Source: a virus (lineage: Duplodnaviria; Caudoviricetes). From it: a stretch of 64,000 bases of DNA. Shown piece by piece: positions 1 to 64,000 of the stretch. Each line of letters opens with the position of its first letter. Within the stretch, counting starts at the first letter, position 1. The notes under the pieces are model-generated. The model did not search any database. It was given only the letters and a program-made list of their open reading frames with translations, and had not been told where the DNA came from. The DNA lies in IMG/VR virus record IMGVR_UViG_2788500234_000002, positions 4,410 through 68,409 of that record; one strand, 5' to 3'. Both the position numbers and the translations under genes were made by a program.

Positions 1-8
1 TCGCAACA

Positions 9-1970
9 ATGAAACAGGTAACATTAAAATCCCTAACCCTTTGCAATTTCAAGGGTGAAAAGGAACGGACAACGAATTTCAACCCGGACGTAACCACCAT
101 TTCGGGCGGCAACGGGCTGGGCAAGTCAAGGCATTTCGATGCTTTCATTTGGTTGCTTTTCGGCAAGGATTCCAAAGACCGAAAAGACTACGAAATCAAG
201 ACCCGTGTTGATGGCAAGGAATTGCACAATGTAGAATGCAGCGTGTCGGGTGTCATTGATGTGGACGGTGAGGAAATCAACTTGAAACGTGCCTATATCG
301 AAGATTGGGTAAAACCACGTGGGCAAGTTGAAAGAGTGTTTAAGGGCAATCACACCGAATGTTGGTGGAACGACACCCCGGTCAATGTCGGTGAATACAC
401 CAAGAGGATTGAAGCAATCATTGATTCATCCGTGTTCAAGATGATAACCAATCCGGCATTCTTTGTCAATATGCCGTGGAAGCTGCAAAGGGAACAACTT
501 TTTCAGCTTGCCGGAACAATCACAGATGCCGAAATCGCTTCAAAGAAGCCCGAATTTGCCCTTTTGCTTGACAAGATAAGCGGCAAATCACTTTCGGACT
601 TCAAAGCCGAAATTTCGGCAAAAAAGAAGCGTTTGAAAGACGAATTGGCGCAAATCCAACCAAGGATTGACCAAACCCATAAGATGATGCCCGAAAATGA
701 GGATTTCAACGCCATTGAAGTTCAAATCCAAGTCATTGATGATGAAATCAAGGACATAGACAAGGCGATTAGTGATGCCACCGCCGCAATCCGCAAGGCG
801 TATGAAGCGGAGCAAAAGAAGCAAAAGGACGTGAACGCCTTGAAATCCGAATGCCAACAACTACTTTTCAGGGCAAAGGAAGAAGCGCAAAATGCCGCAT
901 TTGAAGCCAATGCCGCCCGCCGTGAATTGGAAAGCAATATCAAGGCAAAGGAACGTGAATTGGCAGCGACCAACCGTGAATTGTCGGCAAGCCGAAAAGA
1001 GCAAGAACGGCTTGAAGAAGATGTCAAAAAGTTGAAGTCGGAACAAGACACTTTGCGCAATCAATGGTTTGAAGAAAACGGCAAGGTCTATCATGGTGAA
1101 ACGACTTGTCCGCATTGCAAGCAGGAATTACCCGCCGCCATGATTGAGCAAGCAAGGGATGTTTTCACGAAAGCCCAAGCCGACAAATGTAATGATATAA
1201 CCTCAAAGGGAAAGCGAATTGGTGAAAGAATCAAGGAACTTGAAAAGGACATTGACGATGTGAAAAAGGACATTGAGAATGCCAATGCCAATGTCACGTC
1301 TATCAATGGCGAAATAAGCAAGATGAAAGCCGATTTCATTGCTTTGCCGCTTGTTGATGCCGCCGCCGTTGTGCCTGAATCAATCCCGGAATGGGTCGAA
1401 AAGCAAGCAAAAATCAAAGAGATTGAAGCGACCATAAGCACCGAAAAGGCAAGTTCCGCCGACACGAGCAAGGCACAGGAAAGGAAATCGGAGTTGAACA
1501 AGACCCGTGACGACCTCAATAAAAGGCTTGCCAACCGTGATGCAATCAAGCGTTATGAAGATGAAATCGCAAGCCTTGAAAAGAAAGGCAAAGACCTTGC
1601 CCAACAAATCGCCGATGTCGAAAAACAGGAATACACGGTTGAGCAATTCACAAAAACCAAGATTGATGAATGCGAAAGCCGGATAAACGGGATGTTCAAA
1701 TATGTGTCTTTCCGCTTGTTTGACTTCACTATTGACAACAACCCCGTTGAAACGTGCATTCCTTTGGTCAATGGCGTTCCATACCCAAGTGCGAACACGG
1801 CAGGACAAATGAATGCCGGGCTTGACATAATCAACACATTATGCCGCTTTTATGGCGTGTGCGCACCGATATTCATTGATAACCGTGAATCGGTCAATGA
1901 CATTATCGAAACTGAAAGTCAGATTATCAACCTTGTTGTAAACAAGGACAATTTTTTAACAATTAAATAA
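9..1970 (+). CDS. Rad50/SbcC-like coiled-coil AAA ATPase
   Basis: N-terminal Walker A GGNGLGKS, long coiled coil, central CPHC zinc-hook-like motif, C-terminal IFIDNRES Walker B-like motif. Confidence 0.8.
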   Translation: MKQVTLKSLTLCNFKGEKERTTNFNPDVTTISGGNGLGKSRHFDAFIWLLFGKDSKDRKDYEIKTRVDGKELHNVECSVSGVIDVDGEEINLKRAYIEDWVKPRGQVERVFKGNHTECWWNDTPVNVGEYTKRIEAIIDSSVFKMITNPAFFVNMPWKLQREQLFQLAGTITDAEIASKKPEFALLLDKISGKSLSDFKAEISAKKKRLKDELAQIQPRIDQTHKMMPENEDFNAIEVQIQVIDDEIKDIDKAISDATAAIRKAYEAEQKKQKDVNALKSECQQLLFRAKEEAQNAAFEANAARRELESNIKAKERELAATNRELSASRKEQERLEEDVKKLKSEQDTLRNQWFEENGKVYHGETTCPHCKQELPAAMIEQARDVFTKAQADKCNDITSKGKRIGERIKELEKDIDDVKKDIENANANVTSINGEISKMKADFIALPLVDAAAVVPESIPEWVEKQAKIKEIEATISTEKASSADTSKAQERKSELNKTRDDLNKRLANRDAIKRYEDEIASLEKKGKDLAQQIADVEKQEYTVEQFTKTKIDECESRINGMFKYVSFRLFDFTIDNNPVETCIPLVNGVPYPSANTAGQMNAGLDIINTLCRFYGVCAPIFIDNRESVNDIIETESQIINLVVNKDNFLTIK

Positions 1971-1980
1971 CAACGCAACA

Positions 1981-2298
1981 ATGGAAAAGAAAATTGAAAA
2001 AAGCGAATTTCTTTCAAAGGTGGAAGCATTCGCACATGAAATGACAACAATGACAGAAAAGAAAGAGGGTGTCAAACGTGGTCTTGTTATCCTTGCCGCC
2101 GAATCGGTGGAAAGTGAAAATGGCACAAAGCAAATCATTTCCGTGCTTGGCAATGGTGGAAAGGTGGTGGAAGCGATTGCCGGATTTGCTTCACAGGAAC
2201 ACGGCAAGTCATTTCTAATGGCTGGCATGAAAGAAGCCGCCCTAAATAGCCTTATTGAAAAAGTATTGGGGGGGGCAATCGTAATCATTAACAAGTAA
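1981..2298 (+). CDS. Hypothetical phage protein
   Basis: 105-aa ORF in operon with AT-rich upstream. Confidence 0.7.
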   Translation: MEKKIEKSEFLSKVEAFAHEMTTMTEKKEGVKRGLVILAAESVESENGTKQIISVLGNGGKVVEAIAGFASQEHGKSFLMAGMKEAALNSLIEKVLGGAIVIINK

Positions 2299-2309
2299 AA
2301 GATTGAATC

Positions 2310-3254
2310 ATGAACGAAATTCAGAAAACAGAAAAGCAGGGGCAAGCATTGACGGTTGCCGCCCCCGTACAAGTCGGGTTCAACTTCTTTGACCCGGTGC
2401 AATTCGACACCATGCAGCGTGTTTGCAAATTATTCGCAAGTTCGGAACTTGTGCCGGATATGTACAAAGTAACGGACAAAAACCCAATCGAAAAGGCGAT
2501 GGCAAATTGCATGATTGCCATTGAGATTGCCCAACGTATCGGCGCAAGTCCATTGATGGTTATGCAAAATATGGTGCCGATTTATGGCAAGCCGTCTTGG
2601 TCGTCAAAATTCCTTGTCGCCACCGTGAACACTTGCGGACGCTTCAAGCCCTTGAAGTACCGCTTCACCGAAAAAGGTATACTTGGCATGGTGGATTATG
2701 TCGAGTACACAAAAGTATGGGTAAACGGTCAAAACGGACGGGGCTATTATAAGAATGAAGCCACGACCAAGCAATTTGACGGGCGCAAGATGATGGATAT
2801 TGAGTGTGTCGCCTATACGAGCGCAAAGGGTTCGGATGAAGTCTTGGAAAGTTCGCCCGTATCAATCCGCCTTGCTATCCAAGAGGGGTGGTTTACAAAG
2901 AACGGTTCAAAATGGCAGACCATGACCAAACAGATGCTTATGTATCGTGCGGCTTCATTCTGGACAAGTGCTTATGCCCCTGAATTGTCAATGGGGATGC
3001 GTACCGTTGAGGAATACCAAGACATAATGGATGTGGATTATCAAGAAGTCGGGGCGGAAGTTGAAGCCGAAAAGCACGACAACGCCAACAAAGTGCAAAT
3101 CGGTGTGGATTTGGCGCAAGGTAACGACAAGACCACGGCGACAATGATTGACCCGGAAACGGGCGAAATCAAAGCGGTGCATGATGCCAATGCCGAAACG
3201 CCAAAAGAGGAAGCGGCACAAGCACCGACACCACAACCCCAACCCGGTTTCTAA
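2310..3254 (+). CDS. RecT-like single-strand annealing/recombination protein
   Basis: ANCMIAIEIAQRIGASPLMVMQN..GKPSWSSKF pattern, acidic C-terminal tail, position between SbcC-like ATPase and MBL nuclease. Confidence 0.6.
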   Translation: MNEIQKTEKQGQALTVAAPVQVGFNFFDPVQFDTMQRVCKLFASSELVPDMYKVTDKNPIEKAMANCMIAIEIAQRIGASPLMVMQNMVPIYGKPSWSSKFLVATVNTCGRFKPLKYRFTEKGILGMVDYVEYTKVWVNGQNGRGYYKNEATTKQFDGRKMMDIECVAYTSAKGSDEVLESSPVSIRLAIQEGWFTKNGSKWQTMTKQMLMYRAASFWTSAYAPELSMGMRTVEEYQDIMDVDYQEVGAEVEAEKHDNANKVQIGVDLAQGNDKTTATMIDPETGEIKAVHDANAETPKEEAAQAPTPQPQPGF

Positions 3255-3278
3255 CAAACAATCAAAATCCGAAAGGCT

Positions 3279-4022
3279 ATGGAATTGAAGATTTTGGGTT
3301 CGAGTTCAAAGGGCAATTGCTACTTGCTTGACAACGGCAATGATTGCTTGATGATAGAATGCGGCATTCCTTTCAAAGACGTGCAAAAGGCGGTCAATTT
3401 CGGCATTTCCCGCATTGCTGGTGTAATTATATCACACGAGCATGGCGACCACGCCAAACACGCCGGAAAGTGCCTTGAAGCGCAAATCCCATGCTATATG
3501 TCGCAAGGCACGAAAGACGCATTGCATTTGCCGCAAACCCGGCTTGTCCGTGTGATGGAAGAATTGAAAGTGTACGAAATCGGCAATTTCAAGGTGCAAC
3601 CATTCGCAACCCAACATGATGCCAAAGAGCCTTTCGGATTTTTGATTTACCACAAGGAATGCGGCATGGTCTTGTTCGCAACTGATACATATTACTTGCA
3701 TTACACCTTTCATGGATTGAATAACATCTTGATTGAATGCAATTACCGTCAAGACATATTGGATGCCAATGTTGAAGCGGGCAAATTGCCGATGGCGTTA
3801 CGGGCAAGGACAATGAAAAGCCATTGCAGCTTTGACACTTGCCGGGAAACATTGCTTGCAAACGACTTGTCAGGCGTGAACCATATTGTCTTGATACATC
3901 TTTCGGATGGCAATTCAAACGCAAAGGAGTTCAAGCAAGGAATCGAAGAAGCAACGGGCAAGACCACCCACATTGCCGAAAGCGGAATGACAATTTCAAA
4001 TTTCAACAAATCACCATTTTAA
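3279..4022 (+). CDS. Metallo-beta-lactamase-fold hydrolase (probable nuclease)
   Basis: SHEHGDH metal motif, ATQHDA, ATDT, IECNY, LIHLS motifs. Confidence 0.85.
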   Translation: MELKILGSSSKGNCYLLDNGNDCLMIECGIPFKDVQKAVNFGISRIAGVIISHEHGDHAKHAGKCLEAQIPCYMSQGTKDALHLPQTRLVRVMEELKVYEIGNFKVQPFATQHDAKEPFGFLIYHKECGMVLFATDTYYLHYTFHGLNNILIECNYRQDILDANVEAGKLPMALRARTMKSHCSFDTCRETLLANDLSGVNHIVLIHLSDGNSNAKEFKQGIEEATGKTTHIAESGMTISNFNKSPF

Positions 4023-4032
4023 TTTTCAGAAC

Positions 4033-4653
4033 ATGAAGAAGTTTCTTTTAAGACAAAAAGGCATTGAAAAAGCCATTGGAAAATTTGATTCAAAGATTGA
4101 AGCCGTTGATGTGATGGATGGTTACATTACGGACAACAACGATGAATTGGATTCAGACGATGAGGGGTATTTGACCCCGTTTGATTTCACCCTTGACGAA
4201 ATCGAGGAAAGGGAAATCAACGAATGTGTGACCAACTACGAGGAAGCCCGGAAGTATCTTGGCGGCAAGCCCAATGCGGACTTTTCCGTTACAAAGAAGC
4301 TGCAATCAAACAATTCTTTGGATTTGTCCGGCGTTGCCCACTTGGTTGATGAAATGAACCCCCGACACCTCAAAGCCCTTGCCGCATTGAACAAGTTGTT
4401 CACCATTGCGGAAGCATGGAACAAAGCGGATGATTTCGTGCCGGATTTCAGCAACCAAAACCAATACAAGTATTATCCTTGGTTTGTATATGACCGGGAT
4501 GCTGCGGGGTTCGTGTCTGCGGGTACGGATTATTCGGCTTCGTATACGTTTGCGTCTTTCGGTTCTCGGCTTTGCTTTAAGACCGCAAATCGGGCACGGC
4601 AATTCGGTGAAATGTTTGCCGACTTGTACAACGAAGTGTTCCTTTTCAAATAG
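4033..4653 (+). CDS. Phage protein of unknown function; second (remote) DGR target
   Basis: 206 aa; YYPWF...GSRLCF C-terminal region contains a 77-nt segment matching the DGR TR with differences only at TR adenines. Confidence 0.85.
   Translation: MKKFLLRQKGIEKAIGKFDSKIEAVDVMDGYITDNNDELDSDDEGYLTPFDFTLDEIEEREINECVTNYEEARKYLGGKPNADFSVTKKLQSNNSLDLSGVAHLVDEMNPRHLKALAALNKLFTIAEAWNKADDFVPDFSNQNQYKYYPWFVYDRDAAGFVSAGTDYSASYTFASFGSRLCFKTANRARQFGEMFADLYNEVFLFK
4501..4577 (+). repeat. DGR variable region VR2 (remote)
   Basis: Ungapped alignment to TR 42680-42756: 18 mismatches in 77 nt, all opposite TR adenines; same reading frame as TR/VR1. Confidence 0.92.
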
Positions 4654-4657
4654 AATG

Positions 4658-4674
4658 TGTTTCATAGTAAAACA
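4658..4674. promoter_or_regulatory. 17-bp operator-like palindrome copy 1 (TGTTTCATAGTAAAACA)
   Basis: One of nine similar intergenic quasi-palindromes in the prophage. Confidence 0.65.
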
Positions 4675-4682
4675 AATCGGAT

Positions 4683-5126
4683 ATGGAAAAAGAACTTGGG
4701 CAGGAATACAAGAACCCGATTCAACGTGAAGCGTTCTTGAAAGACAATTGCGATGCTTGCGAGCAAAAAGGGTATATGAAGCCATACAGCCCGGAAGAAT
4801 TGCAAGGGCATAAAGAAAGGCATACTAATCTTTCGATTGAAATAGACAAAATCGAAGATGAAAAGAAAGTCGCAATGGAAACTTTCAAAGGTCAGTTAAA
4901 ACCATTGAGGGAAGAATGTAAGCAGTTACTTAAAAATATCAAGGCAAAGGCGGAATATGTAACCGAAACGTGTTACAGGTTCACCGACCAAGAAACAAAG
5001 GAAACCGGGTACTACAACAAAGACGGCAAGTTGATTGAGAGCCGCCCGGCGACCGCTGACGAACTGCAACCCACCATTTTTGGCGTGGTGCGCAATCTTA
5101 ACCCCAAAACAGGAACGGACAATTAA
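4683..5126 (+). CDS. Hypothetical phage protein
   Basis: 147-aa ORF in operon. Confidence 0.75.
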   Translation: MEKELGQEYKNPIQREAFLKDNCDACEQKGYMKPYSPEELQGHKERHTNLSIEIDKIEDEKKVAMETFKGQLKPLREECKQLLKNIKAKAEYVTETCYRFTDQETKETGYYNKDGKLIESRPATADELQPTIFGVVRNLNPKTGTDN

Positions 5127-5144
5127 CAACTAAATTTTTGAATC

Positions 5145-5885
5145 ATGGATAATGAAAAATTGCAAATCAATCTTGCGCCCGGAATGAGCAAAGCGGAACT
5201 TGTCATTCGTGAGGGTGCGGCAGCGAAAGAACTTGAACCCAAAGCACCCGTCAAAACTAACTTGAAAGGCGTTATTGGGGCGGTCGTTGAATACCTCAAA
5301 AAGAGAATTAACACCGGGCAATTTGAACAAAAAGATTGCCTTGTGCTTGTAAACCGTGAATCAATCGAAATCACCTTGATAACGAATGAAGCGGATGAAT
5401 ACAAGCGTGGTGAAATAACGGGCAAATTGAGTTACAACCCCAAGTTCATTGAATTTGGCATTAACAGCGGCAAAGTCTGGACACCCACGGAACTTGGCTT
5501 GTTTATCAAGATGAACCGGGCATTCTTTGCCGACCGCAACGAAAACATGAAGCTGGTTTCAAGCCTGATGAACTTCACCGCCGATGTGAATAACAAGATT
5601 GAAAGGGCGGTCAAGGAAAACGGCAACCGCACGGACAATTTCGCCCAAGTGGTCAATTCCAACTTGCCGGAATCATTCACCATCCAAATGCCCATCTTCA
5701 AGGGTATGCAGCCCGAAACAATAGAGGTGGAAACATTCGCACAGGTGAACGGGCGTGAAGTCGCCTTTGTGTTGTTGTCGCCGGGCGCACAAGTAACGCT
5801 TGAAGATTTGCGTGACAAGGTTATTGATGAACAATTGGAGCAAATAAGGGAGATTGCGCCGGAAATCGCAATCATTGAAGTTTAA
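5145..5885 (+). CDS. Hypothetical phage protein
   Basis: 246-aa ORF in operon. Confidence 0.75.
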   Translation: MDNEKLQINLAPGMSKAELVIREGAAAKELEPKAPVKTNLKGVIGAVVEYLKKRINTGQFEQKDCLVLVNRESIEITLITNEADEYKRGEITGKLSYNPKFIEFGINSGKVWTPTELGLFIKMNRAFFADRNENMKLVSSLMNFTADVNNKIERAVKENGNRTDNFAQVVNSNLPESFTIQMPIFKGMQPETIEVETFAQVNGREVAFVLLSPGAQVTLEDLRDKVIDEQLEQIREIAPEIAIIEV

Positions 5886-5891
5886 CAAAAT

Positions 5892-5920
5892 GCCCCCGGC
5901 TTGCTTGTCGGGTCGGGGGC
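5892..5920. terminator. GC-rich hairpin, possible terminator
   Basis: GCCCCCGGC / GTCGGGGGC inverted repeat between genes; weak U-tract on + strand. Confidence 0.4.
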
Positions 5921-5935
5921 TTCAATATCGCAACA

Positions 5936-6712
5936 ATGAATGATTTGAAAATAACATTGGAATCCCTTGTGGCAAGGTATAACACAACGGCATTCATGGA
6001 GAATGACCCGGTGGCATTTCCACGTTGTTTCTTGGGTAAATCCAAACAAGATATTGAAATTGCCGCTTTCCTTGCTTCGACAATTGCTTGGGGCAATAGA
6101 AAACAGATAATGAACGGTTGCCGAAAGATGTTGTTTGACATTATGGATGGCAAGCCTTATAATTTTGTGATGCACGGAAGTTGGCAACACATAGACCCGA
6201 AATGCAACATTCACCGCACATTTTTTGGTCGTGATTTGGCGTATATGTGTCGGGGCTTGCAATTTGTGTATCTGACAAGCAACACTTTGGCAATCGCTTT
6301 CGGACAAGGTGACTTAACCGTTTGGGATGGTTTTTCAAGATTGCGTGAATTGTTCGCACAAGCGAATGGCGGTGAATACTCAAAGCATATATCTGACCCG
6401 ACACCCAACAGGCACAAGGGCGGTTCACCTTGCAAAAGACTGAATCTTATGTTGCGTTGGTTGTGCCGTCAAGATGGAATTGTTGATTTGGGCGTTTGGC
6501 ATAACTTGAAGCCAAGTCAATTGATGATGCCCCTTGATGTTCATGTCGCCCGTGTGGGGCGTGAATTGGGCTTGATTACACGCCAAGGCAACGACCGTAA
6601 GACCGTTGAGGAACTGACCCGGAATTTGGCGGCTTTCGACCCCCAAGACCCGTGTAAATATGACTTTGCGTTGTTCGGTATCGGTGAATCACAAAAACAC
6701 GTCAAGCGATGA
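5936..6712 (+). CDS. TIGR02757/DUF2400-family protein (HhH glycosylase-like)
   Basis: DPVAFPR, DIEIAAFLASTIAWGNR, CKRLNLMLRWLCR, PLDVHV, DPCKYDFALFG motifs characteristic of this family. Confidence 0.8.
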   Translation: MNDLKITLESLVARYNTTAFMENDPVAFPRCFLGKSKQDIEIAAFLASTIAWGNRKQIMNGCRKMLFDIMDGKPYNFVMHGSWQHIDPKCNIHRTFFGRDLAYMCRGLQFVYLTSNTLAIAFGQGDLTVWDGFSRLRELFAQANGGEYSKHISDPTPNRHKGGSPCKRLNLMLRWLCRQDGIVDLGVWHNLKPSQLMMPLDVHVARVGRELGLITRQGNDRKTVEELTRNLAAFDPQDPCKYDFALFGIGESQKHVKR

Positions 6713-7407
6713 AAGAAGTGTATTATTTCCAACATGATTACAATGCCCGGAATGACCCAAAATTGCAAGACGTGTTGATTGAACACGGCGCAACTGGAAT
6801 TGGTGTGTTTTGGTGCATTGTTGAACAACTATATGAACAAGACGGCTTCTTGCCCCTGAAATCATGCAAAAGTATTGCATTTGCATTGCACGTGGAAAGC
6901 ACGGTTGTAGAAAGTGTTGTGCAAGACTTTGGATTATTCCAAAATGACGGGGAAAAGTTTTGGTCAAATTCGGTAAATGCACGTCTTGAAAAACGCAAGA
7001 CCATTTCGGAATCAAGAAAACTTGCGGCGATAAAGCGTTGGCAATCAATGCAAGCCCAACAAGAGCAATGCAAAACGAATGCAAATGCAATGCAAGATAT
7101 ATCCAAAGAAAAGAAAAGTAAAGAAAAGGAAAGTAAAGATTCTAATGATATAGAAAGGGAAAAAGCAAAAACCGTCAAACGGTTTTGCCCCCCTACTTTG
7201 GAAGAAGTGCAATCCTACATTCAAGAAAAAGGATATTCAGTTGATGCGGAAGCATTCATTGCGTTTTACGAAAGCAAAGGTTGGATGGTCGGCAAAAACA
7301 AGATGAAAGATTGGCGGATGGCGGTTGTCACATGGTCGAAACGTGACAATGTACGCCCGGCAAGAAAAGCAAGTGTAACAAAAAAATGCAATGACGAATG
7401 GATATAA
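6709..7407 (+). CDS. Phage replication initiator (DUF4373-like N-terminus)
   Basis: YFQHDYNARNDPKL..GVFWCIVEQLYE N-terminus; C-terminal FYESKGWMVGKNKMKDW domain; internal iteron-like repeats. Confidence 0.75.
   Translation: MKEVYYFQHDYNARNDPKLQDVLIEHGATGIGVFWCIVEQLYEQDGFLPLKSCKSIAFALHVESTVVESVVQDFGLFQNDGEKFWSNSVNARLEKRKTISESRKLAAIKRWQSMQAQQEQCKTNANAMQDISKEKKSKEKESKDSNDIEREKAKTVKRFCPPTLEEVQSYIQEKGYSVDAEAFIAFYESKGWMVGKNKMKDWRMAVVTWSKRDNVRPARKASVTKKCNDEWI
7047..7095 (+). repeat. AATGCAA iteron-like repeats (5 copies), probable phage origin
   Basis: Copies at 7047, 7067, 7078, 7084, 7089 within the initiator gene followed by A-rich tract, as in lambdoid origins. Confidence 0.5.
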
Positions 7408-8171
7408 AAGATACCATAACAGACAAGGACGGCAACCAAAAGACCGTGAAAGTGCAGATGCCAAGTATCGGGCGCATTATGGAAGCCGTGAAGCAACGTG
7501 GGTTGTTTGTCGGCATTACCCGTTACCAATACTTGCAATATGACGTTGAAGAAGCATTGAAGATTGTTGAAGCAATCGGAAAAAGCCGAAACGCAAAGTT
7601 TGTGATTGACGATGAAAACCGCTTCACTTACGAAAACTTCATCAAATGGTGTCATTGCGACACGTCAATGCGATGCCTTGACCCGGAAACAAGGCAGATT
7701 GTTCCGGGGAATTTGAAACGTGGAATTTACATTGCGGGAAATACAGGTTCGGGCAAATCTTGGTGTCTTGAAATCATGCTTGCATATAGTGCCGCATGGG
7801 GTTTCCGGGTGTCAATGGAGAAAGACAACACGACACGCCCTTTGTGGTGGGCAACCTTTCGGGCGGATGAAATTTGCGACAGATTCATTGAAGATGGGAA
7901 CATCCAACGGTTCAAGACACAAGGCATTCTTGGTGTTCAGGATTTAGGCAGCGAGCCGCAAGAATCAATGTACATGGGCAATCGCCTTGATGTGATGCGG
8001 AATGTGCTTGAATACAGAGGTGACAAGACCGATGAATTAACCCTTATCACTTCAAATCTTAAAATCAACGGTGAAGCATTATCCAACAGGTATGGCGACC
8101 GTGTGGCAAGCCGACTTCGGGAAATGTGCAACTATTTTGAAATCAAAGGAAAAGACAGACGTAAAATTTAA
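7398..8171 (+). CDS. DnaC/IstB-like helicase loader ATPase
   Basis: Walker A GNTGSGKS, QDLGSEP, ITSNL, RYGDRVASRLREM; directly follows initiator. Confidence 0.8.
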   Translation: MDIKDTITDKDGNQKTVKVQMPSIGRIMEAVKQRGLFVGITRYQYLQYDVEEALKIVEAIGKSRNAKFVIDDENRFTYENFIKWCHCDTSMRCLDPETRQIVPGNLKRGIYIAGNTGSGKSWCLEIMLAYSAAWGFRVSMEKDNTTRPLWWATFRADEICDRFIEDGNIQRFKTQGILGVQDLGSEPQESMYMGNRLDVMRNVLEYRGDKTDELTLITSNLKINGEALSNRYGDRVASRLREMCNYFEIKGKDRRKI

Positions 8172-8176
8172 CAACT

Positions 8177-8515
8177 ATGATAACAAAAGAAACAGCAAGG
8201 CAAATTTACAATTGCCACCAACAGATTGAAGAAATCGGAAAAATCAAGTCCGAAATGTGCGAGGAAGTCAAAAAGGCGCGTGAACGTGCGGAAAAAGACC
8301 AACGCCCCATTGCTGAAAATGAATCAAGTTTCGGCAAATATGGAAAGGGTATGCAATTGGGCGTTCCCGATGGTATATGTTCATCAATGCGCATTTTCAA
8401 CATATCGCCTGAAATTGCCATTCAGGTAATGGATGAACAAGTGGAAGTGTTGAAAAAGCGGCTTCAAGAACTCAAAGCAATTGCAAAGATAGAACTTGAA
8501 GCAAATGACAAATGA
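8177..8515 (+). CDS. Hypothetical phage protein
   Basis: 112-aa ORF in operon. Confidence 0.7.
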   Translation: MITKETARQIYNCHQQIEEIGKIKSEMCEEVKKARERAEKDQRPIAENESSFGKYGKGMQLGVPDGICSSMRIFNISPEIAIQVMDEQVEVLKKRLQELKAIAKIELEANDK

Positions 8516-8681
8516 AGAATTGAAACAGACATTGGGCGATGATTTATGTGATTATTGCCCGTGGAAACAAGGCGAAATCGACCATCTATGCGATAGTATT
8601 TGCGAGGGTTTATATTGCAATGATGCGTTGGATGCTTTCTTGGATGAAAACCAAGATTATTTTGATGATGATGCGGAATAA
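8505..8681 (+). CDS. Small Cys-rich hypothetical protein
   Basis: MTNEELK start overlapping upstream gene; CDYC..CDSICEG motif. Confidence 0.6.
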   Translation: MTNEELKQTLGDDLCDYCPWKQGEIDHLCDSICEGLYCNDALDAFLDENQDYFDDDAE

Positions 8682-8703
8682 ATAACTAATAAACGATATA
8701 ACA

Positions 8704-9489
8704 ATGGACGGTATTATCATTCAACAAGATGTGGTCTATAAGACCGAAAAGGGAACACCCGTGACCGATTCTTTGAAAGTCGCACAGGTGTTCGGCAAAC
8801 AGCATAAGAACATTATGCAAGCAATAAGAAACATCTTGGGGTCGGCTGAAAATTCAGCCCACCGCCGATGGTTTGCAGAATCAAGTTATTGTGATGCACA
8901 AGGCAAATCACGACCGATGTTCATAATGAACCGTGACGGATTTTCCTTGCTTGCAATGGGTTTGACGGGTGCAAAAGCAATGCAATTCAAGGTTGCATTC
9001 ATTGAGCAATTCAATGCGATGGAAAAGGTCGTGCGGCAAGTGACACAACCCACCGCCCCGGCGATACCCCAATCATTTGCGGAAGCATTACGCCTTGCAG
9101 CGGCACAGGCGGAACAAATCGAGCGGCAACAAAAGCAGATTGAAGCCGATGCGCCCCGTGTCCTATTCTCACAAGCGGTTGAAACCGCCAAACAATCCGT
9201 GCTTATCGGTGAACTTGCCAAGATAATATGCCAAAACGGTGTCCAGACGGGCGAAAAGCGGCTTTTCCAATGGATGCGTGATAACGGTTATTTGTGCCAA
9301 TATGGTGAAAGGTACAATCAACCGACCCAAAAGGCAATGGAAATGGGCTTGTTCGAGATAAAGAAAACAACCATTCAGAAGCCAAACGGCGACACTCTTA
9401 TATCCAACACGACCAAGGTAACGGGCAAGGGTCAAGTGTATTTCGTGAATAAGTTTTTGCATAACCATCAAAAGAACTTGCAGCCATGA
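8704..9489 (+). CDS. Phage antirepressor (Rha-like N-terminus, ANT/KilA-C C-terminus)
   Basis: TDSLKVAQVFGKQHKNI, MNRDGFSLLAMGLTG, PQSFAEALRLAA, IGELAKII..GEKRLFQWMR, TKVTGKGQVYF. Confidence 0.9.
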   Translation: MDGIIIQQDVVYKTEKGTPVTDSLKVAQVFGKQHKNIMQAIRNILGSAENSAHRRWFAESSYCDAQGKSRPMFIMNRDGFSLLAMGLTGAKAMQFKVAFIEQFNAMEKVVRQVTQPTAPAIPQSFAEALRLAAAQAEQIERQQKQIEADAPRVLFSQAVETAKQSVLIGELAKIICQNGVQTGEKRLFQWMRDNGYLCQYGERYNQPTQKAMEMGLFEIKKTTIQKPNGDTLISNTTKVTGKGQVYFVNKFLHNHQKNLQP

Positions 9490-10094
9490 GGATATACATT
9501 TCAGGAAAGATAAGCGGCTTGCCTTATAAGGAAGCCGAACAAAGGTTTGAAGATGCGGAAGCCTTATTGACGGAACTTGGCTTTGAAGTGATAAACCCGT
9601 TAAAGAATGGTCTTGCGACCCATGAAGAATGGATAAAGCATTTATGCAAGGATATTGAAATGCTGCATTCGTGTGATGCAATCTACATGATGGATAATTG
9701 GACTACTTCAACCGGGGCTTCAATAGAATTTGATTTTGCCAACCGCACGGGCAAGGATGTATTGTTTGAATCAAACATAATCATTCTAAATGATGAATAC
9801 AAGGCAATCTTGCGCATACAAAATGCAATCCATGAAGTGACAGGGTTACGCTTCAATCAATATATCACCAAGTCGCGCAAGCGTGACGGGGTGTTTGCCC
9901 GGATGATATTCGTGTATCATTGCCGCAAGCGAAAAATGAAGCTGACACAGATAGCCAAGTATGTTCGCCGTGACCATTCTTCGATGCTTCATTTATTGCG
10001 GAAGTATGATGATGATTTCAAGTACAATCCGCAATTCCGGGATATGGCGACAAGGGTAAACAATATATTGAATAAAACAAATGAAACCGCATAA
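9486..10094 (+). CDS. DUF4406-like domain fused to DnaA-C-terminal-like HTH
   Basis: RIYISGKISG..NPL..CDAIYMMDNW..STGASIE N-terminus; ARMIF..IAKYVRRDHSSMLH C-terminus. Confidence 0.7.
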   Translation: MRIYISGKISGLPYKEAEQRFEDAEALLTELGFEVINPLKNGLATHEEWIKHLCKDIEMLHSCDAIYMMDNWTTSTGASIEFDFANRTGKDVLFESNIIILNDEYKAILRIQNAIHEVTGLRFNQYITKSRKRDGVFARMIFVYHCRKRKMKLTQIAKYVRRDHSSMLHLLRKYDDDFKYNPQFRDMATRVNNILNKTNETA

Positions 10095-11163
10095 ATTCGA
10101 TTATCGTTGGACTTTGAAAGATGCCCACTTCACCAAAGACAAAGGGGCGGTCTTTTCATGTTTTGCTTGTGGGGGGGGGGGCAGTTCTATGGGTTACAAA
10201 CTTGCCGGGTTCGATGTAATCGGGTGCAATGAGATAGACCACCGCATGATGTACGCATATTGTCAGAACCACAACCCCAAGTTTCCTTTCCTTGAACCGA
10301 TACAGACATTCAAGGATAGAACGGATTTACCGCCCGAATTGTACAATCTTGACATTTTGGACGGGTCGCCGCCTTGTTCTACATTTTCGATGGCTGGTGT
10401 GAATTGCGGGCGTGAAAAAAGTTGGGGCAAAATGAAGAAGTTTAGAGAGGGGCAAGCCGAACAAGTTTTAGACACCTTGTTTTTCGACTTCATAGACCTT
10501 GCAAAGAAGCTGCAACCGAAAGTTGTTGTCGCGGAAAATGTCAAGGGGCTGTTGCTTGGTGAAGCCAAGGACTATGTAAGGCGGATATATGAGGGTTTCG
10601 AGGATGCCGGGTATTATTGCCAACATTGGCTTCTTGATGCACAAAGAATGGGTGTTCCTCAAAGGCGTGAACGGGTGTTCTTTGTATGCATGCGAAAGGA
10701 CATAGCAATGCCTTTCTTGTACCAAAAAAGCCTTTTCGAGGAAATGCCGAGACTGACACTTGACTTCAAGGAAAAGCCGATATTGTACGGGGAAATAATG
10801 GATGATGACATATCACATCCGATTCCGCCATCTTATAAACGATGCTGGGACAATCGAAAGCCGGACGATATGGCTTTGCGTGATGCGGCAATTCGGAATG
10901 AGGGTGTAGATAAGTTCTTTAATTGCACATTCGTAAAAGCCGATAAGATTGTTCCGACATTGACGGCAAAGCCGGAAGCAACAGTCGCGTATCACAAGCC
11001 AAGTTTCTTGTCAGACACGGAATGCGTGTTGACTTCTTCCTTTCCGATGGATTACGACTTTTGCGGACAAAGACCCAACTATGTTTGCGGAATGTCCGTG
11101 CCGCCGGTAATGATGGCACAAGTTGCCAATCAAATTTACAAACAGTGGTTATCGAAGATTTAA
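10081..11163 (+). CDS. C5 cytosine DNA methyltransferase with G11 tract in motif I
   Basis: FSCFACGGGGSSMG (motif I), GSPPCS (IV), ENVKG (VI), PQRRERVF (VIII), GMSVPP (X). Confidence 0.92.
   Translation: MKPHKFDYRWTLKDAHFTKDKGAVFSCFACGGGGSSMGYKLAGFDVIGCNEIDHRMMYAYCQNHNPKFPFLEPIQTFKDRTDLPPELYNLDILDGSPPCSTFSMAGVNCGREKSWGKMKKFREGQAEQVLDTLFFDFIDLAKKLQPKVVVAENVKGLLLGEAKDYVRRIYEGFEDAGYYCQHWLLDAQRMGVPQRRERVFFVCMRKDIAMPFLYQKSLFEEMPRLTLDFKEKPILYGEIMDDDISHPIPPSYKRCWDNRKPDDMALRDAAIRNEGVDKFFNCTFVKADKIVPTLTAKPEATVAYHKPSFLSDTECVLTSSFPMDYDFCGQRPNYVCGMSVPPVMMAQVANQIYKQWLSKI
10171..10181 (+). repeat. G11 homopolymer, candidate phase-variation tract
   Basis: 11 consecutive G in the methyltransferase 5' region; in frame in this sequence. 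Confidence 0.75.
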
Positions 11164-11170
11164 CAATAGT

Positions 11171-11187
11171 TGTTTTACTATGATACA
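11171..11187. promoter_or_regulatory. 17-bp operator-like palindrome copy 2 (TGTTTTACTATGATACA)
   Basis: Intergenic, immediately before ATG at 11191. Confidence 0.6.
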
Positions 11188-11190
11188 AAT

Positions 11191-11370
11191 ATGAACCCAC
11201 GACAATTTTTCAATAAGGTTGCGGAAATGCGCAAGGCGCAAAAGCAATACTTCAAGACCAGGAATTACAATGACCTGCAAAGAAGCAAACAACTTGAATC
11301 CGAAATCGACAATGAGATAAAAAGAGCATTGGAGGTTGAAAAGACAAAAGGACAAATGGAACTATTTTAA
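11191..11370 (+). CDS. Small hypothetical phage protein
   Basis: MNPRQFFNKVAEMRKAQKQYF; 59 aa. Confidence 0.65.
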   Translation: MNPRQFFNKVAEMRKAQKQYFKTRNYNDLQRSKQLESEIDNEIKRALEVEKTKGQMELF

Positions 11371-11382
11371 TGACAATAATTT

Positions 11383-11724
11383 ATGGAATTAGAAGAAATA
11401 AAAAGATTGCCTTTTGTGGTAAAAGCATATCAACATCTTTATCCAAATTATTCCACTTGTGGAATTTGTGGGTTGCCGTGGGCTGTATGCAAGCCGAAAT
11501 TCATTGAATTGGATGATTCGCAAGGTACATTTTCGGTGTGTGAACATTGTTGGAACAAGGCGACATTATCTGAATTGATGAGAGTTCATACGGCAACATA
11601 TATATGGCAATGTCATTCTATGACAAAAGAAGAAATAGCACAATTCATTAAAGAAAGACCGCTTGAATATGTCTTGAAGTGTGTAAGAGAAGAATATTTC
11701 AAACATAATAATCAAAAGCAATGA
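11383..11724 (+). CDS. Hypothetical protein with CxxC motifs
   Basis: 113 aa; CGIC and CEHC. Confidence 0.65.
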   Translation: MELEEIKRLPFVVKAYQHLYPNYSTCGICGLPWAVCKPKFIELDDSQGTFSVCEHCWNKATLSELMRVHTATYIWQCHSMTKEEIAQFIKERPLEYVLKCVREEYFKHNNQKQ

Positions 11725-12290
11725 AACTATTATTTTTTGACCTTGAAACGACCGGGACGAATCCCGAAAAGCACGGCATCCATCAGATTTCCGGTGAAAT
11801 CGTGATTGATGGCGTAATGAAAGAAGATTTCAATTTCTATGTACAGCCAGCCCCCGACAAAGAGATTGAGAACAAGGCATTGTCCATCGCTGGTATTACC
11901 CGTGAGGATTTGGCGAAATATCCGCCAATGAAAGATGTGTATGAATCATTTGTCGCGATGCTTGACAAGTATGTGGACAGGTTCAACAAGAAAGACAAAT
12001 TCTTCCTTGTTGGCTATAACAATGCTTCATTCGACAATCAGTTCTTGCGCAAGTTCTTTGAGGACAACAGGGACAAATATTTCGGCTCTTGGTTCTGGTC
12101 GAACACCATTGATGTGATGGTGCTTGCGTCCGCATACCTTGCGACACGCCGCCCCGACATGGAGAATTTCAAGTTATCAACGGTCGCCAAAACGCTTGGT
12201 GTTGATGTTGAAAGTGAATCATTGCACAATGCCTTGTATGACATTAACTTGACAAAGGCGGTGTTTGACATTGTAACTAACAAGCAATGA
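11721..12290 (+). CDS. DnaQ-like DEDDh 3'-5' exonuclease
   Basis: FFDLETTG, GYNNASFD, LHNALYD. Confidence 0.9.
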   Translation: MKLLFFDLETTGTNPEKHGIHQISGEIVIDGVMKEDFNFYVQPAPDKEIENKALSIAGITREDLAKYPPMKDVYESFVAMLDKYVDRFNKKDKFFLVGYNNASFDNQFLRKFFEDNRDKYFGSWFWSNTIDVMVLASAYLATRRPDMENFKLSTVAKTLGVDVESESLHNALYDINLTKAVFDIVTNKQ

Positions 12291-13039
12291 AAAATATAGA
12301 ACTATTCAACGACCATTTCCAAAACTTCAAAGTTTATGGAATCCCCAAGGCGCAACTAATCATTGCCGACCCGCCATATAACTTGGGCGTGAATGCTTAT
12401 GCAAGCAATCCGGCATGGTATGTTGATGGGGATAACAAAAACGGAGAATCGGAAAAGGCGGGAAAAGAGTTTTTCGACACGGATAAGGATTTTCGCCCGG
12501 CTGAATTTATGCACTTTTGTTCGCAAATGCTTATAAAAGAGCCTAAACAGCCGGGGAAAGCCCCTTGCATGATAGTTTTTTGTGAGTTTGAACAACAATT
12601 CAAATACATAGAACTTGGCAAGCGATATGGATTTAACCATTATATCAATCTTGTGTTCCGAAAGAACTTTTCCGCGCAAGTTCTGAAAGCGAACATGAAA
12701 ATCGTTGGCAATTGCGAATATGGGGTGTTGTTGTACCGTGACAAATTACCCAAATTCAATAATGATGGCAGGATGGTTTTTAATTGCTTTGATTGGATAA
12801 GGGATAGCGAAACGCCCAAAGTGCATCCGACACAAAAGCCCGTTCCATTGCTTGAACGGTTGATTCGCATATTCACAGACCCCGGCGATGTGGTTATTGA
12901 CCCTTGCGCCGGAAGTGGAACAACATTGTTGGCGGCGGCAAACCTACAAAGAAAGGGTTATGGATTTGAAATTAAGAAAGACTTTTACAAGGCGGCAAAA
13001 GAACAAGTCTTATCGCATTTCACGCCAAAATTGTTTTGA
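12287..13039 (+). CDS. Amino (N6A/N4C) DNA methyltransferase, beta class
   Basis: IADPPYN catalytic motif before HPTQKP and DPCAGSGTT SAM-binding motif. Confidence 0.9.
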   Translation: MKNIELFNDHFQNFKVYGIPKAQLIIADPPYNLGVNAYASNPAWYVDGDNKNGESEKAGKEFFDTDKDFRPAEFMHFCSQMLIKEPKQPGKAPCMIVFCEFEQQFKYIELGKRYGFNHYINLVFRKNFSAQVLKANMKIVGNCEYGVLLYRDKLPKFNNDGRMVFNCFDWIRDSETPKVHPTQKPVPLLERLIRIFTDPGDVVIDPCAGSGTTLLAAANLQRKGYGFEIKKDFYKAAKEQVLSHFTPKLF

Positions 13040-13071
13040 CCGGGTATTATTAACATATAAAACTTCAAGAA

Positions 13072-13617
13072 ATGACTTACAACGATTTGACCGAAAAAGT
13101 GCATTCCAATGCCGTAAAACACGGCTTTTGGGATGAAAAAAGAAGCAACGAACATTGTTTGATGCTTGTGATTACCGAAATCGCCGAAATGGTGGAAGCT
13201 GACCGCAAGCGTAACAAAGCAGGGGTCGGCGCAAAGCTGATTATCAAACAGGACATGGGGAAAGGCAAAGCATTTGAAGATGCGTTTGAAGCAATAGTAA
13301 AGAACACCGTTGAAGATGAAATGGCGGATGTCGCCATTCGCCTTTTCGACCTTGCCGGGGCATTGGGAATTGACTTCGAGAAAATGAAGCCTTGCCGATA
13401 TTACCGGGCATTCGACAAGTTCAGCTTTACCGAAAACGCATTTGCCTTGTGCAAGGGTCTTTCCCGTGACGTGATAGGCATTGAAAAGCGCATTCAATTC
13501 GGTATTGCGTATGTCAATGAATGGGCAAAGTCTTTGGATATAGACTTGTGGTGGCACATTATGCAAAAGATGCGCTACAACGAAAGCCGCCCAATCCGGC
13601 ATAACAAAGCGTATTGA
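13072..13617 (+). CDS. MazG-like nucleotide pyrophosphohydrolase-fold protein
   Basis: LMLVITEIAEMVEADRK and VEDEMADVAIRLFDL motifs; YNESRP tail. Confidence 0.6.
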   Translation: MTYNDLTEKVHSNAVKHGFWDEKRSNEHCLMLVITEIAEMVEADRKRNKAGVGAKLIIKQDMGKGKAFEDAFEAIVKNTVEDEMADVAIRLFDLAGALGIDFEKMKPCRYYRAFDKFSFTENAFALCKGLSRDVIGIEKRIQFGIAYVNEWAKSLDIDLWWHIMQKMRYNESRPIRHNKAY

Positions 13618-13682
13618 CAAGCAAATGCAATGCACTTGCATAACAAAAGGAATGTATTTGTATAACTTAAAAACAAACGTAT

Positions 13683-14087
13683 ATGTTTCAATGTGAAGTA
13701 ATTGGCAATATCGGGAATGATGCCGAAATCAAGGATTTCAGCGGCAAAAAGTATGTGTCATTCAATGTCGCCCATTCCGAAAGGAAAAAGGATGCCCAAG
13801 GGGTTGTGACAGAATCAACGGTGTGGGTGTCCGTCCTTTGGTATGGTGATGGCGGCGGTCTTACCCAATACTTGAAAAAGGGGTGCAAAGTGTTTGTCCG
13901 GGGGCGTTTGTCCTTGAAAACCTATCAAGATAAGCACGGCAACACGCAAATCGCCGTCAATGTCAATGCGAATGAAGTTACCTTGTGTGGTCTGAAAGGC
14001 GAAAGCCAACCGACAGGAGCAACGACACAGGCAGCACAAGCCCAACCGCAAGCATCCGACAATGCGGAAGATGATTTGCCATTCTAA
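13683..14087 (+). CDS. ssb: Single-stranded DNA-binding protein
   Basis: IGNIGNDAE, KGCKVFVRGRL, acidic C-terminal DDLPF. Confidence 0.92.
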   Translation: MFQCEVIGNIGNDAEIKDFSGKKYVSFNVAHSERKKDAQGVVTESTVWVSVLWYGDGGGLTQYLKKGCKVFVRGRLSLKTYQDKHGNTQIAVNVNANEVTLCGLKGESQPTGATTQAAQAQPQASDNAEDDLPF

Positions 14088-14098
14088 TTGCGTGCGAT

Positions 14099-14596
14099 AT
14101 GAGGTGCAAATATGATAACATCATTGCCATTGACCCCGACAAAGGAAAATCGGGCGTGGCGTTCCTCAAACCGACAACACGGCAATTGGAAGTGTCGAAC
14201 TTGGCTTTTCCGCAATTGATGGATTACTTGCAATTCTGCAAAAAGACAGGCATTGACAAAGGCGAAACATTGATTGTCGTTGTTGAAGCCGGATGGATGG
14301 TCAGGAAAAGCAATTTCCATGAAGCGCAAGGACACCGGGCGGAAAAAATCGCAAAGGATGTCGGGGCGAACCATGAAACAGGGCGCAAGATTATCGAAAT
14401 GTGCAAGCATTACGGAATCAACGTCTTGGAACACGCCCCGTTGGTCAAGTGTTGGAAAGGCAAAGACCGAAAGATTACCCAAGAAGAATTGGCTTCATTT
14501 ACAGGCTTGACCGGGCGCACCAACCAAGATGGGCGTGATGCGGCTTTGCTTGCATGGGTGTTTTCGGGCTTGCCTATCAAGGTAAAAGTTGGATAA
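14099..14596 (+). CDS. RuvC/RNase H-fold nuclease, possible Holliday junction resolvase
   Basis: IIAIDPD..SGVA, VVVEAGW, QDGRDAALLA. Confidence 0.55.
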   Translation: MRCKYDNIIAIDPDKGKSGVAFLKPTTRQLEVSNLAFPQLMDYLQFCKKTGIDKGETLIVVVEAGWMVRKSNFHEAQGHRAEKIAKDVGANHETGRKIIEMCKHYGINVLEHAPLVKCWKGKDRKITQEELASFTGLTGRTNQDGRDAALLAWVFSGLPIKVKVG

Positions 14597-14620
14597 CTTA
14601 TGCTTAACTTTTTTTGCAAA

Positions 14621-14645
14621 AGGGTGTGTTATAGTAACACACCCT
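14621..14645. promoter_or_regulatory. Operator copy 3: extended palindrome AGGGTGTGTTA-TAG-TAACACACCCT upstream of TAATTTTG -7 element (14647-14654)
   Basis: Perfect 11-bp arms; sits where the -33 box of the promoter for the packaging operon would be. Confidence 0.7.
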
Positions 14646-14685
14646 TTAATTTTGCAATTGCATTGCAAACTAAATTCAAAAGCAG

Positions 14686-15273
14686 ATGAAACCAATTGAT
14701 TTTCCGCAATCCACAAAGGTATTGCAAAAGCCGTCCACCATGTCAGACAATGAATGTTCATCATTGCACGTGTGGAATGACGGCAAACAATGTGTTTCTT
14801 GTTGGAAGCCGACTTTCAAGGAACGAATGAACATTTTATTCGGCGGTAAAGTGTGGCTTGGTGTCCTTTCGGGGAAAACACAACCGCCCGTCTTTGTTTC
14901 GGGCGAAATGGTCTTTGAAAAAGCCCCGTTAAAAGCCCGCATTTTGGCTTTTTGGGGAAAGGCAAAGGAAAGTATCATTCAAACATGGGAAAACCTTGCA
15001 GAAGCCGCCAAACAACCCGATAAACGGAAACATTTTTATGTCGGCTTTGCCATTGCGCTTGTTGTAGGTGTCTTGTTTGGGGCTTTGGTCGGTTTTGTAG
15101 CCGGAAGCCTTGCCGGAGCAATCAAAGAATGGTGGGATTCCAAAGGTCACGGCACGGTTGAATTGATGGACTTTATCTTCACCATGATTGGTGCGCTTTG
15201 CGGGGCTTTGGTAGCCTTGATTGTTTGTGTGTTGTTCAATATCCATTCCGTGTTGTCATGGCTACTAAAATAA
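14686..15273 (+). CDS. Hypothetical protein with C-terminal transmembrane segments
   Basis: 195 aa; hydrophobic C-terminal third. Confidence 0.7.
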   Translation: MKPIDFPQSTKVLQKPSTMSDNECSSLHVWNDGKQCVSCWKPTFKERMNILFGGKVWLGVLSGKTQPPVFVSGEMVFEKAPLKARILAFWGKAKESIIQTWENLAEAAKQPDKRKHFYVGFAIALVVGVLFGALVGFVAGSLAGAIKEWWDSKGHGTVELMDFIFTMIGALCGALVALIVCVLFNIHSVLSWLLK

Positions 15274-15812
15274 TCGAAGCGAGTATTGAAACCCTTATCC
15301 CGGACAATAAGAATTTCAACAAGGGAACGGAGTTTGGCGAACACCTGATGGATAAATCCTTACGGGAATTTGGGCTTGGTCGGTCAATCCTTATCGACAA
15401 GAACAACCGCATTATCGCTGGGAACAAGACAGCCGAAAAAGCCGCCGACATTGGTTTTGACAATGTTATCATTGTTGAAACTGACGGCAATTCACTTGTG
15501 GCGGTCAAGCGAAAGGATATTGACCTTGATTCGGCAAAGGGGCGTGAACTTGCCCTTGCGGACAACGCCACAAGCAAAGCGAACCTTTCCTTTGATACGG
15601 ACTTGATAATGCAAGAAGCTGAAAAGTTCGACTTTGACCCGGAAGATTGGGGCGTTGCATTGGATGCCCAAGAGGAAAACGAAGATGAAGAAGAAAGCCC
15701 CAAGAAAGTGATTGACACAAGATTGATTGTTGAATGTGGCGATGTCGCCAAATTGTCATTGCTATTCAACGAGTTGCAAGAAAGGGGCTTCAAATGCGAA
15801 TTGAAAGAATAA
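15258..15812 (+). CDS. ParB/Srx-like domain protein
   Basis: LIPDNKNFN..SLREFGLGRSILIDKNNRIIAGN..LALADN; start taken at MATKII. Confidence 0.7.
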   Translation: MATKIIEASIETLIPDNKNFNKGTEFGEHLMDKSLREFGLGRSILIDKNNRIIAGNKTAEKAADIGFDNVIIVETDGNSLVAVKRKDIDLDSAKGRELALADNATSKANLSFDTDLIMQEAEKFDFDPEDWGVALDAQEENEDEEESPKKVIDTRLIVECGDVAKLSLLFNELQERGFKCELKE

Positions 15813-15852
15813 AGTTATGAAAGTGACAAAATCAGACTAAAAAAGGCGTAAC

Positions 15853-16359
15853 ATGGCGAAATACGGTAAGAAAATAGTTGAAAAGATTGTCGGGCTTGTC
15901 AAGTCGGACACATTCACCATTGCCGAAATATGCCGCCAAGTGGGTATCACGCCCAAGACTTATCACCAATGGATTGATGATTATCCCGACTTTGCCGCCG
16001 CTATTGAGCAAGCAAAGGATGAGCGGATGCAATTCTTTGTGCAGGAAGCCAAGAAATCATTGTTGAAGAAGATACAAGGCTATGAAGTGACCGAAACAAA
16101 GGTTGTGACCATTCCAAGCAAGCAAAAGGATGAAAAGGGCAACCCAAAGCCGATAATCAAGGAGCAAACGACCACCAAGAAGCACATTCAGGCGGACACG
16201 GCGGCAATCATATTCACCCTTACCAATGGCGACCCGGAACATTGGCGCAACAGGCAGACAACGGAAGTCACGGGCAAAGATGGAAAGGATTTGTTCGCGG
16301 GCAAGTCGGATGAAGAATTGGATAATGAAATTGCGGAATTGCAACGGAAGTTAGAATAA
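15853..16359 (+). CDS. terS: Terminase small subunit
   Basis: N-terminal HTH (TIAEICRQVGITPKTYHQW), AKKSLLKKIQGY, AAIIFTL, overlaps TerL start. Confidence 0.75.
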   Translation: MAKYGKKIVEKIVGLVKSDTFTIAEICRQVGITPKTYHQWIDDYPDFAAAIEQAKDERMQFFVQEAKKSLLKKIQGYEVTETKVVTIPSKQKDEKGNPKPIIKEQTTTKKHIQADTAAIIFTLTNGDPEHWRNRQTTEVTGKDGKDLFAGKSDEELDNEIAELQRKLE

Positions 16360-17828
16360 TGGCGCAAAGGGCTGACAAGATACGGTATTGTAAGGCATTG
16401 AAAGAACGGCTTATTCGTGAAAGCCGTTCCGATTTGTTGCGTTTTACCCTTGCCACCATGCCCACATTCCGCCCGGCGGACTTTCACCGCCGATATTACA
16501 AGGTTCTGACAGACTTTGCGCAAGGCAAAATCCGCAAATTGATGGTGTTCATGCCGCCCCAACATGGTAAATCCGAGGGTTCAACAAGGCGTTTGCCCGC
16601 CTTTCTTCTTGGCAATGACCCTGAAAAACGGTTGGCGATTGTGTCTTACAATGCCCCCAAAGCAAGAAAGTTCAACCGTGAAATCCAAAGGATAATCGAC
16701 ACCCCCGAATACCACGAGATATTCCCGGAAACTAACCTTAATGCCGCCAATGTGACCACGATTGCCGGGTCTTGGTTGCGCAATGCGGATGAATGCGAGA
16801 TTGTAGGACACCGGGGCAGCTTCAAGACGGTTGGTGTCGGTGGTGCTTTGACAGGTGAACCCGTTGATATTCTTATCATGGATGATATTTACAAGGACGC
16901 AAAGACGGCATGGTCGCCCATTGTCCGTGAAAGTGTGTCGGATTGGTACGATACGGTTGCGGAAACCCGACTTCACAATGAATCCCAACAACTGATTGTC
17001 TTTACACGATGGCATGAAGATGATTTGGCGGGTACATTGTTACGGCAACAAGGCGTATATGACCCCAAAGATAACCCCGATGGGTGGGTTGTTGTCGTTT
17101 ACAAGGCTATCAAAGAGGGCAAGCCGACAGAGTATGACCCACGGAAAGAGGGTGAAGCACTTTGGGAAGAAAGACACAGCTTAAAGAAGCTGCAAGCGAT
17201 ACGCAAACGCAATCCCCAAGTGTTTGAATCCCTTTATCAACAAGACCCCCAACCCCGTGCCGGACTTATGTACGAAAGCGGCTTTGTTGAATACACCATT
17301 CGCCCGGCGACAAAGTATGTCAAGCGGAAATGTTATGTCGATACGGCGGACACGGGCGCAGATTATTTGTGCGCCATTGTCTATGATGAAACGGATGTTG
17401 CCAATTATGTTGTGGATGTGCTTTACACGACACGCCCGGTTGAGTACACAGAACCCGCACTTGCAAAGATGCTGACCAAACACGGCGTTGCCTTGTGCAT
17501 TGTCGAAGCGAACAACGGCGGTCGCCTTTTCAAGAACAATGTTGAAAAGCAATGCCGACTTATGGGCAACGGCAAAACGGCATTCACGGCATTTCACCAA
17601 ACCGAAAACAAAGATACGAGGATATACCAACATTCGGCAATGGTGCAGAACCTTACATTCATGCCGCAAGGCTGGAAAACCTTATTCCCTGAATTTGCCA
17701 AGGCGATATGCGGCTATTTGAAAGCCGGGCAAAATGAACATGATGATGCCCCGGACGCATTGACGGGAACAATCGAAAAAAGAGCAAACCACCGCAAATC
17801 GGATGTGGCGGGGCTTTTTGGATATTAA
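16359..17828 (+). CDS. terL: Terminase large subunit
   Basis: MPPQHGKS Walker A, ILIMDD Walker B, TRWHEDDL, VDTADTGADY, HDDAPDAL nuclease motifs. Confidence 0.95.
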   Translation: MAQRADKIRYCKALKERLIRESRSDLLRFTLATMPTFRPADFHRRYYKVLTDFAQGKIRKLMVFMPPQHGKSEGSTRRLPAFLLGNDPEKRLAIVSYNAPKARKFNREIQRIIDTPEYHEIFPETNLNAANVTTIAGSWLRNADECEIVGHRGSFKTVGVGGALTGEPVDILIMDDIYKDAKTAWSPIVRESVSDWYDTVAETRLHNESQQLIVFTRWHEDDLAGTLLRQQGVYDPKDNPDGWVVVVYKAIKEGKPTEYDPRKEGEALWEERHSLKKLQAIRKRNPQVFESLYQQDPQPRAGLMYESGFVEYTIRPATKYVKRKCYVDTADTGADYLCAIVYDETDVANYVVDVLYTTRPVEYTEPALAKMLTKHGVALCIVEANNGGRLFKNNVEKQCRLMGNGKTAFTAFHQTENKDTRIYQHSAMVQNLTFMPQGWKTLFPEFAKAICGYLKAGQNEHDDAPDALTGTIEKRANHRKSDVAGLFGY

Positions 17829-17830
17829 AG

Positions 17831-17847
17831 TGTTTCACTATAAAACA
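17831..17847. promoter_or_regulatory. 17-bp operator-like palindrome copy 4 (TGTTTCACTATAAAACA)
   Basis: In the 27-bp gap between terL and portal. Confidence 0.65.
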
Positions 17848-17855
17848 ATAAAGAT

Positions 17856-19319
17856 ATGCCAATTGACGAAATTTTCAAGAAAGCAACGGCAAATGATGTG
17901 ATTTCGGAATTGAAGTCTTGCCGTTTCATTCCACAACCTGATGTGGAGAGTGCAGAAAAGGCACTTAACCCCAAGTTGCATGATATTAACGACCCGGTTA
18001 TTCGCAAGGATAAACGGGTAAAGATTGATGCCGACGATGAAGCGGAATCGGCGCAAAAGATTATCACGGTGGATGGCGAAAGTACCAATTACAGAACGGA
18101 AAAGGTTGCAAGAATTGCCCTTGCCATTCAAAGGTTGATAATAAACCGTGCCGTGTCTTTCTGTTTCGGCAACCCTATCAATTACAATGCGACCCCATCC
18201 AATAACAATGAAGCGGCGATTGTCTTTGCCTTGAACCGCATATTGTATGATGTCAAAAGCACTTCTTTGAACCGCAAAATCGGTCGTTCCATTTTCGGTT
18301 ACAAGGAATGTGCGGAGTATTGGTACACGGTAGATAAGCCCAATTCCAAATATGGCTTCAAGTCGAAACACAAGTTGCGTTGTGCCTTGTTTTCGCCCGC
18401 TTATGGTGATACCCTTTACCCCTATTTTGACGAAACGGGCGACATGGTAGCCTTTTCACGGTCTTTCAGCCGAAAGGATGCCGGGGAAAATGCCGTTGAT
18501 TATTTTGAAACATTCACAGACAAAGAACATTGGTTGTGGATTAATGGGAAAAATGGCTATGAAGCCGCACCGGGCTATCCAAAGCCTATCACGATAGGCA
18601 AAATCCCCGTGATTTACGGACACCAACCCAAGTTTGAAACGGAAGATGTGGATAAACTGATTGACCGTTTGGAAACCTTGTTGTCGAACTTTGCCGACAC
18701 AAACGACTATCACGCAAGCCCCAAGATATTCACAACGGGCATAATCAAAGGATGGGCAAAGAAAGGCGAAAGCGGTGCAGTCATTGAGGGTGAAGATGGT
18801 GCAACCATGCAATATGTGTCTTGGCAGTCAGCCCCGGAAGCCGTCAAGTTGGAGATTGAAACCCTTTTGAAGATGATTTATACAATCACCCAAACGCCGG
18901 ATATTTCGTTTGATTCAGTCAAGGGGCTTGGGGCTATAAGCGGCATTGCATTGAAGTTGCTTTTCATGGATGCCCACCTAAAAGTTCAAGACAAACGGGA
19001 AATCTTCGATGATTATTTGCAACGCCGTGTGAATGTCATTCTTGCCTATATCGGCAAGATGAACAACGCATTGGAAACGGATTGTGAAACAATTGCCATT
19101 GAACCCGAAATTGTGCCGTATATGCTTACAAGTGAGATTGACGAATTAAACTATTGGCTTACGGCTAATGGCAACAAGCCCGTCATATCGCAAGAAGAAT
19201 CGGTCGAGAAAGCCGGACTTTCAAGCAATGTTGAATTGACCATGCAGAAGTTGAAAGACCAAGCGACAACCGAAAATTCATTCATAATCGGCGAACCACA
19301 ACTTGAAATGGATGCGTGA
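17856..19319 (+). CDS. Portal protein (SPP1 gp6-like)
   Basis: 487 aa after terL; SFCFGNPI, LIDRLETLLSNFAD, TQTPD, SGIALKLLF. Confidence 0.9.
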   Translation: MPIDEIFKKATANDVISELKSCRFIPQPDVESAEKALNPKLHDINDPVIRKDKRVKIDADDEAESAQKIITVDGESTNYRTEKVARIALAIQRLIINRAVSFCFGNPINYNATPSNNNEAAIVFALNRILYDVKSTSLNRKIGRSIFGYKECAEYWYTVDKPNSKYGFKSKHKLRCALFSPAYGDTLYPYFDETGDMVAFSRSFSRKDAGENAVDYFETFTDKEHWLWINGKNGYEAAPGYPKPITIGKIPVIYGHQPKFETEDVDKLIDRLETLLSNFADTNDYHASPKIFTTGIIKGWAKKGESGAVIEGEDGATMQYVSWQSAPEAVKLEIETLLKMIYTITQTPDISFDSVKGLGAISGIALKLLFMDAHLKVQDKREIFDDYLQRRVNVILAYIGKMNNALETDCETIAIEPEIVPYMLTSEIDELNYWLTANGNKPVISQEESVEKAGLSSNVELTMQKLKDQATTENSFIIGEPQLEMDA

Positions 19320-19507
19320 TGAAAAGGAAAGTCATTGAAACGCCAAAATATCAATGCCGGGATTGTGCGCATTCATGTGATTGGCACGAAAAGAATTGGA
19401 AAGGTGAATTGTTCATGTGCAAATGCCCTTTCCACAAAGAGGGGAAATATAGCAAGTTCTTGTCAGACCCTCAATGCGAACACTTCAAATTAAGGGGCAA
19501 TGGCTAA
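19316..19507 (+). CDS. Small Cys-rich protein
   Basis: 63 aa; CRDC..CKC..CEHF. Confidence 0.6.
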   Translation: MMKRKVIETPKYQCRDCAHSCDWHEKNWKGELFMCKCPFHKEGKYSKFLSDPQCEHFKLRGNG

Positions 19508-21911
19508 AAGGCAGAAAGTAAAGCGATTTTCGGTGCAGACATTCGATGCCGCACATTACAGGCAAACGGAGCAATACACGCAAGCCGTTGATGCTTTGTT
19601 TGACAAGGCGACCGCCGAAATAGCAAGGGCGGCGGCAAAGGGCAAATATGACCCCGACAAGCCGTTTTCTTTCGATGATTACCCAAGTGTCAAGGCGGTT
19701 ATGCAAAGTGTCACCAAGCAACTTGCAAGCCGCATTACAACGGTCATTGAAACGGGGTCAAAGAAGCAATGGTTGTTTGCTTGCAGCAAGAATGATGGCT
19801 TCATTTCCTCAATACTTGATACATCCAAGTTGAGCAAGGCGCAATTGAAAAAGATGCAAGACCAAAATTTGGATGCCTTGAAAACCTTTCAGGGGCGCAA
19901 GGTTGAGGGAATGAACCTTTCACAACGTATTTGGAAGTATGTTGGGCAATACCGTGAACAACTTGAAGCCGCCCTTGATGCCGGGTTGGGTGAGGGTCGA
20001 AGTGCGGCACAACTTTCACGGGATGTCCGGCAGAACCTGAAAGACCCCAACCGATTGTTCCGCCGTGTGCGTGACAAGCGGGGCAACCTTGTGTTGTCAA
20101 AGGCTGCAAGGGCATTCCACCCCGGACGTGGTGTTTACAGGTCAAGCGCAAAGAATGCCGCCCGGCTTACACGGTCTGAAATCAATATGGCATACCGTGA
20201 AAGCGATTATTTGCGTTGGCAAAGCCTTGATTTTGTCGTGGGGTTTGAGGTCAAAAGGTCAAACCATGAACCCTTGTGCAAGTGTGACATTTGCGAGAAG
20301 CTAAAAGGGCGTTATCCAAAGCATTTCAAGTTCAAGGGCTGGCACCCGCAATGTATGTGTTACGCCGTGCCAATCCTGATGGATGAAGAAACCTTTGATG
20401 AAAATGAGTTGGGCGACCTCAAAGCGGCATTGCGTGGCACTCAATACAAGCGTTTGGAAGCAAAGAATGTCGTTGTCGATGTGCCGGACGGCTTCAAAGA
20501 GTGGGTCAAGGAACATGAAGAAGCGCAAGCAAATTGGAGTTCCACGCCTTATTTCATCAAAGACAACTTCACGGACGGCAAGTTATCCAAAGGGTTGAAC
20601 TTTGAAACCAAGAAGCAAATTGACCCGGTACAACAGCAGCTTAACGCCCTTATGCCACAAATCACCCAAGCAAGGATGTTGGCAAGCAAGTGGGGCTTGA
20701 CCGTTCAATTGCAAATGCTTGACAAGTATGTTGCCGAAAAGGATATTGTAAGAATACCCAACCGAATTGCGACCATTCAACAGAAAGCGGCAGAAATTCA
20801 ACAAAAGGATGCGGATATTCGTGCCAAGTGCAGCGAATGGGGCTTGAATACATACATTCTTGACGATGCAATGAAAACGCCTGATTCAAGCAACATCTTA
20901 CGGGCGATTGACGAATTGGAAAAACGTGTTGAAAATGCCAAGCAAGAATATAAGGCATTCATCAATGATGCTAATGAAGCGGTCAAAGAAGCCCGGAAGT
21001 ACAAGATTGACGTTTCCGATATGCTGCAATTGATTGCCACCATTACAGGCGACAAACGGGAATGGATTATGTCAAAGGCTTCATGCAAAGACACATTGGT
21101 TAAATTCCAACAGGAAATCCAAAAGGCAGTTGATGCAGCCAAAGGCAAAAGTGGCAAGGATATTCCACATAGAGCCGTTAAGACCGACTATAAGACGGAT
21201 GCGGATGTTGATGAAACTTTCAAATCCATCAATGCAGAATTTACAACCGACAAATGGTTTGCTAATGGTGATTTGAAGTTGTCGCCTACAACCCGGCGTG
21301 GCGTTAATGGTGACACATACATGGATGGTCGGATAAGGCTTACCCCCGACAGATTGCAGCGTGTTAAGTCGGCATTGGCTAAAATCGGGCAAGGCAAGTC
21401 GGACACCATAACAGACCTTGAAGCCGATGCAATGGCGACATTATGGCATGAGATTACCCACAACCGCAATGTTCCGGGAAATATGTACACAACAAGCATT
21501 CAAACCGATGTGATGGAAATGATGAATGAATTTGTGGCAAGAAAGACTTTGCCGGAATTTTATTCTAAATTGGGTTGTGCCAAGACACCACAACCACAAT
21601 TTATCAACAATCGAGATTCAACGGGCTACAATCGCCGTGTGCTTGGGTATGATTTCGTTATTCAAAAACTTGGTCTTGACCCTGACAAGGTGTTACAATC
21701 GGCAAAAAAGAATCTGTTTGCATTGAAGTATTCAGAGCAAGAAACAACGGCAATCCAAGCATTATTGGATGGCGGACTTGACACATTCAAGGGTGCTAAT
21801 GGCAAAAAGATAGGCAAGGCACAATTGAAGAAGATTGTTGCGATGTGTCGGAGAGGTGCAAGCACAACAACCATAGAAAACTACCTTAAAAATGAGGGAA
21901 TTATAAAGTAA
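19500..21911 (+). CDS. MuF (SPP1 gp7-like) minor head protein with C-terminal HExxH domain
   Basis: LSQRIW, ARLTRSEINMAY, CDIC..WHPQCMC MuF core; coiled linker; C-terminal WHEITH (21447-21461) and MMNE. Confidence 0.8.
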   Translation: MAKRQKVKRFSVQTFDAAHYRQTEQYTQAVDALFDKATAEIARAAAKGKYDPDKPFSFDDYPSVKAVMQSVTKQLASRITTVIETGSKKQWLFACSKNDGFISSILDTSKLSKAQLKKMQDQNLDALKTFQGRKVEGMNLSQRIWKYVGQYREQLEAALDAGLGEGRSAAQLSRDVRQNLKDPNRLFRRVRDKRGNLVLSKAARAFHPGRGVYRSSAKNAARLTRSEINMAYRESDYLRWQSLDFVVGFEVKRSNHEPLCKCDICEKLKGRYPKHFKFKGWHPQCMCYAVPILMDEETFDENELGDLKAALRGTQYKRLEAKNVVVDVPDGFKEWVKEHEEAQANWSSTPYFIKDNFTDGKLSKGLNFETKKQIDPVQQQLNALMPQITQARMLASKWGLTVQLQMLDKYVAEKDIVRIPNRIATIQQKAAEIQQKDADIRAKCSEWGLNTYILDDAMKTPDSSNILRAIDELEKRVENAKQEYKAFINDANEAVKEARKYKIDVSDMLQLIATITGDKREWIMSKASCKDTLVKFQQEIQKAVDAAKGKSGKDIPHRAVKTDYKTDADVDETFKSINAEFTTDKWFANGDLKLSPTTRRGVNGDTYMDGRIRLTPDRLQRVKSALAKIGQGKSDTITDLEADAMATLWHEITHNRNVPGNMYTTSIQTDVMEMMNEFVARKTLPEFYSKLGCAKTPQPQFINNRDSTGYNRRVLGYDFVIQKLGLDPDKVLQSAKKNLFALKYSEQETTAIQALLDGGLDTFKGANGKKIGKAQLKKIVAMCRRGASTTTIENYLKNEGIIK

Positions 21912-21920
21912 TTTTGCATT

Positions 21921-22175
21921 ATGAACCATTCAAATAACAACATTATGGATTATTCAAACTTAAAAAACAAGACGATTTATGATTTCTGCAATGATGAAAG
22001 CATAATCAATGATTTGGTCGTGTCAAAGGAAGATTTCTTTCGTGACTTGGAAGAATACCCCCTACTTAATGCCCACGTCTTGATTGAGTATGCAGAAATG
22101 ACCAACAATGATGAATTGTTGCAAGCCGTGCAAAGTCAGTATAAGGCGGAACTTGAAGCGGAAAACAACGAATGA
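21921..22175 (+). CDS. Small acidic protein, candidate immunity partner of MuF C-terminal domain
   Basis: 84 aa, 9 bp after MuF stop, followed by terminator. Confidence 0.6.
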   Translation: MNHSNNNIMDYSNLKNKTIYDFCNDESIINDLVVSKEDFFRDLEEYPLLNAHVLIEYAEMTNNDELLQAVQSQYKAELEAENNE

Positions 22176-22213
22176 AAGGGAAAGGGGCATTAAGCCCCAA
22201 TCCCTTTTATTTT
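22175..22213. terminator. Bidirectional intrinsic terminator
   Basis: AAAGGGA..GGGGC-ATTAA-GCCCC..TCCCTTTT between convergent genes. Confidence 0.7.
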
Positions 22214-22434
22214 GGCGGTTTGCGGTTGGTTTTCTTTCGGTGTATTATGCCCCGATAGATGATGCACTTGTCATTCCGATACGGCTTGTTTTCGGAAATT
22301 CCGAAAGACCACAACCGTGACTTTGACACGCCCAATTCAACAGGCGTAAACTTGTCGAATATGGCGGTGATAGACCCGAAATAATGATGGTCATTGTCGC
22401 CAAAGCAAACATGGTATATCGTATTTCCATTCAT
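22207..22434 (-). CDS. Hypothetical protein
   Basis: 75 aa; last gene of leftward cassette, overlaps upstream gene by 4 nt. Confidence 0.65.
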   Translation of the reverse strand: MNGNTIYHVCFGDNDHHYFGSITAIFDKFTPVELGVSKSRLWSFGISENKPYRNDKCIIYRGIIHRKKTNRKPPK

Positions 22435-22775
22435 TGTTGTGGTTTGCTTATGATGGCGTTAATCTTTTCCATTTCATCAATAGTCAATGAATCTATGTTT
22501 TGATACGACTTGAAGAATTTACAAATCTTGTTTCGTAGTGAATTGCGGTGTTGTTCCATTTTGAAATCCTCAATATCTTTTTCGGTAGCCAATCGGCAAT
22601 GTCTATAAACGTCACCGACCATTGAACCATCTTTTTTGCGAAAGCGATATGACCGAACTTCAAATTGCTTTGGTGTTACCCTTGTGACTTTATCAATAAT
22701 TGTGGAACAATATATGCCACCCATTGAAAAAATAACGGTATCACCGACCTTGATGTTTTCTAAATTTTGTTTCAT
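22431..22775 (-). CDS. Hypothetical protein
   Basis: 114 aa in leftward cassette. Confidence 0.7.
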   Translation of the reverse strand: MKQNLENIKVGDTVIFSMGGIYCSTIIDKVTRVTPKQFEVRSYRFRKKDGSMVGDVYRHCRLATEKDIEDFKMEQHRNSLRNKICKFFKSYQNIDSLTIDEMEKINAIISKPQQ

Positions 22776-22776
22776 A

Positions 22777-23322
22777 TCACTTCAAATTAAAATCGAACCA
22801 TTCACGGGGCGAATTAACCGCCGCTTTCTTGACTTGCCGATAAAAGGCTTTATTCATCTTGCGCAGCCGTGCCAAGTATTCGTGCGGATGCCAACGGAAG
22901 TTGGGCATTACCTCATTGTTTGCGCCGTAAATACCGCCTTGTTTCGGCTCAAAATGGGCAAAGGCAACCAAATGCCCATCCTTGACGAAAACAACGTCTT
23001 TGACGGCTTTATTTTTCAATGTAAATGCCTTGCATCCGTTGTAATACTCAACAATCTTGCGTTGTTGTTCCATTGCAGCTTTGATGTTTTCCGCTTTCTT
23101 GCGCCGGAACGCCCACATATTTTGGGCGACCTTGTGCCGATATTCTGCAACATTGATGGGGGCTTTCCCGGTCGCCATGTCATAAGGCAGCAATCCGACA
23201 GCAAACATCCGTACCGCACGGGCGAAATTCTCTTTGTCAATGACCTTTTCGTGAAGTTCTTTCACAAAATCCACCGTCAAGCCATATTTGCTTGCGAGTG
23301 CTTCAAAATTTATCTTTTCCAT
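22777..23322 (-). CDS. Hypothetical protein
   Basis: 181 aa in leftward cassette. Confidence 0.7.
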   Translation of the reverse strand: MEKINFEALASKYGLTVDFVKELHEKVIDKENFARAVRMFAVGLLPYDMATGKAPINVAEYRHKVAQNMWAFRRKKAENIKAAMEQQRKIVEYYNGCKAFTLKNKAVKDVVFVKDGHLVAFAHFEPKQGGIYGANNEVMPNFRWHPHEYLARLRKMNKAFYRQVKKAAVNSPREWFDFNLK

Positions 23323-23338
23323 TTTGATTATATTGATG

Positions 23339-23527
23339 TTAATCTATTACTTGGGGTATTGTTTCATAATCTTTGGGGGTCGCTGGTGCAATGTCAATCC
23401 ATCCAATCCCGATGTATTGTTTAACCATTCCGTTAAGAATTACTTTGCAATCCGCTTTAACAACACATTCAGGCGGATTTACAGACATTTTTACTTTGTT
23501 GAGTTCAGAAAGTTTTATGGTTATCAT
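23339..23527 (-). CDS. Small hypothetical protein
   Basis: 62 aa from MITIKLSEL; overlaps end of PAPS-reductase-like gene. Confidence 0.55.
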   Translation of the reverse strand: MITIKLSELNKVKMSVNPPECVVKADCKVILNGMVKQYIGIGWIDIAPATPKDYETIPQVID

Positions 23528-24406
23528 AATTAAAAAGATTTTGTTGATTACGTTTGTTGGAAAGCCAATCGGCGGCATTTTCATTTGAAATCCACCATTC
23601 AAAGACTTGTTCGGGTGAATCGAAGTTTGAATAATTCCCGGTTTGCGCCATTAGTTCACGTATTGCCCTTATATAAACCTTTTCGGCAAAGCGTGGGAAC
23701 AATTCAAGTTCTTTTCTTTTCTCTTTGACGGATGCCATTGGGCAAAACATACATCCGATGCGATGAAACCCCATGTCGTACAAATCACAATACGGCATAT
23801 TATTTCCCTTGATGAAATCCCAAACATCCTTGTCTGACCATTCAAATATGGGCGAAATAACCACTTTGTCTTTTCCATTTACGCAATAGATTTTCGTTTT
23901 GGTATCTGTTTCAAAAAGTTGTTCGCCGCCCTTGATTGTATGCAATTGTCCGTCATGTATTTCATAACCGATACGTTGCCCCAATACTTCTACATTGTGC
24001 CGCTTTGCCCGTCGGCTTGATTCGGCTTTGCGTATGCCCAAGCAAGTACACGTACCCCCCCCGCTTGTTCTTTTAGGAACGCACAACAAAACCTTGCTTG
24101 TCGTGTCGGCAACATTTTCTTCTTCAAAATTAGTTGGCGCATATTCAGTTTGGGCAAGTTCAAACGGACTTGCGGATAATTGGTGCGTACAAACTTCATC
24201 AAATTGGGAGAATCAACGGTTGTGACTTGCATTTCCGCATGATGCTTGACACCTGACATTTCGACAAGGGCAAGCAATACTTGTGAATCCTTGCCGCCGG
24301 AAAAGGCGACATGGAAGCCATTTTCATTCATCCGCAATGCGAGTTTTTCAGCATTACGGATGAATTTTATTGCCTTTCGTTCAAGTTCAATCAAACGATT
24401 ATTCAT
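23505..24406 (-). pseudogene. PAPS-reductase-family gene frameshifted at a G8 tract
   Basis: 5' part VAFSGGKDS..RFCCAFLKEQAGG and 3' part GTCTCLGIRKAES..SPIFEW..GFHRIGCMFCP in different frames joined at C8 24055-24062; one extra G gives a 300-aa ORF. Confidence 0.85.
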
Positions 24407-24412
24407 TGGTTG

Positions 24413-24429
24413 TGTATTATAGTAAAACA
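24413..24429. promoter_or_regulatory. 17-bp operator-like palindrome copy 5 (TGTATTATAGTAAAACA)
   Basis: Just upstream of the PAPS-reductase-like start (minus strand). Confidence 0.65.
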
Positions 24430-24436
24430 CTTAAAA

Positions 24437-24697
24437 TCAAAACAAAGTCCATCTTGTTTCAAAAGAACACCGTTCAACTTCATTGTGCCTGACGTATTCG
24501 CCACACTCTATGAGTTTGGGAATGTATGCTTTGGGAATAATGACCCCAAAGCCTTTGCCCTTTTCGGGATAGACACTAATACATGAGCCACACCCCTTGA
24601 TATACCCTATCTTGAAGTAATCACTTGAACCATTCCATCCATCATAATACGAAAGGACTTTGCCGATAAGTGCTTGTTTTATTTCCTTGATTAACAT
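24437..24697 (-). CDS. Hypothetical protein
   Basis: 86 aa in leftward cassette. Confidence 0.65.
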   Translation of the reverse strand: MLIKEIKQALIGKVLSYYDGWNGSSDYFKIGYIKGCGSCISVYPEKGKGFGVIIPKAYIPKLIECGEYVRHNEVERCSFETRWTLF

Positions 24698-24708
24698 TGT
24701 TGCAGGAT

Positions 24709-24969
24709 TTAGAGTTGGTAAATGTTGATAGTGGTGTTATCATCTTCAAAAGAAAGTGTATAAGTGGGTTTGATGCCCGTTCTATCCATGAAAGGCATAG
24801 AAGAATCCGGGCTAACATACACATACACAAATTGCCCTTGAAGTGCGAAAGATTCTTTTGAGCCGAAATAGGCTTGTGTGTCGGCAATGTCTTGGCAAAG
24901 CCCCCATGTTGAATTGTCGATGCCCTCACGATTGATTGCATCAAACAGATTGAAAATTAATTGTTCCAT
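24709..24969 (-). CDS. Hypothetical protein
   Basis: 86 aa from MEQLIFNLF; first gene of leftward cassette. Confidence 0.65.
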   Translation of the reverse strand: MEQLIFNLFDAINREGIDNSTWGLCQDIADTQAYFGSKESFALQGQFVYVYVSPDSSMPFMDRTGIKPTYTLSFEDDNTTINIYQL

Positions 24970-24996
24970 TGTTGCGTAATTTTTAATGTTGCATTG

Positions 24997-25047
24997 TGTT
25001 TTATAGTAACACACCGCAAAAGTAATGATTATATTTAATAAAACAAG
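24997..25047 (-). promoter_or_regulatory. Leftward promoter (TACTTTTG -7 at 25017-25024, CTTG -33 19 nt upstream) with operator copy 6 at 24997-25013
   Basis: Bacteroides-type -7 consensus TAnnTTTG; palindrome TGTTTTATAGTAACACA lies just downstream, over the start site. Confidence 0.6.
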
Positions 25048-25122
25048 CATTCAACCCCAATAAAATGCACTTGCAATGCAAAATGTGGATAAATCAAGGA
25101 TAAGTCAATATGTGTTTTAAGG

Positions 25123-25139
25123 TGTATTATAGTAAAACA
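25123..25139. promoter_or_regulatory. 17-bp operator-like palindrome copy 7 (TGTATTATAGTAAAACA)
   Basis: Upstream of scaffold gene, identical to copy 5. Confidence 0.65.
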
Positions 25140-25185
25140 CATTACTTTTACGCATGATTTGTGAACTTATAAAAAGATTATCGGA

Positions 25186-25878
25186 ATGAAAGAAAGAATT
25201 TTAGCATTACTGATTGCAAAGTTTTCAGGCGTGCGAAAGGACGGTTTGACAGCATTGGCACGTTCACTTGCGTTACAATGCGCAACCGAAGATGAAGCGA
25301 AAGCCCTTGTGGATAAACTCACCGATGCGCAAGTGGGCGAATTTGTCAAGGAGTATCGCGCCGATGTGGATAAGGAAGTGTCCGACAGCAACAAAACCTT
25401 TGAAACGAACTTGAAAAAGAAGTATGACTTCGTGGATAAGGGCAAAAAGGTTGAACCCGGCGACCCAAAGCCCGACCCGAACGATATTTCAGAAGTGGTA
25501 AAAGCAGCCGTTGCGGAAGCCGTCAAGCCGTTTCAAGAAAAGTTGTCAGGCTATGAGCGTGACAACATTGCAAAGTCAAGGCTTCAATCATTGAACGAAA
25601 AGTTGGCGAATTGCAAGGATGAGAATTTCAAGAACCAAACCTTGAAAGACTTTGCCCGCATGAAGTTCGACACGGACGATGACTTCAACGAATACTTGGC
25701 GGAAAAGGAAAAGGACATTGCCACGGCAAATCAAAACAAGGCTGATATTGATTTGAGCAATTCCGGCGGAAGCCCGCTATTCGCCCAAAAGGAAGAAAGC
25801 GGTATTTCAAAAGGTGTTGCCGATTTCATTAACAGCCAAAAGCCCGAAAACAACGTGTTCACGGGCAAAGATGTTTAA
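25186..25878 (+). CDS. Capsid scaffolding protein (probable)
   Basis: 230 aa charged/helical, position before decoration and major capsid genes. Confidence 0.6.
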   Translation: MKERILALLIAKFSGVRKDGLTALARSLALQCATEDEAKALVDKLTDAQVGEFVKEYRADVDKEVSDSNKTFETNLKKKYDFVDKGKKVEPGDPKPDPNDISEVVKAAVAEAVKPFQEKLSGYERDNIAKSRLQSLNEKLANCKDENFKNQTLKDFARMKFDTDDDFNEYLAEKEKDIATANQNKADIDLSNSGGSPLFAQKEESGISKGVADFINSQKPENNVFTGKDV

Positions 25879-25897
25879 CACCTAATTCATCAAAACA

Positions 25898-26464
25898 ATG
25901 GGATTGAGAATTGACCGTAAAAAGGACAACCGTGTTGTGAAGTGTATTCTTCACCGTGTTGCAGATATACCCGGTGGCGTTACCGTCAAGGTCGCAAACT
26001 TGGGTGGCACGGGGTTGTTCGAGGGAACACCCCTTGGCGTTGGTTCTGATGGATTGTTTGAAGTCTGCAAGACCGCACAGATATTGACGGAAGCGATTGC
26101 AACCGCAACCACGTATGAGGTTGCCAAAGGACACCACTTCAAAGTTGGTGACAGGTTCGCAACCGATGCTTGCGATGGTCAGCAGATAACGGCAATTGAC
26201 AAGTCAGACCCGGCAAAGGATGTTATCACCGTTGGAACGACCCTTGGTGCGGTCGTCAAGGCTGGAACTTGTGCGTTTGAATCGAGTGGAGCAAACAAGA
26301 CATTGAAAGTGACCCCGGTTGCAATAGCCGGGTCGAATGAAGATGTCAAGGACGGCGACAACTTGTTTGTAAGTGCATGGGTTATCGGTGTTGTGCGAGA
26401 AGCAACCGCACCCATAGTAAATGCCGCTATCAAGTCGGCATTAAAGACAATCGCTTATGTGTAA
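25898..26464 (+). CDS. Head decoration protein (probable)
   Basis: 188 aa beta-rich, between scaffold and major capsid (lambda D-E-like order). Confidence 0.6.
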   Translation: MGLRIDRKKDNRVVKCILHRVADIPGGVTVKVANLGGTGLFEGTPLGVGSDGLFEVCKTAQILTEAIATATTYEVAKGHHFKVGDRFATDACDGQQITAIDKSDPAKDVITVGTTLGAVVKAGTCAFESSGANKTLKVTPVAIAGSNEDVKDGDNLFVSAWVIGVVREATAPIVNAAIKSALKTIAYV

Positions 26465-26483
26465 CCCCTAAAAGCAAACCGAT

Positions 26484-27590
26484 ATGCAAAAATCATTGAT
26501 GGTTGGGTTGAATGAAAAGGACATGGAAGCCGTAATCCGCACTTACGACCTCAAAGATTACTATTATCCAACCCTTTTCCCACTCAAAGAAACAAATACT
26601 TTGACATGGAAGATGCTTGAAGCGCAATCCGGCTTGAAGATTGCCGCCGACCTTGTGTCAAGGGGTGCGACAATTTCACGCAAGACCCGTGAAGCGATTT
26701 CACGCATTCAGGGCGATATACCAAAAATCGCCATATCACGAGAGAAGAACGAAGATGAATTGACCGAATATGACATAATGGTCGCAATGTCGAGCAGCAA
26801 CCCCGATTTGCGTGCCCTTGTCGAGTTTTGGGCGGAAGATACCAAGTATTGTTGGGATGGCGTTGCAGCCCGTGCGGAATGGATTGCATTGCGCCAAATT
26901 TCGCTTGGAAAGGTCAAGTTCACCAATTCCAACAATGCGGCGGTCGTTACCGAATATGACGTTGATTATCTGATTCCGGCGGAACAGAAGATTGGCGTTG
27001 AAACGGCATACACGAGCGGCACAAGCGCAAAACCGCTTACCAAGGACATTCCAAAAGCGATGAAACTTGGCAAGAAGTTGTTTGGCGCAACGTACAAGTT
27101 CGCATTTATGAATGTTGATACCTTTGAAAAATTCGCTTCACAGGAAGAAGTTTGGAAGAAGTGTTCATCCTACATTCAGAATGCAACGGGAACGCAGGAT
27201 GCGCCCGATTTGGCGACCGTGAACGCATATCTTGCCAAGAAGAAAGAACTTTACCGTGGCTTGCAGATAATCGTGATTGACCAAGAAATCACAATTGAAC
27301 TTGCCGATGGTTCACGCATTACTTCAAATCCGTTTGAAGATGATGTTGTTCTTTTCTCTGAAAGCAAGGTGCTTGGAAACACCTATTGGAAGAAGCCGAT
27401 TGACGCAAAGAAGTTGCCCGGAAGCGTTGCCGAAAAGGTAATGCACGGTCATACGCTGGTCAAGAAGTATTCCAATGAATCGCCCGTTCAGGAAGTCACG
27501 GAGGGAATCGCCAACTTGTTCCCGGCTTGGAATCTTTCAGGTCGAAGCGTGTTGATGCAGACCAATGCGACAACTTGGAATAAGAACTAA
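26484..27590 (+). CDS. Major capsid protein
   Basis: 368 aa, lambda gpE-like size and position; YYYPTLFP, ARAEWIALRQI, TEGIANLFP. Confidence 0.85.
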   Translation: MQKSLMVGLNEKDMEAVIRTYDLKDYYYPTLFPLKETNTLTWKMLEAQSGLKIAADLVSRGATISRKTREAISRIQGDIPKIAISREKNEDELTEYDIMVAMSSSNPDLRALVEFWAEDTKYCWDGVAARAEWIALRQISLGKVKFTNSNNAAVVTEYDVDYLIPAEQKIGVETAYTSGTSAKPLTKDIPKAMKLGKKLFGATYKFAFMNVDTFEKFASQEEVWKKCSSYIQNATGTQDAPDLATVNAYLAKKKELYRGLQIIVIDQEITIELADGSRITSNPFEDDVVLFSESKVLGNTYWKKPIDAKKLPGSVAEKVMHGHTLVKKYSNESPVQEVTEGIANLFPAWNLSGRSVLMQTNATTWNKN

Positions 27591-27595
27591 CATTC

Positions 27596-27626
27596 GCCGT
27601 TGGGGTGCATAACACACCCTAACGGC
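27596..27626 (+). terminator. Hairpin after major capsid gene
   Basis: GCCGTTGGGGTG / CACCCTAACGGC inverted repeat then TTTG. Confidence 0.55.
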
Positions 27627-27646
27627 TTTGCAAGACAAAAAGGAGT

Positions 27647-27961
27647 ATGACAAACAAGGAGTATTTGACCAAAGCATTGAACGGACTTAACCTTTCGGAA
27701 GATGATATTGACATTATCGTTCTTAAAGGTGGTCTTGAAGCGGAATCCGATGTGGATGTAAAGGCGTGTGACACGGCGGTTTATAACCGTATGTCCGTAA
27801 TCCTTAAAGGAATGACCCAAAACGTATCGGAAGGCGGATATTCTATATCATGGAATATGGATGCCGTCAAACTCTTTTATGCCGCCTTGTGCAATGAGTT
27901 GGGCAAAGAAAATGTGCTTGTCGCACGCCCCAAGATTCGCAACCGTTCAAACATTTGGTAA
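27647..27961 (+). CDS. Head-tail connector protein (probable)
   Basis: 104 aa; SEGGYSISWN motif; position after capsid. Confidence 0.65.
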   Translation: MTNKEYLTKALNGLNLSEDDIDIIVLKGGLEAESDVDVKACDTAVYNRMSVILKGMTQNVSEGGYSISWNMDAVKLFYAALCNELGKENVLVARPKIRNRSNIW

Positions 27962-27962
27962 T

Positions 27963-28298
27963 ATGGCATTCGTGAAGCAATATCCGCATTTCCTATTTAT
28001 CGAAGAAGCCGGGGAATCCACACAGGATGCAAACGGCAATTGGACGGAATGTGAAGTGTCGCGCAAGTTCATTTCGATGTGCCGTGAAGAATCGGACGGC
28101 AAAGGCACGGAATTTCAGGTTGCCGGGGGTGAATACCAAAAGGCAACATCTGTTATTCAATGCCCCAAAACTTGCCCAATGGTTGCCAAAGGTGCGAAAG
28201 TGATAATTGCAAACGACAAGGGTTGTTCGGACATAAGGATTGCCGGAATATGCTTGAATTTCGACCCGTCACAACTTCATTCAAGGCTATGGCTATAA
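27963..28298 (+). CDS. Head closure protein (probable)
   Basis: 111 aa from MAFVKQY; position. Confidence 0.55.
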   Translation: MAFVKQYPHFLFIEEAGESTQDANGNWTECEVSRKFISMCREESDGKGTEFQVAGGEYQKATSVIQCPKTCPMVAKGAKVIIANDKGCSDIRIAGICLNFDPSQLHSRLWL

Positions 28299-28756
28299 AG
28301 GCAAACTTTACAAAAGAAGATGTCAAGAAAAGGTTTGATGCTTTCCTTGATATGGTCGAGCAAAAGCAAATCGCAAGACTGCAAAGACTTGGCGAAATGT
28401 GCTTGACGGAAGCAAGGAACAACAAAGGCTACATGATGCAAACGGGGGCATTGACTTCATCCACCGGGTATCAAGTTTTTGTTGATGGTGTCGCCATTCA
28501 TAGCCAATTTGATGCGGCGAGCGGTGCGGAAAGCGAAGCAGCGGCAAGGGGCATGAAGTCTGGTCAGACAATCGCCGAAAAGGTCGGAAAGGAAACAAAG
28601 GGTGTTGCCCTTGTTGTGGTCGCCGGAATGAATTATGCCGCTTACGTGGAAGCAAAGGGTTACAATGTCCTATCAAGTGCCGAACATCTTGCAGAGCGGG
28701 AATTGCCCCGAATGCTTGAAAAACTGATTACGAACATTAAACGTGCAGCCGAATAA
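28289..28756 (+). CDS. Neck/tail protein, HK97 gp10-like
   Basis: GEMCLTEAR..QTGALTSS..VAGMNYAAYVE; start at MAIKAN. Confidence 0.65.
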   Translation: MAIKANFTKEDVKKRFDAFLDMVEQKQIARLQRLGEMCLTEARNNKGYMMQTGALTSSTGYQVFVDGVAIHSQFDAASGAESEAAARGMKSGQTIAEKVGKETKGVALVVVAGMNYAAYVEAKGYNVLSSAEHLAERELPRMLEKLITNIKRAAE

Positions 28757-29160
28757 TGAAATCTACATTTGACACGGACGGAATCTTGTTTTCATTGCTC
28801 AATGGCAAAACATCCATTAAGGGTGGTTGCTATGTGCGTGATGAACGCCCGGAAAATTCAGTTGATGAAGATATTGTCGTGAACACCGTTGATTTGGGGC
28901 AAGACAGCTTGCCGCAAATTGGCACGTCAAACATCAACATCTATACGCCGGACACCCCCAAGAAGATAAAAGGGAAAATGCAGGTTTCAGAAAACGGCAC
29001 ACGTTTGAAAGCCTTGACGGATGAAGTCTTGGCGATTGTGAGAAGTGCGAACATCAAAGGGTTGAAGATGCGACCCGGCACAATGTCAATCATGTATGAG
29101 CCGAACACCAAACAACACTTTGCTAACATTCGCATTGATTGGAACATTCAAATTGATTAA
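28756..29160 (+). CDS. Tail terminator protein (probable)
   Basis: 134 aa; position before major tail gene. Confidence 0.55.
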   Translation: MKSTFDTDGILFSLLNGKTSIKGGCYVRDERPENSVDEDIVVNTVDLGQDSLPQIGTSNINIYTPDTPKKIKGKMQVSENGTRLKALTDEVLAIVRSANIKGLKMRPGTMSIMYEPNTKQHFANIRIDWNIQID

Positions 29161-29165
29161 AAGTT

Positions 29166-29684
29166 ATGGCAGAAAGAACATCTTTGATAACCCTTGGTCT
29201 TTGCCAAATCAAGGTTGGAACGGCAGCACCCAATGGAACAATGCCGTCCGAGTTAAACAAAATCGGCAAGACTTACAAGAACACTTGTAAGATTGCACAG
29301 GCAACGGCGGACGTGACGGAACATTTCGAGGAAGGCATGGCAGCCCCGGAAGTACGCAAGAAGTCACGCAAAATCCCGACCCTGACATTCTCAATCATGG
29401 ATGCCAACGTGCAAGATTTGATTGATTATGTCGGTGGTGCGAATGTGGGCGATTCGTCCAATCCCAAGTGGGGTTATGATGGCAATGAAGTTGTCGCAAA
29501 CAAGGCAATTTTCGTTGAATCTGAACAGGGGTTGGACTTTGAGATTCCCAACGGTGACATTGAAGCGGTCATAAATGCGGATATGTCGGCGGCAGGAATT
29601 TTCCTTGTGGACTTCACCGTTACCCCGATGGCGGTTACAGCCGGAAAAGCCATTCGCGGCGTGCCGAAGAAAGCCACGGAGTAA
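29166..29684 (+). CDS. Major tail (tube) protein
   Basis: 172 aa beta-rich; followed by hairpin and chaperone gene. Confidence 0.7.
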   Translation: MAERTSLITLGLCQIKVGTAAPNGTMPSELNKIGKTYKNTCKIAQATADVTEHFEEGMAAPEVRKKSRKIPTLTFSIMDANVQDLIDYVGGANVGDSSNPKWGYDGNEVVANKAIFVESEQGLDFEIPNGDIEAVINADMSAAGIFLVDFTVTPMAVTAGKAIRGVPKKATE

Positions 29685-29718
29685 TTCGGGGTGCATTGAT
29701 TGTTTAATACAAAAACCC

Positions 29719-29753
29719 GAAGCCCCCGGAGTGTGACAACTTACGGGGGCTTC
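29719..29753 (+). terminator. Hairpin after major tail gene
   Basis: GAAGCCCCCG / CGGGGGCTTC inverted repeat then TTACTTT. Confidence 0.55.
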
Positions 29754-29768
29754 TTACTTTCAGAGATT

Positions 29769-30344
29769 ATGAATGACGAAAAGAAACAACTTGAACAAGA
29801 ACGCAACGAGTTGAACACCCTTATCAACAAGGGCGTGACATTCGAGGTGAAAGATACCGAATTTGAGGTGGAGAAAAGGTTTTTCGGTCTGATAAAGCGA
29901 TACAAGCCCAAAGAAGTAACACGCACTTTCAGAATTGAGGAAATGACCCTTGCCACCCTTGACCGCATAACATCCGAATTGGTGGAAATAGCCATTGATG
30001 AAAATGAAATGAAGTCGGCGGACACGGACAGCATGAAGATGGCAAGGACACTTGCCCACAAGCATTCTTTGCGGTGCGCAAGAATAATTGCCATTGCGGT
30101 GCTTGGCGAAGATAGGTTGGTTGCAAAACCCGGCAAGGGTGGTATAAGATGGATTGAGGACACGAAGAAACTTGATGAATTGACTTCTTTGTTCGCCCGT
30201 AAAATCAAACCGTCAATCCTATACAAGTTATATGTACTTGTCAATACGATGGGCAATCTTGGGGATTTTATGAACTCTATTCGATTGATTTCAACAGAAA
30301 GAACCACGATGCCGATTCGGATAGAGGAAAACAACGAGGGTTAA
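29769..30344 (+). CDS. Tail assembly chaperone
   Basis: 191 aa from MNDEKK; between tail tube and tape measure genes. Confidence 0.7.
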   Translation: MNDEKKQLEQERNELNTLINKGVTFEVKDTEFEVEKRFFGLIKRYKPKEVTRTFRIEEMTLATLDRITSELVEIAIDENEMKSADTDSMKMARTLAHKHSLRCARIIAIAVLGEDRLVAKPGKGGIRWIEDTKKLDELTSLFARKIKPSILYKLYVLVNTMGNLGDFMNSIRLISTERTTMPIRIEENNEG

Positions 30345-30550
30345 ACAGTCCACACGGTCGCCGGGGTGCAATATGTGAGCATTTCGGATGGACTTACGAC
30401 TACTTGTTACACGGCATTCCGTGGTCGGTTGTTCAAAGGATGATGATTGATGCACCGGGCTATGATTTGGATGATGGCAAGGAAACGGAAATTCAATTGT
30501 CAGAGGACAACAGCGAACAAATTATGAACTACATTAACAGCATGATGTAA
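30338..30550 (+). CDS. -1 frame extension of tail chaperone (probable programmed frameshift product)
   Basis: 70 open codons GLNSPHGRRGAICEHFGWTYDYLLHGIPWS..SMM filling the gap to the TMP start, entering at GAG GGT TAA. Confidence 0.6.
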   Translation, partial: GLNSPHGRRGAICEHFGWTYDYLLHGIPWSVVQRMMIDAPGYDLDDGKETEIQLSEDNSEQIMNYINSMM

Positions 30551-30551
30551 T

Positions 30552-33500
30552 ATGGCAGAAATAGACGGTGGGTCATTATCTTTCAAATCCATTTTAGACA
30601 ATGGTCAGCTTAATGCGGCTATTGACGAAACATTGCGGCGTGTGCAAGGCTTTTCGGATGCCGTTGCCGGAAGTGGCGATGTGATGGATAAGACCACACA
30701 AGAAATGGTCGAGTGTATCGAGATTCAACGCAAGGTGATTCAGGATTTGGAAAATTCATACAATGACCTGACCGCCAAAATAAACGCAATTGAACCGGGC
30801 GATGCACAAAATCAACTTATCGAACAAGCCAATTCGGTAAAACAGGAATTGGATGCCGAAAAGCAAGGTCTTGTCGATTTGATGAACGAATTGAACAATT
30901 TGCAAAGGACAACGAGCGGTGCGGCTTCAAGCCTTGACCAAATACGTGTGACACTTGGGCAAATTGGTGCGGCGTGTGAGGAACACGAACAAGCGATTGC
31001 AAAGTTGAGTGCCGAATATGACCGTGTTAGTCATGCGGCAAGCGATGCTTTCATGTCCGGGCGTGATGATGATTACCGTGCCTTACAAGACCGTGCGGAT
31101 GCAATCAAAGGTGAAGTGACGGTTCGCAAGCAGCTTTTGAATGAGTTGCGCAACCAATCAAACGCATTGGAAGATGAAGCGCAAAAGATTGAAAAGGCGG
31201 CACAGGAAGCCGAAAATGCGGCACAATCCCACGTGTCTTTCCGTACCCGCTTGCGTGAAGTGCGTGAAGAATTGATGCAATTGGAACTTGCGGGCGACAC
31301 AAGTTCCGAAAGATACAAGCAACTTCAAGCACAAATGGGCGAATTGTCGGAAGCGATGGATGCCGTCACCACCCAACAAAATATGTTGAAGCGAGGTGAA
31401 AGGATGTGGGATGGCTTGTTGTCGGGGCTTTCGGGCGTTTCAGGCGCATTTTCGGCGGCACAAGGTGCGGTTGCCTTGTTTAGCGGTGAAAACGAGAATC
31501 TGCAAAAGATAATGCTTAAAGTGCAGTCCTTAATGGCGGTCACAATCGGACTTAAAGAAGTGCAACTTGCCCTTGATAAAGATGAAGCGTTCCAACTTGT
31601 AACCATCAACGGATTGAAAGAATGGTGGAACAAATTATTGGCGGTCGGCAGGGGTGAACAAGTTGCATCAACAGCGGCGACCGTTGCAGATACCACCGCA
31701 ACCATTGCGGACACGGCGGCAACAGCCGCCAATACAGCCGCACAAAAAGCAAATACGGCGGCACAAACCGGGAACACGGTTGCCCAAGGAGCAAACACGG
31801 TCGCAACCGGGGCGCAAACCACAGCGGCGGTCGCTGGTACGGCTGCAAATATAGGTCTTGCCGGGGCTTTCCGTATGGTCGGGGCGGCTATTAAGTCAAT
31901 CCCGGTGTTTGGATGGATTGCAGCCGCATTGTCGGCATTGATAGCCGTTATTTCCCATTTTGTCGGCAAGGCAAGAGAGGGAAAGAAAGCGGCTGAAGAA
32001 TTTTACAAATCAATCGCGGAAAATGCCTACAAGCCCATTGCATCGGTTGAAGAATTGTCCTTGAAGTGGAATGCCCTTGGTGACGACTTGGATGCCAAAA
32101 CAAAGTTCATTGAACAGAACAAGGCGGCATTCGATGCCTTGGGCGTGTCCATTGTCGGCGTTACTGATGCGGAAAATCTACTTGTTGCAAACAAGCAGAA
32201 CTTCATCAATGCCCAGATAGAAAAGGCGAAAGCGATGATTCTTGTCCAGCAGGCACAGGAGAAAGTGAAAACCTTGATGCAGGAGGAACAGGAATACAAT
32301 GCGATGCCGGACAAGAAGATGCAATATGTCCAGACAAGTTCTTTCGGCACCGGCTATTATGTCGAGGTGGACAACAAGGCAAAGGAGGAAAAGAAGAAAG
32401 AACTTGACGAATTGAGGGCAGAAATAACGCAGGGATTTACCGATGCTGCAACCGCCGAATCAAACGGATGGAACTTGCTCAACCAAGCCGGTATTGATGC
32501 CGCTAACACTTACGAAGATGGAACATTGGGCGCGATTGAACAGGCTATCCAGAGCAAACAGGCGGCATTAAAGAACCTTTCCAACAATGCGGATTATGAA
32601 ACCGCATTGAAAGAGATAGAGAGGTTGCAGAAGCAAGCCGATGCGATAACCGGTAACAAGTCGGCGACCGGGAATGATTCCGCAAAGGGCAAAGACCCTT
32701 TTATCGAGAAGTTGGACAGGTATAAAGCCGAATATCAGCGATTCCAGAAATGGGTCAATTCGGGCGATGAAGTCCTTGTCCGTTCAGCCAATCAGGAGTT
32801 CGCCGGATTACTTGCGGAGGGTGCGACATACATTGACTACCTGAAGAATCAGAGAGACCAAATTTTGGCGGTTGATGTGGCAAGCCGGACAAAGGAGCAA
32901 AACCAACAGTTGCGGCAACTCAATGATTCCATCGCGGAGGAAACAAGGGCAACGGTGTTGGAAGCATTCAACAATGAGTTGAACGCACAGTTGTCCAATG
33001 CACGAACCGTCCTTGATATGCTCAATGTCATAGAGCAGAAACGCAAGGAGCTGTCCGGGGACGGGACGGAACTTGACAATGCCAAAGCAGAATCACTTGA
33101 TGAAGCCGAAAGCAGTGTTCAGGAACAGGCAAGGCAGGAGACGGAAGCATTGCTTGCCGAATATGCTTCCTATGTCGAGCAGAAACGCCGCCTTGAACAA
33201 CAGTTCAACGATGATGTCGCCCTGATGATGCGAGAAAGGGAGAATGCGACAACGGATGAGCAGCGAACCGAAATAGACAACGCCATCCAGAACAGGACAG
33301 ACCAATATAACAGGGATGTCCGGAATATCGGCGGCATTGATTACGATGCCATGCTTGCCGAGTATGGCACATTCGAGGAAAGGAAGCAAGCAATCATTGA
33401 CGAGTATGACGCAAAGAGAAAGGCGGCACAGGCAATGGGCAATGAAGAAATGGTCAGGGCTTTGGATGAAGCACAGGCAAGGGCGATTTCTTCCTTGGCT

Positions 33501-34934
33501 TCCAATGAATTGACAAATTCCGACATCTGGGGCAAATTGTTCGGGAATCTTGACGAAATGACCGCAAGCCAGATTGAAACATTGGTCAATCAGATTGAGG
33601 AAAAATTTGACGACCTTTCCGTTTCGTTTGACCCGGCGGACTTGGCGGAAATCCGCAACCAACTTAACAGTGCAAAAGACATCCTAATTCAGGATAATCC
33701 GTTCAAACAGATGGGACAGGCGATTAAAGCCGTGTTCAAGAGCGCAAGCAGCGATTCGGAGGATTCCGCCGATGACATCAAGACCAATTGGACGAAACTT
33801 GCGAAATCAACGGAAGAAAGTTTTGCATTCGTAACCGATGCCATCAACCAATGCGAGCCGTTGAAAGAAGTTATCGGCGATGTCGGCTCAACCGCATTGT
33901 CATCGCTTACTTCCGTGACAATGGCGGCTATCGGCGTTGCAACGGCGGTAAAGACGGCGGAAAAGTCAAGTGTGATACTTGCCATTATACAAGCCGCATT
34001 GGTAGCCGTTCAAGCAATATATTCCCTTTTCATGCTCAAAGACAAGCAGATTGAAAAGCAGATTGAAAAGCATCAAGGCGCGGTCGATGACTTGGCGAAT
34101 GTCTACACGCAATTGTCTTGGGAAATTGACAGGGCATTGGGCAATGATTACTACCGGTTGCAGCAAAAGTCCATTGAAAACCTTGAACAACAGAAAAGGG
34201 AGATTCAGGAAATGCAGCGGTTGGAGCAGGAAAAGAAGAAAGCCGATGATTCCAAAGTCAAGGACTATATCGAGCAACAAAAGGACATAGACAGACAAAT
34301 ACAAGATGCCTATGATGAGATTGCAGAAGATATATTGCAGACGACCGGAAAGGATTTCGCCGATGAACTTGGTGATGCCCTTGTTGATGCCTTTTCAAAG
34401 GGAGAAGATGCGGCGGAAGCCTTTGAAGAAACGGTCAATGATGTTTTGAAAAATGCCATTGTAAACCAATTGAAAAAGAAGTTTCTTGAAAACCAATTGC
34501 AAAGCGCATTGGATAGCCTTTACACCGATATGGGGTATTGGTCGGGTGACAACTTCATTTTTGATGGTCTGACGGATGCCGAGATTGCAGATTTCAAAGC
34601 CAAAGTTCAAGCGGCGGCGAACAACTACAATCAAGCATTGGATGTTTACAAGGATTTGTTCAAAGACTTGGAGATTGACGATGATTCGGAAGATTCATTG
34701 ACAGGTGCGGTAAAAGGCGTAACAGAAGAAACCGCCGACATTATCGCCGGGCAAATGAACGCAATCCGAATAAACCAAATGGAAGCAACACAAGTCTTGC
34801 GGCAATCGCTGCAAGCCTTGAACACCATTGCGAACAATACGGCTTACAATCGGTTGCTTCAAGATATTCTTTCGGCGGTCAGAGAATTGCAACGCCCAAG
34901 TGGTGATTCTTTGAGGTCGCAAGGTTTGTCATAA
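30552..34934 (+). CDS. Tape measure protein (1460 aa)
   Basis: Very long Ala/Glu/Gln-rich helical ORF with hydrophobic segments after chaperone genes. Confidence 0.92.
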   Translation: MAEIDGGSLSFKSILDNGQLNAAIDETLRRVQGFSDAVAGSGDVMDKTTQEMVECIEIQRKVIQDLENSYNDLTAKINAIEPGDAQNQLIEQANSVKQELDAEKQGLVDLMNELNNLQRTTSGAASSLDQIRVTLGQIGAACEEHEQAIAKLSAEYDRVSHAASDAFMSGRDDDYRALQDRADAIKGEVTVRKQLLNELRNQSNALEDEAQKIEKAAQEAENAAQSHVSFRTRLREVREELMQLELAGDTSSERYKQLQAQMGELSEAMDAVTTQQNMLKRGERMWDGLLSGLSGVSGAFSAAQGAVALFSGENENLQKIMLKVQSLMAVTIGLKEVQLALDKDEAFQLVTINGLKEWWNKLLAVGRGEQVASTAATVADTTATIADTAATAANTAAQKANTAAQTGNTVAQGANTVATGAQTTAAVAGTAANIGLAGAFRMVGAAIKSIPVFGWIAAALSALIAVISHFVGKAREGKKAAEEFYKSIAENAYKPIASVEELSLKWNALGDDLDAKTKFIEQNKAAFDALGVSIVGVTDAENLLVANKQNFINAQIEKAKAMILVQQAQEKVKTLMQEEQEYNAMPDKKMQYVQTSSFGTGYYVEVDNKAKEEKKKELDELRAEITQGFTDAATAESNGWNLLNQAGIDAANTYEDGTLGAIEQAIQSKQAALKNLSNNADYETALKEIERLQKQADAITGNKSATGNDSAKGKDPFIEKLDRYKAEYQRFQKWVNSGDEVLVRSANQEFAGLLAEGATYIDYLKNQRDQILAVDVASRTKEQNQQLRQLNDSIAEETRATVLEAFNNELNAQLSNARTVLDMLNVIEQKRKELSGDGTELDNAKAESLDEAESSVQEQARQETEALLAEYASYVEQKRRLEQQFNDDVALMMRERENATTDEQRTEIDNAIQNRTDQYNRDVRNIGGIDYDAMLAEYGTFEERKQAIIDEYDAKRKAAQAMGNEEMVRALDEAQARAISSLASNELTNSDIWGKLFGNLDEMTASQIETLVNQIEEKFDDLSVSFDPADLAEIRNQLNSAKDILIQDNPFKQMGQAIKAVFKSASSDSEDSADDIKTNWTKLAKSTEESFAFVTDAINQCEPLKEVIGDVGSTALSSLTSVTMAAIGVATAVKTAEKSSVILAIIQAALVAVQAIYSLFMLKDKQIEKQIEKHQGAVDDLANVYTQLSWEIDRALGNDYYRLQQKSIENLEQQKREIQEMQRLEQEKKKADDSKVKDYIEQQKDIDRQIQDAYDEIAEDILQTTGKDFADELGDALVDAFSKGEDAAEAFEETVNDVLKNAIVNQLKKKFLENQLQSALDSLYTDMGYWSGDNFIFDGLTDAEIADFKAKVQAAANNYNQALDVYKDLFKDLEIDDDSEDSLTGAVKGVTEETADIIAGQMNAIRINQMEATQVLRQSLQALNTIANNTAYNRLLQDILSAVRELQRPSGDSLRSQGLS

Positions 34935-34941
34935 TCGAATA

Positions 34942-34958
34942 TGTTTCACTATAAAACA
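34942..34958. promoter_or_regulatory. 17-bp operator-like palindrome copy 8 (TGTTTCACTATAAAACA)
   Basis: Between TMP and next gene; identical to copy 4. Confidence 0.65.
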
Positions 34959-34965
34959 AAACGAT

Positions 34966-35487
34966 ATGGATTTAGCGAAAGAACTTGCAAGGCAAGCAAA
35001 GAAAAAAGGCATTTGCAAACCGTGGTACAATGAATTGAAGTCATTGAACGGTGACAATATAAATGCGATGGCGCAAATGTATTTGAAAGGCATTGATTTT
35101 TGCCTTGCCAATGATTACCCCGACAACGGCTTCATTAGAACGCATTTCAAGGGCAAAATGGAACAATACGGGGTTTTCCTTGACGATGATATAAAAATCG
35201 AAAATAAGCCCAAATGCGTGTGTCTTGGGGCGACTTGTGGGCGTATCGAAATAACCGGGTTCAACGTGTGCGAGATATACGCCAAGCACAATGCCAAATT
35301 GAATGTCATTGCAAAAGACAATGCCTTTGTGGTCATTGATGTATTTGATGATGCCGTTGTCAATGTTTGCGCAAGCGACCGGGCGAAAGTGTGCGTAAAT
35401 CATTATGTCGGCAATGGTCAGGTAATCAAATATGCAATGGATGATGCAACTATAAAAGTCATAGAGAAACAGAAAAAAACTTATTGA
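34966..35487 (+). CDS. Conserved post-TMP protein of unknown function
   Basis: 173 aa; homologous to 59096-59605 (YLKGIDFCLANDYP vs YIRGIDFCIKNDYP). Confidence 0.8.
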   Translation: MDLAKELARQAKKKGICKPWYNELKSLNGDNINAMAQMYLKGIDFCLANDYPDNGFIRTHFKGKMEQYGVFLDDDIKIENKPKCVCLGATCGRIEITGFNVCEIYAKHNAKLNVIAKDNAFVVIDVFDDAVVNVCASDRAKVCVNHYVGNGQVIKYAMDDATIKVIEKQKKTY

Positions 35488-35488
35488 T

Positions 35489-36694
35489 ATGGATGCGAAC
35501 AACATAATTCTTCAAATGCCATTTGATGAAAGTGACGGTTCTTTGGTGGCGTATGATTATAGCCAAAACCGTGCGGATGGGGCGGTCAATGGGGCGCATT
35601 TCGTCACAGGTAAAAACGGCAATGCAATTTCTTTTGCCGGGTCAGACACTTGCGAGGTGTCAAAAGCGGTGTTCCCTAACATGACAATCGACTTTACGAT
35701 GATGATGTGGGTTCAAAACCGTGAAGCCGAATTGGGTTCACCTCAAAAGTTGATATGGGTACTTAACTTTTCCGGGCTGAAAAACTATGTTGAAGTACCC
35801 ATTGAAGCCAAACCCGGTTCGTGGTTTTCGCTTGCTTTGACAAAAAAGTCGGGCGTGTTCAATTTTTACGTCAATTCCTCACTTGTCAAGACCGTGAACA
35901 ATTCCGGCACATTGCTTGGCGTGTCCTTGAATCAAGACTATTACGGCGGTTCATGGGGCTTTGGTTTGTTGGATGATGTGAAGTTTTACAACCTTGCCTT
36001 GACACAAGCCGAACTTATCAATGAAATGTCAAGCAGTAAGCAACAAGGGTATTTGCTTGACGGCGTAAATTTCAAAGAATATGGCGTATATGTGTCCGGG
36101 TCGGACGGCGTGTTGAACCGCCCGAAATTAAAGACCCCGGCTTCTTTGTCTTGGGATAATTATCACGGTGAAAGTGTTGATTTGATGCACAAGTTCTATG
36201 AACCACGTGATATAACATTGTCATGCTTTGTCAAGGCAGATTCAAAGATGGATTTTATCCGAAAGGTATCTTCTTTCCAACAACAGCTTGACAAGACAGG
36301 AACAAACCGCCTTACAATTGACATTCACCCGGTAAAGCCATTGATTTATGAAGTGTATTGCAAAGACGCAATCGAAATCACAAAAGAATGGAATGATGAA
36401 TTGATGGTTGGCACGTTCAAATTGAAGTTGGTTGAGCCTGAACCCGTGAAGCGTGTATTGAAGCATATCCGGGTGGGTGAATCAACAAAGACTTGCACCG
36501 TCAAATTGACCTCAAACAAATATGTGAACATCTATTGGGGTGATGGAAGTGTCGATTATGACATTTGCGGCGATGAAGTGGAAATAACCCATGACTATGC
36601 CGTGAATGGTGACTATTTCCCGGTAATAACCGGCTGCATTGATGAAATATCATTGTTTGAAACAAATGCCATTGTCGTATGGGAAAAAATTTAA
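35489..36694 (+). CDS. LamG-like domain plus distal-tail-like protein
   Basis: N-terminal FDESDG..GKNGNAISF..LDDVKFYNLAL LamG pattern; C-terminal tail-tip-like domain. Confidence 0.65.
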   Translation: MDANNIILQMPFDESDGSLVAYDYSQNRADGAVNGAHFVTGKNGNAISFAGSDTCEVSKAVFPNMTIDFTMMMWVQNREAELGSPQKLIWVLNFSGLKNYVEVPIEAKPGSWFSLALTKKSGVFNFYVNSSLVKTVNNSGTLLGVSLNQDYYGGSWGFGLLDDVKFYNLALTQAELINEMSSSKQQGYLLDGVNFKEYGVYVSGSDGVLNRPKLKTPASLSWDNYHGESVDLMHKFYEPRDITLSCFVKADSKMDFIRKVSSFQQQLDKTGTNRLTIDIHPVKPLIYEVYCKDAIEITKEWNDELMVGTFKLKLVEPEPVKRVLKHIRVGESTKTCTVKLTSNKYVNIYWGDGSVDYDICGDEVEITHDYAVNGDYFPVITGCIDEISLFETNAIVVWEKI

Positions 36695-39600
36695 CCAACA
36701 TATTTATAACGAAAGCAAATGGAAGCCGTGTGCCGATAGCCAACAGGCGCACGGCAACCGACATTTCATCCGCAAAGCAGAATTGGGCATTGAATGCGGA
36801 AGATACCGTTTCCATAACCGTTGTGTCGCCATTTCCGCAAACATACGGCATTGGCGATAAGATAACCATATTCGGGCGTGACTACAAATTGAACCGATTG
36901 CCAAAGGTCAAGAAAACAGGTATGCACGAATTTCAATATGACTTGGAATTTGAGGGCATACAATATGACCTTTTCCGGGTGACATACGATGTGACCATTG
37001 ACACGACCACAAATGAATTGCAGGATGTGCAGGGCGACACCCTTACGGGCGACTTGCACCGTTTTATGACCGTCCTTGTTGCAAACGCAAACCGTGTCTT
37101 TCCGGGTAAATGGGTGCTTGGCGTATGCCCCGAAACGGCAGGCGACAAGACATTGACATTTGGAGAATCGGACAATTGCTTGTCCGTGTTGCAAAATCTT
37201 TGCGGTGAATCCAATTTCAATGTTGAATTTGAGATTGAGCAATCAAATGGGGTCTATACAATCAACCTTTATGAAAAAGTCGGTCAGACCTTGCCATATA
37301 CATTCCAATATGGCAGGGGGCGTGGTTTGTATGAGCTGACAAGGGAAAATGTATCGTCTGCAAACATTGTCACAAGGTTGAAAGTGTATGGTTCAACGGA
37401 AAACATTACTTCAAAATACCGTGCCGACCGCCTTTGCTTGCCGGGTAAGACCAAGGGGCAATCCTATATCGAGAAAGCCGAAATGGTGGCGAAATACGGT
37501 ATTTTCGAGGGGCGCAAGAATTTTGATGATATAAAGCCGTCCTTTACGGGTACGGTGGAATCCATTGTGTCCGGCAACGTGCTGCAATTCATTGATTCGG
37601 ACTTTCCTTTCAACCTCAATGAAAAGGAAGCGGACGGGGTGACAACAAAGTATCTTATTGATGGCGTTGCCGCAAAAGTACACTTCAACACGGGCAATCT
37701 TGCAGGATATGAATTTGAAATTCACAGTTATGACCATGCGACACATACATTTACGTTGGTAAAGCAAACAGACGACCGGGGCAATGTCTTTCCGTCCGAA
37801 ACATCATTGGCTTTCCAAATCGGAGTGGGTGACGAATACAAGATACTTGATATTGCCTATCCGCCAAGCATTGAGCAAGCGGCGGAAGAAGAATTGGAAG
37901 AAACGGGCAACAAGTATTATGACCAAAATTGCCAACCAAAGGTGCAATATGGGTTGAGTGTCACAAAAGCATGGTTGCAAAGCCTTGTCGGAAGTGATGA
38001 AACGGTGACAAACGTATTCCAACCGGGCGATTATCTGCATATTGTGGATAATGACATTGACGTGGATAAATCCGTGCGCATACAATCACTTGAAAGGAAT
38101 ATCCTTGACCCTTACGAATACACCCTTACAATATCGGACACCGTGAAAACAACGGTGACAAACCGTGTCATTTCCGACCTTATAGACATTGACAAGGTTA
38201 TCACCATCAACAACCTTAAAGACCCGGCAAGGGCAAGGGCGAATTGGCGCACAAGCCGCGAATTGTTGAACATGGTGTTTGACCCTGACGGCGATTATTA
38301 CAGCGACAAGATAAAGCCTTTGTCTATTGATACGCTGGCATTGTCAGTCGGGGCAAAATCAATGCAATTCGGATTGACGAACACGGTGTTTCAACCGAAT
38401 TATGGCGGCAATTCCAATGTCGTGAAATGGCAAGGCGGTGTCTTGACCCATTGCACCATCAACGAAGAAACGGCGGTGTCTTGGGTTATGGCGGATGGCA
38501 CGGTTACATTAGCAAACAACCAAGCATATTTTCTATATGCAAAATGCGCCAAGAATGGTGATGCCGGAACATTCATATTTTCGACCTCACAAATCAAGGT
38601 TGAACAAGATGCAAGTTATTATCATTTCCTTGTTGGTACAATTTCGAGCATTGACCCGGAATTGAAAGTTCGTTCATTGTCCTTGACTTATGGTTTTTCA
38701 ATGATAAACGGTCGCTTCATTAAGACCGGGCGCATTGAATCGGCGGATGGCACGACATATTTTGACTTGGATAATTCCGAAATCGGCGGTCGCATTGTGT
38801 TCACTTCAAACGGTCAGGAAAAGACGCTTGAAGAATTGGGAAATGAAGCCCTTGAAAGCAAGAATTTCATCAACAACACCTTGCCGGGGTTGCTTGCCGA
38901 AATACAAGCACAGCTTGACGGACAGATTGAACAATTCTTTGAAACATACGACCCGACATTGAACAATGCCCCGGCAAGCGAGTGGACTACAACCCAATTG
39001 AAAGACAATCATTTGGGTGACTTGTTCTATAATACCGCAACGGGGGCGGTATTCCGTTTTGTCAAGGAAAATGGCGTTTACAAGTGGTCGGAATTGTCGG
39101 ATGCGGAAGTGGCACAGGCGATTGCACTTGCAAATGATGCGCTTTCGCTTGCAAAGGAAAAGAACCGCATATTTACGGCAACACCTTACACCCCTTATGA
39201 AGTCGGCGATTTGTGGGTTCAAGGCACAACCGGGGATATTATGCGTTGCATTAGAACAAGGTTGTCCGGCAATTATTCGTCAAGTGATTGGCAAAAGGCA
39301 AGCAAATACACCGATAACACGGCATTGAACAACTTTATCAATGGCACATATTCGGATGATATTGCAGACCTGACCACACAGATAGACGGCAAGATTGAAA
39401 CGTGGTTTCAGACAACCGACCCGGCAAATGGATGGGCGGTGGCAGTCAGGGCAAAGCACGTTGGGGATATGTGGTACAATTCAAGTACACAGAAATTGAA
39501 GCGATATTCAAGTTCTTATACTTGGGTGGATATTGTCGATAAGACCGCCATTGATGCCTACAATACGGCAAGCAAAGCCCAAGACACGGCAGACGGCAAA

Positions 39601-40749
39601 CGGCGTGTGTTCGTTTCAACCCCTTATCCACCTTATGATATTGGTGATTTGTGGGTCAATGGAACGGATTTGAAGCGGTGTGCAGTCAAGCGAACAAGCG
39701 GTTCTTACATTGCAACGGATTGGGTCAAGGCGGTATCTTATGACAATACAAAAACGGTCATTGATGGCGGTTTGGTAACGTCCGGCACAATTCAAGTCGC
39801 CGGAAGCACATCAACGATTCTTGCGGGTATGACAGGGCAAGGAACGGCGGCAAGTTCCGTGCGCTTTTGGGCTGGAACATCATTTGAAAATCGGTCTTAT
39901 GCCCCGTATCGGGTTATGCAAGATGGGTCGGTTGTGATGGAAAAAGCGACCGTCAAAGGTGAAGCATACATTAACAAAGGCACAATAAACAACGCCGATT
40001 TGGATAACGTGGTTATCAACGGAAGCATTGCCAATGCTTTCAAGAACGGTTATTTCAAACTTGGCGGGTCAGCCGGCGGCGGCATAATAGTGTCCACATT
40101 GGGATTGCAAAACAACAATAATGTTGTCATTACGGGAACAAGCAGCGGTTGGAATACGGCATTCCAAATACCGTTCACTATGGAATATAGCGGTTTCCGT
40201 GCAATCATTATGAATGATTACTTCAATGGGCAAACACCCGTTGGGCAAATCGTAAGCAATAGAGCACCAAGCGGAAAGTATTTTTATGAGAATGGCAGAA
40301 CGTACAACACATTAACAATTTTGCCTTATGAAGCGGTCGAAATGATAGGACTTGGGGATGATTCCAAATTTTATGGGTGGATTATTTTGCGCCGTTTTTA
40401 CACAAAGGCAAACAATATGCGTGGATTGCCATTTAAGGTGTCTTATATGGGGATGGTCAATCAATCGGGCGGATTGATTAAGTTGCACCGCTATGACACG
40501 GCAACGGTCACGACTTCGAGGGTTGGCACAGGGCATTACAGGATTCGGATAAATCCGGGCTTTTCAAGCGTGAACAATTACTTGGTATTCCTTACTTGTG
40601 ATGCGACAAGCCAAGGTTCGGTCGGCAGATATGCGGGCGTTTATGCCAAGAATGCGTCTTATTTTGACGTTTATACGGGTGACGATTCGAGTGCCAATGA
40701 TTCGGCATTTTCATTTATGATTGTGAACACAACAGACTTTACCGGGTAA
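36679..40749 (+). CDS. Tail tip / baseplate hub protein (1356 aa)
   Basis: Position; NIVTRLKVYGS motif; internal duplicated GDLWV/GDLFY module. Confidence 0.75.
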   Translation: MGKNLTNIFITKANGSRVPIANRRTATDISSAKQNWALNAEDTVSITVVSPFPQTYGIGDKITIFGRDYKLNRLPKVKKTGMHEFQYDLEFEGIQYDLFRVTYDVTIDTTTNELQDVQGDTLTGDLHRFMTVLVANANRVFPGKWVLGVCPETAGDKTLTFGESDNCLSVLQNLCGESNFNVEFEIEQSNGVYTINLYEKVGQTLPYTFQYGRGRGLYELTRENVSSANIVTRLKVYGSTENITSKYRADRLCLPGKTKGQSYIEKAEMVAKYGIFEGRKNFDDIKPSFTGTVESIVSGNVLQFIDSDFPFNLNEKEADGVTTKYLIDGVAAKVHFNTGNLAGYEFEIHSYDHATHTFTLVKQTDDRGNVFPSETSLAFQIGVGDEYKILDIAYPPSIEQAAEEELEETGNKYYDQNCQPKVQYGLSVTKAWLQSLVGSDETVTNVFQPGDYLHIVDNDIDVDKSVRIQSLERNILDPYEYTLTISDTVKTTVTNRVISDLIDIDKVITINNLKDPARARANWRTSRELLNMVFDPDGDYYSDKIKPLSIDTLALSVGAKSMQFGLTNTVFQPNYGGNSNVVKWQGGVLTHCTINEETAVSWVMADGTVTLANNQAYFLYAKCAKNGDAGTFIFSTSQIKVEQDASYYHFLVGTISSIDPELKVRSLSLTYGFSMINGRFIKTGRIESADGTTYFDLDNSEIGGRIVFTSNGQEKTLEELGNEALESKNFINNTLPGLLAEIQAQLDGQIEQFFETYDPTLNNAPASEWTTTQLKDNHLGDLFYNTATGAVFRFVKENGVYKWSELSDAEVAQAIALANDALSLAKEKNRIFTATPYTPYEVGDLWVQGTTGDIMRCIRTRLSGNYSSSDWQKASKYTDNTALNNFINGTYSDDIADLTTQIDGKIETWFQTTDPANGWAVAVRAKHVGDMWYNSSTQKLKRYSSSYTWVDIVDKTAIDAYNTASKAQDTADGKRRVFVSTPYPPYDIGDLWVNGTDLKRCAVKRTSGSYIATDWVKAVSYDNTKTVIDGGLVTSGTIQVAGSTSTILAGMTGQGTAASSVRFWAGTSFENRSYAPYRVMQDGSVVMEKATVKGEAYINKGTINNADLDNVVINGSIANAFKNGYFKLGGSAGGGIIVSTLGLQNNNNVVITGTSSGWNTAFQIPFTMEYSGFRAIIMNDYFNGQTPVGQIVSNRAPSGKYFYENGRTYNTLTILPYEAVEMIGLGDDSKFYGWIILRRFYTKANNMRGLPFKVSYMGMVNQSGGLIKLHRYDTATVTTSRVGTGHYRIRINPGFSSVNNYLVFLTCDATSQGSVGRYAGVYAKNASYFDVYTGDDSSANDSAFSFMIVNTTDFTG

Positions 40750-40774
40750 GAAGTTGTGCTTGTGTTATCCACAA

Positions 40775-40808
40775 TGTTTTATAGTAAAACAATAAGAAGT
40801 TAAATTTG
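40775..40808 (+). promoter_or_regulatory. Operator copy 9 (TGTTTTATAGTAAAACA, 40775-40791) upstream of TAAATTTG -7 element (40801-40808)
   Basis: Precedes the tail-fibre/DGR target operon. Confidence 0.65.
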
Positions 40809-40827
40809 CAAACAAAACTTTTTGATT

Positions 40828-41103
40828 ATGAGTGAAACAAGGAGCGGCGAAACGGTGTCCGCACAAATCGGAAAGATGGGAGCAATCGACAATCTTAACA
40901 ATGCTGATTTCAGCTTGCCGGATGGTCAATGCTTCAACATCAAAAATGACGGCACGCAACCCGTGAAATTATCGGTGCAGCTTGCCGGAATGGATGATGG
41001 GGATTTTATCGAAACACAGTTTGATTGTGGGTGGAATCCCGAAATAATAAAGACGGTGAAACAAACTTCATTGTCAGGTACTAACTTAAAATGGGGCTAT
41101 TGA
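40828..41103 (+). CDS. Small tail-associated protein
   Basis: 91 aa from MSETRSG, immediately before DGR target. Confidence 0.7.
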   Translation: MSETRSGETVSAQIGKMGAIDNLNNADFSLPDGQCFNIKNDGTQPVKLSVQLAGMDDGDFIETQFDCGWNPEIIKTVKQTSLSGTNLKWGY

Positions 41104-41104
41104 T

Positions 41105-42571
41105 ATGGGCTTGATTATTGGGGTCGGCAGCACAAAGCCGACATTCGCTTATGATTATTATTACGGCATTGAATGGGATGCCACGGTGTCAAATCCACAC
41201 CCGACAAGAATTGGCAAGATGGAACTTCACCAATCCTTGCCGTTGCAAAGCCTTATCCGGCGTTGTATCTTGAAAGACAACGGCGAAGTAAATTATTATC
41301 TTCACGCCAATGATTCAACGAAACGTGACACCGGGGCGGCGGCAAACCTTACCGGGGCGGATGGGCAATACATGGATGAATTGCCCGATATGTATGTCCG
41401 CTTTGAAACGGACGGCGACAAAAGCCGACATTTGCAGTCCACCGAACCTTTGCCGGGCTTCAAACTTTGGCGCAAAGACTATGTTTCGGCGGTGGAAGCG
41501 ACCGTTCAGCGTTCAACACAAACATTGTGTGCGGTTGTGAACAAAGATGTGGATTACAGGGGTGGCAACAATGATGCAAACCGTGACGGCACATATCGTT
41601 CACAGCTTGGAATGCCCGCAACGGTTATATCTTTGACCAATTTCCGCACATACGCAAGGAAGCGTGGAACGACCGAATGGAATTGCAACTTATACCAAAC
41701 ACACAAAAAATTGTGGTGGCTTTTTGCCGTTGAGTATTGCACATTCAATTCGCAAGAAGCGTTCAATGCCGAATTGACGGAAGATGGCTATCACCAAGGC
41801 GGTTTGGGTTCGGGCGTGACTAATCTTGATTGGACGAAATGGGCAAACTTTAATGGCAATTATCCGTTCGTGCCTTGTGGTACAACAAACAACCTTGGCA
41901 ACAAGACCGGGTATGTTGAATTTACCATGCCGTTTGAATATGATGCAAGTGGTGAAGCCAACTATAAGGGTGAATATAATGCGGCAACCGCATACACCGC
42001 CGGACAATATGTTTCACAAGGTGATTTGCTATACACTTGCAAAGCAAATGCAGCGGCAGGAACGGCATTGACAAACACAACCTATTTCACGCCCGTGACA
42101 CGCACGGTTGTGCAAGTGCCGTCTTACCGTGGTGTAGAAAACCCGTTTGGGCATATATGGAAGTGGACGGATGGTTGCAAATGTCTTATTCAGAGTGAAG
42201 CCGATGGCGGACTTTCTGAATTTTACGTTTGTGACGACCCGGCGGCATTCACAAGTTCCGGCACAACCAACTATGAATTGCGTGGCAACTTGCCAAGAAA
42301 AGAGGGGTATGTGAAGAAGATGATTCTTGGTGAAGATGGCGAAATCATGCCGCTTGAAGTCGGTGCGGGTTCGACCACATATTTTTGTGATTACTTCTAT
42401 ACCAACATTCCGGCAAGTGGAGTTTCGGAACGTGGCGTTTTGTTCGGCGGTCTTGCGAATGTTGGTGCGATTGCGGGGTTCGTGTTTGCGTCTGCGAATG
42501 TTACGGCTACGTATACGTCTGCGGCTGTCGGTTCTCGGCTTTGCTTTTATCCGCAAATCGAAGCGGCTTAA
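41105..42571 (+). CDS. Tail-fibre/receptor-binding-like protein, primary DGR target
   Basis: 488 aa; YRGVENPFGHIWKWTDG and C-terminal RGVLFGG..GSRLCF typical of C-type-lectin-fold DGR targets; VR1 at C-terminus. Confidence 0.85.
   Translation: MGLIIGVGSTKPTFAYDYYYGIEWDATVSNPHPTRIGKMELHQSLPLQSLIRRCILKDNGEVNYYLHANDSTKRDTGAAANLTGADGQYMDELPDMYVRFETDGDKSRHLQSTEPLPGFKLWRKDYVSAVEATVQRSTQTLCAVVNKDVDYRGGNNDANRDGTYRSQLGMPATVISLTNFRTYARKRGTTEWNCNLYQTHKKLWWLFAVEYCTFNSQEAFNAELTEDGYHQGGLGSGVTNLDWTKWANFNGNYPFVPCGTTNNLGNKTGYVEFTMPFEYDASGEANYKGEYNAATAYTAGQYVSQGDLLYTCKANAAAGTALTNTTYFTPVTRTVVQVPSYRGVENPFGHIWKWTDGCKCLIQSEADGGLSEFYVCDDPAAFTSSGTTNYELRGNLPRKEGYVKKMILGEDGEIMPLEVGAGSTTYFCDYFYTNIPASGVSERGVLFGGLANVGAIAGFVFASANVTATYTSAAVGSRLCFYPQIEAA
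42431..42546 (+). repeat. DGR variable region VR1
   Basis: Ungapped 116-nt alignment to TR: 21 mismatches, all opposite TR adenines. Confidence 0.96.
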
Positions 42572-42640
42572 ATCGTCAAATCGAGTGGCAAATATGATTT
42601 TGGAATTTGGATGAAAAATAAAACAAAGGTTGTCCGATGT

Positions 42641-42756
42641 CGTGGCGTTTTGTTCAGCGGTAATGCGAATAATGGTGCGAATGCAGGGTTCGTGTATGCG
42701 AATACGAATAATACGGCTACGAATACGAATGCGAATATCGGTTCTCAGCTATGCTT
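42641..42756 (+). repeat. DGR template repeat (TR)
   Basis: Non-coding, AAT-rich (30 adenines; reads RGVLFSGNANNGANAGFVYANTNNTATNTNANIGSQLC), between target gene and RT. Confidence 0.96.
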
Positions 42757-42918
42757 GTAAAAATATAGTTGCATATCGGAAACCTTGCCACAAAAGCAGC
42801 CCGACCGGGGTTGCATGAGTTGGGGCAATAATCCCCAACGGCAAAAAACAAATTAGGTAAAACGGTTTTGGTAGGGGCAACCCGAAGAATCCTAATATAC
42901 AAGCAAACTTAAAGGACA

Positions 42919-43941
42919 ATGAAACGGATTGGCAATTTGTTTGACCGGGTAATAAGCATTGAAAACTTGCGTCTTGCCGATGAAAAGGCAAGGAAAGGCA
43001 AGTTGCGTTCTTATGGTGTGCAAATACACGATAAGAACCGGGATGCCAATATCATTGCCTTGCACGAAAGTTTGAAAAACGGCACATTCAAAACATCCAA
43101 ATATCACGTTTTCACCATATATGAACCGAAAGAAAGGCTAATTTACCGATTGCCGTATTATCCCGACCGTATCTTGCACCATGCCATTATGAACGTCCTT
43201 GAACCGATATGGGTTTCCATCTTCAACAAGAACACATATTCTTGTATCAAGAATCGTGGAATCCACAAGTGCGCAAAGGATGTCAAACAAGCATTGAAGC
43301 AAGACCCGGACGGAACACGCTATTGCCTGAAAATTGACATAAAGAAGTTTTATCCGTCAATCCACCATGATGTCTTGAAAGGCATTGTCAGGCGGAAAAT
43401 AAAAGATAATCGCTTATTGGCATTGCTTGATGAAATCATTGATTCGGTCGATGATGAAAAGGGCGTGCCGATAGGCAATTATTTAAGTCAGTATTTTGCA
43501 AACCTTGTCTTGGCTTATTTCGACCATTGGTTGAAAGAAACCAAGCGTGTGAAGTATTATTGGCGATATGCCGATGATATAGTCATTCTTGCACCCAACA
43601 AAGAAGTATTGCATGAATTGTTACACGAAATCCGGGCTTACCTGAAAGGGTTAAAGTTGCGTGTAAAACGCAATTACCAAGTCTTTCCCGTTGATTCAAG
43701 GGGAATTGACTTTTTGGGATATGTCTTTTACCATACGCATACATTGTTGCGAAAGTCTATCAAGCAGAAACTTTGCCGCCGGGTGGCAAAATTGAACAAG
43801 CGCAAGATTGTTCCAAGCAAAGAAGATTACAAGCAGCAAATATGCAGTTGGTGGGGATGGTGCAAGTATTGTGATTCACTCAATTTAATGAACAAACTTT
43901 CAAAAACATTTCCGTATGAAATTAGATTTAATAGAACCTAA
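42919..43941 (+). CDS. DGR reverse transcriptase
   Basis: 340 aa; YPDRILHHA, LKIDIKKFYPSI, GVPIGNYLSQYFAN, YWRYADDIV, GIDFLGY; no maturase/endonuclease extension; TR immediately upstream. Confidence 0.95.
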   Translation: MKRIGNLFDRVISIENLRLADEKARKGKLRSYGVQIHDKNRDANIIALHESLKNGTFKTSKYHVFTIYEPKERLIYRLPYYPDRILHHAIMNVLEPIWVSIFNKNTYSCIKNRGIHKCAKDVKQALKQDPDGTRYCLKIDIKKFYPSIHHDVLKGIVRRKIKDNRLLALLDEIIDSVDDEKGVPIGNYLSQYFANLVLAYFDHWLKETKRVKYYWRYADDIVILAPNKEVLHELLHEIRAYLKGLKLRVKRNYQVFPVDSRGIDFLGYVFYHTHTLLRKSIKQKLCRRVAKLNKRKIVPSKEDYKQQICSWWGWCKYCDSLNLMNKLSKTFPYEIRFNRT

Positions 43942-44302
43942 TGCGCACTATGATATGGCGCACGGGAAACCCGCCGTTTTGGAGTATGACAATGACGGTT
44001 CTTGGCTTTACCGCTTGAATATAGAACCCGAAATGGGCATACCAGAGGGGCAAGAAGAAGAAACCCAAATCGGGTGGAAGTGCTATGAAGTGCGTGGCTA
44101 CAATAAAGCCACAAAAGAGAATGTTAAACGGGTCGTTATCCGTTCGGTCATTGACGAAACGGCAGAATTTGACCTTGTTAATTCCTACAACAAACACGTT
44201 CTTGGCGTTGCCGTGAACGAAAGTGCAGTTGATGAATACAAGGAGTATTTGCAGTTTACGGAAGATTTGGATGCGGTCTTGATAGAAGATTTGTCTAATT
44301 AA
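43916..44302 (+). CDS. Hypothetical acidic protein overlapping RT stop
   Basis: 128 aa; 26-nt overlap with RT. Confidence 0.7.
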   Translation: MKLDLIEPNAHYDMAHGKPAVLEYDNDGSWLYRLNIEPEMGIPEGQEEETQIGWKCYEVRGYNKATKENVKRVVIRSVIDETAEFDLVNSYNKHVLGVAVNESAVDEYKEYLQFTEDLDAVLIEDLSN

Positions 44303-44315
44303 ACACTTACAGACA

Positions 44316-44732
44316 ATGGCAAAGTTTTGTGAACTTGGTGTTGAATCGGATGTTGTTATTGGTAAGGGTATCGACATTGAAGATTTGTTCGGTCGCCGGA
44401 TTCTGATTGAAAAGGTCATTATCCAACCAACGAAGTTTCCGGGCAAAAATTCATCCGGGTTGAGAATGCAAATGCAAGTTGTCCTTGCCACTTTCAATGA
44501 AGCGGCGGACAAGGACGGTGATTTCTTCACAAAGAACCCTGACGGCACGCCCGCCGGGGAAAGACGGTCTTGTTTTACCGGGTCTGACATACTTATTGGG
44601 GCTATTCAAAAAGCCGAAACCAATTTGCCGTCAATGAATGCAAGCCGTGCGGAAAAGGGATTGTCGCCAATTCGTTTGTACCCAATTGACACTACTATTG
44701 TCAAAGTTGGTAAATGTTTTCAATTTACTTGA
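44316..44732 (+). CDS. Hypothetical protein
   Basis: 138 aa in operon. Confidence 0.7.
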   Translation: MAKFCELGVESDVVIGKGIDIEDLFGRRILIEKVIIQPTKFPGKNSSGLRMQMQVVLATFNEAADKDGDFFTKNPDGTPAGERRSCFTGSDILIGAIQKAETNLPSMNASRAEKGLSPIRLYPIDTTIVKVGKCFQFT

Positions 44733-44737
44733 TAGTT

Positions 44738-45202
44738 ATGAACGAGATATTGGTTACAATCGGTTCCATTATAGGAACATTGGGAGGTTGGGAAGCTGTC
44801 AAATATCTTATAAACAGAAAAAGCAACAAGACTATTGCAGAAGCGAATGCTTTTGAAGTCCAGCGCAATGCCCTACTTGAAGATTACAAGCGCGTGCAGG
44901 GTGAAGTCGATGTCCTGAAAAAAAAGGTCGATGAATTGTATGAAAAATTACATAGCCTTGAAAATGAACGTCTTGACCTTATCCGTGAAAATAATGAATT
45001 GCGCTTGCAACTTAAAGAAGCAGAAAAGCACGTTTGTTTGCAGCCGGATGATAAATGTTTACAAAGATTGAACAATGGTGTCAAGTGTCGTCTTGTCAAT
45101 TTGTTGCGTGGCAACTATACAAAAGACCATCCTGATGCAATCATAACGGAAGAAGATATGCAAAATTCCAATGGAGATTTAGAAAAGGAAGAAACCGTTT
45201 AA
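44738..45202 (+). CDS. Holin-like protein (N-terminal TM, coiled coil)
   Basis: [25 protein letters not shown]-like start; directly before endolysin. Confidence 0.5.
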
Positions 45203-45213
45203 CAGATGTAATT

Positions 45214-45792
45214 ATGGCAGATGTAAATAAGTTACTGCCTTTCATATTGAAATGGGAAGGCGGTTTTGTAAATGACCCGGCGGATGCCGGGGGCGCAACA
45301 AATAAAGGTGTGACAATCGCCACATGGCGCAATGTGGGTTATGACAAGGACGGTGACGGGGATATTGACGTTAAAGACCTGAAATTGCTTTCGGTTGATG
45401 ATGTCCGTGACCGGGTGTTGAAGCCCCATTTTTGGGATAGATGGAAAGCCGACCAAATCCAATCGCAAAAGGTCGCCAACATCCTTGTTGATTGGGTATG
45501 GGGGTCGGGAAAGCACGGCATTGTCATTCCTCAAAGATTACTTGGGGTCGTTGATGATGGCATTGTCGGCGACAAGACTTTATCGGCGGTGAACTTTGCC
45601 GACCCTGACCAACTCTTTGATGCAATCTTCAAAGCCCGTGTTAAGTTTTTCAACGACATAACAGAATCGAGCATTAAGAAGTATGAAAAGAAGATTGGTC
45701 GAAAGGCAACGGAATCCGAATTGATGAAGTACACCAACAAAAGGTTTTTGAAAGGATGGCTTAACCGATTAAATGACATTAAAACGATATGA
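45214..45792 (+). CDS. Endolysin, glycoside hydrolase 108 family
   Basis: [24 protein letters not shown]; C-terminal [11 protein letters not shown]. Confidence 0.9.
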
Positions 45793-45793
45793 C

Positions 45794-46405
45794 ATGAAAA
45801 AGATTGTTGCCCCGGTCTTGGGGCTTGTATTGCTTGCATCTTGTGGTACTGCAAGGAAAGTCCAGCAGACCAAACAGGAAGTCCGAATTGATAGTACGGC
45901 AATAGCGAAAGAAGCGAATGCCAAGACGGACAAGTTCGTTGATACGACCCGAACCCAACATGGTAAAATAACCATTACGGAGATAGATTTTTATCCACCC
46001 ATGCCCGACAATATAAATAATGTCGTGTCGGTTGATAGTGGCAAGCATGATGATACATCTTCAAGGGCGATGCCGCAATCATATCCGGCAAATGCGGATT
46101 TGCATAATGTCGGGAACATCAAAGGTGCGGTTAAGTCCATCAAACAAACGGTCATTGAATCCGATGTTGAAGAAAAAGGCGAAAGCGAGGAATCGAGCGA
46201 AAGCAAGGAAACCGAAAGTGCCGCCAATGTAGGAAGAAACGAAACGAATGTTCAGCAAAGCCAAGAACCAACCCCCGACCCGTACCGATGGCGATACATC
46301 TTTTACATATCTTTGATTGCCGTTGCGGTCTTGCTTTACTTGAAAAGAACGCCAATAATCAATTGGATAAAGAAGATTCTTGCAGGGATAAGAAAGATTC
46401 TGTGA
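45794..46405 (+). CDS. Lipoprotein with C-terminal TM, candidate unimolecular spanin
   Basis: Lipobox LLASC; C-terminal YIFYISLIAVAVLLYL TM; last gene of lysis module. Confidence 0.6.
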   Translation: MKKIVAPVLGLVLLASCGTARKVQQTKQEVRIDSTAIAKEANAKTDKFVDTTRTQHGKITITEIDFYPPMPDNINNVVSVDSGKHDDTSSRAMPQSYPANADLHNVGNIKGAVKSIKQTVIESDVEEKGESEESSESKETESAANVGRNETNVQQSQEPTPDPYRWRYIFYISLIAVAVLLYLKRTPIINWIKKILAGIRKIL

Positions 46406-46467
46406 AATCTTCACTACCTTTGCACCACATTGTTGCGAAGCCCCAAAGTTGCATTGGGGAACAATGC

Positions 46468-46493
46468 GCCCCGGCTTTGTGTCGGGGCTTTTT
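46468..46493 (+). terminator. Intrinsic terminator at prophage end
   Basis: GCCCCGGC / GTCGGGGC stem followed by TTTTT. Confidence 0.75.
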
Positions 46494-46495
46494 CA

Positions 46496-46591
46496 TGTAC
46501 ACGGGTGTACACGAATGTACACGGCATTTTAGACACAAAAACGCCCCGAATTGTGAAAATTCAGGGCGTTTCGTGTACATTTTCGTGTACA
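46496..46591. repeat. TGTACACG repeats (3 direct, 2 inverted), probable integrase arm-type sites
   Basis: Direct at 46496, 46506, 46516 (10-bp period); inverted CGTGTACA at 46572, 46584; AAACGCCC/GGGCGTTT hairpin between; 35 bp from tRNA 3' end. Confidence 0.65.
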
Positions 46592-46625
46592 CTTTCCGTA
46601 AGCCTTTGACACTCAATGTGTATTG

Positions 46626-46710
46626 CGGAGAGGGAGGGATTCGAACCCCCGGAGCCTTTCAGCTCAACAGTTTTCAAGACTGCCGTAATCGACCACTCTA
46701 CCACCTCTCC
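46626..46710 (-). tRNA. tRNA-Ser (TGA)
   Basis: GGAGAGG/CCTCTCC acceptor stem, anticodon arm GCAGT-CTTGAAA-ACTGT, long variable arm, GGTTCGAATCC T-loop; CCA not encoded. Confidence 0.96.
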
Positions 46711-46769
46711 TGTGATTCCAACAAAACTAATCAAACCTTATCGGAACATGCTGTTCCAAAATTGGAGTG

Positions 46770-46800
46770 CAAAGGTAACATTATTTTTTCAAACTACAAA
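46770..46800 (-). promoter_or_regulatory. Promoter of tRNA-Ser
   Basis: Minus strand TTTG-N19-TACCTTTG. Confidence 0.75.
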
Positions 46801-46870
46801 AATACTTTAAGGTACCGAGCGGAATCCGGCCTAAAACCGGACTAAAGCATACCCGTTTTCCCCGGATCCG

Positions 46871-46901
46871 TTTGGAATTTCAATGCCATTTATTAAATTT
46901 G
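46871..46901 (+). promoter_or_regulatory. Host rightward promoter
   Basis: TTTG-N19-TAAATTTG followed by ~200-nt leader. Confidence 0.65.
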
Positions 46902-47218
46902 TCACAGCGTAAACTGCCACAGCGTAAACAAGCAGATTGAAATATCGGGAATCATAAGAAAGGTGTCCTTCCGAAGAAATCGCCAAATTTCAAGTTATAC
47001 GGGACACGTCGGCTCTCCCCTCCAAAAGGGGCGGGCCGCCATTCACTCCGGAAGGCATCGCCAATAACCTACAGTAATAAAACAAAATCAAAACAAACAA
47101 TAAACAAATGCAATTACAACCAGCTATTTACGACAGTGTAAGCCACTTTTGAAGAATCTGTTTTTGTATTTGTTTTGATGATATTTGGTGTATTTTTGTT
47201 GCTTATTTGTTACTTGTA

Positions 47219-47249
47219 TTTGCTGGGTAACAAAAAATGCCTACCTTTG
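47219..47249 (+). promoter_or_regulatory. Integrase promoter
   Basis: TTTG-N19-TACCTTTG, 27 nt before MAKKK start. Confidence 0.7.
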
Positions 47250-47275
47250 TAGTGGTAACATTCAATAGTAGCATT

Positions 47276-48424
47276 ATGGCAAAGAAAAAGAAAGCTGTCA
47301 AGGCTAAAGAGCCGATCAGATTACGATTCAAGGAACTTGCGAACGGGAATAAAAGTTTGTATCTGGACACTTATAGGGATGGGAAACGATCTTATGAGTT
47401 TCTGAAACTCTACCTTATACCGGAAACAAATGAGGAAGCCAAGATGAGGAATGCTAATACTCTACAGGCTGCAAACTCTATCAAAGCGCAAAAGATCATC
47501 GAACTTACCAATGGAGAAGCTGGAATTAGCAAAAATTCCACCAGATCAAAGATGCTTCTAATGGACTGGATGAGGTACTACAGCGAGCACAAGCTAAAGA
47601 CTGGGCAAAGTGCCGCTTTTCATATCCAGATAGATAAGGCTATAAAGCACCTCATTAAATATAAAGGTGAAGATATTACGATGAAAGAAGTGGATAAGGC
47701 TTATTGCATCGGCTTTATAGACTATCTGAATAATGCCAAACGGAAAGATGGAAAACCGATGGCTAAAGTTACAACCGCAGGTTATTTTAGGTGCTTGAAT
47801 TGTGCCCTAAATCTTGCTGTAAAGGAAGAGATCATTCCTTATAATCCAATTTCAAAAATAAATTCAGATGATCGAATCAAAATACCAGAAAGCACACGGG
47901 AATACCTGACTGTTGAGGAGGTAAAAAAGTTGATAGCAGAAAAATGTATCAATGAACCGACCAAACAAGCGTATTTATTCAGTTGCTTTTGTGGGTTAAG
48001 ATTGGGCGACATTCAGGCTTTGACTTGGGGAGATATTATTTTAGATGGCACACAATACAGGGCAAGAATAGTGATGAAGAAAACACAAAAAACACTCTAT
48101 TTGCCTTTGTCCGATGAGGCTTTGAAGTGGATGCCTGAACGGGGAGAGGCAAAAGATACGGATAAAGTTTTTCATCTTCCTTACCCTACTTACATAAATG
48201 TAGTGCTGAAAACATGGGCGCAAAATTGTGGAATAACAAAGACGGTGACATTTCACACCGCCCGGCATACATTCGCCACAATGATGCTTACATTGGGGGC
48301 TGATCTTTACACTACGAGCAAACTATTAGGGCATACACAAGTAAAAACTACCCAAATATATGCTAAGATAGTTGATAAGAAAAAAGATGAGGCGGTGAAC
48401 CTTGTAAATGAAATCTTCAAATAA
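47276..48424 (+). CDS. Tyrosine integrase (Bacteroidales type)
   Basis: N-terminal arm-binding SLYLDTY..RSYEFLKLYL; FSCFCGLR, TFHTARHTFAT, LLGHTQVKTTQIYA catalytic motifs; start taken at MAKKK. Confidence 0.95.
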   Translation: MAKKKKAVKAKEPIRLRFKELANGNKSLYLDTYRDGKRSYEFLKLYLIPETNEEAKMRNANTLQAANSIKAQKIIELTNGEAGISKNSTRSKMLLMDWMRYYSEHKLKTGQSAAFHIQIDKAIKHLIKYKGEDITMKEVDKAYCIGFIDYLNNAKRKDGKPMAKVTTAGYFRCLNCALNLAVKEEIIPYNPISKINSDDRIKIPESTREYLTVEEVKKLIAEKCINEPTKQAYLFSCFCGLRLGDIQALTWGDIILDGTQYRARIVMKKTQKTLYLPLSDEALKWMPERGEAKDTDKVFHLPYPTYINVVLKTWAQNCGITKTVTFHTARHTFATMMLTLGADLYTTSKLLGHTQVKTTQIYAKIVDKKKDEAVNLVNEIFK

Positions 48425-48431
48425 TGGATCT

Positions 48432-48611
48432 ATGGGCAAAGCTAAGAAAATGAAATGCAAGGTGTGTGGCTATGAATGGCTACAATATGAGGGAATAGGA
48501 CTGCAAGGAATAGAGATTGATCCTAAAGAAGATAAAGATATTATCAAATGCCCTCAATGCAATACAACAGATGTAGAACCAGATGAAAAGGAACATATCC
48601 TATGGGATTAA
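48432..48611 (+). CDS. Small zinc-ribbon protein
   Basis: CKVC..CPQC; 59 aa from MGKAKK. Confidence 0.6.
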   Translation: MGKAKKMKCKVCGYEWLQYEGIGLQGIEIDPKEDKDIIKCPQCNTTDVEPDEKEHILWD

Positions 48612-48904
48612 ATAATTGCTTTTCTGGCATACCAGAAGATTATACAAATTACAGGTGGTATAAGGGCGAACAAATGAATCCATACACAAAAGACACATTC
48701 CACCCCTTAGCCGCTTCTTTTTGGGAATATGAGCGTATCTTCCACTTGGGGTATCTTGGCAAGGCTGACACAAACAAAAGCCTTACAGAAGCCTACAATA
48801 AGTGGAAAGAAGAGTTTATCAATGATTATTTACCCGGTAAATCTCCAAATCCCTATGGTGACAACACCGACTGGGAAAAGGTTTTTGAAACGGGTTTGAA
48901 ATAG
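48602..48904 (+). CDS. Hypothetical protein
   Basis: 100 aa, overlapping upstream gene. Confidence 0.7.
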   Translation: MGLNNCFSGIPEDYTNYRWYKGEQMNPYTKDTFHPLAASFWEYERIFHLGYLGKADTNKSLTEAYNKWKEEFINDYLPGKSPNPYGDNTDWEKVFETGLK

Positions 48905-48927
48905 AATGTTTAAGAAAGCGGGTAACA

Positions 48928-50094
48928 ATGAACAAGACTATAGAACGAGAATACTTTAAGGCTTTTGAACGTGGCGGCACTGCCTATAAATGTGTAGAGG
49001 TGATAAAGCGCAAATATGATTTAGGATATTTGCCACAGAACACGCCAGAAGAAGAAAACGAGTTGGCACAACTTTCTCCAGAGGAAGAAAGAGAACATAA
49101 GAAATGGGAGCATTTTTATAATGTGGTATTGCCCGATCAGATCATACGGGAAACTGAATCTTTTGATTTTAGTGTCATAGATGGTGGGCGTATCTCCAGA
49201 ATTATTGAGGAAATAGAAGCCAATCTGAATGAGTGCAAAAGTGAAGCTGATAGAGAACGCTATTTATTCTCTTTGCTTTGTCCATTTGAAAGCACAATCA
49301 ACTTTTGTTATCCGATAGCCAATCTTGAACGGTTGGAGAAAGAGATCAATGAATGTAATGCCTCAAATGAATCAGAAGCGTGCGCATATTATCAAAAAGA
49401 TATTGATAGAATCAAGCACATACAAGATCGCTTAATAGATTTATGTTGGCAAGAGCATGAAAAAGGCACTGTAGAATATTGCTTTATGCGATGGTTTAGA
49501 AGTGCTAAGTCATTTTCCGATAGACTGGATGCCTTATTGCTTACTTATGGTATTGATTTGCTGGAACTGCAAAAGAAGAGTGGTATATATATAAAGCCAA
49601 AGTGCAGAAGTATAACTGATGTTGCTTATTACATTGGTAGCTATGAATTGGCACAACATTATATCTATACTTTGCCAAGTCATTCAAAATCTGATACAGA
49701 CCAAAGGAATGTCTATAAATCTGTTGAGAATAATACGTTTCACACAGGTAGTGATGAGGGGTACTTAACATCTGTATTTAGCAAGTTAAAAGATAACAAG
49801 TACATTGATGCGAACACTGATGTATCTACATGGTTGTACATTTGTGGAAAAGGTAATGTAGAAACGTTCACACCTATAAATTGGATGAGGAAGCAACAAG
49901 AATTAGCGTATCTCATAGATGCCTTATTTGGTGACACAGATCGTTATTTTTGGGAGATAACACAAAAAGTTTTTAGAGTAAAGGGAAGAACACCAAATAC
50001 AGATTCTATGAAATCTTTCCTCTCTAAAATAAGGAATAATTGGAAAGATAAACCAGATGAAATAGATGAATTAAAGGAGATTTTACGAGCGTAG
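48928..50094 (+). CDS. Hypothetical cargo protein
   Basis: 388 aa, AT-rich; no motif I can name. Confidence 0.75.
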   Translation: MNKTIEREYFKAFERGGTAYKCVEVIKRKYDLGYLPQNTPEEENELAQLSPEEEREHKKWEHFYNVVLPDQIIRETESFDFSVIDGGRISRIIEEIEANLNECKSEADRERYLFSLLCPFESTINFCYPIANLERLEKEINECNASNESEACAYYQKDIDRIKHIQDRLIDLCWQEHEKGTVEYCFMRWFRSAKSFSDRLDALLLTYGIDLLELQKKSGIYIKPKCRSITDVAYYIGSYELAQHYIYTLPSHSKSDTDQRNVYKSVENNTFHTGSDEGYLTSVFSKLKDNKYIDANTDVSTWLYICGKGNVETFTPINWMRKQQELAYLIDALFGDTDRYFWEITQKVFRVKGRTPNTDSMKSFLSKIRNNWKDKPDEIDELKEILRA

Positions 50095-50122
50095 ATTTAT
50101 AGATTAGATAACATTACATAAC

Positions 50123-50157
50123 AGAAAGGGTTACGGTTGGTTACTGTAACCCTTTCT
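50123..50157 (+). terminator. Intrinsic terminator
   Basis: Perfect 12-bp stem AGAAAGGGTTAC / GTAACCCTTTCT. Confidence 0.75.
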
Positions 50158-50243
50158 TCTTATAATAACACGATAGATTTGCACCATGTTAAACAGACAG
50201 CGGGGCAAGTGTACATAGTTCCAAAGTCACAAAATGATCGACA

Positions 50244-50528
50244 ATGGAAGAGAAATTAGATAAGATTCTGGCTTATTCCTTATTAGGTGCAAAAAATGTG
50301 CTGACAATGGAAGATGCCTCTTTATTAACGGGGTTGAGAAAAGCAACTTTGTACAGTATGACTTGTAAACGTCAGATACCTTACTATAAAAAGGGTAGAA
50401 TTGTTTACTTTGACCGTGCAGAATTAGAGGCATGGATGAAGCAAAATAGAGTTCCTACACAACAGGAAACAGAACGCAATGCGATTGCATACGTAGTGAC
50501 AGGAAAGCAGAAAGGAGGCGCACAATGA
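50244..50528 (+). CDS. Excisionase-family helix-turn-helix protein
   Basis: VLTMEDASLLTGLRKATLYSMTCKRQIPYYK..VYFDRAELEAW. Confidence 0.85.
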   Translation: MEEKLDKILAYSLLGAKNVLTMEDASLLTGLRKATLYSMTCKRQIPYYKKGRIVYFDRAELEAWMKQNRVPTQQETERNAIAYVVTGKQKGGAQ

Positions 50529-50986
50529 TACTGACGGATTACTATAGGCTGGTGCGCTTACAGGAATACGCCCAGAACAAGACACCCCGATTTGACTGCA
50601 TCGCCTCAACTGGTGAATATCCAAAGTTTGAAGAAATGGCGGCAAGAAGCAAGGTGAAGCGTTTCTATTGCTACTACAATGGAATCCCGGATTCATTCTC
50701 AAACAGAGCCAGACAAAAGGCAGAGAGAGCCATTACAAGCACTAAAAACATAAGCAGCGTATTTATTCCGAACATTAATAAACCGCTGTTTGGTTTTGGT
50801 GATGTAAAAGGCACACAGGACGCTATCCTCTTTGTGTTCTCAGCGGATTACAATCTGATGGAGATATTCATAGCAAGAGGATATAAGCACCAACAGAGAG
50901 CCTTGTATAATGCGATGGTAAAAGGTGAACTAAGCGCAGAAATCTACAAAATTAGGCAAATGGCTATCAACTTAACAAGATATTGA
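50525..50986 (+). CDS. Hypothetical protein
   Basis: 153 aa, coupled to HTH gene. Confidence 0.7.
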   Translation: MILTDYYRLVRLQEYAQNKTPRFDCIASTGEYPKFEEMAARSKVKRFYCYYNGIPDSFSNRARQKAERAITSTKNISSVFIPNINKPLFGFGDVKGTQDAILFVFSADYNLMEIFIARGYKHQQRALYNAMVKGELSAEIYKIRQMAINLTRY

Positions 50987-50987
50987 T

Positions 50988-51641
50988 ATGGATCAAAAGT
51001 GTATCAATGGCTTTATGAATGCTATAAATTCCCAATATAGTACATTCAATAGATTTAAGATTACAGATTATGATGAGGCAACAATCAGAGAGTTTTTGAA
51101 GATTTGCTATCAGAAAGAGGTTGAAATTAGAAGAAAGCAATTTAGGGAAGATGAGCAGATCAAATCACTTTTGAACAAGGCTGCAAAATGGCTTTGCTGT
51201 GATTGCAAGGTTGGATTATTGCTTTATGGTGGAGTTGGAAATGGCAAATCTACCTTATCTCGTGCTATATGCAAACTAATAGAGATGTTATATCCTAACA
51301 ATAGATTTGACGCAAAAGAAAATGCGCCTACGATTATTACAGCACTTGAGCTTGCTAAAATAGCAATAGATGAAAATCAACAGTTCTGCAAGATAAAAGA
51401 ATGCTCAAAGTTGATTATAGATGATTTAGGGACAGAGCCACCAACTATTAAAAGTTGGGGAAATGAAATATCTCCATTAACGGAAACTCTATACAATCGG
51501 TACGATAAGCAATTATTTACCATTGCCACATCAAATCTCAATGACAAGGAAATTAAGGAGCGTTACGGCATCCGTATCGCTGATAGAATTGAAGAAATGT
51601 TTGATAAGTTGTATTTCAATGGAAACAGCTACAGGAGATAA
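50988..51641 (+). CDS. DnaC/IstB-like ATPase
   Basis: GGVGNGKS, IIDDLGTEP, ATSNL, RYGIRIADRIEEM. Confidence 0.85.
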   Translation: MDQKCINGFMNAINSQYSTFNRFKITDYDEATIREFLKICYQKEVEIRRKQFREDEQIKSLLNKAAKWLCCDCKVGLLLYGGVGNGKSTLSRAICKLIEMLYPNNRFDAKENAPTIITALELAKIAIDENQQFCKIKECSKLIIDDLGTEPPTIKSWGNEISPLTETLYNRYDKQLFTIATSNLNDKEIKERYGIRIADRIEEMFDKLYFNGNSYRR

Positions 51642-52311
51642 GGGCATTAGGGATTCATTCATATTCTACAGGAGCTTCCAAGAAGCAATAGACGGCTGTA
51701 GTAAAGAGGATCAATTAGTCATATACAAAGCCATAGCCAATTATGCTTTAGATAGAATTGAGCCTGAACTATCTGGAGTTGCAAAAGTTGTCTGGGTGCT
51801 TATAAAACCGCAACTTGATGCAAACTGGAAACGGTTCTACAATGGATGCAAAGGTGCAGAGTTTGGTGTGAAAGGTGGTGCGCCCAAAGGAAATAAAAAC
51901 GCATACAAGGGCAAAACAACCCCAAAACAACCCCAAGTAAACCCCTTAGCCGTTGAAAAATCAACCCCTAATAATAATGTAAATGACAATGTAAATAATA
52001 ATGATAATTGTAATGTTAATGTAGAAATAAAAGCACATACAAAGAGTGAAACGAAGCGTTTCACTAAACCAAGTATAGATGAAATAGAAAAATACATTTC
52101 TGAGAACTCATATTCTGTAAATGCTCAATCTTTTTATGATTACTATGAATCAAATGGCTGGATGGTTGGTAGAAATAAAATGAAAGATTGGAAAGCAGCA
52201 ATACGGAAATGGGAACACAGCGAATGGAATAATAAAAACAAAACTCCTAAACTAAGTTTTGAAATGGCTGGATCAGACAATAGAGAGGGAGAATTTACAA
52301 CAACACTTTAA
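51619..52311 (+). CDS. Replication initiator (DUF6291-like N-terminus)
   Basis: SFIFYRSF..AIANYALD N-terminus; C-terminal YYESNGWMVGRNKMKDW domain shared with prophage initiator; start taken at METATG. Confidence 0.75.
   Translation: METATGDKGIRDSFIFYRSFQEAIDGCSKEDQLVIYKAIANYALDRIEPELSGVAKVVWVLIKPQLDANWKRFYNGCKGAEFGVKGGAPKGNKNAYKGKTTPKQPQVNPLAVEKSTPNNNVNDNVNNNDNCNVNVEIKAHTKSETKRFTKPSIDEIEKYISENSYSVNAQSFYDYYESNGWMVGRNKMKDWKAAIRKWEHSEWNNKNKTPKLSFEMAGSDNREGEFTTTL
51913..51968 (+). repeat. AAAACAACCCC iteron-like repeats, probable element origin
   Basis: Tandem copies 51913 and 51924, partial copies 51939 and 51963, then AT-rich AAT repeats. Confidence 0.5.
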
Positions 52312-52322
52312 AAACAAAAATT

Positions 52323-52499
52323 ATGGACGCAGAAGAAAGACTGAAAAAGTTGGAAGCGGATATGCAGAATGTTATAGCCGCAAAGGATAAAGAGATAGAG
52401 GAACTCAAAAAGCAACTGGAGGAAGCTAAAAAGCTGCCAGAAGATGATGCGGATGATGAGTATGCAGAAGAACTTGTAGAAAAACTAAGTGCCAAATAA
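52323..52499 (+). CDS. Small acidic coiled-coil protein (58 aa, below ORF-track cutoff)
   Basis: MDAEERLKKLEADMQNVIAAKDKEIEELKKQLEEAKKLPEDDADDEYAEELVEKLSAK fills the gap between neighbours. Confidence 0.7.
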   Translation: MDAEERLKKLEADMQNVIAAKDKEIEELKKQLEEAKKLPEDDADDEYAEELVEKLSAK

Positions 52500-52502
52500 T
52501 TT

Positions 52503-53180
52503 ATGCTTATGGAAGAAAGAATACTGGTCTATAAAGATCCTGTTGAGTATGACGGCACAATAAAGCGTTACCAATGGCTTGCAAAGATGATGCAAGAATT
52601 GGCAGACGGGCTTAAAAAGCTGAATGTTGAGCCAACCATAACTCTGATAAAACGCCTCATTAAAGGAGAAGATTTGAGGGCGTTAATTGCCTCAAAGAAT
52701 GTATCTGACAATTTCGGGGATATGCCTAAAGTTATGCAGAAAACCTTTCAGGAAATGTTCGACAAAGAAAATGAGGCTGATTACAAAGAACTCATAGAGG
52801 AAAAGGCTGCAAGAATTGGGGGCGTGCTGAATAAAGGAGAGTACATCATTAATCGATCTTTCTTTGATTTGAAAGATGGTAAAATTATCCTTTCTCCAGA
52901 TCATATCAAGGAAATTGAATCCCGTTGTTGCGTCTATATTGATACTCCGGGAAGAGAAGCCGTTTATAAGAATTGGCTTCAACTGGTAGAAGCAATGCGC
53001 CAATTTGATGAGGCTGTGAAGAACGCTGCCAAGATAGAAGTGTCAGAGTTTCAAAGGCATAGTGGGATTGATCCGGATTACTTACAAGCAGTAGCAGTTC
53101 CGGGGAGATTTTCACTGGCAAAGATCAACTATGAGGGTAAATTAGTGTTGAATGGAGAAAACTTTGAGTATATCCAGTAG
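52503..53180 (+). CDS. Hypothetical protein
   Basis: 225 aa. Confidence 0.7.
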   Translation: MLMEERILVYKDPVEYDGTIKRYQWLAKMMQELADGLKKLNVEPTITLIKRLIKGEDLRALIASKNVSDNFGDMPKVMQKTFQEMFDKENEADYKELIEEKAARIGGVLNKGEYIINRSFFDLKDGKIILSPDHIKEIESRCCVYIDTPGREAVYKNWLQLVEAMRQFDEAVKNAAKIEVSEFQRHSGIDPDYLQAVAVPGRFSLAKINYEGKLVLNGENFEYIQ

Positions 53181-53197
53181 CAGCATTATTGAGAATG

Positions 53198-53225
53198 ATT
53201 ACAGAGGGCTTAGGCTCTCTGTAAT
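53198..53225 (+). terminator. Hairpin, possible terminator
   Basis: ATTACAGAG / CTCTGTAAT inverted repeat. Confidence 0.5.
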
Positions 53226-53259
53226 TTCATAAAACGGCATAAAAACGGCATTAAGTGAT

Positions 53260-53727
53260 ATGGGAAAAGGTGTAAAAGGCTTTCAAAGAGGCAATAAGGT
53301 GGGCTTACAGAATCGCTTTTCGGCTGAAAAACAGCCCCAAAAACGAGGCAGAAAACCATCTATGTATAAGAAAGCGTTGGATTCTGGATGTGAATTGAGC
53401 AAAGAGGACTTTGTATATGTAATCCGGTGCTTGCTTGAAATGAGCGTTGGAGAATTGCAACAGCTACTTTCCAAATCGGCAAAGTCTGAAATAGAGTTGC
53501 CTATATGGGTTGAGGCTTTCATCAAAGGATTGTTTGCCGATGTAAAGCGTGGACGGACTGACTTATTCAGATATTCCATGAATCTTATATTTGGGAAAGA
53601 GCCTCAACACATACAAATAACCAATAATATTAACCAAGTTAATTATACATCACCGGATATATCGGTTCTTTCTGATGAGGAAAAGGAAGTGTTTGTTTCT
53701 TTATGGCAAAAGACACATAGAAAGTGA
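53260..53727 (+). CDS. Terminase-small-subunit-like protein
   Basis: GFQRGNKVG..RFS..QP.KRGRKP N-terminus, IFGK, C-terminal LSDEE motif as in many TerS. Confidence 0.5.
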   Translation: MGKGVKGFQRGNKVGLQNRFSAEKQPQKRGRKPSMYKKALDSGCELSKEDFVYVIRCLLEMSVGELQQLLSKSAKSEIELPIWVEAFIKGLFADVKRGRTDLFRYSMNLIFGKEPQHIQITNNINQVNYTSPDISVLSDEEKEVFVSLWQKTHRK

Positions 53728-53771
53728 TTTATAACCAGTTCCAGCATAAGGAGCATAAATAGCAGAACATT

Positions 53772-54005
53772 ATGAGTATTAATTGTAAAGAGATAGAGCA
53801 TTATAAAGAAGTCATTGTTAAGGCAGCGGGAAATGATCTATATCACAGTGATTGCCCGGAACTGCAACTTGACACTTTAGCACTTATTGTTGATGGGTTA
53901 GTTAAAGACAATAAAGATGGAAAGAATGAGCAACTTATAGGTTTTCTTGCCCATATAGGCAAATCCCTCAACGAGTTAATCAAGTATCGTAATTTAATGA
54001 AGTAA
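53772..54005 (+). CDS. Hypothetical protein
   Basis: 77 aa before TMP. Confidence 0.6.
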   Translation: MSINCKEIEHYKEVIVKAAGNDLYHSDCPELQLDTLALIVDGLVKDNKDGKNEQLIGFLAHIGKSLNELIKYRNLMK

Positions 54006-54009
54006 ATGT

Positions 54010-57000
54010 ATGGAAAATATAGGTGGAGCATTAGCATTCAAAGCCACTCTTGATATAGATGATTTCAAGGTATCAAGCGAAGCGATGGGGCGTTATATCA
54101 AAAACGCTTCTGATAATGCCGTGCTGGAAGCAAACCGCATGGAGCAATCGTTTCTGACCTTTGCGCAAAACGGAGCGAGATATATTGTTTCCTACCTTGT
54201 TGGGCAAGGAATGATGAGCCTTGTGCAAAGCATAGTGCAAGTGCGTGGGCAGTTCCAGCAACTTGAACTGGCTTTCAATACCATGTTGAGAAGCACTGAA
54301 AAATCACAGGTGCTTATGTCGCAACTGGTAGATACAGCCGCTAAAACTCCGTTTGACCTTACCAGCATAGCGCAAGGAGCAAAACAGATGCTTGCTTTCG
54401 GATCAAATGTGGGAAGCGTGGTAGATGAGATCGTGATGCTTGGTAATGTGGCTTCTGGTGTGAGTGCGCCACTTGGAGATCTTATCTACCTCTATGGAAC
54501 ATTGAGATCGCAAGGCAGGGCATACACGGTGGATATTCGCCAGTTTGCCGGGCGTGGTATTCCTATCTATGAAGAGTTGGGAAAGGTGCTTAACGCAGAC
54601 AGGCAGGAACTGAACAAGCTGGTAACGGAGGGAAAAGTTGGATTCCCGGAAGTTGAAAAGGCATTTAAGAACATGACCAGTGAGGGCGGTATTTACTTCA
54701 ACCTCATGCAAGAGCAAAGTAAGTCGCTTACTGGTATGCTTTCAAACTTGGGCGATGCTTGGGATAGTGCGCTTAACAAGATCGGCAAGGATAATGAAGA
54801 TTTGTTCGCTGGAGCTATTCAGGGTGCTATAGACCTTGTAGAGAATATGGATGAGATTATCCGTATTGTACAGGCTGTTACTATTGCCTATGGAAGCTAC
54901 AAGGCGGCAATAATGCTGAATACACTTGCCACAAAGGGATATACCGGGGTTGCTTTGATAGACAACACGGTTAAACAGGCAAAGATAGCCTTACTGAAAG
55001 CAGAAGCCACCATTACAGGGCAGACAGCGGCACAAATAAAGGCTATGACAGCTGTACAACAAGCCCATGTAGCCGCATTGCAAAAGGAGCTTACAGCGGA
55101 AGAGCAAGCCAATCTGGTAAAGAAACTCCGTATTGCCACCATACAGCAACTTTTGACAGCACAACAGCAGGAATACTTATCCAACCTTAACCTTACCGCC
55201 TCTTCTGCCAATTATGAGGCTGTAGCTACTTCTGTATTGACTGTTGAGCAAAGGGAAGCACTTAGCAAAACCGATCTATCGGCTAAGAGTGCTGTATATC
55301 GTGCGGCTCTGGAGCAAGAAGTGGCAGCAAAAAGGAGTAATATAGTCGCTTCTGTAGAAACTTTGCGGGAAGAAGTAAAATTGGCTGCAAGTCGGGCTGA
55401 ATCTGCCAAGAAAAACTCTATATCAGCGATGCAAGCTACAGAAGCGGCACGGGCTACTTTGCTTGCCGCCAGAGAATCGGGGAAAGCCTCAAAGATAGCT
55501 TCAGCAGAAAAAAGATTAGAAACAGCCCAAACAAAACAACTTACTTTAGCCCAAGAACGTATGGCAGCAGTTGCTGACTTCAACGCTAAAAAGAAGCAGT
55601 TGGAAGCGGCAGCAATCCAGCAATCAAGGTTAGCCTCATCCATAGACACAGCAGCAAAAACAGCACAAGCTACCACTACCAATGTTCTAACATTAGCGAC
55701 TAACAAACTTACAGCCTCATTTAAGGCATTGTGGCTGTCAATGAAAGCAAATCCTATTACATGGGTCGTTTCATTGGTTGGAATGGCTTTCAGTGCGATT
55801 TCTATGCTTTCTTCAAAGACTAAAGAACTGGAGGAAGATACGGTAAGTTTGGCTAATTCAACCAAACGAGCTACAGAGCGATTCAGTGAAGAAGCTGGAA
55901 AAGTTGAGGCTTTGGAGAAAATAATCAGAAATAGCAATGTTGCATACGATGAGCGCAACAGAGCTTTAAATGAACTGAAACAGATTATACCCGGATATAA
56001 TGCAGAATTGACCAAAGAGGGTACTATTATCAATGACAATGCCGATGCAATCCAGCGGTACTTAAGTTTGTTAGAAAAGCAAATAAGGATGAAAGCGGCA
56101 CAAGAGGAACTGGAAGCAGCTTATAGGGAAAAGAGGCTCAAAGAAAAAGAGATCATCCAAAAACAAGCAGCCTATGATGAAGCGAGTGCCAACGTTCCAG
56201 ATGTAGCCTATGGCGATGCTGGAGCACAATATCAGATGTATGCTTTGAGGCAAGCAGGGAAAGCGGAAAGACAACTAAAACAGGCTCAAAAGGAACTCAC
56301 AGACATAAACAAGACTATTGAAGCGTTGAACCAAGAGATCAGCGACTCTTCAGGGGAAATAGACAAATCTTCCGAGAGTGCAAAAACTTATTCAGAGCAG
56401 ATAGCAGACACGAGAACACAAATTGCCACGCTTACAAAAGAGTTGGAAGATTTGCGATCTGGAAAAGTTGTCAAAGACAATTTAGCAGGAGAGATAGATG
56501 CCAAAATAAAAGAACTCAATACGGCAAAAAAGAATCTCGAATTGCTTACTGGTATTACAAGCTCTGGGAATAGCAGTAACAGCGCAAATCAGTTATCACA
56601 GAAAGAACTGGAGGCACAACGTGAATTGGAAGAGGCACGTATCTCTATCATGGAAGATGGCTATGAGAAACGTAAAGCCATTCTGGACTTACAGCACAAA
56701 GAGAATCTGGATCGCATAGACAGAGAGGAAAGAGAACTGGAGAAAGCACGTAAAGCAGCCGGAAAAGGTGGATTGACTGCAACGGAGCAAGAGGGATTCG
56801 ATGAGAGAAGAAGCATTGAGAATACCAGTTATCAGAGAGAGCAAAACAAGCTGTTTGATGGTGAAATAGCTTACAAAAAACAGCAGTATGAGTTGTATTT
56901 CCGCTGGGTGCGTAATCTGGGCGAAGATGTAGCGAACACACAGTTCGCAAACTTGCTGAAAGGCGGTGCTTCATTCAAACAATATCTGGAGAACCAGATA

Positions 57001-59094
57001 GCGGAAATGAACCAGAAGAAAGAAGCCGGGACACTGACAGAGGGCGAGGGAAACCACCTTATTTCCCTGAATATGCAATATGATGAGATCACGGGCGCAA
57101 AGTCCGCAATGGATCTTTTCAAGGAAAGTGTTACGGAAGCAATATCGCAAGCCAGCACACTTGCAGAGAGAGTGCAAGCCATAGCCGATGCCAAAGAAAG
57201 GCTTGCAAGCGGAAGTACAGGGCTTGTTGGTGATGATGAGAAAGCGGAAGCAAGCCTATTCATATCGGAGAAGCAAGCGGAAGCGGATAAAGAAATTCAG
57301 GATAAGATACTGAATAATTACAGAAGTTATGAGGAACAAAAGAAAGATATTCAGGAGGAATACGCTTTATTGCGCTCCGAGGCTCAAAAGACAAACGATC
57401 AGGAACGTATAAAGATGATTAATGAGGCAGAGAATGAAGCACTTTCAACTCTTAATGCCAATTTCCTTAAACAGTCTGATAGTTGGAAATCTTTGTTTGA
57501 AGATCTGGATAACCTTTCTGCCAAAGAGATTGCAAAGCTGTTATCTGATATTGAAACACAACTTGATAATTCTGATTTGAAACTTAGTCCAGTTGACTAT
57601 AAGGCGTTGATTGATAGCCTGAATAAGGCAAGGCAGGAACTTATATCAAAAAACCCTTTTACGGCTTTAGGCGCATACTTCGATGATTATATTAAAGCTA
57701 AAGAAAAGTTGGCAAAAGCAAAAGCAAACTTACTGGCAGGAAAGGGATCTGACAAAGATGTGCAAAATGCAGAAAAAGAAATGAGAGAATCCGCAAAAGG
57801 CGTAACAGAATCAGTTGAAGCAATAACAAGAGCCGCTACAGAATGCGGTAGTTCGCTTGCTTCAATGTTTGAAAGTTTTGGTGCGGATGGATTAGCAGAA
57901 GGTCTTGGGACTGCAACAGAGCTTTTAGGACAACTGGGAAATACAGCGGCAAGTGTTGGCAAGCTGATGAGCGGTGATATTCTTGGCGGTATTACAGGTA
58001 TAGTAAGTTCCGTAACTTCTGTTATCGGTATATTCAATAAGTTACATGATAAGAAGTATGAAAAAAGGATCGAACAATTACAGGATGATATAGATAACTT
58101 AGAGCGTTCTTACAGCCGTTTGGAACGTGCATTCAATAACACATATTGGGTTTTTGATGAGCAACAGAGAGAGGGATATGAAAAAAATATCAATCTAATA
58201 AAAGAACAGATCTCCGCTTTGGAGAAACAACAGGCTGTTGCACTTAGAAGCTGGAACTTCGTAGAATACGCAAAACTTACAGCGCAAATTAAGGAGCTGA
58301 ACGGTGAGCTTCAAAAAGCGGAAGAAAGCGGAGATATGTTTTCTATATACGAGGCTCAAAAAGAAAGTCTTAGGAAACAGCAAGACGATCTTAGAAAACA
58401 GATTCAAGCAGAACGGGACAAAAAAGACACTGACAATAACCGTATAAATGAATGGGAAAATCAAATAGAAGCCATTAACCAACAAATAGAGGATCTGGAT
58501 AAGGCAATGATGGAAACTTTGGCTGGTACAGACGTTCAAAGTGCCATTGATGAATTTGCCGATGCCCTTGTAGATGCTTATTGTCAAGGTGAAGATGCGG
58601 CAAAGGCATTGGGTGAGGTAACGAAAGAAACTCTTAAAAATGCGGTTGTGGAAGCCTTAAAACGCCAGTTCCTTGCTAAAGCCATTAATGATGCCGTGCT
58701 TTATCTTGGTGAAGCCATGCAAGACAATGTGCTATCAGACTATGAGAAGAAGCGGTTTGAGGAAATGGTGAAGCTGGGAGCGGATAAATTCAATATGGCT
58801 TTGGAGAGTGTAGGCGACTGGATAAAGGATCAGACGGAAGAAGAAGAGGAAGCCGATCCTCTTACTGGTGCTGTTACTTCCATGAGCGAGGAAACAGGAG
58901 GTGTGATTGCCGGGCGTTTGAATGCCTTTGTAATCAACCAGAGCGATCAGATAGCGATTATGAGGCAATATCTTATTTATCAAATAGAAATAGCGGAAAA
59001 CACACGTTATTGTAGAAGACTTGATGAAATTGCTGATTCGTTAAAGAGAATAGAAAACAAAGATAATTCATTACTATCACAAGGAATATCGTAA
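54010..59094 (+). CDS. Tape measure protein (1694 aa)
   Basis: Tape-measure domain AAKTPFDL..GAKQMLAFG..DIRQFAGRGIPIYEEL; N- and C-termini homologous to prophage TMP. Confidence 0.92.
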   Translation: MENIGGALAFKATLDIDDFKVSSEAMGRYIKNASDNAVLEANRMEQSFLTFAQNGARYIVSYLVGQGMMSLVQSIVQVRGQFQQLELAFNTMLRSTEKSQVLMSQLVDTAAKTPFDLTSIAQGAKQMLAFGSNVGSVVDEIVMLGNVASGVSAPLGDLIYLYGTLRSQGRAYTVDIRQFAGRGIPIYEELGKVLNADRQELNKLVTEGKVGFPEVEKAFKNMTSEGGIYFNLMQEQSKSLTGMLSNLGDAWDSALNKIGKDNEDLFAGAIQGAIDLVENMDEIIRIVQAVTIAYGSYKAAIMLNTLATKGYTGVALIDNTVKQAKIALLKAEATITGQTAAQIKAMTAVQQAHVAALQKELTAEEQANLVKKLRIATIQQLLTAQQQEYLSNLNLTASSANYEAVATSVLTVEQREALSKTDLSAKSAVYRAALEQEVAAKRSNIVASVETLREEVKLAASRAESAKKNSISAMQATEAARATLLAARESGKASKIASAEKRLETAQTKQLTLAQERMAAVADFNAKKKQLEAAAIQQSRLASSIDTAAKTAQATTTNVLTLATNKLTASFKALWLSMKANPITWVVSLVGMAFSAISMLSSKTKELEEDTVSLANSTKRATERFSEEAGKVEALEKIIRNSNVAYDERNRALNELKQIIPGYNAELTKEGTIINDNADAIQRYLSLLEKQIRMKAAQEELEAAYREKRLKEKEIIQKQAAYDEASANVPDVAYGDAGAQYQMYALRQAGKAERQLKQAQKELTDINKTIEALNQEISDSSGEIDKSSESAKTYSEQIADTRTQIATLTKELEDLRSGKVVKDNLAGEIDAKIKELNTAKKNLELLTGITSSGNSSNSANQLSQKELEAQRELEEARISIMEDGYEKRKAILDLQHKENLDRIDREERELEKARKAAGKGGLTATEQEGFDERRSIENTSYQREQNKLFDGEIAYKKQQYELYFRWVRNLGEDVANTQFANLLKGGASFKQYLENQIAEMNQKKEAGTLTEGEGNHLISLNMQYDEITGAKSAMDLFKESVTEAISQASTLAERVQAIADAKERLASGSTGLVGDDEKAEASLFISEKQAEADKEIQDKILNNYRSYEEQKKDIQEEYALLRSEAQKTNDQERIKMINEAENEALSTLNANFLKQSDSWKSLFEDLDNLSAKEIAKLLSDIETQLDNSDLKLSPVDYKALIDSLNKARQELISKNPFTALGAYFDDYIKAKEKLAKAKANLLAGKGSDKDVQNAEKEMRESAKGVTESVEAITRAATECGSSLASMFESFGADGLAEGLGTATELLGQLGNTAASVGKLMSGDILGGITGIVSSVTSVIGIFNKLHDKKYEKRIEQLQDDIDNLERSYSRLERAFNNTYWVFDEQQREGYEKNINLIKEQISALEKQQAVALRSWNFVEYAKLTAQIKELNGELQKAEESGDMFSIYEAQKESLRKQQDDLRKQIQAERDKKDTDNNRINEWENQIEAINQQIEDLDKAMMETLAGTDVQSAIDEFADALVDAYCQGEDAAKALGEVTKETLKNAVVEALKRQFLAKAINDAVLYLGEAMQDNVLSDYEKKRFEEMVKLGADKFNMALESVGDWIKDQTEEEEEADPLTGAVTSMSEETGGVIAGRLNAFVINQSDQIAIMRQYLIYQIEIAENTRYCRRLDEIADSLKRIENKDNSLLSQGIS

Positions 59095-59095
59095 T

Positions 59096-59605
59096 ATGGA
59101 ACTGGTACACCAAATCAAACAGGATGGAATAGCAAAGGGATTGTGCCGTTTGTGGCAAATGAAGCTCAAACCGGGTTTGGGCGTGGATTCCCTTGCTGAA
59201 TTGTATATACGAGGGATAGACTTCTGTATAAAGAATGATTATCCAACACTGGACTTCCTACGCACAAACTTCAAAGGGAAGTGTGAGGATTACGGTGTGT
59301 ATGTGGATGATGAAGTTGTGGAGAAAAACAGGAAAGATGTAGTGTTGAACGGTGACTGCAAAGCGATGTTGGAGTATGACGGTTTTGCCGTTTCAAACAT
59401 CTATATCCGGCACAACTCCAAAGCCTCTGTGAATGTGGGCGACCATGCTATTGTGACCATTGATATTTTCGATAACTCATACCTTGCTATCGCTGTGGCT
59501 GGGAAGTATGCAAAAGTACTTGTAAATGTTTATGGGAAAGCAGCTGTAGAAATAGCTGGTGGCATAAACATAAAGATTAGATATGTAGGCAAAGATACAT
59601 ATTGA
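59096..59605 (+). CDS. Post-TMP protein, homologue of 34966-35487
   Basis: 169 aa; GLCRLW, GIDFCIKNDYP, FKGKCEDYGVYVDD align with prophage gene. Confidence 0.85.
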   Translation: MELVHQIKQDGIAKGLCRLWQMKLKPGLGVDSLAELYIRGIDFCIKNDYPTLDFLRTNFKGKCEDYGVYVDDEVVEKNRKDVVLNGDCKAMLEYDGFAVSNIYIRHNSKASVNVGDHAIVTIDIFDNSYLAIAVAGKYAKVLVNVYGKAAVEIAGGINIKIRYVGKDTY

Positions 59606-59623
59606 AGTATTAACTGGGTTAAT

Positions 59624-59658
59624 ACAGAAGAGAGGTGATAAAAAAGCCTCTCTTTTGT
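59624..59658 (+). terminator. Intrinsic terminator after TMP operon
   Basis: ACAGAAGAGAGG / CCTCTCTTTTGT stem. Confidence 0.7.
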
Positions 59659-59688
59659 TTGTTATATGTAATAAACACGATATATTTG
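59658..59688 (+). promoter_or_regulatory. Promoter of lipoprotein gene
   Basis: TTTG-N19-TATATTTG. Confidence 0.65.
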
Positions 59689-59738
59689 TATCGTATTAAA
59701 GAAATTATAGCGTTTGCTATTGTTTTTGGGTAAAGAAA

Positions 59739-59828
59739 ATCGCCAATAATTCAACACTCCAAAAAGCAATAAGTGAAACGCCACGTTGTGCGTGGGCGTT
59801 ACTTATGGAGTGTGGGCGTTGTGGCGAT
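59739..59828 (+). other. Long nested RNA hairpin in 5' leader
   Basis: ATCGCCA/TGGCGAT, CACTCC/GGAGTG, ATAAGT/ACTTAT, AACGCC/GGCGTT, CACG/CGTG nested pairs. Confidence 0.6.
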
Positions 59829-59915
59829 GCCTCTTTACCAATGAGTGATCGTCCACGCTATTTTTTAAGGATGGATCTCTCATAAAGAGGAATTTTAATC
59901 TATAATGAATGCGAT

Positions 59916-60506
59916 ATGAGAAAGATCCTATTTACGCTTTGCCTGATAGCTTTGATAACAGGATGCAGCAAAGAAGATGAGCCAGCAGTGCCAACCAATA
60001 CGTCAATAGATGTTAGTGAGTTGGTTTCATTTATCGGGAAAAGTCCCCAATATGTCAAAGACAACTTTAAAGATGGCACTTTGGCAAACGAGGGTGGAAC
60101 ACTGGGTAAGACAGAACTAAGCTATCATTATAAAACGAATGACAATGAATATCGGATCGTTTTCAGTGGTAACACAGAAAATGAAATGACTGATATAACT
60201 GTTATTGGTGACTTTAACACATACGCCAATGGAATAGAAGTCTATAAAAAGGAAATGGACTTAATAAATGAATCCATTGATCATGTAACATATATTGCCC
60301 GATACTATGATAAGATGGCTGGATTGATGGATTTTTCAAGCCGTAACGAGTTCTGGCAATATGTATTAGAAAATGATGTAAGTAGAAGCGTAACGGAAAC
60401 TTGGTGGATAGTGAATGAGGCTACCCAATATTTTACCGTAGATGGTACATACGATAGAGATATTAATAGGATTACCGTGCAGATCGAAAATAAAGTGTAC
60501 GATTGA
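59916..60506 (+). CDS. Lipoprotein of unknown function
   Basis: MRKILFTLCLIALITGC SKEDE signal/lipobox with acidic export-like motif; own promoter and terminator. Confidence 0.8.
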   Translation: MRKILFTLCLIALITGCSKEDEPAVPTNTSIDVSELVSFIGKSPQYVKDNFKDGTLANEGGTLGKTELSYHYKTNDNEYRIVFSGNTENEMTDITVIGDFNTYANGIEVYKKEMDLINESIDHVTYIARYYDKMAGLMDFSSRNEFWQYVLENDVSRSVTETWWIVNEATQYFTVDGTYDRDINRITVQIENKVYD

Positions 60507-60530
60507 TCCGGTATAATAAGTAAGTATATG

Positions 60531-60560
60531 GAAAGCTGCCTATATTGGTGGCTTTTTTTG
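60531..60560 (+). terminator. Intrinsic terminator
   Basis: AAAGCTGCC..GGTGGCTTT stem then T tract. Confidence 0.55.
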
Positions 60561-60618
60561 TTTATGAAAGCCACATGAGACATTCGGGAAGAAGATTGGA
60601 TATATGGATTTCAGCAAG

Positions 60619-60725
60619 TGTGTTTATTGAACACATCAAAGTGTGTTTGGTGAACACATTTTGCTGATTATCAACAAAATAGATTGAATTTTATTTGTTT
60701 GTTCGGATCATAGCATATAACTTTG
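60619..60725 (+). promoter_or_regulatory. Two TGTGTT-N5-AACACA palindromes (60619-60635, 60642-60658) upstream of TTTG-N20-TAACTTTG promoter (60694-60725)
   Basis: Read directly from sequence. Confidence 0.6.
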
Positions 60726-60752
60726 TTCGCAGAAACGATAAGGTTATATGCT

Positions 60753-61037
60753 ATGATTGTAATAGAACTATATGAACTGAAAAATATCTGTATGGAAATG
60801 GCAAGTTTGGGAGCGGCTAATTATGTCAAAATGACCAAACCTGCTGATGATCTCATATCACAGCGTGAGGCGTACAGGGAGTTTCAGGAGTGCCGGGTAA
60901 AGAAGTGGGTACAAAAAGGATTGATCACTACTACCCGTGGGGGTGCTTCCATTCGTTCAAAGGTTCTTTATTCAAGGGCTGACCTTATGGCAGTTGAGAA
61001 AGCGGAAAAACTGAATTGTATAATCAATAAACTGTAG
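60753..61037 (+). CDS. Phage-type winged-helix-like protein
   Basis: LISQREAYREF..RVKKWVQKGLI..SKVLYSRADL pattern; start at MIVIEL. Confidence 0.6.
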   Translation: MIVIELYELKNICMEMASLGAANYVKMTKPADDLISQREAYREFQECRVKKWVQKGLITTTRGGASIRSKVLYSRADLMAVEKAEKLNCIINKL

Positions 61038-61041
61038 TAAT

Positions 61042-61329
61042 ATGGATATGAACAAACAAAATGGCTTTAGCTATGCAAACGAGCCAGCAAACTATCAAGA
61101 GGCACGGGAATCAATTTTAAGCCTTATGCGTAACCTCACCAAAGCGAAAAAGGACATGAAAGCTATATCAGAGTTGGATATAGTGGTGGAACAATTCCAA
61201 GAAAGAGCAAGAGAAATTATTGGAGAATTAAGTCAAGCGGTTTATTCACTGGGTGAAATTTACGGCTATACCCTCTCTGATGATATTTTGGGAAATGTAG
61301 AACTTGTTAATGAAAAATGCCATGCTTAA
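61042..61329 (+). CDS. Hypothetical helical protein
   Basis: 95 aa. Confidence 0.65.
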   Translation: MDMNKQNGFSYANEPANYQEARESILSLMRNLTKAKKDMKAISELDIVVEQFQERAREIIGELSQAVYSLGEIYGYTLSDDILGNVELVNEKCHA

Positions 61330-61564
61330 AAAGTCCACACCACAAAAGATTAGAGCGGATATTGATAATATAGTGAAAATGTGCCTTTCATTACAAAATG
61401 CAATCGGAAATCTTTTAGAGGAAGAAGCCCTTAAAAATATGTATTTTAATGAATTGCATAAACTTGATGATAATGTAATGGGGATATTGAATGATCTACA
61501 TCCGATTATTGGCTACTCTGTTGTTTTAGATGTTGAAAACTCATACAAACATGAATGTGAATAA
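61322..61564 (+). CDS. Hypothetical helical protein
   Basis: 80 aa from MLKKSTP; IIGY motif resembles IYGY of preceding gene. Confidence 0.6.
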   Translation: MLKKSTPQKIRADIDNIVKMCLSLQNAIGNLLEEEALKNMYFNELHKLDDNVMGILNDLHPIIGYSVVLDVENSYKHECE

Positions 61565-62186
61565 CATACCTTTTGGAAGCCAGCAATCCCATTTTACAGG
61601 CAAACCAGATATTTTGCCGGGCGGTTTCACTTTTGATAAAGAACATCAAAAGTTAAGCGTTGGTGATATTGTTTCAGCAGGAACATTGGGGATATGTGAT
61701 GAACTGAATAGAACTATACGGATAATAAAAACCGCAAGAGTTTCAAATATTAGTGAAGATGGGAGAAAAGTAGAGTTGTGTACTTACCCATACAATGATC
61801 CATGCTTTAAGGTTGGGGAAAGGGTGTATAAAGCGGACTGCACAAATGTTGATTTCTCAACAGTTCCAAAGATTGAGAAGATCAAAGAAACAGGCGTTTA
61901 TGTGCTCTATCTATCTTGCCCTATTCCAGACTTGAAAGAGAATGATATTATAGAGCAAATGGTAGAATCTGACGGGATCGCTGTAGAGATAGGGAAAGCG
62001 GACTGCTTAACGATTAGGAATGTTGAACTAACGGATCTTGATGCTGGAGTAGATGTCACACAAAGTACAGGAATATTTTCTGTAAAGGAGAAACTTATCC
62101 CACCTATACCAAATAGCCAGAAAGATCCTACAGGGAAATTCTTAATTGGCAACCCACATATAAAATTAATATCCATTTTAGAGTAA
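61551..62186 (+). CDS. Divergent homologue of prophage head decoration protein
   Basis: DILPGGFTF, GTLGIC..IIKTARV, FKVGERV align with DIPGGVTV, GTPLGV..VCKTAQI, FKVGDRF of 25898-26464. Confidence 0.65.
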   Translation: MNVNNIPFGSQQSHFTGKPDILPGGFTFDKEHQKLSVGDIVSAGTLGICDELNRTIRIIKTARVSNISEDGRKVELCTYPYNDPCFKVGERVYKADCTNVDFSTVPKIEKIKETGVYVLYLSCPIPDLKENDIIEQMVESDGIAVEIGKADCLTIRNVELTDLDAGVDVTQSTGIFSVKEKLIPPIPNSQKDPTGKFLIGNPHIKLISILE

Positions 62187-62376
62187 TTTCTAACTACCCA
62201 ATTTTTATAATTATCAAGTGTGAGAGTGGAGAGCCGGGAGGTTGTGCCACTCTTTTTCATACCAGACATACCAGAACGAGTGAGAAAACAACGGGAAAAC
62301 GACGGAAAAGTATCAATAGAGCCTCTGAAAGTACTATTTGGATGTGTGCTTTTTTGAGGAGCTTTGTATGCGTGTT

Positions 62377-62407
62377 TTTGCTGTTTCAGATGGAAATTCT
62401 ATCTTTG
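62377..62407 (+). promoter_or_regulatory. Promoter near right end of element
   Basis: TTTG-N19-TATCTTTG. Confidence 0.6.
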
Positions 62408-62462
62408 TATCAGAAAAGCCCGCCAAAGGCGATAAATTAGCCGTTTTGTTACTGGAATGTTA

Positions 62463-62494
62463 CCCGCTTTCTTAACAAGCGGGCTTTTTATTTT
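62463..62494 (+). terminator. Intrinsic terminator before right att
   Basis: CCCGCT / AGCGGG stem followed by CTTTTTATTTT. Confidence 0.6.
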
Positions 62495-62635
62495 GTATAT
62501 CAGATATTTACATGAAACTCTGTTTGTTATCGCCAAACGCCCGTTATACGTAAATGACGGCCCGCCTTTCTTTTTCAGAAGATGTTTAATGTATAACGTC
62601 CTAAGGCTGCCGGGGAACAAAAAACTCAAACTTTT

Positions 62636-64000
62636 ATGAAATCATCATTTTTCATTGCCTCGTCGGCCATGCTTGCCCTTTGCCTGGCAGGGTGCAAACC
62701 GGACGAGCCGGTAAAACCGGAACTTGAAAGCCTGGCTTTCGGGAAAGCGGAAGTGGAACTCAATGTCGGGGACGTAGTCCTGCTCGAAGTGTCGGCGACC
62801 CCGGAAAATGCGAATTACGAACTCGTATGGAGCAGTTCCGATGAACAGGTCGCCGTAGTGGAGGACGGCGAAGTGACGGCGCTTTCGGCGGGGAAAGCCG
62901 AAATCACGGCAGGCTGCGGTGACATTTCGGCCACATGCACGGTCACGGTAACGGACGGGCAGGGAACAGTGCCCGGGACGAGTGTGGAAAATGTGATTGT
63001 CGAACCTACGGAAGCCGAAGTGCAAATCGGGGAGACATTGGAGCTCACTGTAAGGGTCGAGCCGGAGGATGCGGAATATGAAAGCATCGAATGGGCTTCT
63101 TCCGACACCGGCGTGGCAACTGTGGATTCAGAAGGCGTGGTTACCGGAGTTGCAATCGGGACTGCGGAGATTACTGCCATGGTAGACGGAAAGGCCGCTT
63201 CCAGCCGGATTTCGGTGACAGGCATTCCGGTAGAATCCGTAACCCTCGAACCTACGGAACTCAGGCTCAATGAAGGGGAAACCCATACGCTGACGGAGAC
63301 TGTCCTGCCTGAAGATGCTACAGACAAAGGAATCAAATGGTCATCAGCCGATACGGGCATAGCCACCGTAGACGGGACAGGCCTTGTTACGGCCGTGTCG
63401 GCAGGCGAGACGACTATCACGGTAACCACCGACGATGGAGGCAAAACAGCCACATGCATGGTGACGGTAAGCAAAGGGCACGATTCGGTAGACCTCGGGC
63501 TCAGCGTAAAATGGGCCACCTGCAACATAGGCGCTGAAAACCCATGGGAATATGGAGATTATTTCGCATGGGGCGAAACCGAGCCTAAAGAAGAATACAG
63601 TATGGCAAACAATACGACTTTCGAAAAGACGATATCGGACATATCCGGCAATCCGGAATATGATGCCGCTGCCGCAAACTGGGGAGGCACCTGGAGAATG
63701 CCTACAAAGGCGGAAATGCAGGAACTTATAGACGAATGCGAATGGGAGTGGACGGAACTTGAAGGAGAGGCTGGTTACAACTTCACCGGACCGAGCGGAC
63801 AATCCATCTTCATGCCGGCTTCGGGTTACATCAACAGCAAGACGTCCTACGATACGGAACGTTACGGTTATTATTGGACCTCCAATCCTGACGAATATAG
63901 CACTACGATGTCTTCTTATCTGAGTTTCAGCAGTTTCGGCCACCGCATAGACTTAGTCGGCCGCTACTTCGGGCTTTCCATACGGCCTGTTTCCGAATAG
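62636..64000 (+). CDS. Host surface lipoprotein with three Ig-like (Big_2) domains and C-terminal DUF1566/Fib_succ_major-like domain
   Basis: Lipobox CLAGC; three WSS(S/A)D..VA.V..G.VTA...G repeats; VDLGLSVKWATCNIGA, WRMPT, GLSIRPV; higher GC than the elements. Confidence 0.88.
   Translation: MKSSFFIASSAMLALCLAGCKPDEPVKPELESLAFGKAEVELNVGDVVLLEVSATPENANYELVWSSSDEQVAVVEDGEVTALSAGKAEITAGCGDISATCTVTVTDGQGTVPGTSVENVIVEPTEAEVQIGETLELTVRVEPEDAEYESIEWASSDTGVATVDSEGVVTGVAIGTAEITAMVDGKAASSRISVTGIPVESVTLEPTELRLNEGETHTLTETVLPEDATDKGIKWSSADTGIATVDGTGLVTAVSAGETTITVTTDDGGKTATCMVTVSKGHDSVDLGLSVKWATCNIGAENPWEYGDYFAWGETEPKEEYSMANNTTFEKTISDISGNPEYDAAAANWGGTWRMPTKAEMQELIDECEWEWTELEGEAGYNFTGPSGQSIFMPASGYINSKTSYDTERYGYYWTSNPDEYSTTMSSYLSFSSFGHRIDLVGRYFGLSIRPVSE

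Follow-up and report, generated by a model that had tools for sequence, protein, structure and literature searches.

Can the DGR of a prophage, besides diversifying a tail protein, rewrite a second gene that lies far away among recombination and replication functions, and what would such a hypermutated protein be for? The question is raised by a stretch of viral DNA of 64,000 nucleotides (hereafter the window), corresponding to bases 4410-68409 of a 68.4-kb IMG/VR provirus record. To our knowledge, DGRs are the only natural systems of targeted protein hypermutation in prokaryotes and their viruses, and nearly all that we know of their function in phages concerns receptor binding. A hypermutated target that is not structural points to accelerated evolution of an intracellular interaction. 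We find it very probable that a 206-aa gene of the window is a genuine, recently active second target of the prophage's single DGR. The features concerned are listed in Table 1.

Table 1. Features of the window discussed in the text, with window coordinates.
Feature	Position	Strand	Basis
Upstream cassette: SMC/AAA_15-like ATPase (9-1970), RecT (2310-3254), MBL-fold hydrolase (3279-4022)	9-4022	+	Pfam, PHROG
Second DGR target gene, 206 aa, phrog_11581-like	4033-4653	+	ORF, PHROG match
VR2, homologous to the 3′ two-thirds of TR	4501-4577	+	18 mismatches, at A only
5′ homology block GCGGGGTTCGTGT	4504-4516	+	invariant in all VR1 and VR2 copies of the compared lineages
VR2 hypervariable core, aa 162-176	about 4516-4560	+	entropy, A-site polymorphism
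IMH-like 3′ end CGGTTCTCGGCTTTGCTT, the same in VR1	4559-4578	+	TR counterpart is the IMH*-like CAGCTATGCTTG
First DGR target, 488-aa tail protein, VR1 at its C-terminus	41105-42571	+	phrog_5302 tail protein, E 8.5e-115
VR1, full-length TR match	42431-42546	+	A-only mismatches against TR 42641-42756
TR, then IMH*-like end	42641-42756	+	alignment to both VRs
DGR reverse transcriptase (RT), 340 aa	42919-43941	+	RVT_1, E 6.9e-21; IGNYLSQ and YADD motifs readable
128-aa ORF overlapping the RT stop	43916-44302	+	phrog_11557, function-less PHROG
attR core ATTGCGGAGAGGGAGG, 16 bp	46622-46637		overlaps the 3′ end of tRNA-Ser (46625-46710, minus)

An earlier note on this DNA had proposed that the 206-aa ORF carries a second variable repeat, written from the same TR as that of the tail protein. 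The ORF exists, and the alignment on which the proposal was built is exactly reproduced: window positions 4501-4577 align with TR 42680-42756 without gaps, with 59 identities over 77 nt, and each of the 18 mismatches lies opposite a TR adenine. There are 23 adenines within those 77 nt, and the hypergeometric probability that 18 mismatches all land on them is about 2e-13. In the same register, VR1 (42470-42546) has 16 mismatches to TR, every one at A. Both repeats are in frame 0 of their own ORF and in the same frame relative to TR, as had been stated, and the three peptide translations quoted at the time are obtained again letter for letter. VR2 is indeed not a simple copy of VR1: they share 63 of the 77 nt and an identical 3′ end, and differ from each other at 14 sites. 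The remarks that VR2 uses only the 3′ two-thirds of TR and is followed by 25 aa hold as well.

Codon positions 1 and 2 contain 21 of the 23 TR adenines. The hypervariable part is narrower than the aligned stretch: this core of VR2 (aa 162-176) consists of six AAT-derived codons and six single-A codons (TAT, ACG, ATC), from which a possible repertoire of about 4.7e10 peptides is computed (six NNT codons combined with six four-outcome codons).

Variation among homologues falls at the A sites, as the earlier note expected. In an alignment of the best 120 homologues, entropy amounts to 2.8-3.3 bits at the six AAT-templated positions and 1.1-2.0 bits at the six single-A codons, against 0.1-0.5 at the interleaved GCG/GCT codons. 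For close relatives we used DNA: 15 viral contigs encoding a 90-96% identical protein make, with the window, a set of 16 genes. In this set 20 of the 23 A sites are polymorphic, compared with 5 of the 54 non-A VR sites and 96 of the 544 remaining sites of the gene; all four bases are present at 11 of the 23 A sites. Pairwise, the L015 gene departs from that of the window by 14 A-site changes and a single other one in 621 nt, and the L005 gene by 14 A-site changes and two others.

Three genomes (G001, G002 and G005) have TRs that are 100% identical over 321 nt, yet VR1 and VR2 are distinct in each. Since VR2 differs at A sites only, while the TR is identical and the flanks nearly so, many recent independent events must have taken place. 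VR2 varies wherever VR1 does; it is not the invariant repeat that would have spoken against the proposal. The pattern extends further. Ten phages of about 50 kb are more distant (their proteins are 55-65% identical), and there too the remote gene matches the TR beside the RT, with mismatches at A except for two fixed positions just past the IMH; in 14 further lineages VR2 mismatches its own TR at A sites, the sole exceptions being two fixed positions at the IMH end. In addition, lineage-specific non-A variants of TR are present in both VR1 and VR2 of the same genome in L021 (GTGTACGCG..TTCGGCGGCG), L028 (TTCGTTT), L029 (GGCTTCGTG..GCGCCGTCG) and L041 (ACGCCT). This sharing shows that information flows from TR to both sites. 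An RT was found in 10 of the 11 relatives that are at least 90% complete. Altogether, the comparison of relatives and the A-only mismatches strongly support the claim that one TR diversifies a second, remote target.

Two individual contigs have unusual repeats. In the close relative L018 (L018:3440-3560) VR2 has an apparent short deletion: the alignment shifts for lack of the stretch preceding the IMH, which suggests that imprecise homing or deletion is tolerated there. In L049 (L049:3001-3600; IMGVR_UViG_3300013903_000025, a contig of 9.4 kb) the target gene begins normally but continues as TR-type sequence: its AAT codons are unmutated, its end is of the IMH* type, and the DNA that lies downstream of TR comes next. 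Either the assembly joined two loci across the repeat, or VR2 and TR have truly recombined.

Could the similarity of VR2 to TR and VR1 stem from ordinary recombination or gene conversion between paralogous C-termini, instead of retrohoming? The 63 of 77 nt and the 3′ end common to VR1 and VR2 might be taken in this sense, and so might the VR2/TR chimera of contig L049. Conversion, however, would not confine differences to TR adenines; nor does it fit with fixation of 49 of the 54 non-A sites when 11 of the 23 A sites have all four bases, or with two VRs that differ mutually at the very sites where each departs from TR. We give conversion practically no weight, and keep retrohoming from the common TR as the origin of VR2.

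The ends of the repeats are well delimited. At their 3′ ends, VR1 and VR2 both have GGTTCTCGGCTTTGCTT, and the TR equivalent is GGTTCTCAGCTATGCTTG. GGTTCTCGGCTTTGCTT is fixed in every VR1 and VR2 of 15 lineages, and TR always has GGTTCTCAGC(T/A)ATGCTTG; GGTTCTCGGCTTTGCTT probably acts as the IMH. On the 5′ side, TR homology of the target gene begins abruptly at 4501-4504, and homologues hardly vary at the first codon (4501-4503) or at the G at 4506. GCGGGGTTCGTGT is the sole conserved block on this side, with TR variants of individual lineages reproduced in both VRs, and is a likely anchor where the 5′ end of cDNA integration would be resolved. Search for a hairpin 3′ of VR2 or VR1 returned only stems of 3-4 bp, with fold z-scores of 0.28 (VR2) and -0.40 (VR1), which are not significant. 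A CCGCAAATCG box, found 3′ of both VRs in the window, was considered as a universal recognition element and rejected: it is missing after VR2 in most distant lineages and is therefore not a general requirement.

We propose the following course of events, in line with the established DGR mechanism. TR RNA would be copied by the RT with random misincorporation opposite adenines. The resulting cDNA would replace VR1 in the tail gene, and it would also act in trans on the 77 nt of homology to the 3′ part of TR in the 206-aa gene, targeted to VR2 via the IMH-like end common to both VRs. With 5′ resolution inside the short GCGGGGTTCGTGT block, the outcome would be some 12 rewritten codons, those of aa 162-176.

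As for the other genes of the DGR, the RT starts 160 bp downstream of TR, and there is no room for a gene between target, TR and RT. Pfam and PHROG searches found no Avd-like gene: the 128-aa ORF at the RT stop has no Pfam or PADLOC match, only phrog_11557, and is a possible accessory gene. The RT of five relatives (G009, G010, G012, G014 and G018; L071-L075, L079-L083) aligns in two pieces although it is encoded in one frame of 366-388 aa, which indicates a probable insertion of about 10-25 aa near RT residue 180-190 in those five. Bacuni phage F2 is likewise described as having an RT insertion, of 19 aa (PMC8143477).

The target gene also occurs in phages without a DGR. In G003 (L011:2999-3609; IMGVR_UViG_3300029711_000267) it is 94% DNA-identical to the window gene, and the identity has exact limits, 2 nt ahead of the start codon and 12 nt short of the stop. 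The G003 phage is otherwise unrelated: it lacks both RT and TR, its tail gene is another one, and its target gene is located near a PAPS-reductase gene. G020, a complete genome with terminal repeats, has no RT and no TR-like repeat either; there, the target gene lies about 0.8 kb downstream of two DNA methyltransferase genes. Such orphan copies are still VR-like, with mostly A-site differences to the nearest known TR and one or two non-A ones, and in two of them the IMH is mutated (..CTCTGC.. in L047, ..CTCGTC.. in L044). Because the copy in G003 is a precise single-gene cassette, the orphans are best read as the result of single-gene transfer or DGR loss. Their persistence in the absence of RT and TR implies that the protein functions without continuing diversification.

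The earlier note held that VR-like homologues in DGR-less phages would contradict it. Formally, G003 and G020 are homologues of this kind, but they are outweighed by the diversification data. They do bring up the reading of VR2 as a fossil, which was written by the DGR once and is no longer a substrate in this prophage, the variation of the relatives being inherited. Orphan copies without RT and TR, the mutated IMH in two of them, and a search that found neither an Avd gene nor a clear downstream hairpin would all be compatible with a fossil. Against it, VR2 of the window has an intact IMH that does not differ from the one in VR1, the RT is whole and retains its catalytic motifs, and genomes with identical TRs and near-identical flanks carry differing VR2s, whose changes are confined to A sites. 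We consider a fossil very unlikely, and treat VR2 in what follows as a repeat that the DGR can probably still write.

The distance between target and template depends on the limits of the prophage. The 16 bp of the attR core are found again, identical, at G000:152-167, beside a phage integrase at G000:345-1622 (425 aa), and the relatives have an integrase of 425-429 aa at the same, left end. The att repeat at both ends defines a prophage of about 50.9 kb. On the prophage map, therefore, 38.2 kb separate VR2 from TR, but once the prophage is circular, the path across attP is only about 12.6 kb long: the distance of 38 kb given earlier is right for the integrated map and not for the circle. We discarded the integrase at 47237-48424 as the phage's own, given the different one at the left end of the relatives and the att repeat at 46622-46637. 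This second integrase, past the repeat, has 395 aa and is only about 30% identical to integrases of the phage's relatives; next come a DnaC-like gene and an ORF of 1694 aa (54010-59094). From 47.2 kb onward, the DNA looks like a separate integrative element, placed in tandem at the same tRNA and included in the 'provirus' record. The hosts of relatives, from a single-protein scan of genome contigs, are Prevotella, Bacteroides pyogenes, Parabacteroides and Muribaculaceae; the element is a Bacteroidales (Prevotella/Bacteroides-type) prophage.

Of 62 loci, 51 have the cassette of ATPase, RecT and MBL hydrolase immediately upstream of the target gene, which in the others has foreign neighbours; in the window 10 nt separate the MBL hydrolase gene and the target gene. 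On the 3′ side follow two PHROGs without known function, a replication initiator, a DnaC-like loader and Ant; then a deoxyribosyltransferase, a C5 methyltransferase, an exonuclease, a second methyltransferase, a pyrophosphatase, SSB and a resolvase; and finally terminase, portal, MuF, capsid and tail genes, the VR1 tail protein, TR, RT and endolysin. Terminase, head and tail genes begin about 11 kb downstream of the target. Its assignment to a recombination and replication region was thus correct: RecT, the MBL hydrolase, the replication initiator, DnaC, methyltransferases and SSB are all around it.

Two of the upstream genes deserve a comment of their own. The MBL hydrolase belongs to phrog_392 and is a generic Lactamase_B in Pfam. 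Its gene has a 151-nt, 71% blastn match to genes of Porphyromonas gingivalis phages that are Apyc1-like (anti-Pycsar) by depositor label only, and a PDB sequence search with the protein gave no match at E values up to 0.001. With that label as its support, Apyc1 is no more than a candidate identity; the protein could equally be a recombination nuclease partner of RecT. The ATPase obtains its best PADLOC scores against the LmuB and AriA defence-system ATPase models (E 1e-19 to 5e-17), though it is part of a RecT operon.

The N-terminus of the 206-aa protein (MKKFLLRQKGIEK...) has no hydrophobic signal-like segment; the protein appears to lack a signal peptide and would be cytoplasmic. Its computed pI is 4.7, and 4.4 for the N-terminal half. 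An AlphaFold2 model based on a 91-sequence alignment reaches a pLDDT of 88.9 and has two domains. The N-terminal part is predicted as a small alpha/beta unit. The C-terminal domain (aa ~96-206), modelled alone with a pLDDT of 90.7, is made of two helices, a beta-hairpin, a loop and two terminal helices, and the model places VR2 on the second strand of the hairpin and the following loop. The earlier note had suggested looking for a C-type-lectin-like fold: a confident model was obtained, but searches with the protein detected no C-type lectin match. These searches returned no functional, Pfam or solved-structure match and no structural PHROG.

Homologues form 3788 clusters at 90% identity, nearly all of 206 aa, and 1119 clusters at 50%; the conserved part is the C-terminal 100 aa. 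No fused domain giving a functional hint was recognised in the longer members (243-353 aa). The family occurs in siphovirus-like, Quimby/LoVE-like and crAss-like phages. It is a large, phage-only family, represented here by a soluble, acidic, two-domain protein of an early operon.

What, then, could be bound by the variable loop? From the gene neighbourhood together with the N-terminus devoid of a signal-like segment, we infer an intracellular role in anti-defence or host takeover. Our leading, still tentative, suggestion is that the protein is a variable binder acting inside the infected cell in phage-host conflict, for instance on polymorphic host defence or nuclease proteins. A bolder version is possible, and we offer it as speculation: the family might be the variable 'antigen-binding' arm of phage counter-immunity, with a cytoplasmic, DGR-written loop selected to neutralise polymorphic defence or nuclease proteins. 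If true, the phage would pre-generate variants of an inhibitor much as it does those of a receptor-binding protein, and the target family would be a widespread class of programmable anti-defence binders.

The genomic position allows a narrower proposal, namely that the protein serves the recombination module as Gam or Abc would: it would block, in variable form, a host nuclease that is polymorphic (of the RecBCD/AddAB type or a restriction enzyme) and that would otherwise degrade intermediates of recombination or replication. In lambda Red-type operons, nuclease inhibitors occupy the same position, and in the window's lineage the target gene always comes after the ATPase, RecT and MBL genes; the acidity of the protein, especially of its N-terminal half, would also be in keeping with it. 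However, the protein resembles Gam, Abc2, Ocr and ArdA neither in sequence nor in structure, and the homologues of LoVEphage, G003 and G020 are not beside a recombinase. We regard this proposal as doubtful, and prefer the more general one of a variable binder within the infected cell.

A quite different role would be one in the virion or in adsorption. The protein might decorate the particle or assist receptor binding, its gene just happening to lie apart from those of the tail, in which case VR2 would serve host range as VR1 does. The experimentally established role of phage DGRs is tropism switching, as with Mtd of BPP-1, and a template shared by VR1 and VR2 entails similar chemistry of the binding loops. 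The distal target of Bacuni phages, moreover, is a fimbrial-tip-like adhesin (PMC8143477). On the other side stand the operon in which the target gene is embedded, with ATPase, RecT, MBL and replication genes, in the 51 of 62 loci, and its location in other phages among DNA methyltransferases or beside a PAPS reductase. The protein matched no structural PHROG, and the single-gene cassette has moved between phages with unrelated tail modules, though packaging into the virion would still be compatible with all these points. We judge a virion role unlikely, and the intracellular binder remains our working interpretation.

How does this system compare with known ones? In BPP-1 (mtd-avd-TR-brt), the DGR has a single target adjoining the cassette, and needs Avd and a GC-rich hairpin after VR. 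The window has in common with it the A-specific transfer from TR to VR, AAY-rich template codons, IMH and IMH*, and a target at the end of a tail protein (VR1). Unlike BPP-1, it has a second target in trans, and neither an Avd-like gene nor a significant hairpin was found.

Second targets as such have been described before. Bacuni phages of Bacteroides uniformis (Hedzet et al. 2021; PMC8143477) have, like the window, a DGR that serves two targets, the second far off in the genome. Both of theirs are DUF1566/Fib_succ_major fimbrial-tip-like adhesins, presumably structural, whereas such domains were not found in the window protein. In Quimbyvirus, a distal second DGR target was reported with a proposed role in phage-host conflict (Benler et al. 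2021, Microbiome 9:78; PMC8008677), and a 2025 Nature paper presents four Bacteroidota prophage species whose second VR is distal from the RT, near counter-defence genes (PMC12629997). The novelty implied by the earlier note is therefore not upheld: distal non-structural targets beside counter-defence genes are already in the literature (PMC8008677, PMC12629997). The prophages of the 2025 paper resemble the window in their distal second VR and in the arms-race interpretation, a likeness drawn from their description, the paper containing no target-protein analysis; their genomes were not found in the phage collection that we searched.

For LoVEphage, the likeness extends to the protein itself. 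AUSP0023_00079 of OY731433.1 (194 aa) is a homologue of the window protein, with 28% identity over aa 66-206 (tblastn, E 3e-6), and tblastn matches with E values from 3e-6 to 7e-4 occur in five genomes of the LoVEphage group: three LoVEphage, Phocaeicola phage PV4-TP1 and Bacteroides phage BI-TP1. The motifs K-Y-x-PWF, GSRL and QFG are common to the window and LoVEphage proteins, and in both, helices follow the VR. The C-terminus of the LoVEphage target aligns over 113 nt with the TR beside its RT, and all 19 mismatches are at A; the neighbours of the gene encode methyltransferases, a PAPS reductase and a tRNA ligase. One B. dorei prophage, in CP011531.1, is matched by Quimbyvirus as well as by LoVEphage. 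Judging by these sequence matches, the distal targets of two unrelated phage groups belong to one protein family, of which the window contributes the member of a new lineage.

In their general plan, Quimbyvirus and LoVEphage are like the window: one target is in the tail module next to the RT, and the second, far away, is a small protein with no recognisable domain, surrounded by DNA-modification and counter-defence genes. They differ in several respects. The window prophage is about 51 kb long and sits at tRNA-Ser, against 71-75 kb for Quimbyvirus and LoVEphage, from which it is distinct as a lineage. Unlike theirs, its target gene shares the strand of all other genes and is embedded in a RecT/MBL recombination cassette. 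The window's VR2, in which the WGG..G segment is deleted, covers only 77 nt of TR; in LoVEphage the match extends over 113 nt. The window's RT is a single ORF, compared with the three overlapping frames reported for Quimbyvirus (PMC8008677). To a concept published in 2021 and 2025, the window thus adds a case that is clean, intact and evidently active, in a prophage some 51 kb long, along with the findings that the family moves as a single-gene cassette and survives without a DGR, and a defined protein, with a confident model, is now available for experiments.

Follow-up and report, generated by a model that had tools for sequence, protein, structure and literature searches.

In the 64,000-nt window that we analysed, a 15.5-kb element occupies positions 47057-62536 and is enclosed by two copies of the 8-bp direct repeat ATCGCCAA (Table 1). 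Homology to three copies of the element that have other left flanks (L042, L043 and L047) starts at 47054-47055, and homology to a copy with a different right flank (L009) stops at about 62541. One metagenome contig runs from one flank straight into the other and leaves out precisely 15,472 bp, with the joint running from 47056 to 62529 and 8 letters that fit either side (a single low-depth record, with 27 nt on one side). These 15,472 bp form a distinct unit delimited by the 8-bp repeat, and the site occurs with or without it. The breakpoints and the skip contig replace the ends given in the earlier note on this DNA, a 7-bp repeat (TATTTAC) at 47125 and 62511. The expected circle junction (attP ..TGTTTGTT-ATCGCCAA-TAACCTACAG..) was found in none of the contigs from four runs. 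The element was detected in 20 runs from 9 studies, mostly of chicken or bird gut metagenomes. Left flanks, insertion sites and integrase modules vary among the copies, and variants with a different integrase are inserted in a tRNA gene and bounded by a repeat of their own. It is a real 15.5-kb mobile element.

Table 1. Features of the element, with positions in the window.
Feature	Position	Strand	Remark
attL core ATCGCCAA	47057..47064	.	left copy of 8-bp direct repeat
Tyrosine integrase, 395 aa	47237..48424	+	Pfam Phage_integrase, Phage_int_SAM_5 (SAM-like), Arm-DNA-bind_5; phrog_1
67-aa ORF, function unassigned	48408..48611	+	kept in most lineages
100-aa protein, phrog_28232	48602..48904	+	PHROG match E 8e-42
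388-aa protein, integrase-side backbone	48928..50094	+	homologues adjoin integrase
HTH_17 AlpA/Xis-type DNA-binding protein	50244..50528	+	Pfam HTH_17 E 1.5e-11
153-aa backbone protein	50525..50986	+	most conserved element-specific gene
DnaC/IstB-like AAA+ helicase loader	50988..51641	+	phrog_50 E 3e-30; NCBIfam PRK08116, DnaI-like
DUF6291 protein	51523..52311	+	Pfam DUF6291
225-aa protein	52503..53180	+	core gene, present in every TMP-bearing lineage
Tandem 11-mer AAAACGGCATA, two copies	53231..53251	.	TRF; just upstream of TerS homologue
Small terminase (TerS) homologue, 155 aa	53260..53727	+	profile search
77-aa helical protein	53772..54005	+	4 nt upstream of TMP
Tape measure protein (TMP), 1694 aa	54010..59094	+	Pfam TMP_3; phrog_9959
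Post-TMP protein, 169 aa, cysteine-rich	59096..59605	+	phrog_10156
Long stem-loop, ~113 nt, 39 predicted pairs	59729..59841	+	z-score -4.8
196-aa predicted lipoprotein, variable cargo slot	59916..60506	+	weak LPAM_1 lipobox match
Two 23-bp near-palindromic repeats, operator-like	60616..60659	.	upstream of 60723
104-aa protein, phrog_17289	60723..61037	+	PHROG match E 2e-49
Two small ORFs, 95 + 86 aa, function unassigned	61042..61564	+	
218-aa phrog_9196 protein (decoration position)	61530..62186	+	PHROG
22-mer GAAAACAACGGGAAAACGACGG (tandem 11-mers)	62284..62305	+	also at class A terS-proximal site
attR core ATCGCCAA	62529..62536	.	right copy of 8-bp direct repeat

Related elements form at least five diverged lineages (B1-B5) that keep the same small layout, with synteny, at identities of 26-41% between integrases and 49-73% between TMPs. 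The other relatives that matter here are the class A phages, a family of 53-58-kb (about 55-kb) siphophage-like Bacteroidales phages. At least seven genes of the element have class A homologues, i.e. those for the TMP, the post-TMP protein, TerS, the loader and the phrog_9196, phrog_28232 and phrog_17289 proteins.

The left part of the element carries the integration and replication genes. An intact integrase, an Xis-like HTH protein and a loader had been claimed from the sequence, and all three were recovered in domain and family searches; the HTH protein also matches phrog_66 and phrog_1840 (excisionase/regulator). The integrase shows a dN/dS of 0.017 against L047. The small ORF that follows is 42-97% identical (tblastn) in B1, B2 and B5, and the phrog_28232 protein is a core product with 57-99% identity across all satellite lineages and 82% identity to a class A protein (G410 24140-24421, minus strand). 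The 388-aa protein had no match in Pfam, PHROG, NCBIfam or PADLOC; its homologues adjoin the integrase both in satellites and in relatives of about 5 kb. The 153-aa protein (63-94% identity in B1-B4) has homologues in 10 of 401 Bacteroidales species genomes, some of them in elements of about 5 kb with a Phage_CRI Rep. The loader is 51% identical to that of class A and is swapped for a different module in L009 and L042. The DUF6291 protein, a putative replication organiser, resembles in its C-terminus (54% identity) the product of the gene that precedes the loader gene of the adjacent prophage (6709-7407). The origin-like repeats mentioned in the earlier note do exist, but they are weak, iteron-like 11-mers and 19-mers within the DUF6291 gene (51890-52042). 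The 225-aa protein (29-95% identity in B1-B5, two copies in L022) had no family match in PHROG, Pfam, NCBIfam or PADLOC, nor did Atlas give a result.

The TMP of the element is an allele mosaic, in which blocks with 96-100% protein identity to class A TMPs stand beside a divergent, satellite-specific block at about residues 1100-1500. The DNA homology to class A begins at the TMP ATG and ends within the post-TMP gene (54008-59573), and the TMP N-terminus has a dN/dS of 0.01-0.04 against class A. The post-TMP protein is 90.5% identical to that of the class A phage L008 and 40% to that of the neighbouring prophage, has cysteines that are conserved in the alignment (A4) and is fused in frame with the TMP in G001; it probably works together with the TMP in tail-tip assembly. 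These comparisons indicate that the TMP and post-TMP genes are alleles recombining with those of class A phages. These genes are more than the divergent homologues described earlier, since with respect to class A they are near-identical alleles. The 77-aa protein is a core product (43-97% identity in all lineages) encoded always immediately 5' of the TMP; it showed no similarity to class A pre-TMP ORFs and is a possible TMP chaperone.

Towards the right end the genes are more variable. The predicted lipoprotein occurs in B1 and the variant group B1' (L072-L075), other lineages hold different genes in the slot, and a role in exclusion or defence would be only a guess. The phrog_17289 protein is 77% identical to a class A protein (G410 1545-1820), and the 95-aa ORF is conserved (31-99%) in B1, B2, B3 and B5. 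The phrog_9196 protein, found in B1 alone, is about 40% identical to a class A homologue whose gene sits between those for a scaffold-like protein (phrog_5824/172) and a phrog_29 major capsid protein. It may alter the head; its predicted model is poor (pLDDT 51) and fold matches tie at Z ≤7.4, none of them informative. No ORF of the element had a PHROG or Pfam match to capsid, portal, TerL, tail tube, tail tip or lysis genes, as had been claimed, and capsid, portal and TerL matches were absent from all of lineages B1-B5.

The class A homologues and the position next to a full prophage would also fit a defective prophage of class A or neighbour type, left immobile after deletion of the head genes and of most genes for the tail. 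We regard this as highly improbable. The reduced layout is repeated in at least five lineages at 26-60% protein identity, flanks and integrases vary among the copies, and the skip contig is exact. All ORFs are intact, as the earlier note had stressed, and the ten genes tested are under purifying selection (dN/dS 0.02-0.33). The shared layout, the varying sites and integrases and these dN/dS values together imply that the element is not a deletion remnant. Moreover, the decoration-like gene follows the TMP, unlike in class A, so the element cannot be derived from a class A genome by simple deletions. The int-HTH-153-aa backbone is common to integrative elements of about 5 kb and absent from class A phages, and in the class A phage G410 we saw no integrase and found ParA/ParB-like genes instead. 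The core of the earlier reading, a satellite-like element with its own TMP rather than a decaying prophage, is supported by these results, and also by a TerS homologue without TerL and a cis-site in common with one phage family only.

The TerS assignment, also claimed before, rests on a profile (A2) that matches, with E 1e-14 to 1e-49, one gene in each of the five full-length class A phages. In every case this gene overlaps the beginning of a Terminase_3 TerL gene; in G410 this homologue (17574-18116) and TerL are then followed by a portal homologue. Fold predictions and searches with the TerS-like protein gave no informative match. In the B1' variants the TerS-like ORF has only 91 aa and in B5 there was no match, so TerS may not be essential to these satellites. 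The tandem AAAACGGCATA 11-mers just upstream follow a terminator-like hairpin, and a function may be presumed for them. Another connection to class A is GAAAACAACGGGAAAACGACGG near the right end, where 62278-62311 matches G410 17534-17567 at 91% (blastn). This 22-mer is present in only nine IMG/VR contigs, eight class A phages and the B1 satellite record, and in 8/8 of the phages it stands 12 nt before the TerS ATG, which makes it a candidate packaging or late-control site.

We consider the class A family, apparently temperate or plasmid-like siphophages, and not the adjacent prophage, the likely helper. The 68-kb record that carries the element yielded no class A phage, and five genomes with class A phages gave no match to the 153-aa marker. 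The earlier note had thought of the adjacent prophage as a possible helper. This prophage (window 1-46.4 kb) lies directly beside the element. As a complete siphovirus it falls within the same broad family and shares its gene order with class A at 25-40% identity, and in BLASTP the element matches it in the TMP C-terminus (29.5%), the post-TMP protein, the loader (26%) and the DUF6291 C-terminus. Of the 'exactly three' virion genes said to be common to both, the TMP and post-TMP genes were confirmed, but the decoration gene had no significant match in the neighbour (BLASTP; hhalign E 0.022), and the loader and DUF6291 were additional matches. That the neighbour is the helper is nevertheless very unlikely: identities are 24-40% only, its TerS is unrelated (phrog_309; hhalign E 0.32), the common DNA amounts to two matches of about 50 nt, the 22-mer doublet is absent, the genes starting at 48602, 60723 and 61530 have no homologues there, and other copies of the element are flanked by no such prophage. 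It is probably an unrelated neighbour.

In the explanation that we favour, and consider fairly probable, 47057-62536 represents a phage satellite that integrates and depends on a helper. Its family, which occurs in gut Bacteroidales and has apparently not been described before, would have the tail tape-measure gene as hallmark cargo. TerL, capsid, tube and tail tip would come from a class A phage that multiplies alongside it in the cell, while the satellite would excise by its integrase and AlpA/Xis-type HTH protein, replicate by means of its loader and DUF6291 protein and rely for packaging on its own TerS, on the phage-type site near terS or on both. Its TMP, post-TMP and 77-aa proteins would be fed into tail assembly, and the TMP allele in particles with satellite DNA would then be one that the satellite selects. 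A modified head, packaging diverted to the element and tails built to its own design, all proposed before, may be part of its life cycle. Because helper phages have largely identical TMP alleles, it is hard to explain what the satellite gains from a copy of its own; by analogy with PLE11 the pay-off would most likely be escape from TMP-directed interference or exclusion, and it could extend to entering cells that already hold the helper.

Alternatively, the mobile island could use its phage-derived genes mainly as an anti-phage weapon. Its TMP and post-TMP, near-identical yet chimeric, and also its TerS would disrupt tail assembly or packaging of infecting class A phages, and the island would spread by other means or by rare transduction. 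Tail-assembly interference systems are common in satellites and PICIs (PMC11364771), Rta of PLE11 targets the helper TMP (PMC12987554), the near-identical TMP blocks beside the divergent block would allow co-assembly, and a variable cargo slot lies 3' of the TMP module. We nonetheless think this reading unlikely. In known satellites interference does not preclude hitch-hiking, and a TerS homologue together with the phage-type 22-mer suggests that the element is itself packaged. The cargo-slot gene had no PADLOC match, and among the element ORFs none was recognised (PHROG and Pfam) as serving conjugation or mobilisation.

For the satellite reading there are precedents, and the earlier statement that a TMP is normally missing from known satellites is outdated: TMP-carrying satellites already in print are PLE11, E. 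coli islands and the EPIPs. PLE11 replaces TMP, TAC and BhuB with versions of its own, which gives chimeric tails built with helper parts, and tmp genes were reported in further putative satellites (Extended Data Fig. 10; PMC12987554). Like PLE11, the element lacks most virion genes and has its own TMP with small tail-assembly partners. It differs in phylum, in its tyrosine recombinase, in lacking a known Rta homologue and in its helper, apparently a temperate or plasmid-like siphophage instead of the lytic myovirus ICP1. The PLE11 TMP is about 20% identical to that of ICP1, against 96-100% in blocks here, and the chimeric tails were demonstrated there, whereas our case is known from sequence alone. 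The strategy of bringing an own TMP, recently shown for cholera PLE, is apparently described here for the first time in gut Bacteroidales. The putative satellites of Inny/Muut-type phages in E. coli, described from sequence (Barth, Dunham and Seed 2023, PMC10448857), are likewise integrated and carry an integrase, a TMP, a decoration protein and also a baseplate-hub component without most tail genes; unlike the element they encode a major capsid protein, belong to Enterobacteria and match virulent phages, and they are unrelated in sequence. The earlier mention of TMP-carrying satellites in mycobacteria was correct. The EPIPs of Mycolicibacterium aichiense were reported to encode a TMP and to alter tail length (PMC12822802, preprint). 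They are actinobacterial and differ in a serine integrase and in the TerS, adaptor, stopper, scaffold and capsid-related genes listed.

With Gram-negative PICIs and SaPIs the element has in common its size (~15 kb, about 1/4 to 1/3 of that of the helper) and the arrangement of an integrase, an AlpA/Xis-type HTH gene, a replication module, TerS without TerL and an accessory slot. It differs in using a DnaC-like loader and DUF6291 and not a Pri-Rep type initiator (none detected), in having no detectable Ppi/Rpp or CpmAB homologues and in carrying TMP, post-TMP and decoration-position genes. P4-like satellites are also integrative and of similar relative size. P4 and P2 have a common cos site, and the element similarly holds a copy of a helper cis-site adjoining the helper terminase gene region, but its 22-mer is only a candidate cos or pac site, and the element yielded no homologue of sid, psu, delta or alpha-primase.

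We also observed two further features in the right half. The 23-bp near-palindromic repeats may serve as operators. The long stem-loop contains ATCGCCAA and one compensatory pair, and its DNA is about 91% identical between lineages with proteins only 26-60% identical; its core 29-mer occurs in four IMG/VR contigs only, all of them TMP satellites.

[quoted passage not shown] The window is the final 64 kb of a virus record of 68,409 nt, and every ORF of the element lies on the plus strand (see the table). The tRNA-Ser(TGA) gene is probably the attachment site of the large prophage, in which case prophage and element would have a common hot spot with separate att sites. No element ORF matched a capsid, portal, TerL, tail tube, tail-tip or lysis family in PHROGs, Pfam or NCBIfam (several ORFs are unannotated), in agreement with the earlier note, which had described the element as lacking these genes; portal, capsid and TerL were also without match in the related small elements (class B). 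The NCBIfam search of the element added nothing beyond the loader, the flanking tRNA was the sole match in Rfam with none inside the element, a megablast comparison of the element with GenBank phages was without match, and the ESM Atlas had no usable result for the 225-aa protein.

Features of the window, with positions in the window and supporting matches
Feature	Position	Strand	Remarks
Siphovirus-type prophage, complete	1-46.4 kb		TerS, TerL, portal, major capsid, 1460-aa TMP, Dit-like protein
tRNA-Ser(TGA)	46625-46710	minus	between large prophage and element; 3' end faces prophage
Tyrosine integrase	47237-48424	+	
67-aa, 100-aa and 388-aa proteins	between integrase and HTH_17	+	100-aa protein: phrog_28232, 48602-48904
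HTH_17 AlpA/Xis-type protein	50244-50528	+	Pfam
153-aa protein	after HTH_17	+	
DnaC-like loader	50988-51641	+	NCBIfam among supports
DUF6291 protein	51523-52311	+	
225-aa protein	after DUF6291 gene	+	
TerS homologue, 155 aa	53260-53727	+	
77-aa protein	4 nt before TMP	+	
TMP, 1694 aa	54010-59094	+	TMP_3 domain (Pfam)
Post-TMP, 169 aa	after TMP	+	phrog_10156
Predicted lipoprotein	after post-TMP	+	
Three small ORFs	after lipoprotein	+	one is phrog_17289, 60723-61037
phrog_9196 protein, 218 aa	61530-62186	+	
Lipoprotein gene with Big_2 domains	starts 62636, right of attR		Pfam

The ends of the element are formed by an 8-bp direct repeat, ATCGCCAA (47057-47064 and 62529-62536). Homology with the near-identical copies L042, L043 and L047, which have other left flanks, begins at 47054-47055, and homology with L009, which has another right flank, is lost at about 62541; since the repeat sits at these breakpoints, we took ATCGCCAA as the att core. 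The sequence TATTTAC, earlier proposed as att, was rejected, because it is only 7 bp long and lies inside the homology common to copies in other flanks. Among contigs of four chicken/bird gut metagenomes, one joins 47056 to 62529 and thereby leaves out exactly 15,472 bp; at the joint, 8 letters fit both sides. This joint is that expected of an empty site and, as it was found in only one contig, of low depth and with just 27 nt on one side, it was treated as supporting evidence and not as proof. The flanking sequences form an inverted repeat with the insertion target in its loop, which accounts for the contig joints between opposite strands at the element. The exact circle junction (..TGTTTGTT-ATCGCCAA-TAACCTACAG..) was absent from the viral contig and metagenome contig collections searched, no circle-type joint (one that goes back) was present in the contigs of the four metagenome runs, and the exact empty-site pattern had no match in the metagenome contig collection. 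The integrase and HTH_17 genes, the repeat ends, the contig that skips the element, the differing flanks and an exchanged integrase in L072 all mark the element as mobile. Contigs of 15.3-17.4 kb (L022, L042, L047, L072 and L074) were considered as possible circular assemblies and rejected, as no terminal overlaps were found.

We also observed a second, unoccupied attB-like hairpin with a ATCGCCAA core at 46979-46986, about 80 nt to the left of attL; as at the real right flank of the element, GTTATACG comes next. In the metagenome contigs the depth of positions 46957-47056 is much higher than that of the element, so the target may belong to a family of repeated hairpins.

Searches based on the TMP and on marker genes yielded two kinds of relatives, the class A phages and the class B elements, the latter being small, bearing a TMP and having the layout found in the window. 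Class B includes the lineages B1 (the window, L009 and L042-L047), B1' (L072-L075, with a different integrase, inserted in a tRNA gene and with its own flanking repeat), B2 (L022, L025 and L002), B3 (genome G001), B4 (genome G027) and B5 (L087). The integrase, phrog_28232, HTH_17, 225-aa, 77-aa and TMP genes are present in every lineage, and the post-TMP, 153-aa and TerS-like genes are kept in most. It is very unlikely that the element is a prophage in decay: the small layout is kept across lineages with integrases that are 26-41% and TMPs that are 49-73% identical, dN/dS is 0.02-0.33 for ten genes (window versus L047), and the decoration-position gene (phrog_9196) follows the TMP gene in the element but stands 5 kb before it in class A, so that the gene order of the element cannot have arisen from a class A genome by simple deletions. 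The view of the earlier note that the element is not a decaying prophage is thereby supported. In B1', the TerS-like gene has lost about 195 nt, as seen in four samples, leaving a 91-aa ORF, and a 294-aa gene, 36-41% conserved in B2, B3 and B5, has been gained in the cargo slot.

A further finding was the closeness of the element to class A. The adjacent prophage, initially put forward as a possible helper, is only distantly related to the element (29.5% identity in the TMP C-terminus and 40% in post-TMP), and class A is far closer. In bins of 100 residues, identity between the window's TMP and class A TMPs is 96-100% for the greater part of residues 1-400, 600-1100 and 1500-1694, with a divergent block at about residues 1100-1500; other B1 copies hold other combinations of class A-like TMP blocks, with lengths of 1630-1782 aa. 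Homology with class A DNA runs from the TMP start codon (54008) to inside post-TMP (59573). The N-terminal part of the TMP gene gave a dS of 0.18-0.30 and a dN/dS of 0.01-0.04 against class A, which indicates that the gene is maintained by selection in both satellite and phage contexts. Furthermore, the class A gene homologous to that of the 155-aa protein extends into the start of a Terminase_3 TerL gene and is located upstream of the portal gene, a position that identifies it as TerS, and identity with class A is 82% for the phrog_28232 gene, 77% for the phrog_17289 gene and 51% for the loader. A non-coding 22-mer, made up of two 11-mers (62284-62305), matches class A sequence ending 12 nt before the TerS ATG. 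Across the whole of IMG/VR the 22-mer occurs in nine contigs, of which eight are class A phages, all with it in this position, and the ninth is the B1 satellite record; it is a candidate cis-site for packaging or late-gene control. The element and class A are thus connected by sequence links, i.e. the TerS homologue, the exclusive 22-mer and common TMP/post-TMP alleles. Within the TMP gene, the segment 57510-58248 had no cover in the four metagenome runs, and all other B1 copies have another sequence in its place. This segment represents an allele of the variable block that is private to the window. Class A phages, as seen in G410 (L069/L070), have ParA-like, ParB_N/DUF4417 and ADP-ribosylglycohydrolase genes in a minus-strand block between the MuF-like and scaffold-like genes; an integrase was not seen in G410, and some members of class A may therefore be prophages of a plasmid-like type.

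Structure and profile searches were made for the proteins around the TMP. For the TerS-like protein (AlphaFold pLDDT 67) Foldseek gave no PDB match at E<=0.001, the best Z in the wide VIA search was 4.7, and hhalign against the TerS of the neighbouring prophage gave nothing. The model of the phrog_9196 protein had a pLDDT of 51, with a best VIA Z of 7.4, tied among unrelated beta-barrels, and only uncharacterised proteins in BFVD. Post-TMP is a cysteine-rich viral protein for which the PDB profile search gave nothing and the ESM Atlas only unnamed viral clusters. In G001 (L039, 8368-13263) TMP and post-TMP form one open frame of 1631 aa (..SQGIS-YS-MEVV..), whereas in the other elements a stop codon and 1 nt separate them. 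This frame, seen in a single record, reflects either a fusion that exists in nature or an assembly difference of 2 nt, and as a fusion it supports the idea that TMP and post-TMP act together. The 77-aa protein is always encoded 4 nt upstream of the TMP gene, had no detectable similarity to class A pre-TMP ORFs and may be a chaperone.

Directly 3' of post-TMP we found a stem-loop of about 113 nt (59729-59841; z-score -4.8, 39 predicted pairs), which is about 91% identical across lineages whose proteins are 26-60% identical and whose core occurs in only four IMG/VR contigs, all of class B. A variable cargo slot adjoins its 3' side; PADLOC gave no defence match among the cargo genes.

The phage satellites of Proteobacteria and Firmicutes have been studied in depth; in the literature searched we found no Bacteroidales satellite of this kind. 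TMP-bearing satellites are already in print: PLE11 of V. cholerae swaps the TMP, TAC and BhuB of its helper ICP1 for its own and escapes its own TMP-targeting Rta, and tmp genes occur in other putative satellites too (PMC12987554); further examples are E. coli islands that bear TMP, hub and decoration genes (PMC10448857) and the EPIPs (PMC12822802). PLE uses a TMP and tail partners of its own for chimeric tails; in the element, the TMP gene and the genes of possible tail partners (77-aa and post-TMP) are present, conserved and under selection, and their products might serve in tails likewise. The element clearly differs from PLE, with its Vibrio host and ICP1 helper, in host phylum and helper type. 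As in Gram-negative PICIs, an integrase gene is followed by an alpA-type regulator, here with three ORFs in between, and the TerS homologue would correspond to the packaging redirection gene of PICIs (a TerS homologue or Rpp/Ppi). In place of the Pri-Rep initiator and adjacent ori of PICIs, however, the element has a DnaC-like loader and a DUF6291 protein, no primase/replicase domain and weak repeats only. The cf-PICIs have their own MCP, portal, protease and connectors, whereas the element gave no MCP, portal or protease matches, and of such head and connector genes class B has only the phrog_9196 gene (B1) and a phrog_5377 gene with a weak Neck1/tail-completion match (B2 and B3). P4-like satellites have a cos site identical to that of their helper; the 22-mer in common with the terS-proximal region of the putative helper may represent the same kind of cis-site sharing as between P4 and P2. 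The sid/psu/delta genes and alpha primase-helicase of P4-like satellites were without PHROG or Pfam counterparts in the element.

We propose that the element would be packaged with the aid of a helper, that its TMP, post-TMP and 77-aa proteins would be used in tails otherwise made of helper parts, and that the phrog_9196 homologue possibly modifies the head. Given the variable TMP block (residues 1100-1500, approximately) and the way in which alleles are shuffled between satellite and phage, we conjecture that there is selection on TMP specificity, related to exclusion, defence or entry. A wider scenario, which taken as a whole we consider unlikely, is that of a widespread gut Bacteroidales satellite family defined by TMP allele substitution, in which TMP/post-TMP cassettes are constantly recombined with helpers, transducing particles evade TMP-directed exclusion or defence, including on entry to helper-carrying cells, the satellites form a reservoir that drives phage TMP mosaicism, and the 113-nt stem-loop is a new satellite-specific packaging/replication signal. 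What makes the present case interesting is the exactness of the link to a helper, together with the exchange of alleles and the conservation of the stem-loop. The case offers a defined pair of a satellite and a candidate helper in a dominant gut phylum, in which the ends of the satellite are known exactly and a candidate packaging site and a structured element that is conserved are at hand, and it extends the very recent PLE11 finding of tail reprogramming to a different situation. The TMP is the sole virion gene constant across all lineages and is exchanged with the helper allele by allele, which raises two testable questions: why a parasite should have a tail ruler of 5 kb, and what gives rise to TMP mosaicism in gut phages.

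The backbone of integrase, 388-aa, HTH and 153-aa genes is also found in integrative elements of about 5 kb with a Phage_CRI rolling-circle Rep. Of 401 Bacteroidales species genomes, 10 have the 153-aa marker; it was not found in five genomes with class A phages, which is not to be read as absence. In L060, L063 and L064 (genomes G041, G352 and G373) these elements have a 372-aa protein in the backbone and a G2P-like Rep, L063 also encodes a small protein with a borderline DUF5681 match (27.3 bits against a cut-off of 27.5 bits), and the three may belong to a related family, consisting of mini integrative elements or of satellites that lack a TMP. Finally, the lipoprotein encoded to the right of the element (62636-64000) has a signal sequence (..LALCLAGC), three Big_2 domains and Fib_succ_major/Lcl_C-like ends and runs off the contig; the start codon of this gene is about 100 nt downstream of the element, and the latter may influence how the gene is expressed.

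Follow-up and report, generated by a model that had tools for sequence, protein, structure and literature searches.

The tape measure protein (TMP) of siphophages is a long, mostly helical protein that sets the length of the tail, fills its lumen, and leaves it at infection. In the tail tip of phage lambda, the C terminus of gpH assembles with the small gpM, gpL, and gpI, whose genes immediately follow that of the TMP. Satellites that bring a TMP together with a tail-tip partner have already been published, as the PLEs of Vibrio cholerae in 2025 and as islands of Escherichia coli in 2023. The PLE satellites encode a tail assembly chaperone, a TMP, and the baseplate hub BhuB and form chimeric tails, in which their TMP and hub replace those of the phage in PLE virions and tail length tracks TMP length; deletion of the PLE tmp gene lowers transduction by 96-99.9% (bioRxiv 10.1101/2025.01.29.635557). 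The E. coli islands are putative satellites of phi92/Inny-like phages (Barth, Dunham and Seed 2023, PMC10448857). Our literature searches turned up no TMP-carrying satellite of Bacteroides or Bacteroidota.

The window analyzed here, a 64,000-nucleotide stretch of viral DNA, contains two TMP genes, each followed by a gene for a homologous protein of about 170 amino acids, which we refer to as post. The TMP, post, Dit-like, and 77-amino acid genes and the element described below are given on the plus strand. The motifs, the TMP lengths (1460 versus 1694 amino acids), and the homologous follower genes listed in a preliminary description of this DNA were all recovered. The first pair is part of prophage 1, which has a tRNA-Ser gene at its end. 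TMP1 (30552-34934, 1460 amino acids) has the tail-tube/chaperone genes on one side and a Dit-like gene on the other, the position of a siphophage tape measure gene. It matches phrog_21917 over its full length and, at its C terminus, phrog_9959 ("tail length tape measure", E 5e-65), has no match to any Pfam profile, and is 44% identical over its full length to the annotated tape measure of Porphyromonas phage005a. It is followed by post1 (34966-35487, 173 amino acids) and, directly after it, by a 401-amino acid Dit-like tail protein (35489-36694) that matches phrog_14220 and phrog_33 ("distal tail protein Dit", E 1e-7). We also considered whether prophage 1 is "Hankyphage-like" and rejected this, as hankyphage is transposable and prophage 1 ends at the tRNA-Ser gene.

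The second pair lies not in prophage 1 but in a separate, integrase-bearing element. TMP2 (54010-59094, 1694 amino acids) carries the Pfam domain TMP_3 (PF20155; residues 73-259, E 5e-21, 75.8 bits at a cut-off of 41) and matches phrog_9959 over its full length, so that both TMPs are recognized by a curated tape measure profile. TMP2 and the TMP of Bacteroides phage Versailles are 56-63% identical, and residues 1-300 and 701-1100 of TMP2 are 99% identical to the phage locus L012. In both of these phage relatives, the TMP2 homologue occupies the position between the tube/chaperone genes and the distal tail genes; the tail genes that flank TMP in phages are absent around TMP2. The gene for post2 (59096-59605, 169 amino acids) has its start codon 1 nt past the TMP2 stop (TCG TAA T ATG). 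Directly upstream of TMP, every element-type locus has a 77-amino acid gene (53772-54005 in the window), with homologs of 44-56% identity in L027, L043, L058, L082, and L083 and no phage counterpart; the small ORF upstream of TMP in phages has an FGWTYDYLL motif, which the 77-amino acid gene lacks.

BLASTP aligned TMP1 and TMP2 in a single block (residues 932-1460 versus 1098-1694, 30% identity, E 3e-55). Thus, the two proteins do share their ends, as previously described, but the common C-terminal region of about 530-600 residues is the last third of the protein rather than a short tail. At the N terminus, they share a 17-residue motif, within which the GGxLxFK match by itself is not significant (E 0.84, BLASTP). 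The motif M..I.GG.L.F(K/R)..LD also occurs in the TMPs of Versailles and of a Porphyromonas phage and is partly present in that of Riemerella phage RAP44. post1 and post2 are 40% identical over 148 amino acids (E 4e-39).

The element spans 47,054-62,540 (15.5 kb), limits set by comparing it to 13 further copies that lie in differing chromosomal contexts, and has the TATCGCCAA repeat at both ends. Its genes include an integrase (47237-48424), a DnaC-like loader, and a DUF6291 protein; no capsid, portal, or terminase matches were found within the 15.5 kb. An integrase, own replication genes, an incomplete virion module, and a size well below that of the helper are general features of phage satellites, and the data support placing the second TMP-post copy in a mobile element devoid of head and packaging genes. 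In the contigs of four runs, the assembly graph branches at 46,960-47,064, and no excised or circular form was seen. The 155-amino acid gene at 53260-53727 was tried as a small terminase on account of its basic N-terminal arm and was rejected: Pfam, NCBIfam, Foldseek, and a model with pLDDT 71 gave nothing, and a contig scan of genomes with this protein gave no match. The 218-amino acid gene at 61530-62186 and a 188-amino acid gene of prophage 1 match a common PHROG and have no pairwise similarity.

Both post proteins are full-length matches of phrog_10156 (E 3e-57 for post1 and 4e-69 for post2) and belong to this family, whose PHROG record has no function annotation. The family comprises 266 close homologs and about 600 (596) clusters at 50% identity, nearly all of ~170 amino acids, with C17, D42, F43, C44, P50, and G86 near-invariant; post1 is 51% identical to the gene following the TMP of a Porphyromonas phage. 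The AF2 model of post2 (pLDDT 97) predicts a helical domain (residues 1-60) and a beta-solenoid (68-163). Searches with the model in Foldseek PDB, VIA-align wide, and BFVD returned only generic beta-solenoid matches, with CsgA at Z 9.9 and CARP and bactofilin at Z 7-8. A PDB sequence profile search found nothing, and an Atlas search found only unnamed viral clusters. No Dit match for post was obtained in PHROGs, Pfam, or the fold searches, the Dit signature being that of the next gene. Post is an uncharacterized family without a solved look-alike, and the Bacteroides uniformis phage paper (PMC8143477) contains no virion proteomics.

Linkage of this family to TMP had not been described before. 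Post adjoins TMP in all viral-contig loci found with either query (53 of 53 with post2 and 27 of 27 with post1) and in 16 genome loci, some of them too short to show the TMP. Among isolated phages, the same holds for LoVEphage, Porphyromonas phage005a, and Versailles (ON453897), whose post is WAK79188.1. The order TMP, post, Dit-like protein, and large tip protein is widespread in Bacteroidota siphophages. By tblastn, the Dit-like gene has no counterpart in the element-type loci; in five lineages, the elements always retain post and never the Dit-like gene.

The preliminary description proposed that TMP and the next gene travel as a pair. This was upheld by the boundaries of the DNA shared between elements and complete phages, which in the window extends over 54008-59573. 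In blastn comparisons of the window with L012, L013, L016, L022, and L026, the blocks start at 54005-54010 and end at 59541-59573, and no further homology to these loci was found outside the TMP-post block in 20 kb. The element locus L011 and the phage locus L012 share one 5.5-kb block of 96.5% DNA identity (4967-10478), in which TMP begins at 4969. In L043/L049, L058/L080, and L027/L063, the TMP start codon is exactly where the block begins; in L083/L056, the block start and the called TMP start are about 1 nt apart at most. All blocks reach the post stop codon or fall slightly short of it (locus coordinates 10344-10513), and none ends inside TMP or between the genes. Thus, boundaries running from the TMP start to the post end are found in five element lineages, that of the window and four others.

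The phylogeny of the two genes also supports the pairing. The post tree requires five changes between element and phage labels, at least four of which are forced by well-supported branches. For four element lineages, the phage nearest by post is also the nearest by the last 200 amino acids of TMP, the fifth, that of L027, having no close phage, and the two distances are correlated over 1175 pairs (Spearman 0.80). Furthermore, L027 encodes a 1631-amino acid in-frame fusion of TMP and post (...SLLSQGIS-YS-MEVV...), which is present letter for letter on at least five contigs, including a 103-kb scaffold; a search for longer proteins retrieved no fused forms, although this one exists.

Amino acids ~1101-1500 of TMP2 (57310-58509), which include a hydrophobic segment (1324-1342), are only 37% identical to other element copies, whose flanks are 98-100% identical there; the best match outside element copies is 73%. 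Judging by these identities, about 400 amino acids of TMP2 are a recombinant replacement. Despite this swap, the last 194 amino acids (58510-59091; DPLTGAV.SMSEETGGVIAGRLNA..INQ ... LLSQGIS) and post2 are 98-100% identical across element copies, and the C-terminal end of TMPs has 28 invariant columns (alignment A2). Between element copies, dN/dS is 0.19 for TMP, 0.05 for its last ~170-194 amino acids, and 0.09 for post, values that indicate purifying selection on both genes within elements. As read from sequence, TMP and the following gene are passed on and swapped together, as a single unit.

We therefore favor, at a probability of roughly 0.6, a reading in which TMP and post form a two-gene tail-core cassette, post binds or caps the TMP end, and the element builds hybrid tails with its cognate phage. 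Recombination moves the TMP-post block between complete, DGR-carrying Bacteroidales phages and ~15-kb headless, integrase-bearing elements. Post, with its helical and beta-solenoid parts, would bind or cap the conserved last ~190 residues of TMP, and the capped end would sit in the tail tip. With the conserved end of the ruler in the tip, post would be needed one-to-one with its own TMP, seeding tail assembly on the tip complex. Post would probably exit the particle together with TMP at infection. By analogy with the PLEs, the element would supply its own TMP-post pair to tails otherwise made of the Dit, tip, tube, and chaperone of its cognate helper, and such hybrid-tailed particles would carry element DNA. 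The 96.5% DNA identity to a complete phage and the lineage-by-lineage matches indicate that the cassette is phage-matched. The cognate phage would then be of the Versailles/L012 lineage, which the cassette nearly copies, and not the neighboring prophage; prophage 1 is simply a different TMP lineage. The earlier proposal that the 170-amino acid protein is a TMP-specific adaptor or a co-ejected factor fits in its first part, given the boundaries, the nearest phages, the fusion, and the selection; as to the second, post is probably in the particle. Against the cassette model, adjacency alone could explain the co-inheritance of TMP and post, a near-identical cassette offers no obvious advantage of the PLE type, and the fold of post has no informative match.

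The first of these objections leads to a reading that we regard as unlikely, in which post is an ordinary tail-tip (baseplate) part, acts together with the Dit-like protein and the large tip protein rather than with TMP specifically, and travels with TMP only as its neighbor, the breakpoints lying where similarity ends. In RAP44, a toxin-antitoxin pair parts post from TMP, and post overlaps the next, Dit-like tail gene. In the distant relatives L114/L115, the gene upstream of post is divergent, and post directly precedes tip-like genes of 265 and 1362 amino acids. In prophage 1, the 31-nt spacer between TMP1 and post1 contains one of the nine copies of a 17-bp palindrome. Because of these three arrangements, post may belong to a tip operon. 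However, a neighbor of this kind would not be expected to stay beside TMP in five element lineages that have all lost the Dit-like gene, to mark the end of the homology blocks, or to be reproducibly fused in frame to TMP.

Next, post could be a nonstructural assembly chaperone for the C-terminal part of TMP, for example keeping it soluble until the tip complex forms, and be absent from the finished particle. Its small size, its start codon 1 nt past the TMP stop, and its lack of likeness to any solved virion protein are compatible with such a role. The chaperone-like ORFs upstream of TMP in phages are absent from the elements, which might therefore need some other TMP-handling function. Yet a natural covalent fusion is hard to square with a chaperone that lets go of its client, unless cleavage separates the two parts, and the beta-solenoid fold is commoner in structural proteins. 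We consider this role quite improbable.

The preliminary description had instead suggested that the element's TMP is distinct and could thereby allow escape from helper superinfection exclusion or another entry route, and that the tail would be about 35 nm longer. TMP2 is indeed strongly unlike TMP1 of the neighboring prophage, TMPs have an often-replaced patch around hydrophobic segments, and the own TMP of PLE11 evades an inhibitor of the phage TMP (bioRxiv 10.1101/2025.01.29.635557). The near-identity of the L011 and L012 blocks, however, speaks against a distinct TMP, as do the matches of four of the five element lineages to a phage lineage. The palindrome of prophage 1 is also missing from the 15.5-kb element, and none of the 27 post1 loci is an element with a phage-1-type cassette. 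The arithmetic of the longer tail is correct (234 residues at 0.15 nm each), but a longer tail is not supported as a property of the elements: their TMPs, of 1676/1694, 1795, about 1690, 1400, and 1462 amino acids by lineage, at most match the nearest phage TMPs in length and are otherwise shorter (1676-1783, 1810, about 1774-1800, 1735, and about 1782 amino acids in the phages, respectively). A deliberately distinct TMP is thus very doubtful. Last, that the second pair is debris of a decayed prophage with no present function is exceedingly improbable: although L069 lacks TMP residues 1-1515 and the TMP of L005 is split, this reading is already contradicted by identical 15.5-kb copies at many chromosomal sites, an identical integrase in 658 index blocks, a gene set conserved across five diverged lineages, and dN/dS values of 0.05-0.19.

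Taken further, the cassette model leads to a tentative proposal, for which the odds are below even: widespread satellites of gut Bacteroidales would build hybrid siphophage tails with their own ruler and ruler-cap and would stay matched to their helpers by repeatedly copying the helper's TMP-post block. If so, the 170-amino acid protein would be bound to TMP as a new part of the tail tip, one that siphophages of Bacteroidota cannot do without. This would give a testable role to a large unnamed family (about 600 clusters) in the tail modules of Bacteroides, Parabacteroides, Prevotella, Porphyromonas, and Riemerella phages, and experiments could start from Versailles, available as an isolate, and from the naturally occurring fusion of TMP and post. 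It would also mean that the satellite strategy of an own tape measure, recently discovered with a lytic Vibrio myophage, extends to temperate siphophages living in human and animal guts.

Among known systems, lambda has small proteins encoded at the corresponding position, but post has no sequence or fold similarity to any solved tail protein and is followed by a separate Dit-like gene. Like the cf-PICIs, the element would be a satellite with part of a virion module that takes the rest from its helper; in contrast to them, as they make heads and steal tails, it has tail-core genes and no head genes. The E. coli satellites resemble the element in having a TMP and a tail-tip partner, but they are kin to large lytic phages, encode capsid and decoration genes, and occupy tRNA or lysR sites of Enterobacteria, whereas the element has no capsid gene and uses many insertion sites in Bacteroidales. 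The PLEs share with the element an integrase, an incomplete virion gene set, and an own TMP gene with an adjoining tail-core partner gene. No PLE-type chaperone or hub homolog was found in the element, which also lacks a capsid-remodeling gene and has as its partner not a hub but a 170-amino acid helical/beta-solenoid protein. Moreover, the host phage of the PLEs is a lytic myophage, to whose proteins theirs are 19-41% identical, while the cassette of the element reaches 96.5% DNA identity with that of a temperate siphophage. In contrast to the PLEs, the element does not keep a private, diverged version of the cassette but one that has repeatedly been re-exchanged with phages, with breakpoints at gene boundaries.

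The window holds two tape measure protein (TMP) genes, TMP1 of prophage 1 (30552-34934) and TMP2 of the element (54010-59094), and each is directly followed by a gene for a protein of about 170 residues that we call post (post1, 34966-35487, 173 aa; post2, 59096-59605, 169 aa). We found significant alignment of the two TMPs in their last third (TMP1 932-1460 versus TMP2 1098-1694, 30% identity, E 3e-55) and nowhere outside it; post1 and post2 are 40% identical (E 4e-39). These results bear out the related TMPs and homologous following genes of the preliminary description. Its claim of a shared N terminus held in part: the GGxLxFK..LD motif is too short to be significant alone, but it is also present in the TMP of phage Versailles, in that of a Porphyromonas phage and, in part, in that of RAP44.

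Both post proteins are members of phrog_10156, a family without assigned function, and searches of Pfam, NCBIfam, and PDB sequences gave no match for post. Close homologs numbered 266, and at 50% identity the family forms 596 clusters; almost all members are about 170 aa long. In the annotated records of Bacteroides phage Versailles, Porphyromonas phage005a, and LoVEphage, TMP is followed in turn by post, a Dit-like protein, and a large tip protein, and Riemerella phage RAP44 shows the same order with a toxin-antitoxin pair inserted between TMP and post; to judge by these annotations, the order is general in Bacteroidota siphophages. TMP1 and post1 cluster with a Porphyromonas phage (44 and 51% identity), while TMP2 and post2 cluster with Versailles (56-63% and 66%). 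Thus, the window holds two lineages of one cassette.

The two cassettes lie in separate units. The window, bases 4410-68409 of a 68.4-kb record without terminal repeat, has nearly all genes on the + strand. Prophage 1, a temperate siphophage, occupies bases 1 to about 46,600 and encodes small and large terminase, portal, and head-morphogenesis protein (15853-21911), the major capsid protein (26484-27590), a Dit-like 401-aa protein, a 1356-aa tip protein, a 488-aa tail protein, and the reverse transcriptase of a diversity-generating retroelement. Its right end is marked by a tRNA-Ser(tga) gene (46625-46710, minus strand). The element (47,054-62,540, 15.5 kb) carries a Bacteroidota-type tyrosine integrase, small open reading frames (ORFs), a 388-aa protein, an HTH_17 protein, a DnaC-like loader, a DUF6291 protein, and 225-, 155-, and 77-aa proteins ahead of TMP2, and a lipoprotein and four small or medium ORFs after post2; none of its genes matched a capsid, portal, or terminase gene. 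The predicted lipoprotein (59916-60506, 196 aa, weak LPAM_1 match) lies immediately behind post2 and is specific to this element lineage, with different genes at this position in the others, and is possibly cargo or an exclusion factor.

Homology with other element copies ends at 47,054 and about 62,540, where a direct repeat, TATCGCCAA, is common to both ends (47054-47065 and 62525-62540); the next gene downstream is a Big_2 surface-protein gene of the host. At least six different right-hand contexts were seen for copies that share an identical post protein, and at least five left-hand ones for copies that share an identical integrase, which was present in 658 index blocks. Because the flanks differ in every copy, integration site specificity is low. 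Between the tRNA gene and the element are 340 bp with a GC-rich hairpin, GGCGGGCCG...CGGCCCGCC, which is split by the element. This hairpin is also found elsewhere, and contigs of another assembly, run X1, break and branch exactly at it (46960-47064); the adjacency of prophage 1 and the element should therefore not be over-read.

We compared six diverged element-type loci (L011, L027, L043, L058, L082, and L083). The relatives keep a 153-aa protein and the DnaC-like, 225-, 155-, and 77-aa proteins, with TMP and post following, and no Dit-like, tip, or reverse-transcriptase genes were found in the six. The 155-aa protein (53260-53727), kept in all element lineages and absent from the phages, combines an invariant basic arm at its N terminus (MGKGVKGFQxGNxxG..F..QP.KRGRKP) with a helical core; family and fold searches gave no match. 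Three relatives carry an extra phage-derived gene between the 155- and 77-aa genes (L027:4914-5363, L058:5098-5550, and L082:1585-1902), a homolog of a prophage 1 neck-module protein (28160-28756) with 75-77% DNA identity to the gene of the matching phages. One further copy (L069:12145-13188) has a deletion that starts at the 77-aa gene and extends as far as TMP residue 1515, retaining only the last 179 TMP residues and an intact post gene.

The preliminary description proposed that TMP and the next gene travel as a pair, and the block structure of the exchanges confirmed this, which is our principal finding. Over 20 kb, the only DNA homology between element-type L011 and phage-type L012 is one 5.5-kb segment, 96.5% identical, whose left edge lies 2 nt upstream of the TMP start codon and whose right edge falls about 30 nt short of the post stop codon. 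For the window element, homology with five phage loci starts at 54005-54010 and ends at 59541-59573. Equivalent blocks were found between four more element lineages and their own nearest phages: the first base lies exactly at the TMP start codon in three (L043/L049, L058/L080, and L027/L063) and within about 1 nt of the called start in the fourth (L083/L056). Single blocks bounded by the TMP start and the post end are thus found in five element lineages. In a tree of 49 post proteins, element copies fall at five separate places among phage copies, and well-supported branches force at least four changes between element and phage. The nearest phage by post was also the nearest by the last 200 TMP residues in four of five lineages (91-95% and 96-99.5% for L012, 90% and 81.5% for L049, 86% and 91.5% for L056, and 73% and 93-94.5% for the L080 group); the fifth, L027, is without a close phage.

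The TMPs are themselves mosaic. In both, a patch covering their hydrophobic segments (TMP2 residues ~1101-1500, 57310-58509; TMP1 about 950-1300, 33402-34451) is 21-60% identical between relatives that are otherwise 98-100% identical. In TMP2, other copies of this element match the patch at only 37% identity, and they match the last 194 residues plus post2 at 99-100%. The best patch matches anywhere in about 110 loci reached 73% (TMP2) and about 40-52% (TMP1). The patch looks like a part of the ruler that is often replaced and may be under diversifying pressure. These identities indicate that recombination often cuts within TMP and not between its C terminus and post; TMP2 stop and post2 start are 1 nt apart. 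Comparison of two element copies gave a dN/dS of 0.19 across TMP, of 0.05 when restricted to its last 170 residues, and of 0.09 across post, values indicating that both genes are under purifying selection and in use rather than decaying.

In one element lineage, the TMP stop codon is lost and TMP and post form a single 1631-aa ORF (...SLLSQGIS-YS-MEVV...; L027:5615-10507 and L117:3001-7896). Since the identical fusion protein is recorded in six index blocks and on at least five contigs, a 103-kb scaffold among them, it is not an assembly slip. Its retention argues that post works beside the TMP C terminus, one copy per TMP chain. An AlphaFold model of post built with a 121-sequence alignment was very confident (pLDDT 97.2) and predicts five helices (2-58), which contain the near-invariant C17, D42, F43, C44, and P50, followed by a beta-solenoid of eleven short strands (68-163). 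It had no specific match among solved or predicted viral structures, and the solenoid resembled generic ones.

We infer that, at the tail tip, post binds the TMP it accompanies, or caps it, at the conserved C-terminal ~190 residues, and that the element would use the pair to seed hybrid tails on the tip, tube, and chaperones of a putative helper. Real weight attaches to another reading, that post is a tip-module protein tied to TMP through position only: in distant relatives, post can lie apart from TMP, still beside tip genes, and in prophage 1, a copy of a 17-bp palindrome (34942-34958) sits within the 31-nt spacer between TMP1 and post1. All element lineages keep post without a Dit-like gene. 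In such hybrid tails, chaperones would come from a helper. Just upstream of phage TMPs lies a small ORF with a conserved FGWTYDYLLxGIxWxxVQxMMxDA motif (30250-30551 in the window; L012:4669-4968, L007:3287-3586, and L010:3616-3915 in other phage loci), probably the frameshift extension of the tail assembly chaperone; the element is without the phage's chaperone-like ORFs, and its 77-aa protein is without FGWTYDYLL.

The cognate phage of the element is likely of the L012/Versailles type. Prophage 1 is a poor candidate because its cassette is only 30-40% identical to that of the element, because its palindrome (consensus TGTTTTATAGTAAAACA) has nine copies in the phage and none in the element at 3 or fewer mismatches, and because the 27 loci with a phage-1-type post include no element. 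The expectation of a distinct TMP and a longer tail failed: the element TMP is not a private or divergent version, and element TMPs equal or fall short of the nearest phage TMPs in length (for example, 1400 versus 1735 aa).

The kind of system is already known. Every cholera PLE has genes for a chaperone and a TMP, and a subset has one for a hub as well; PLE11 virions contain these proteins in place of those of the phage. Tail length tracks TMP length, and transduction falls 96-99.9% without tmp (10.1101/2025.01.29.635557). That 2025 preprint remarked on tmp genes in unrelated satellites without mentioning Bacteroidota, and our literature searches found no report of a Bacteroidota satellite carrying tmp. 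Like the PLEs, the element, a candidate satellite, carries its own TMP gene. What is new is the host group and siphophage setting, the unnamed 170-aa partner of TMP, the repeated cassette exchange with gene-exact boundaries, and the natural TMP-post fusion.
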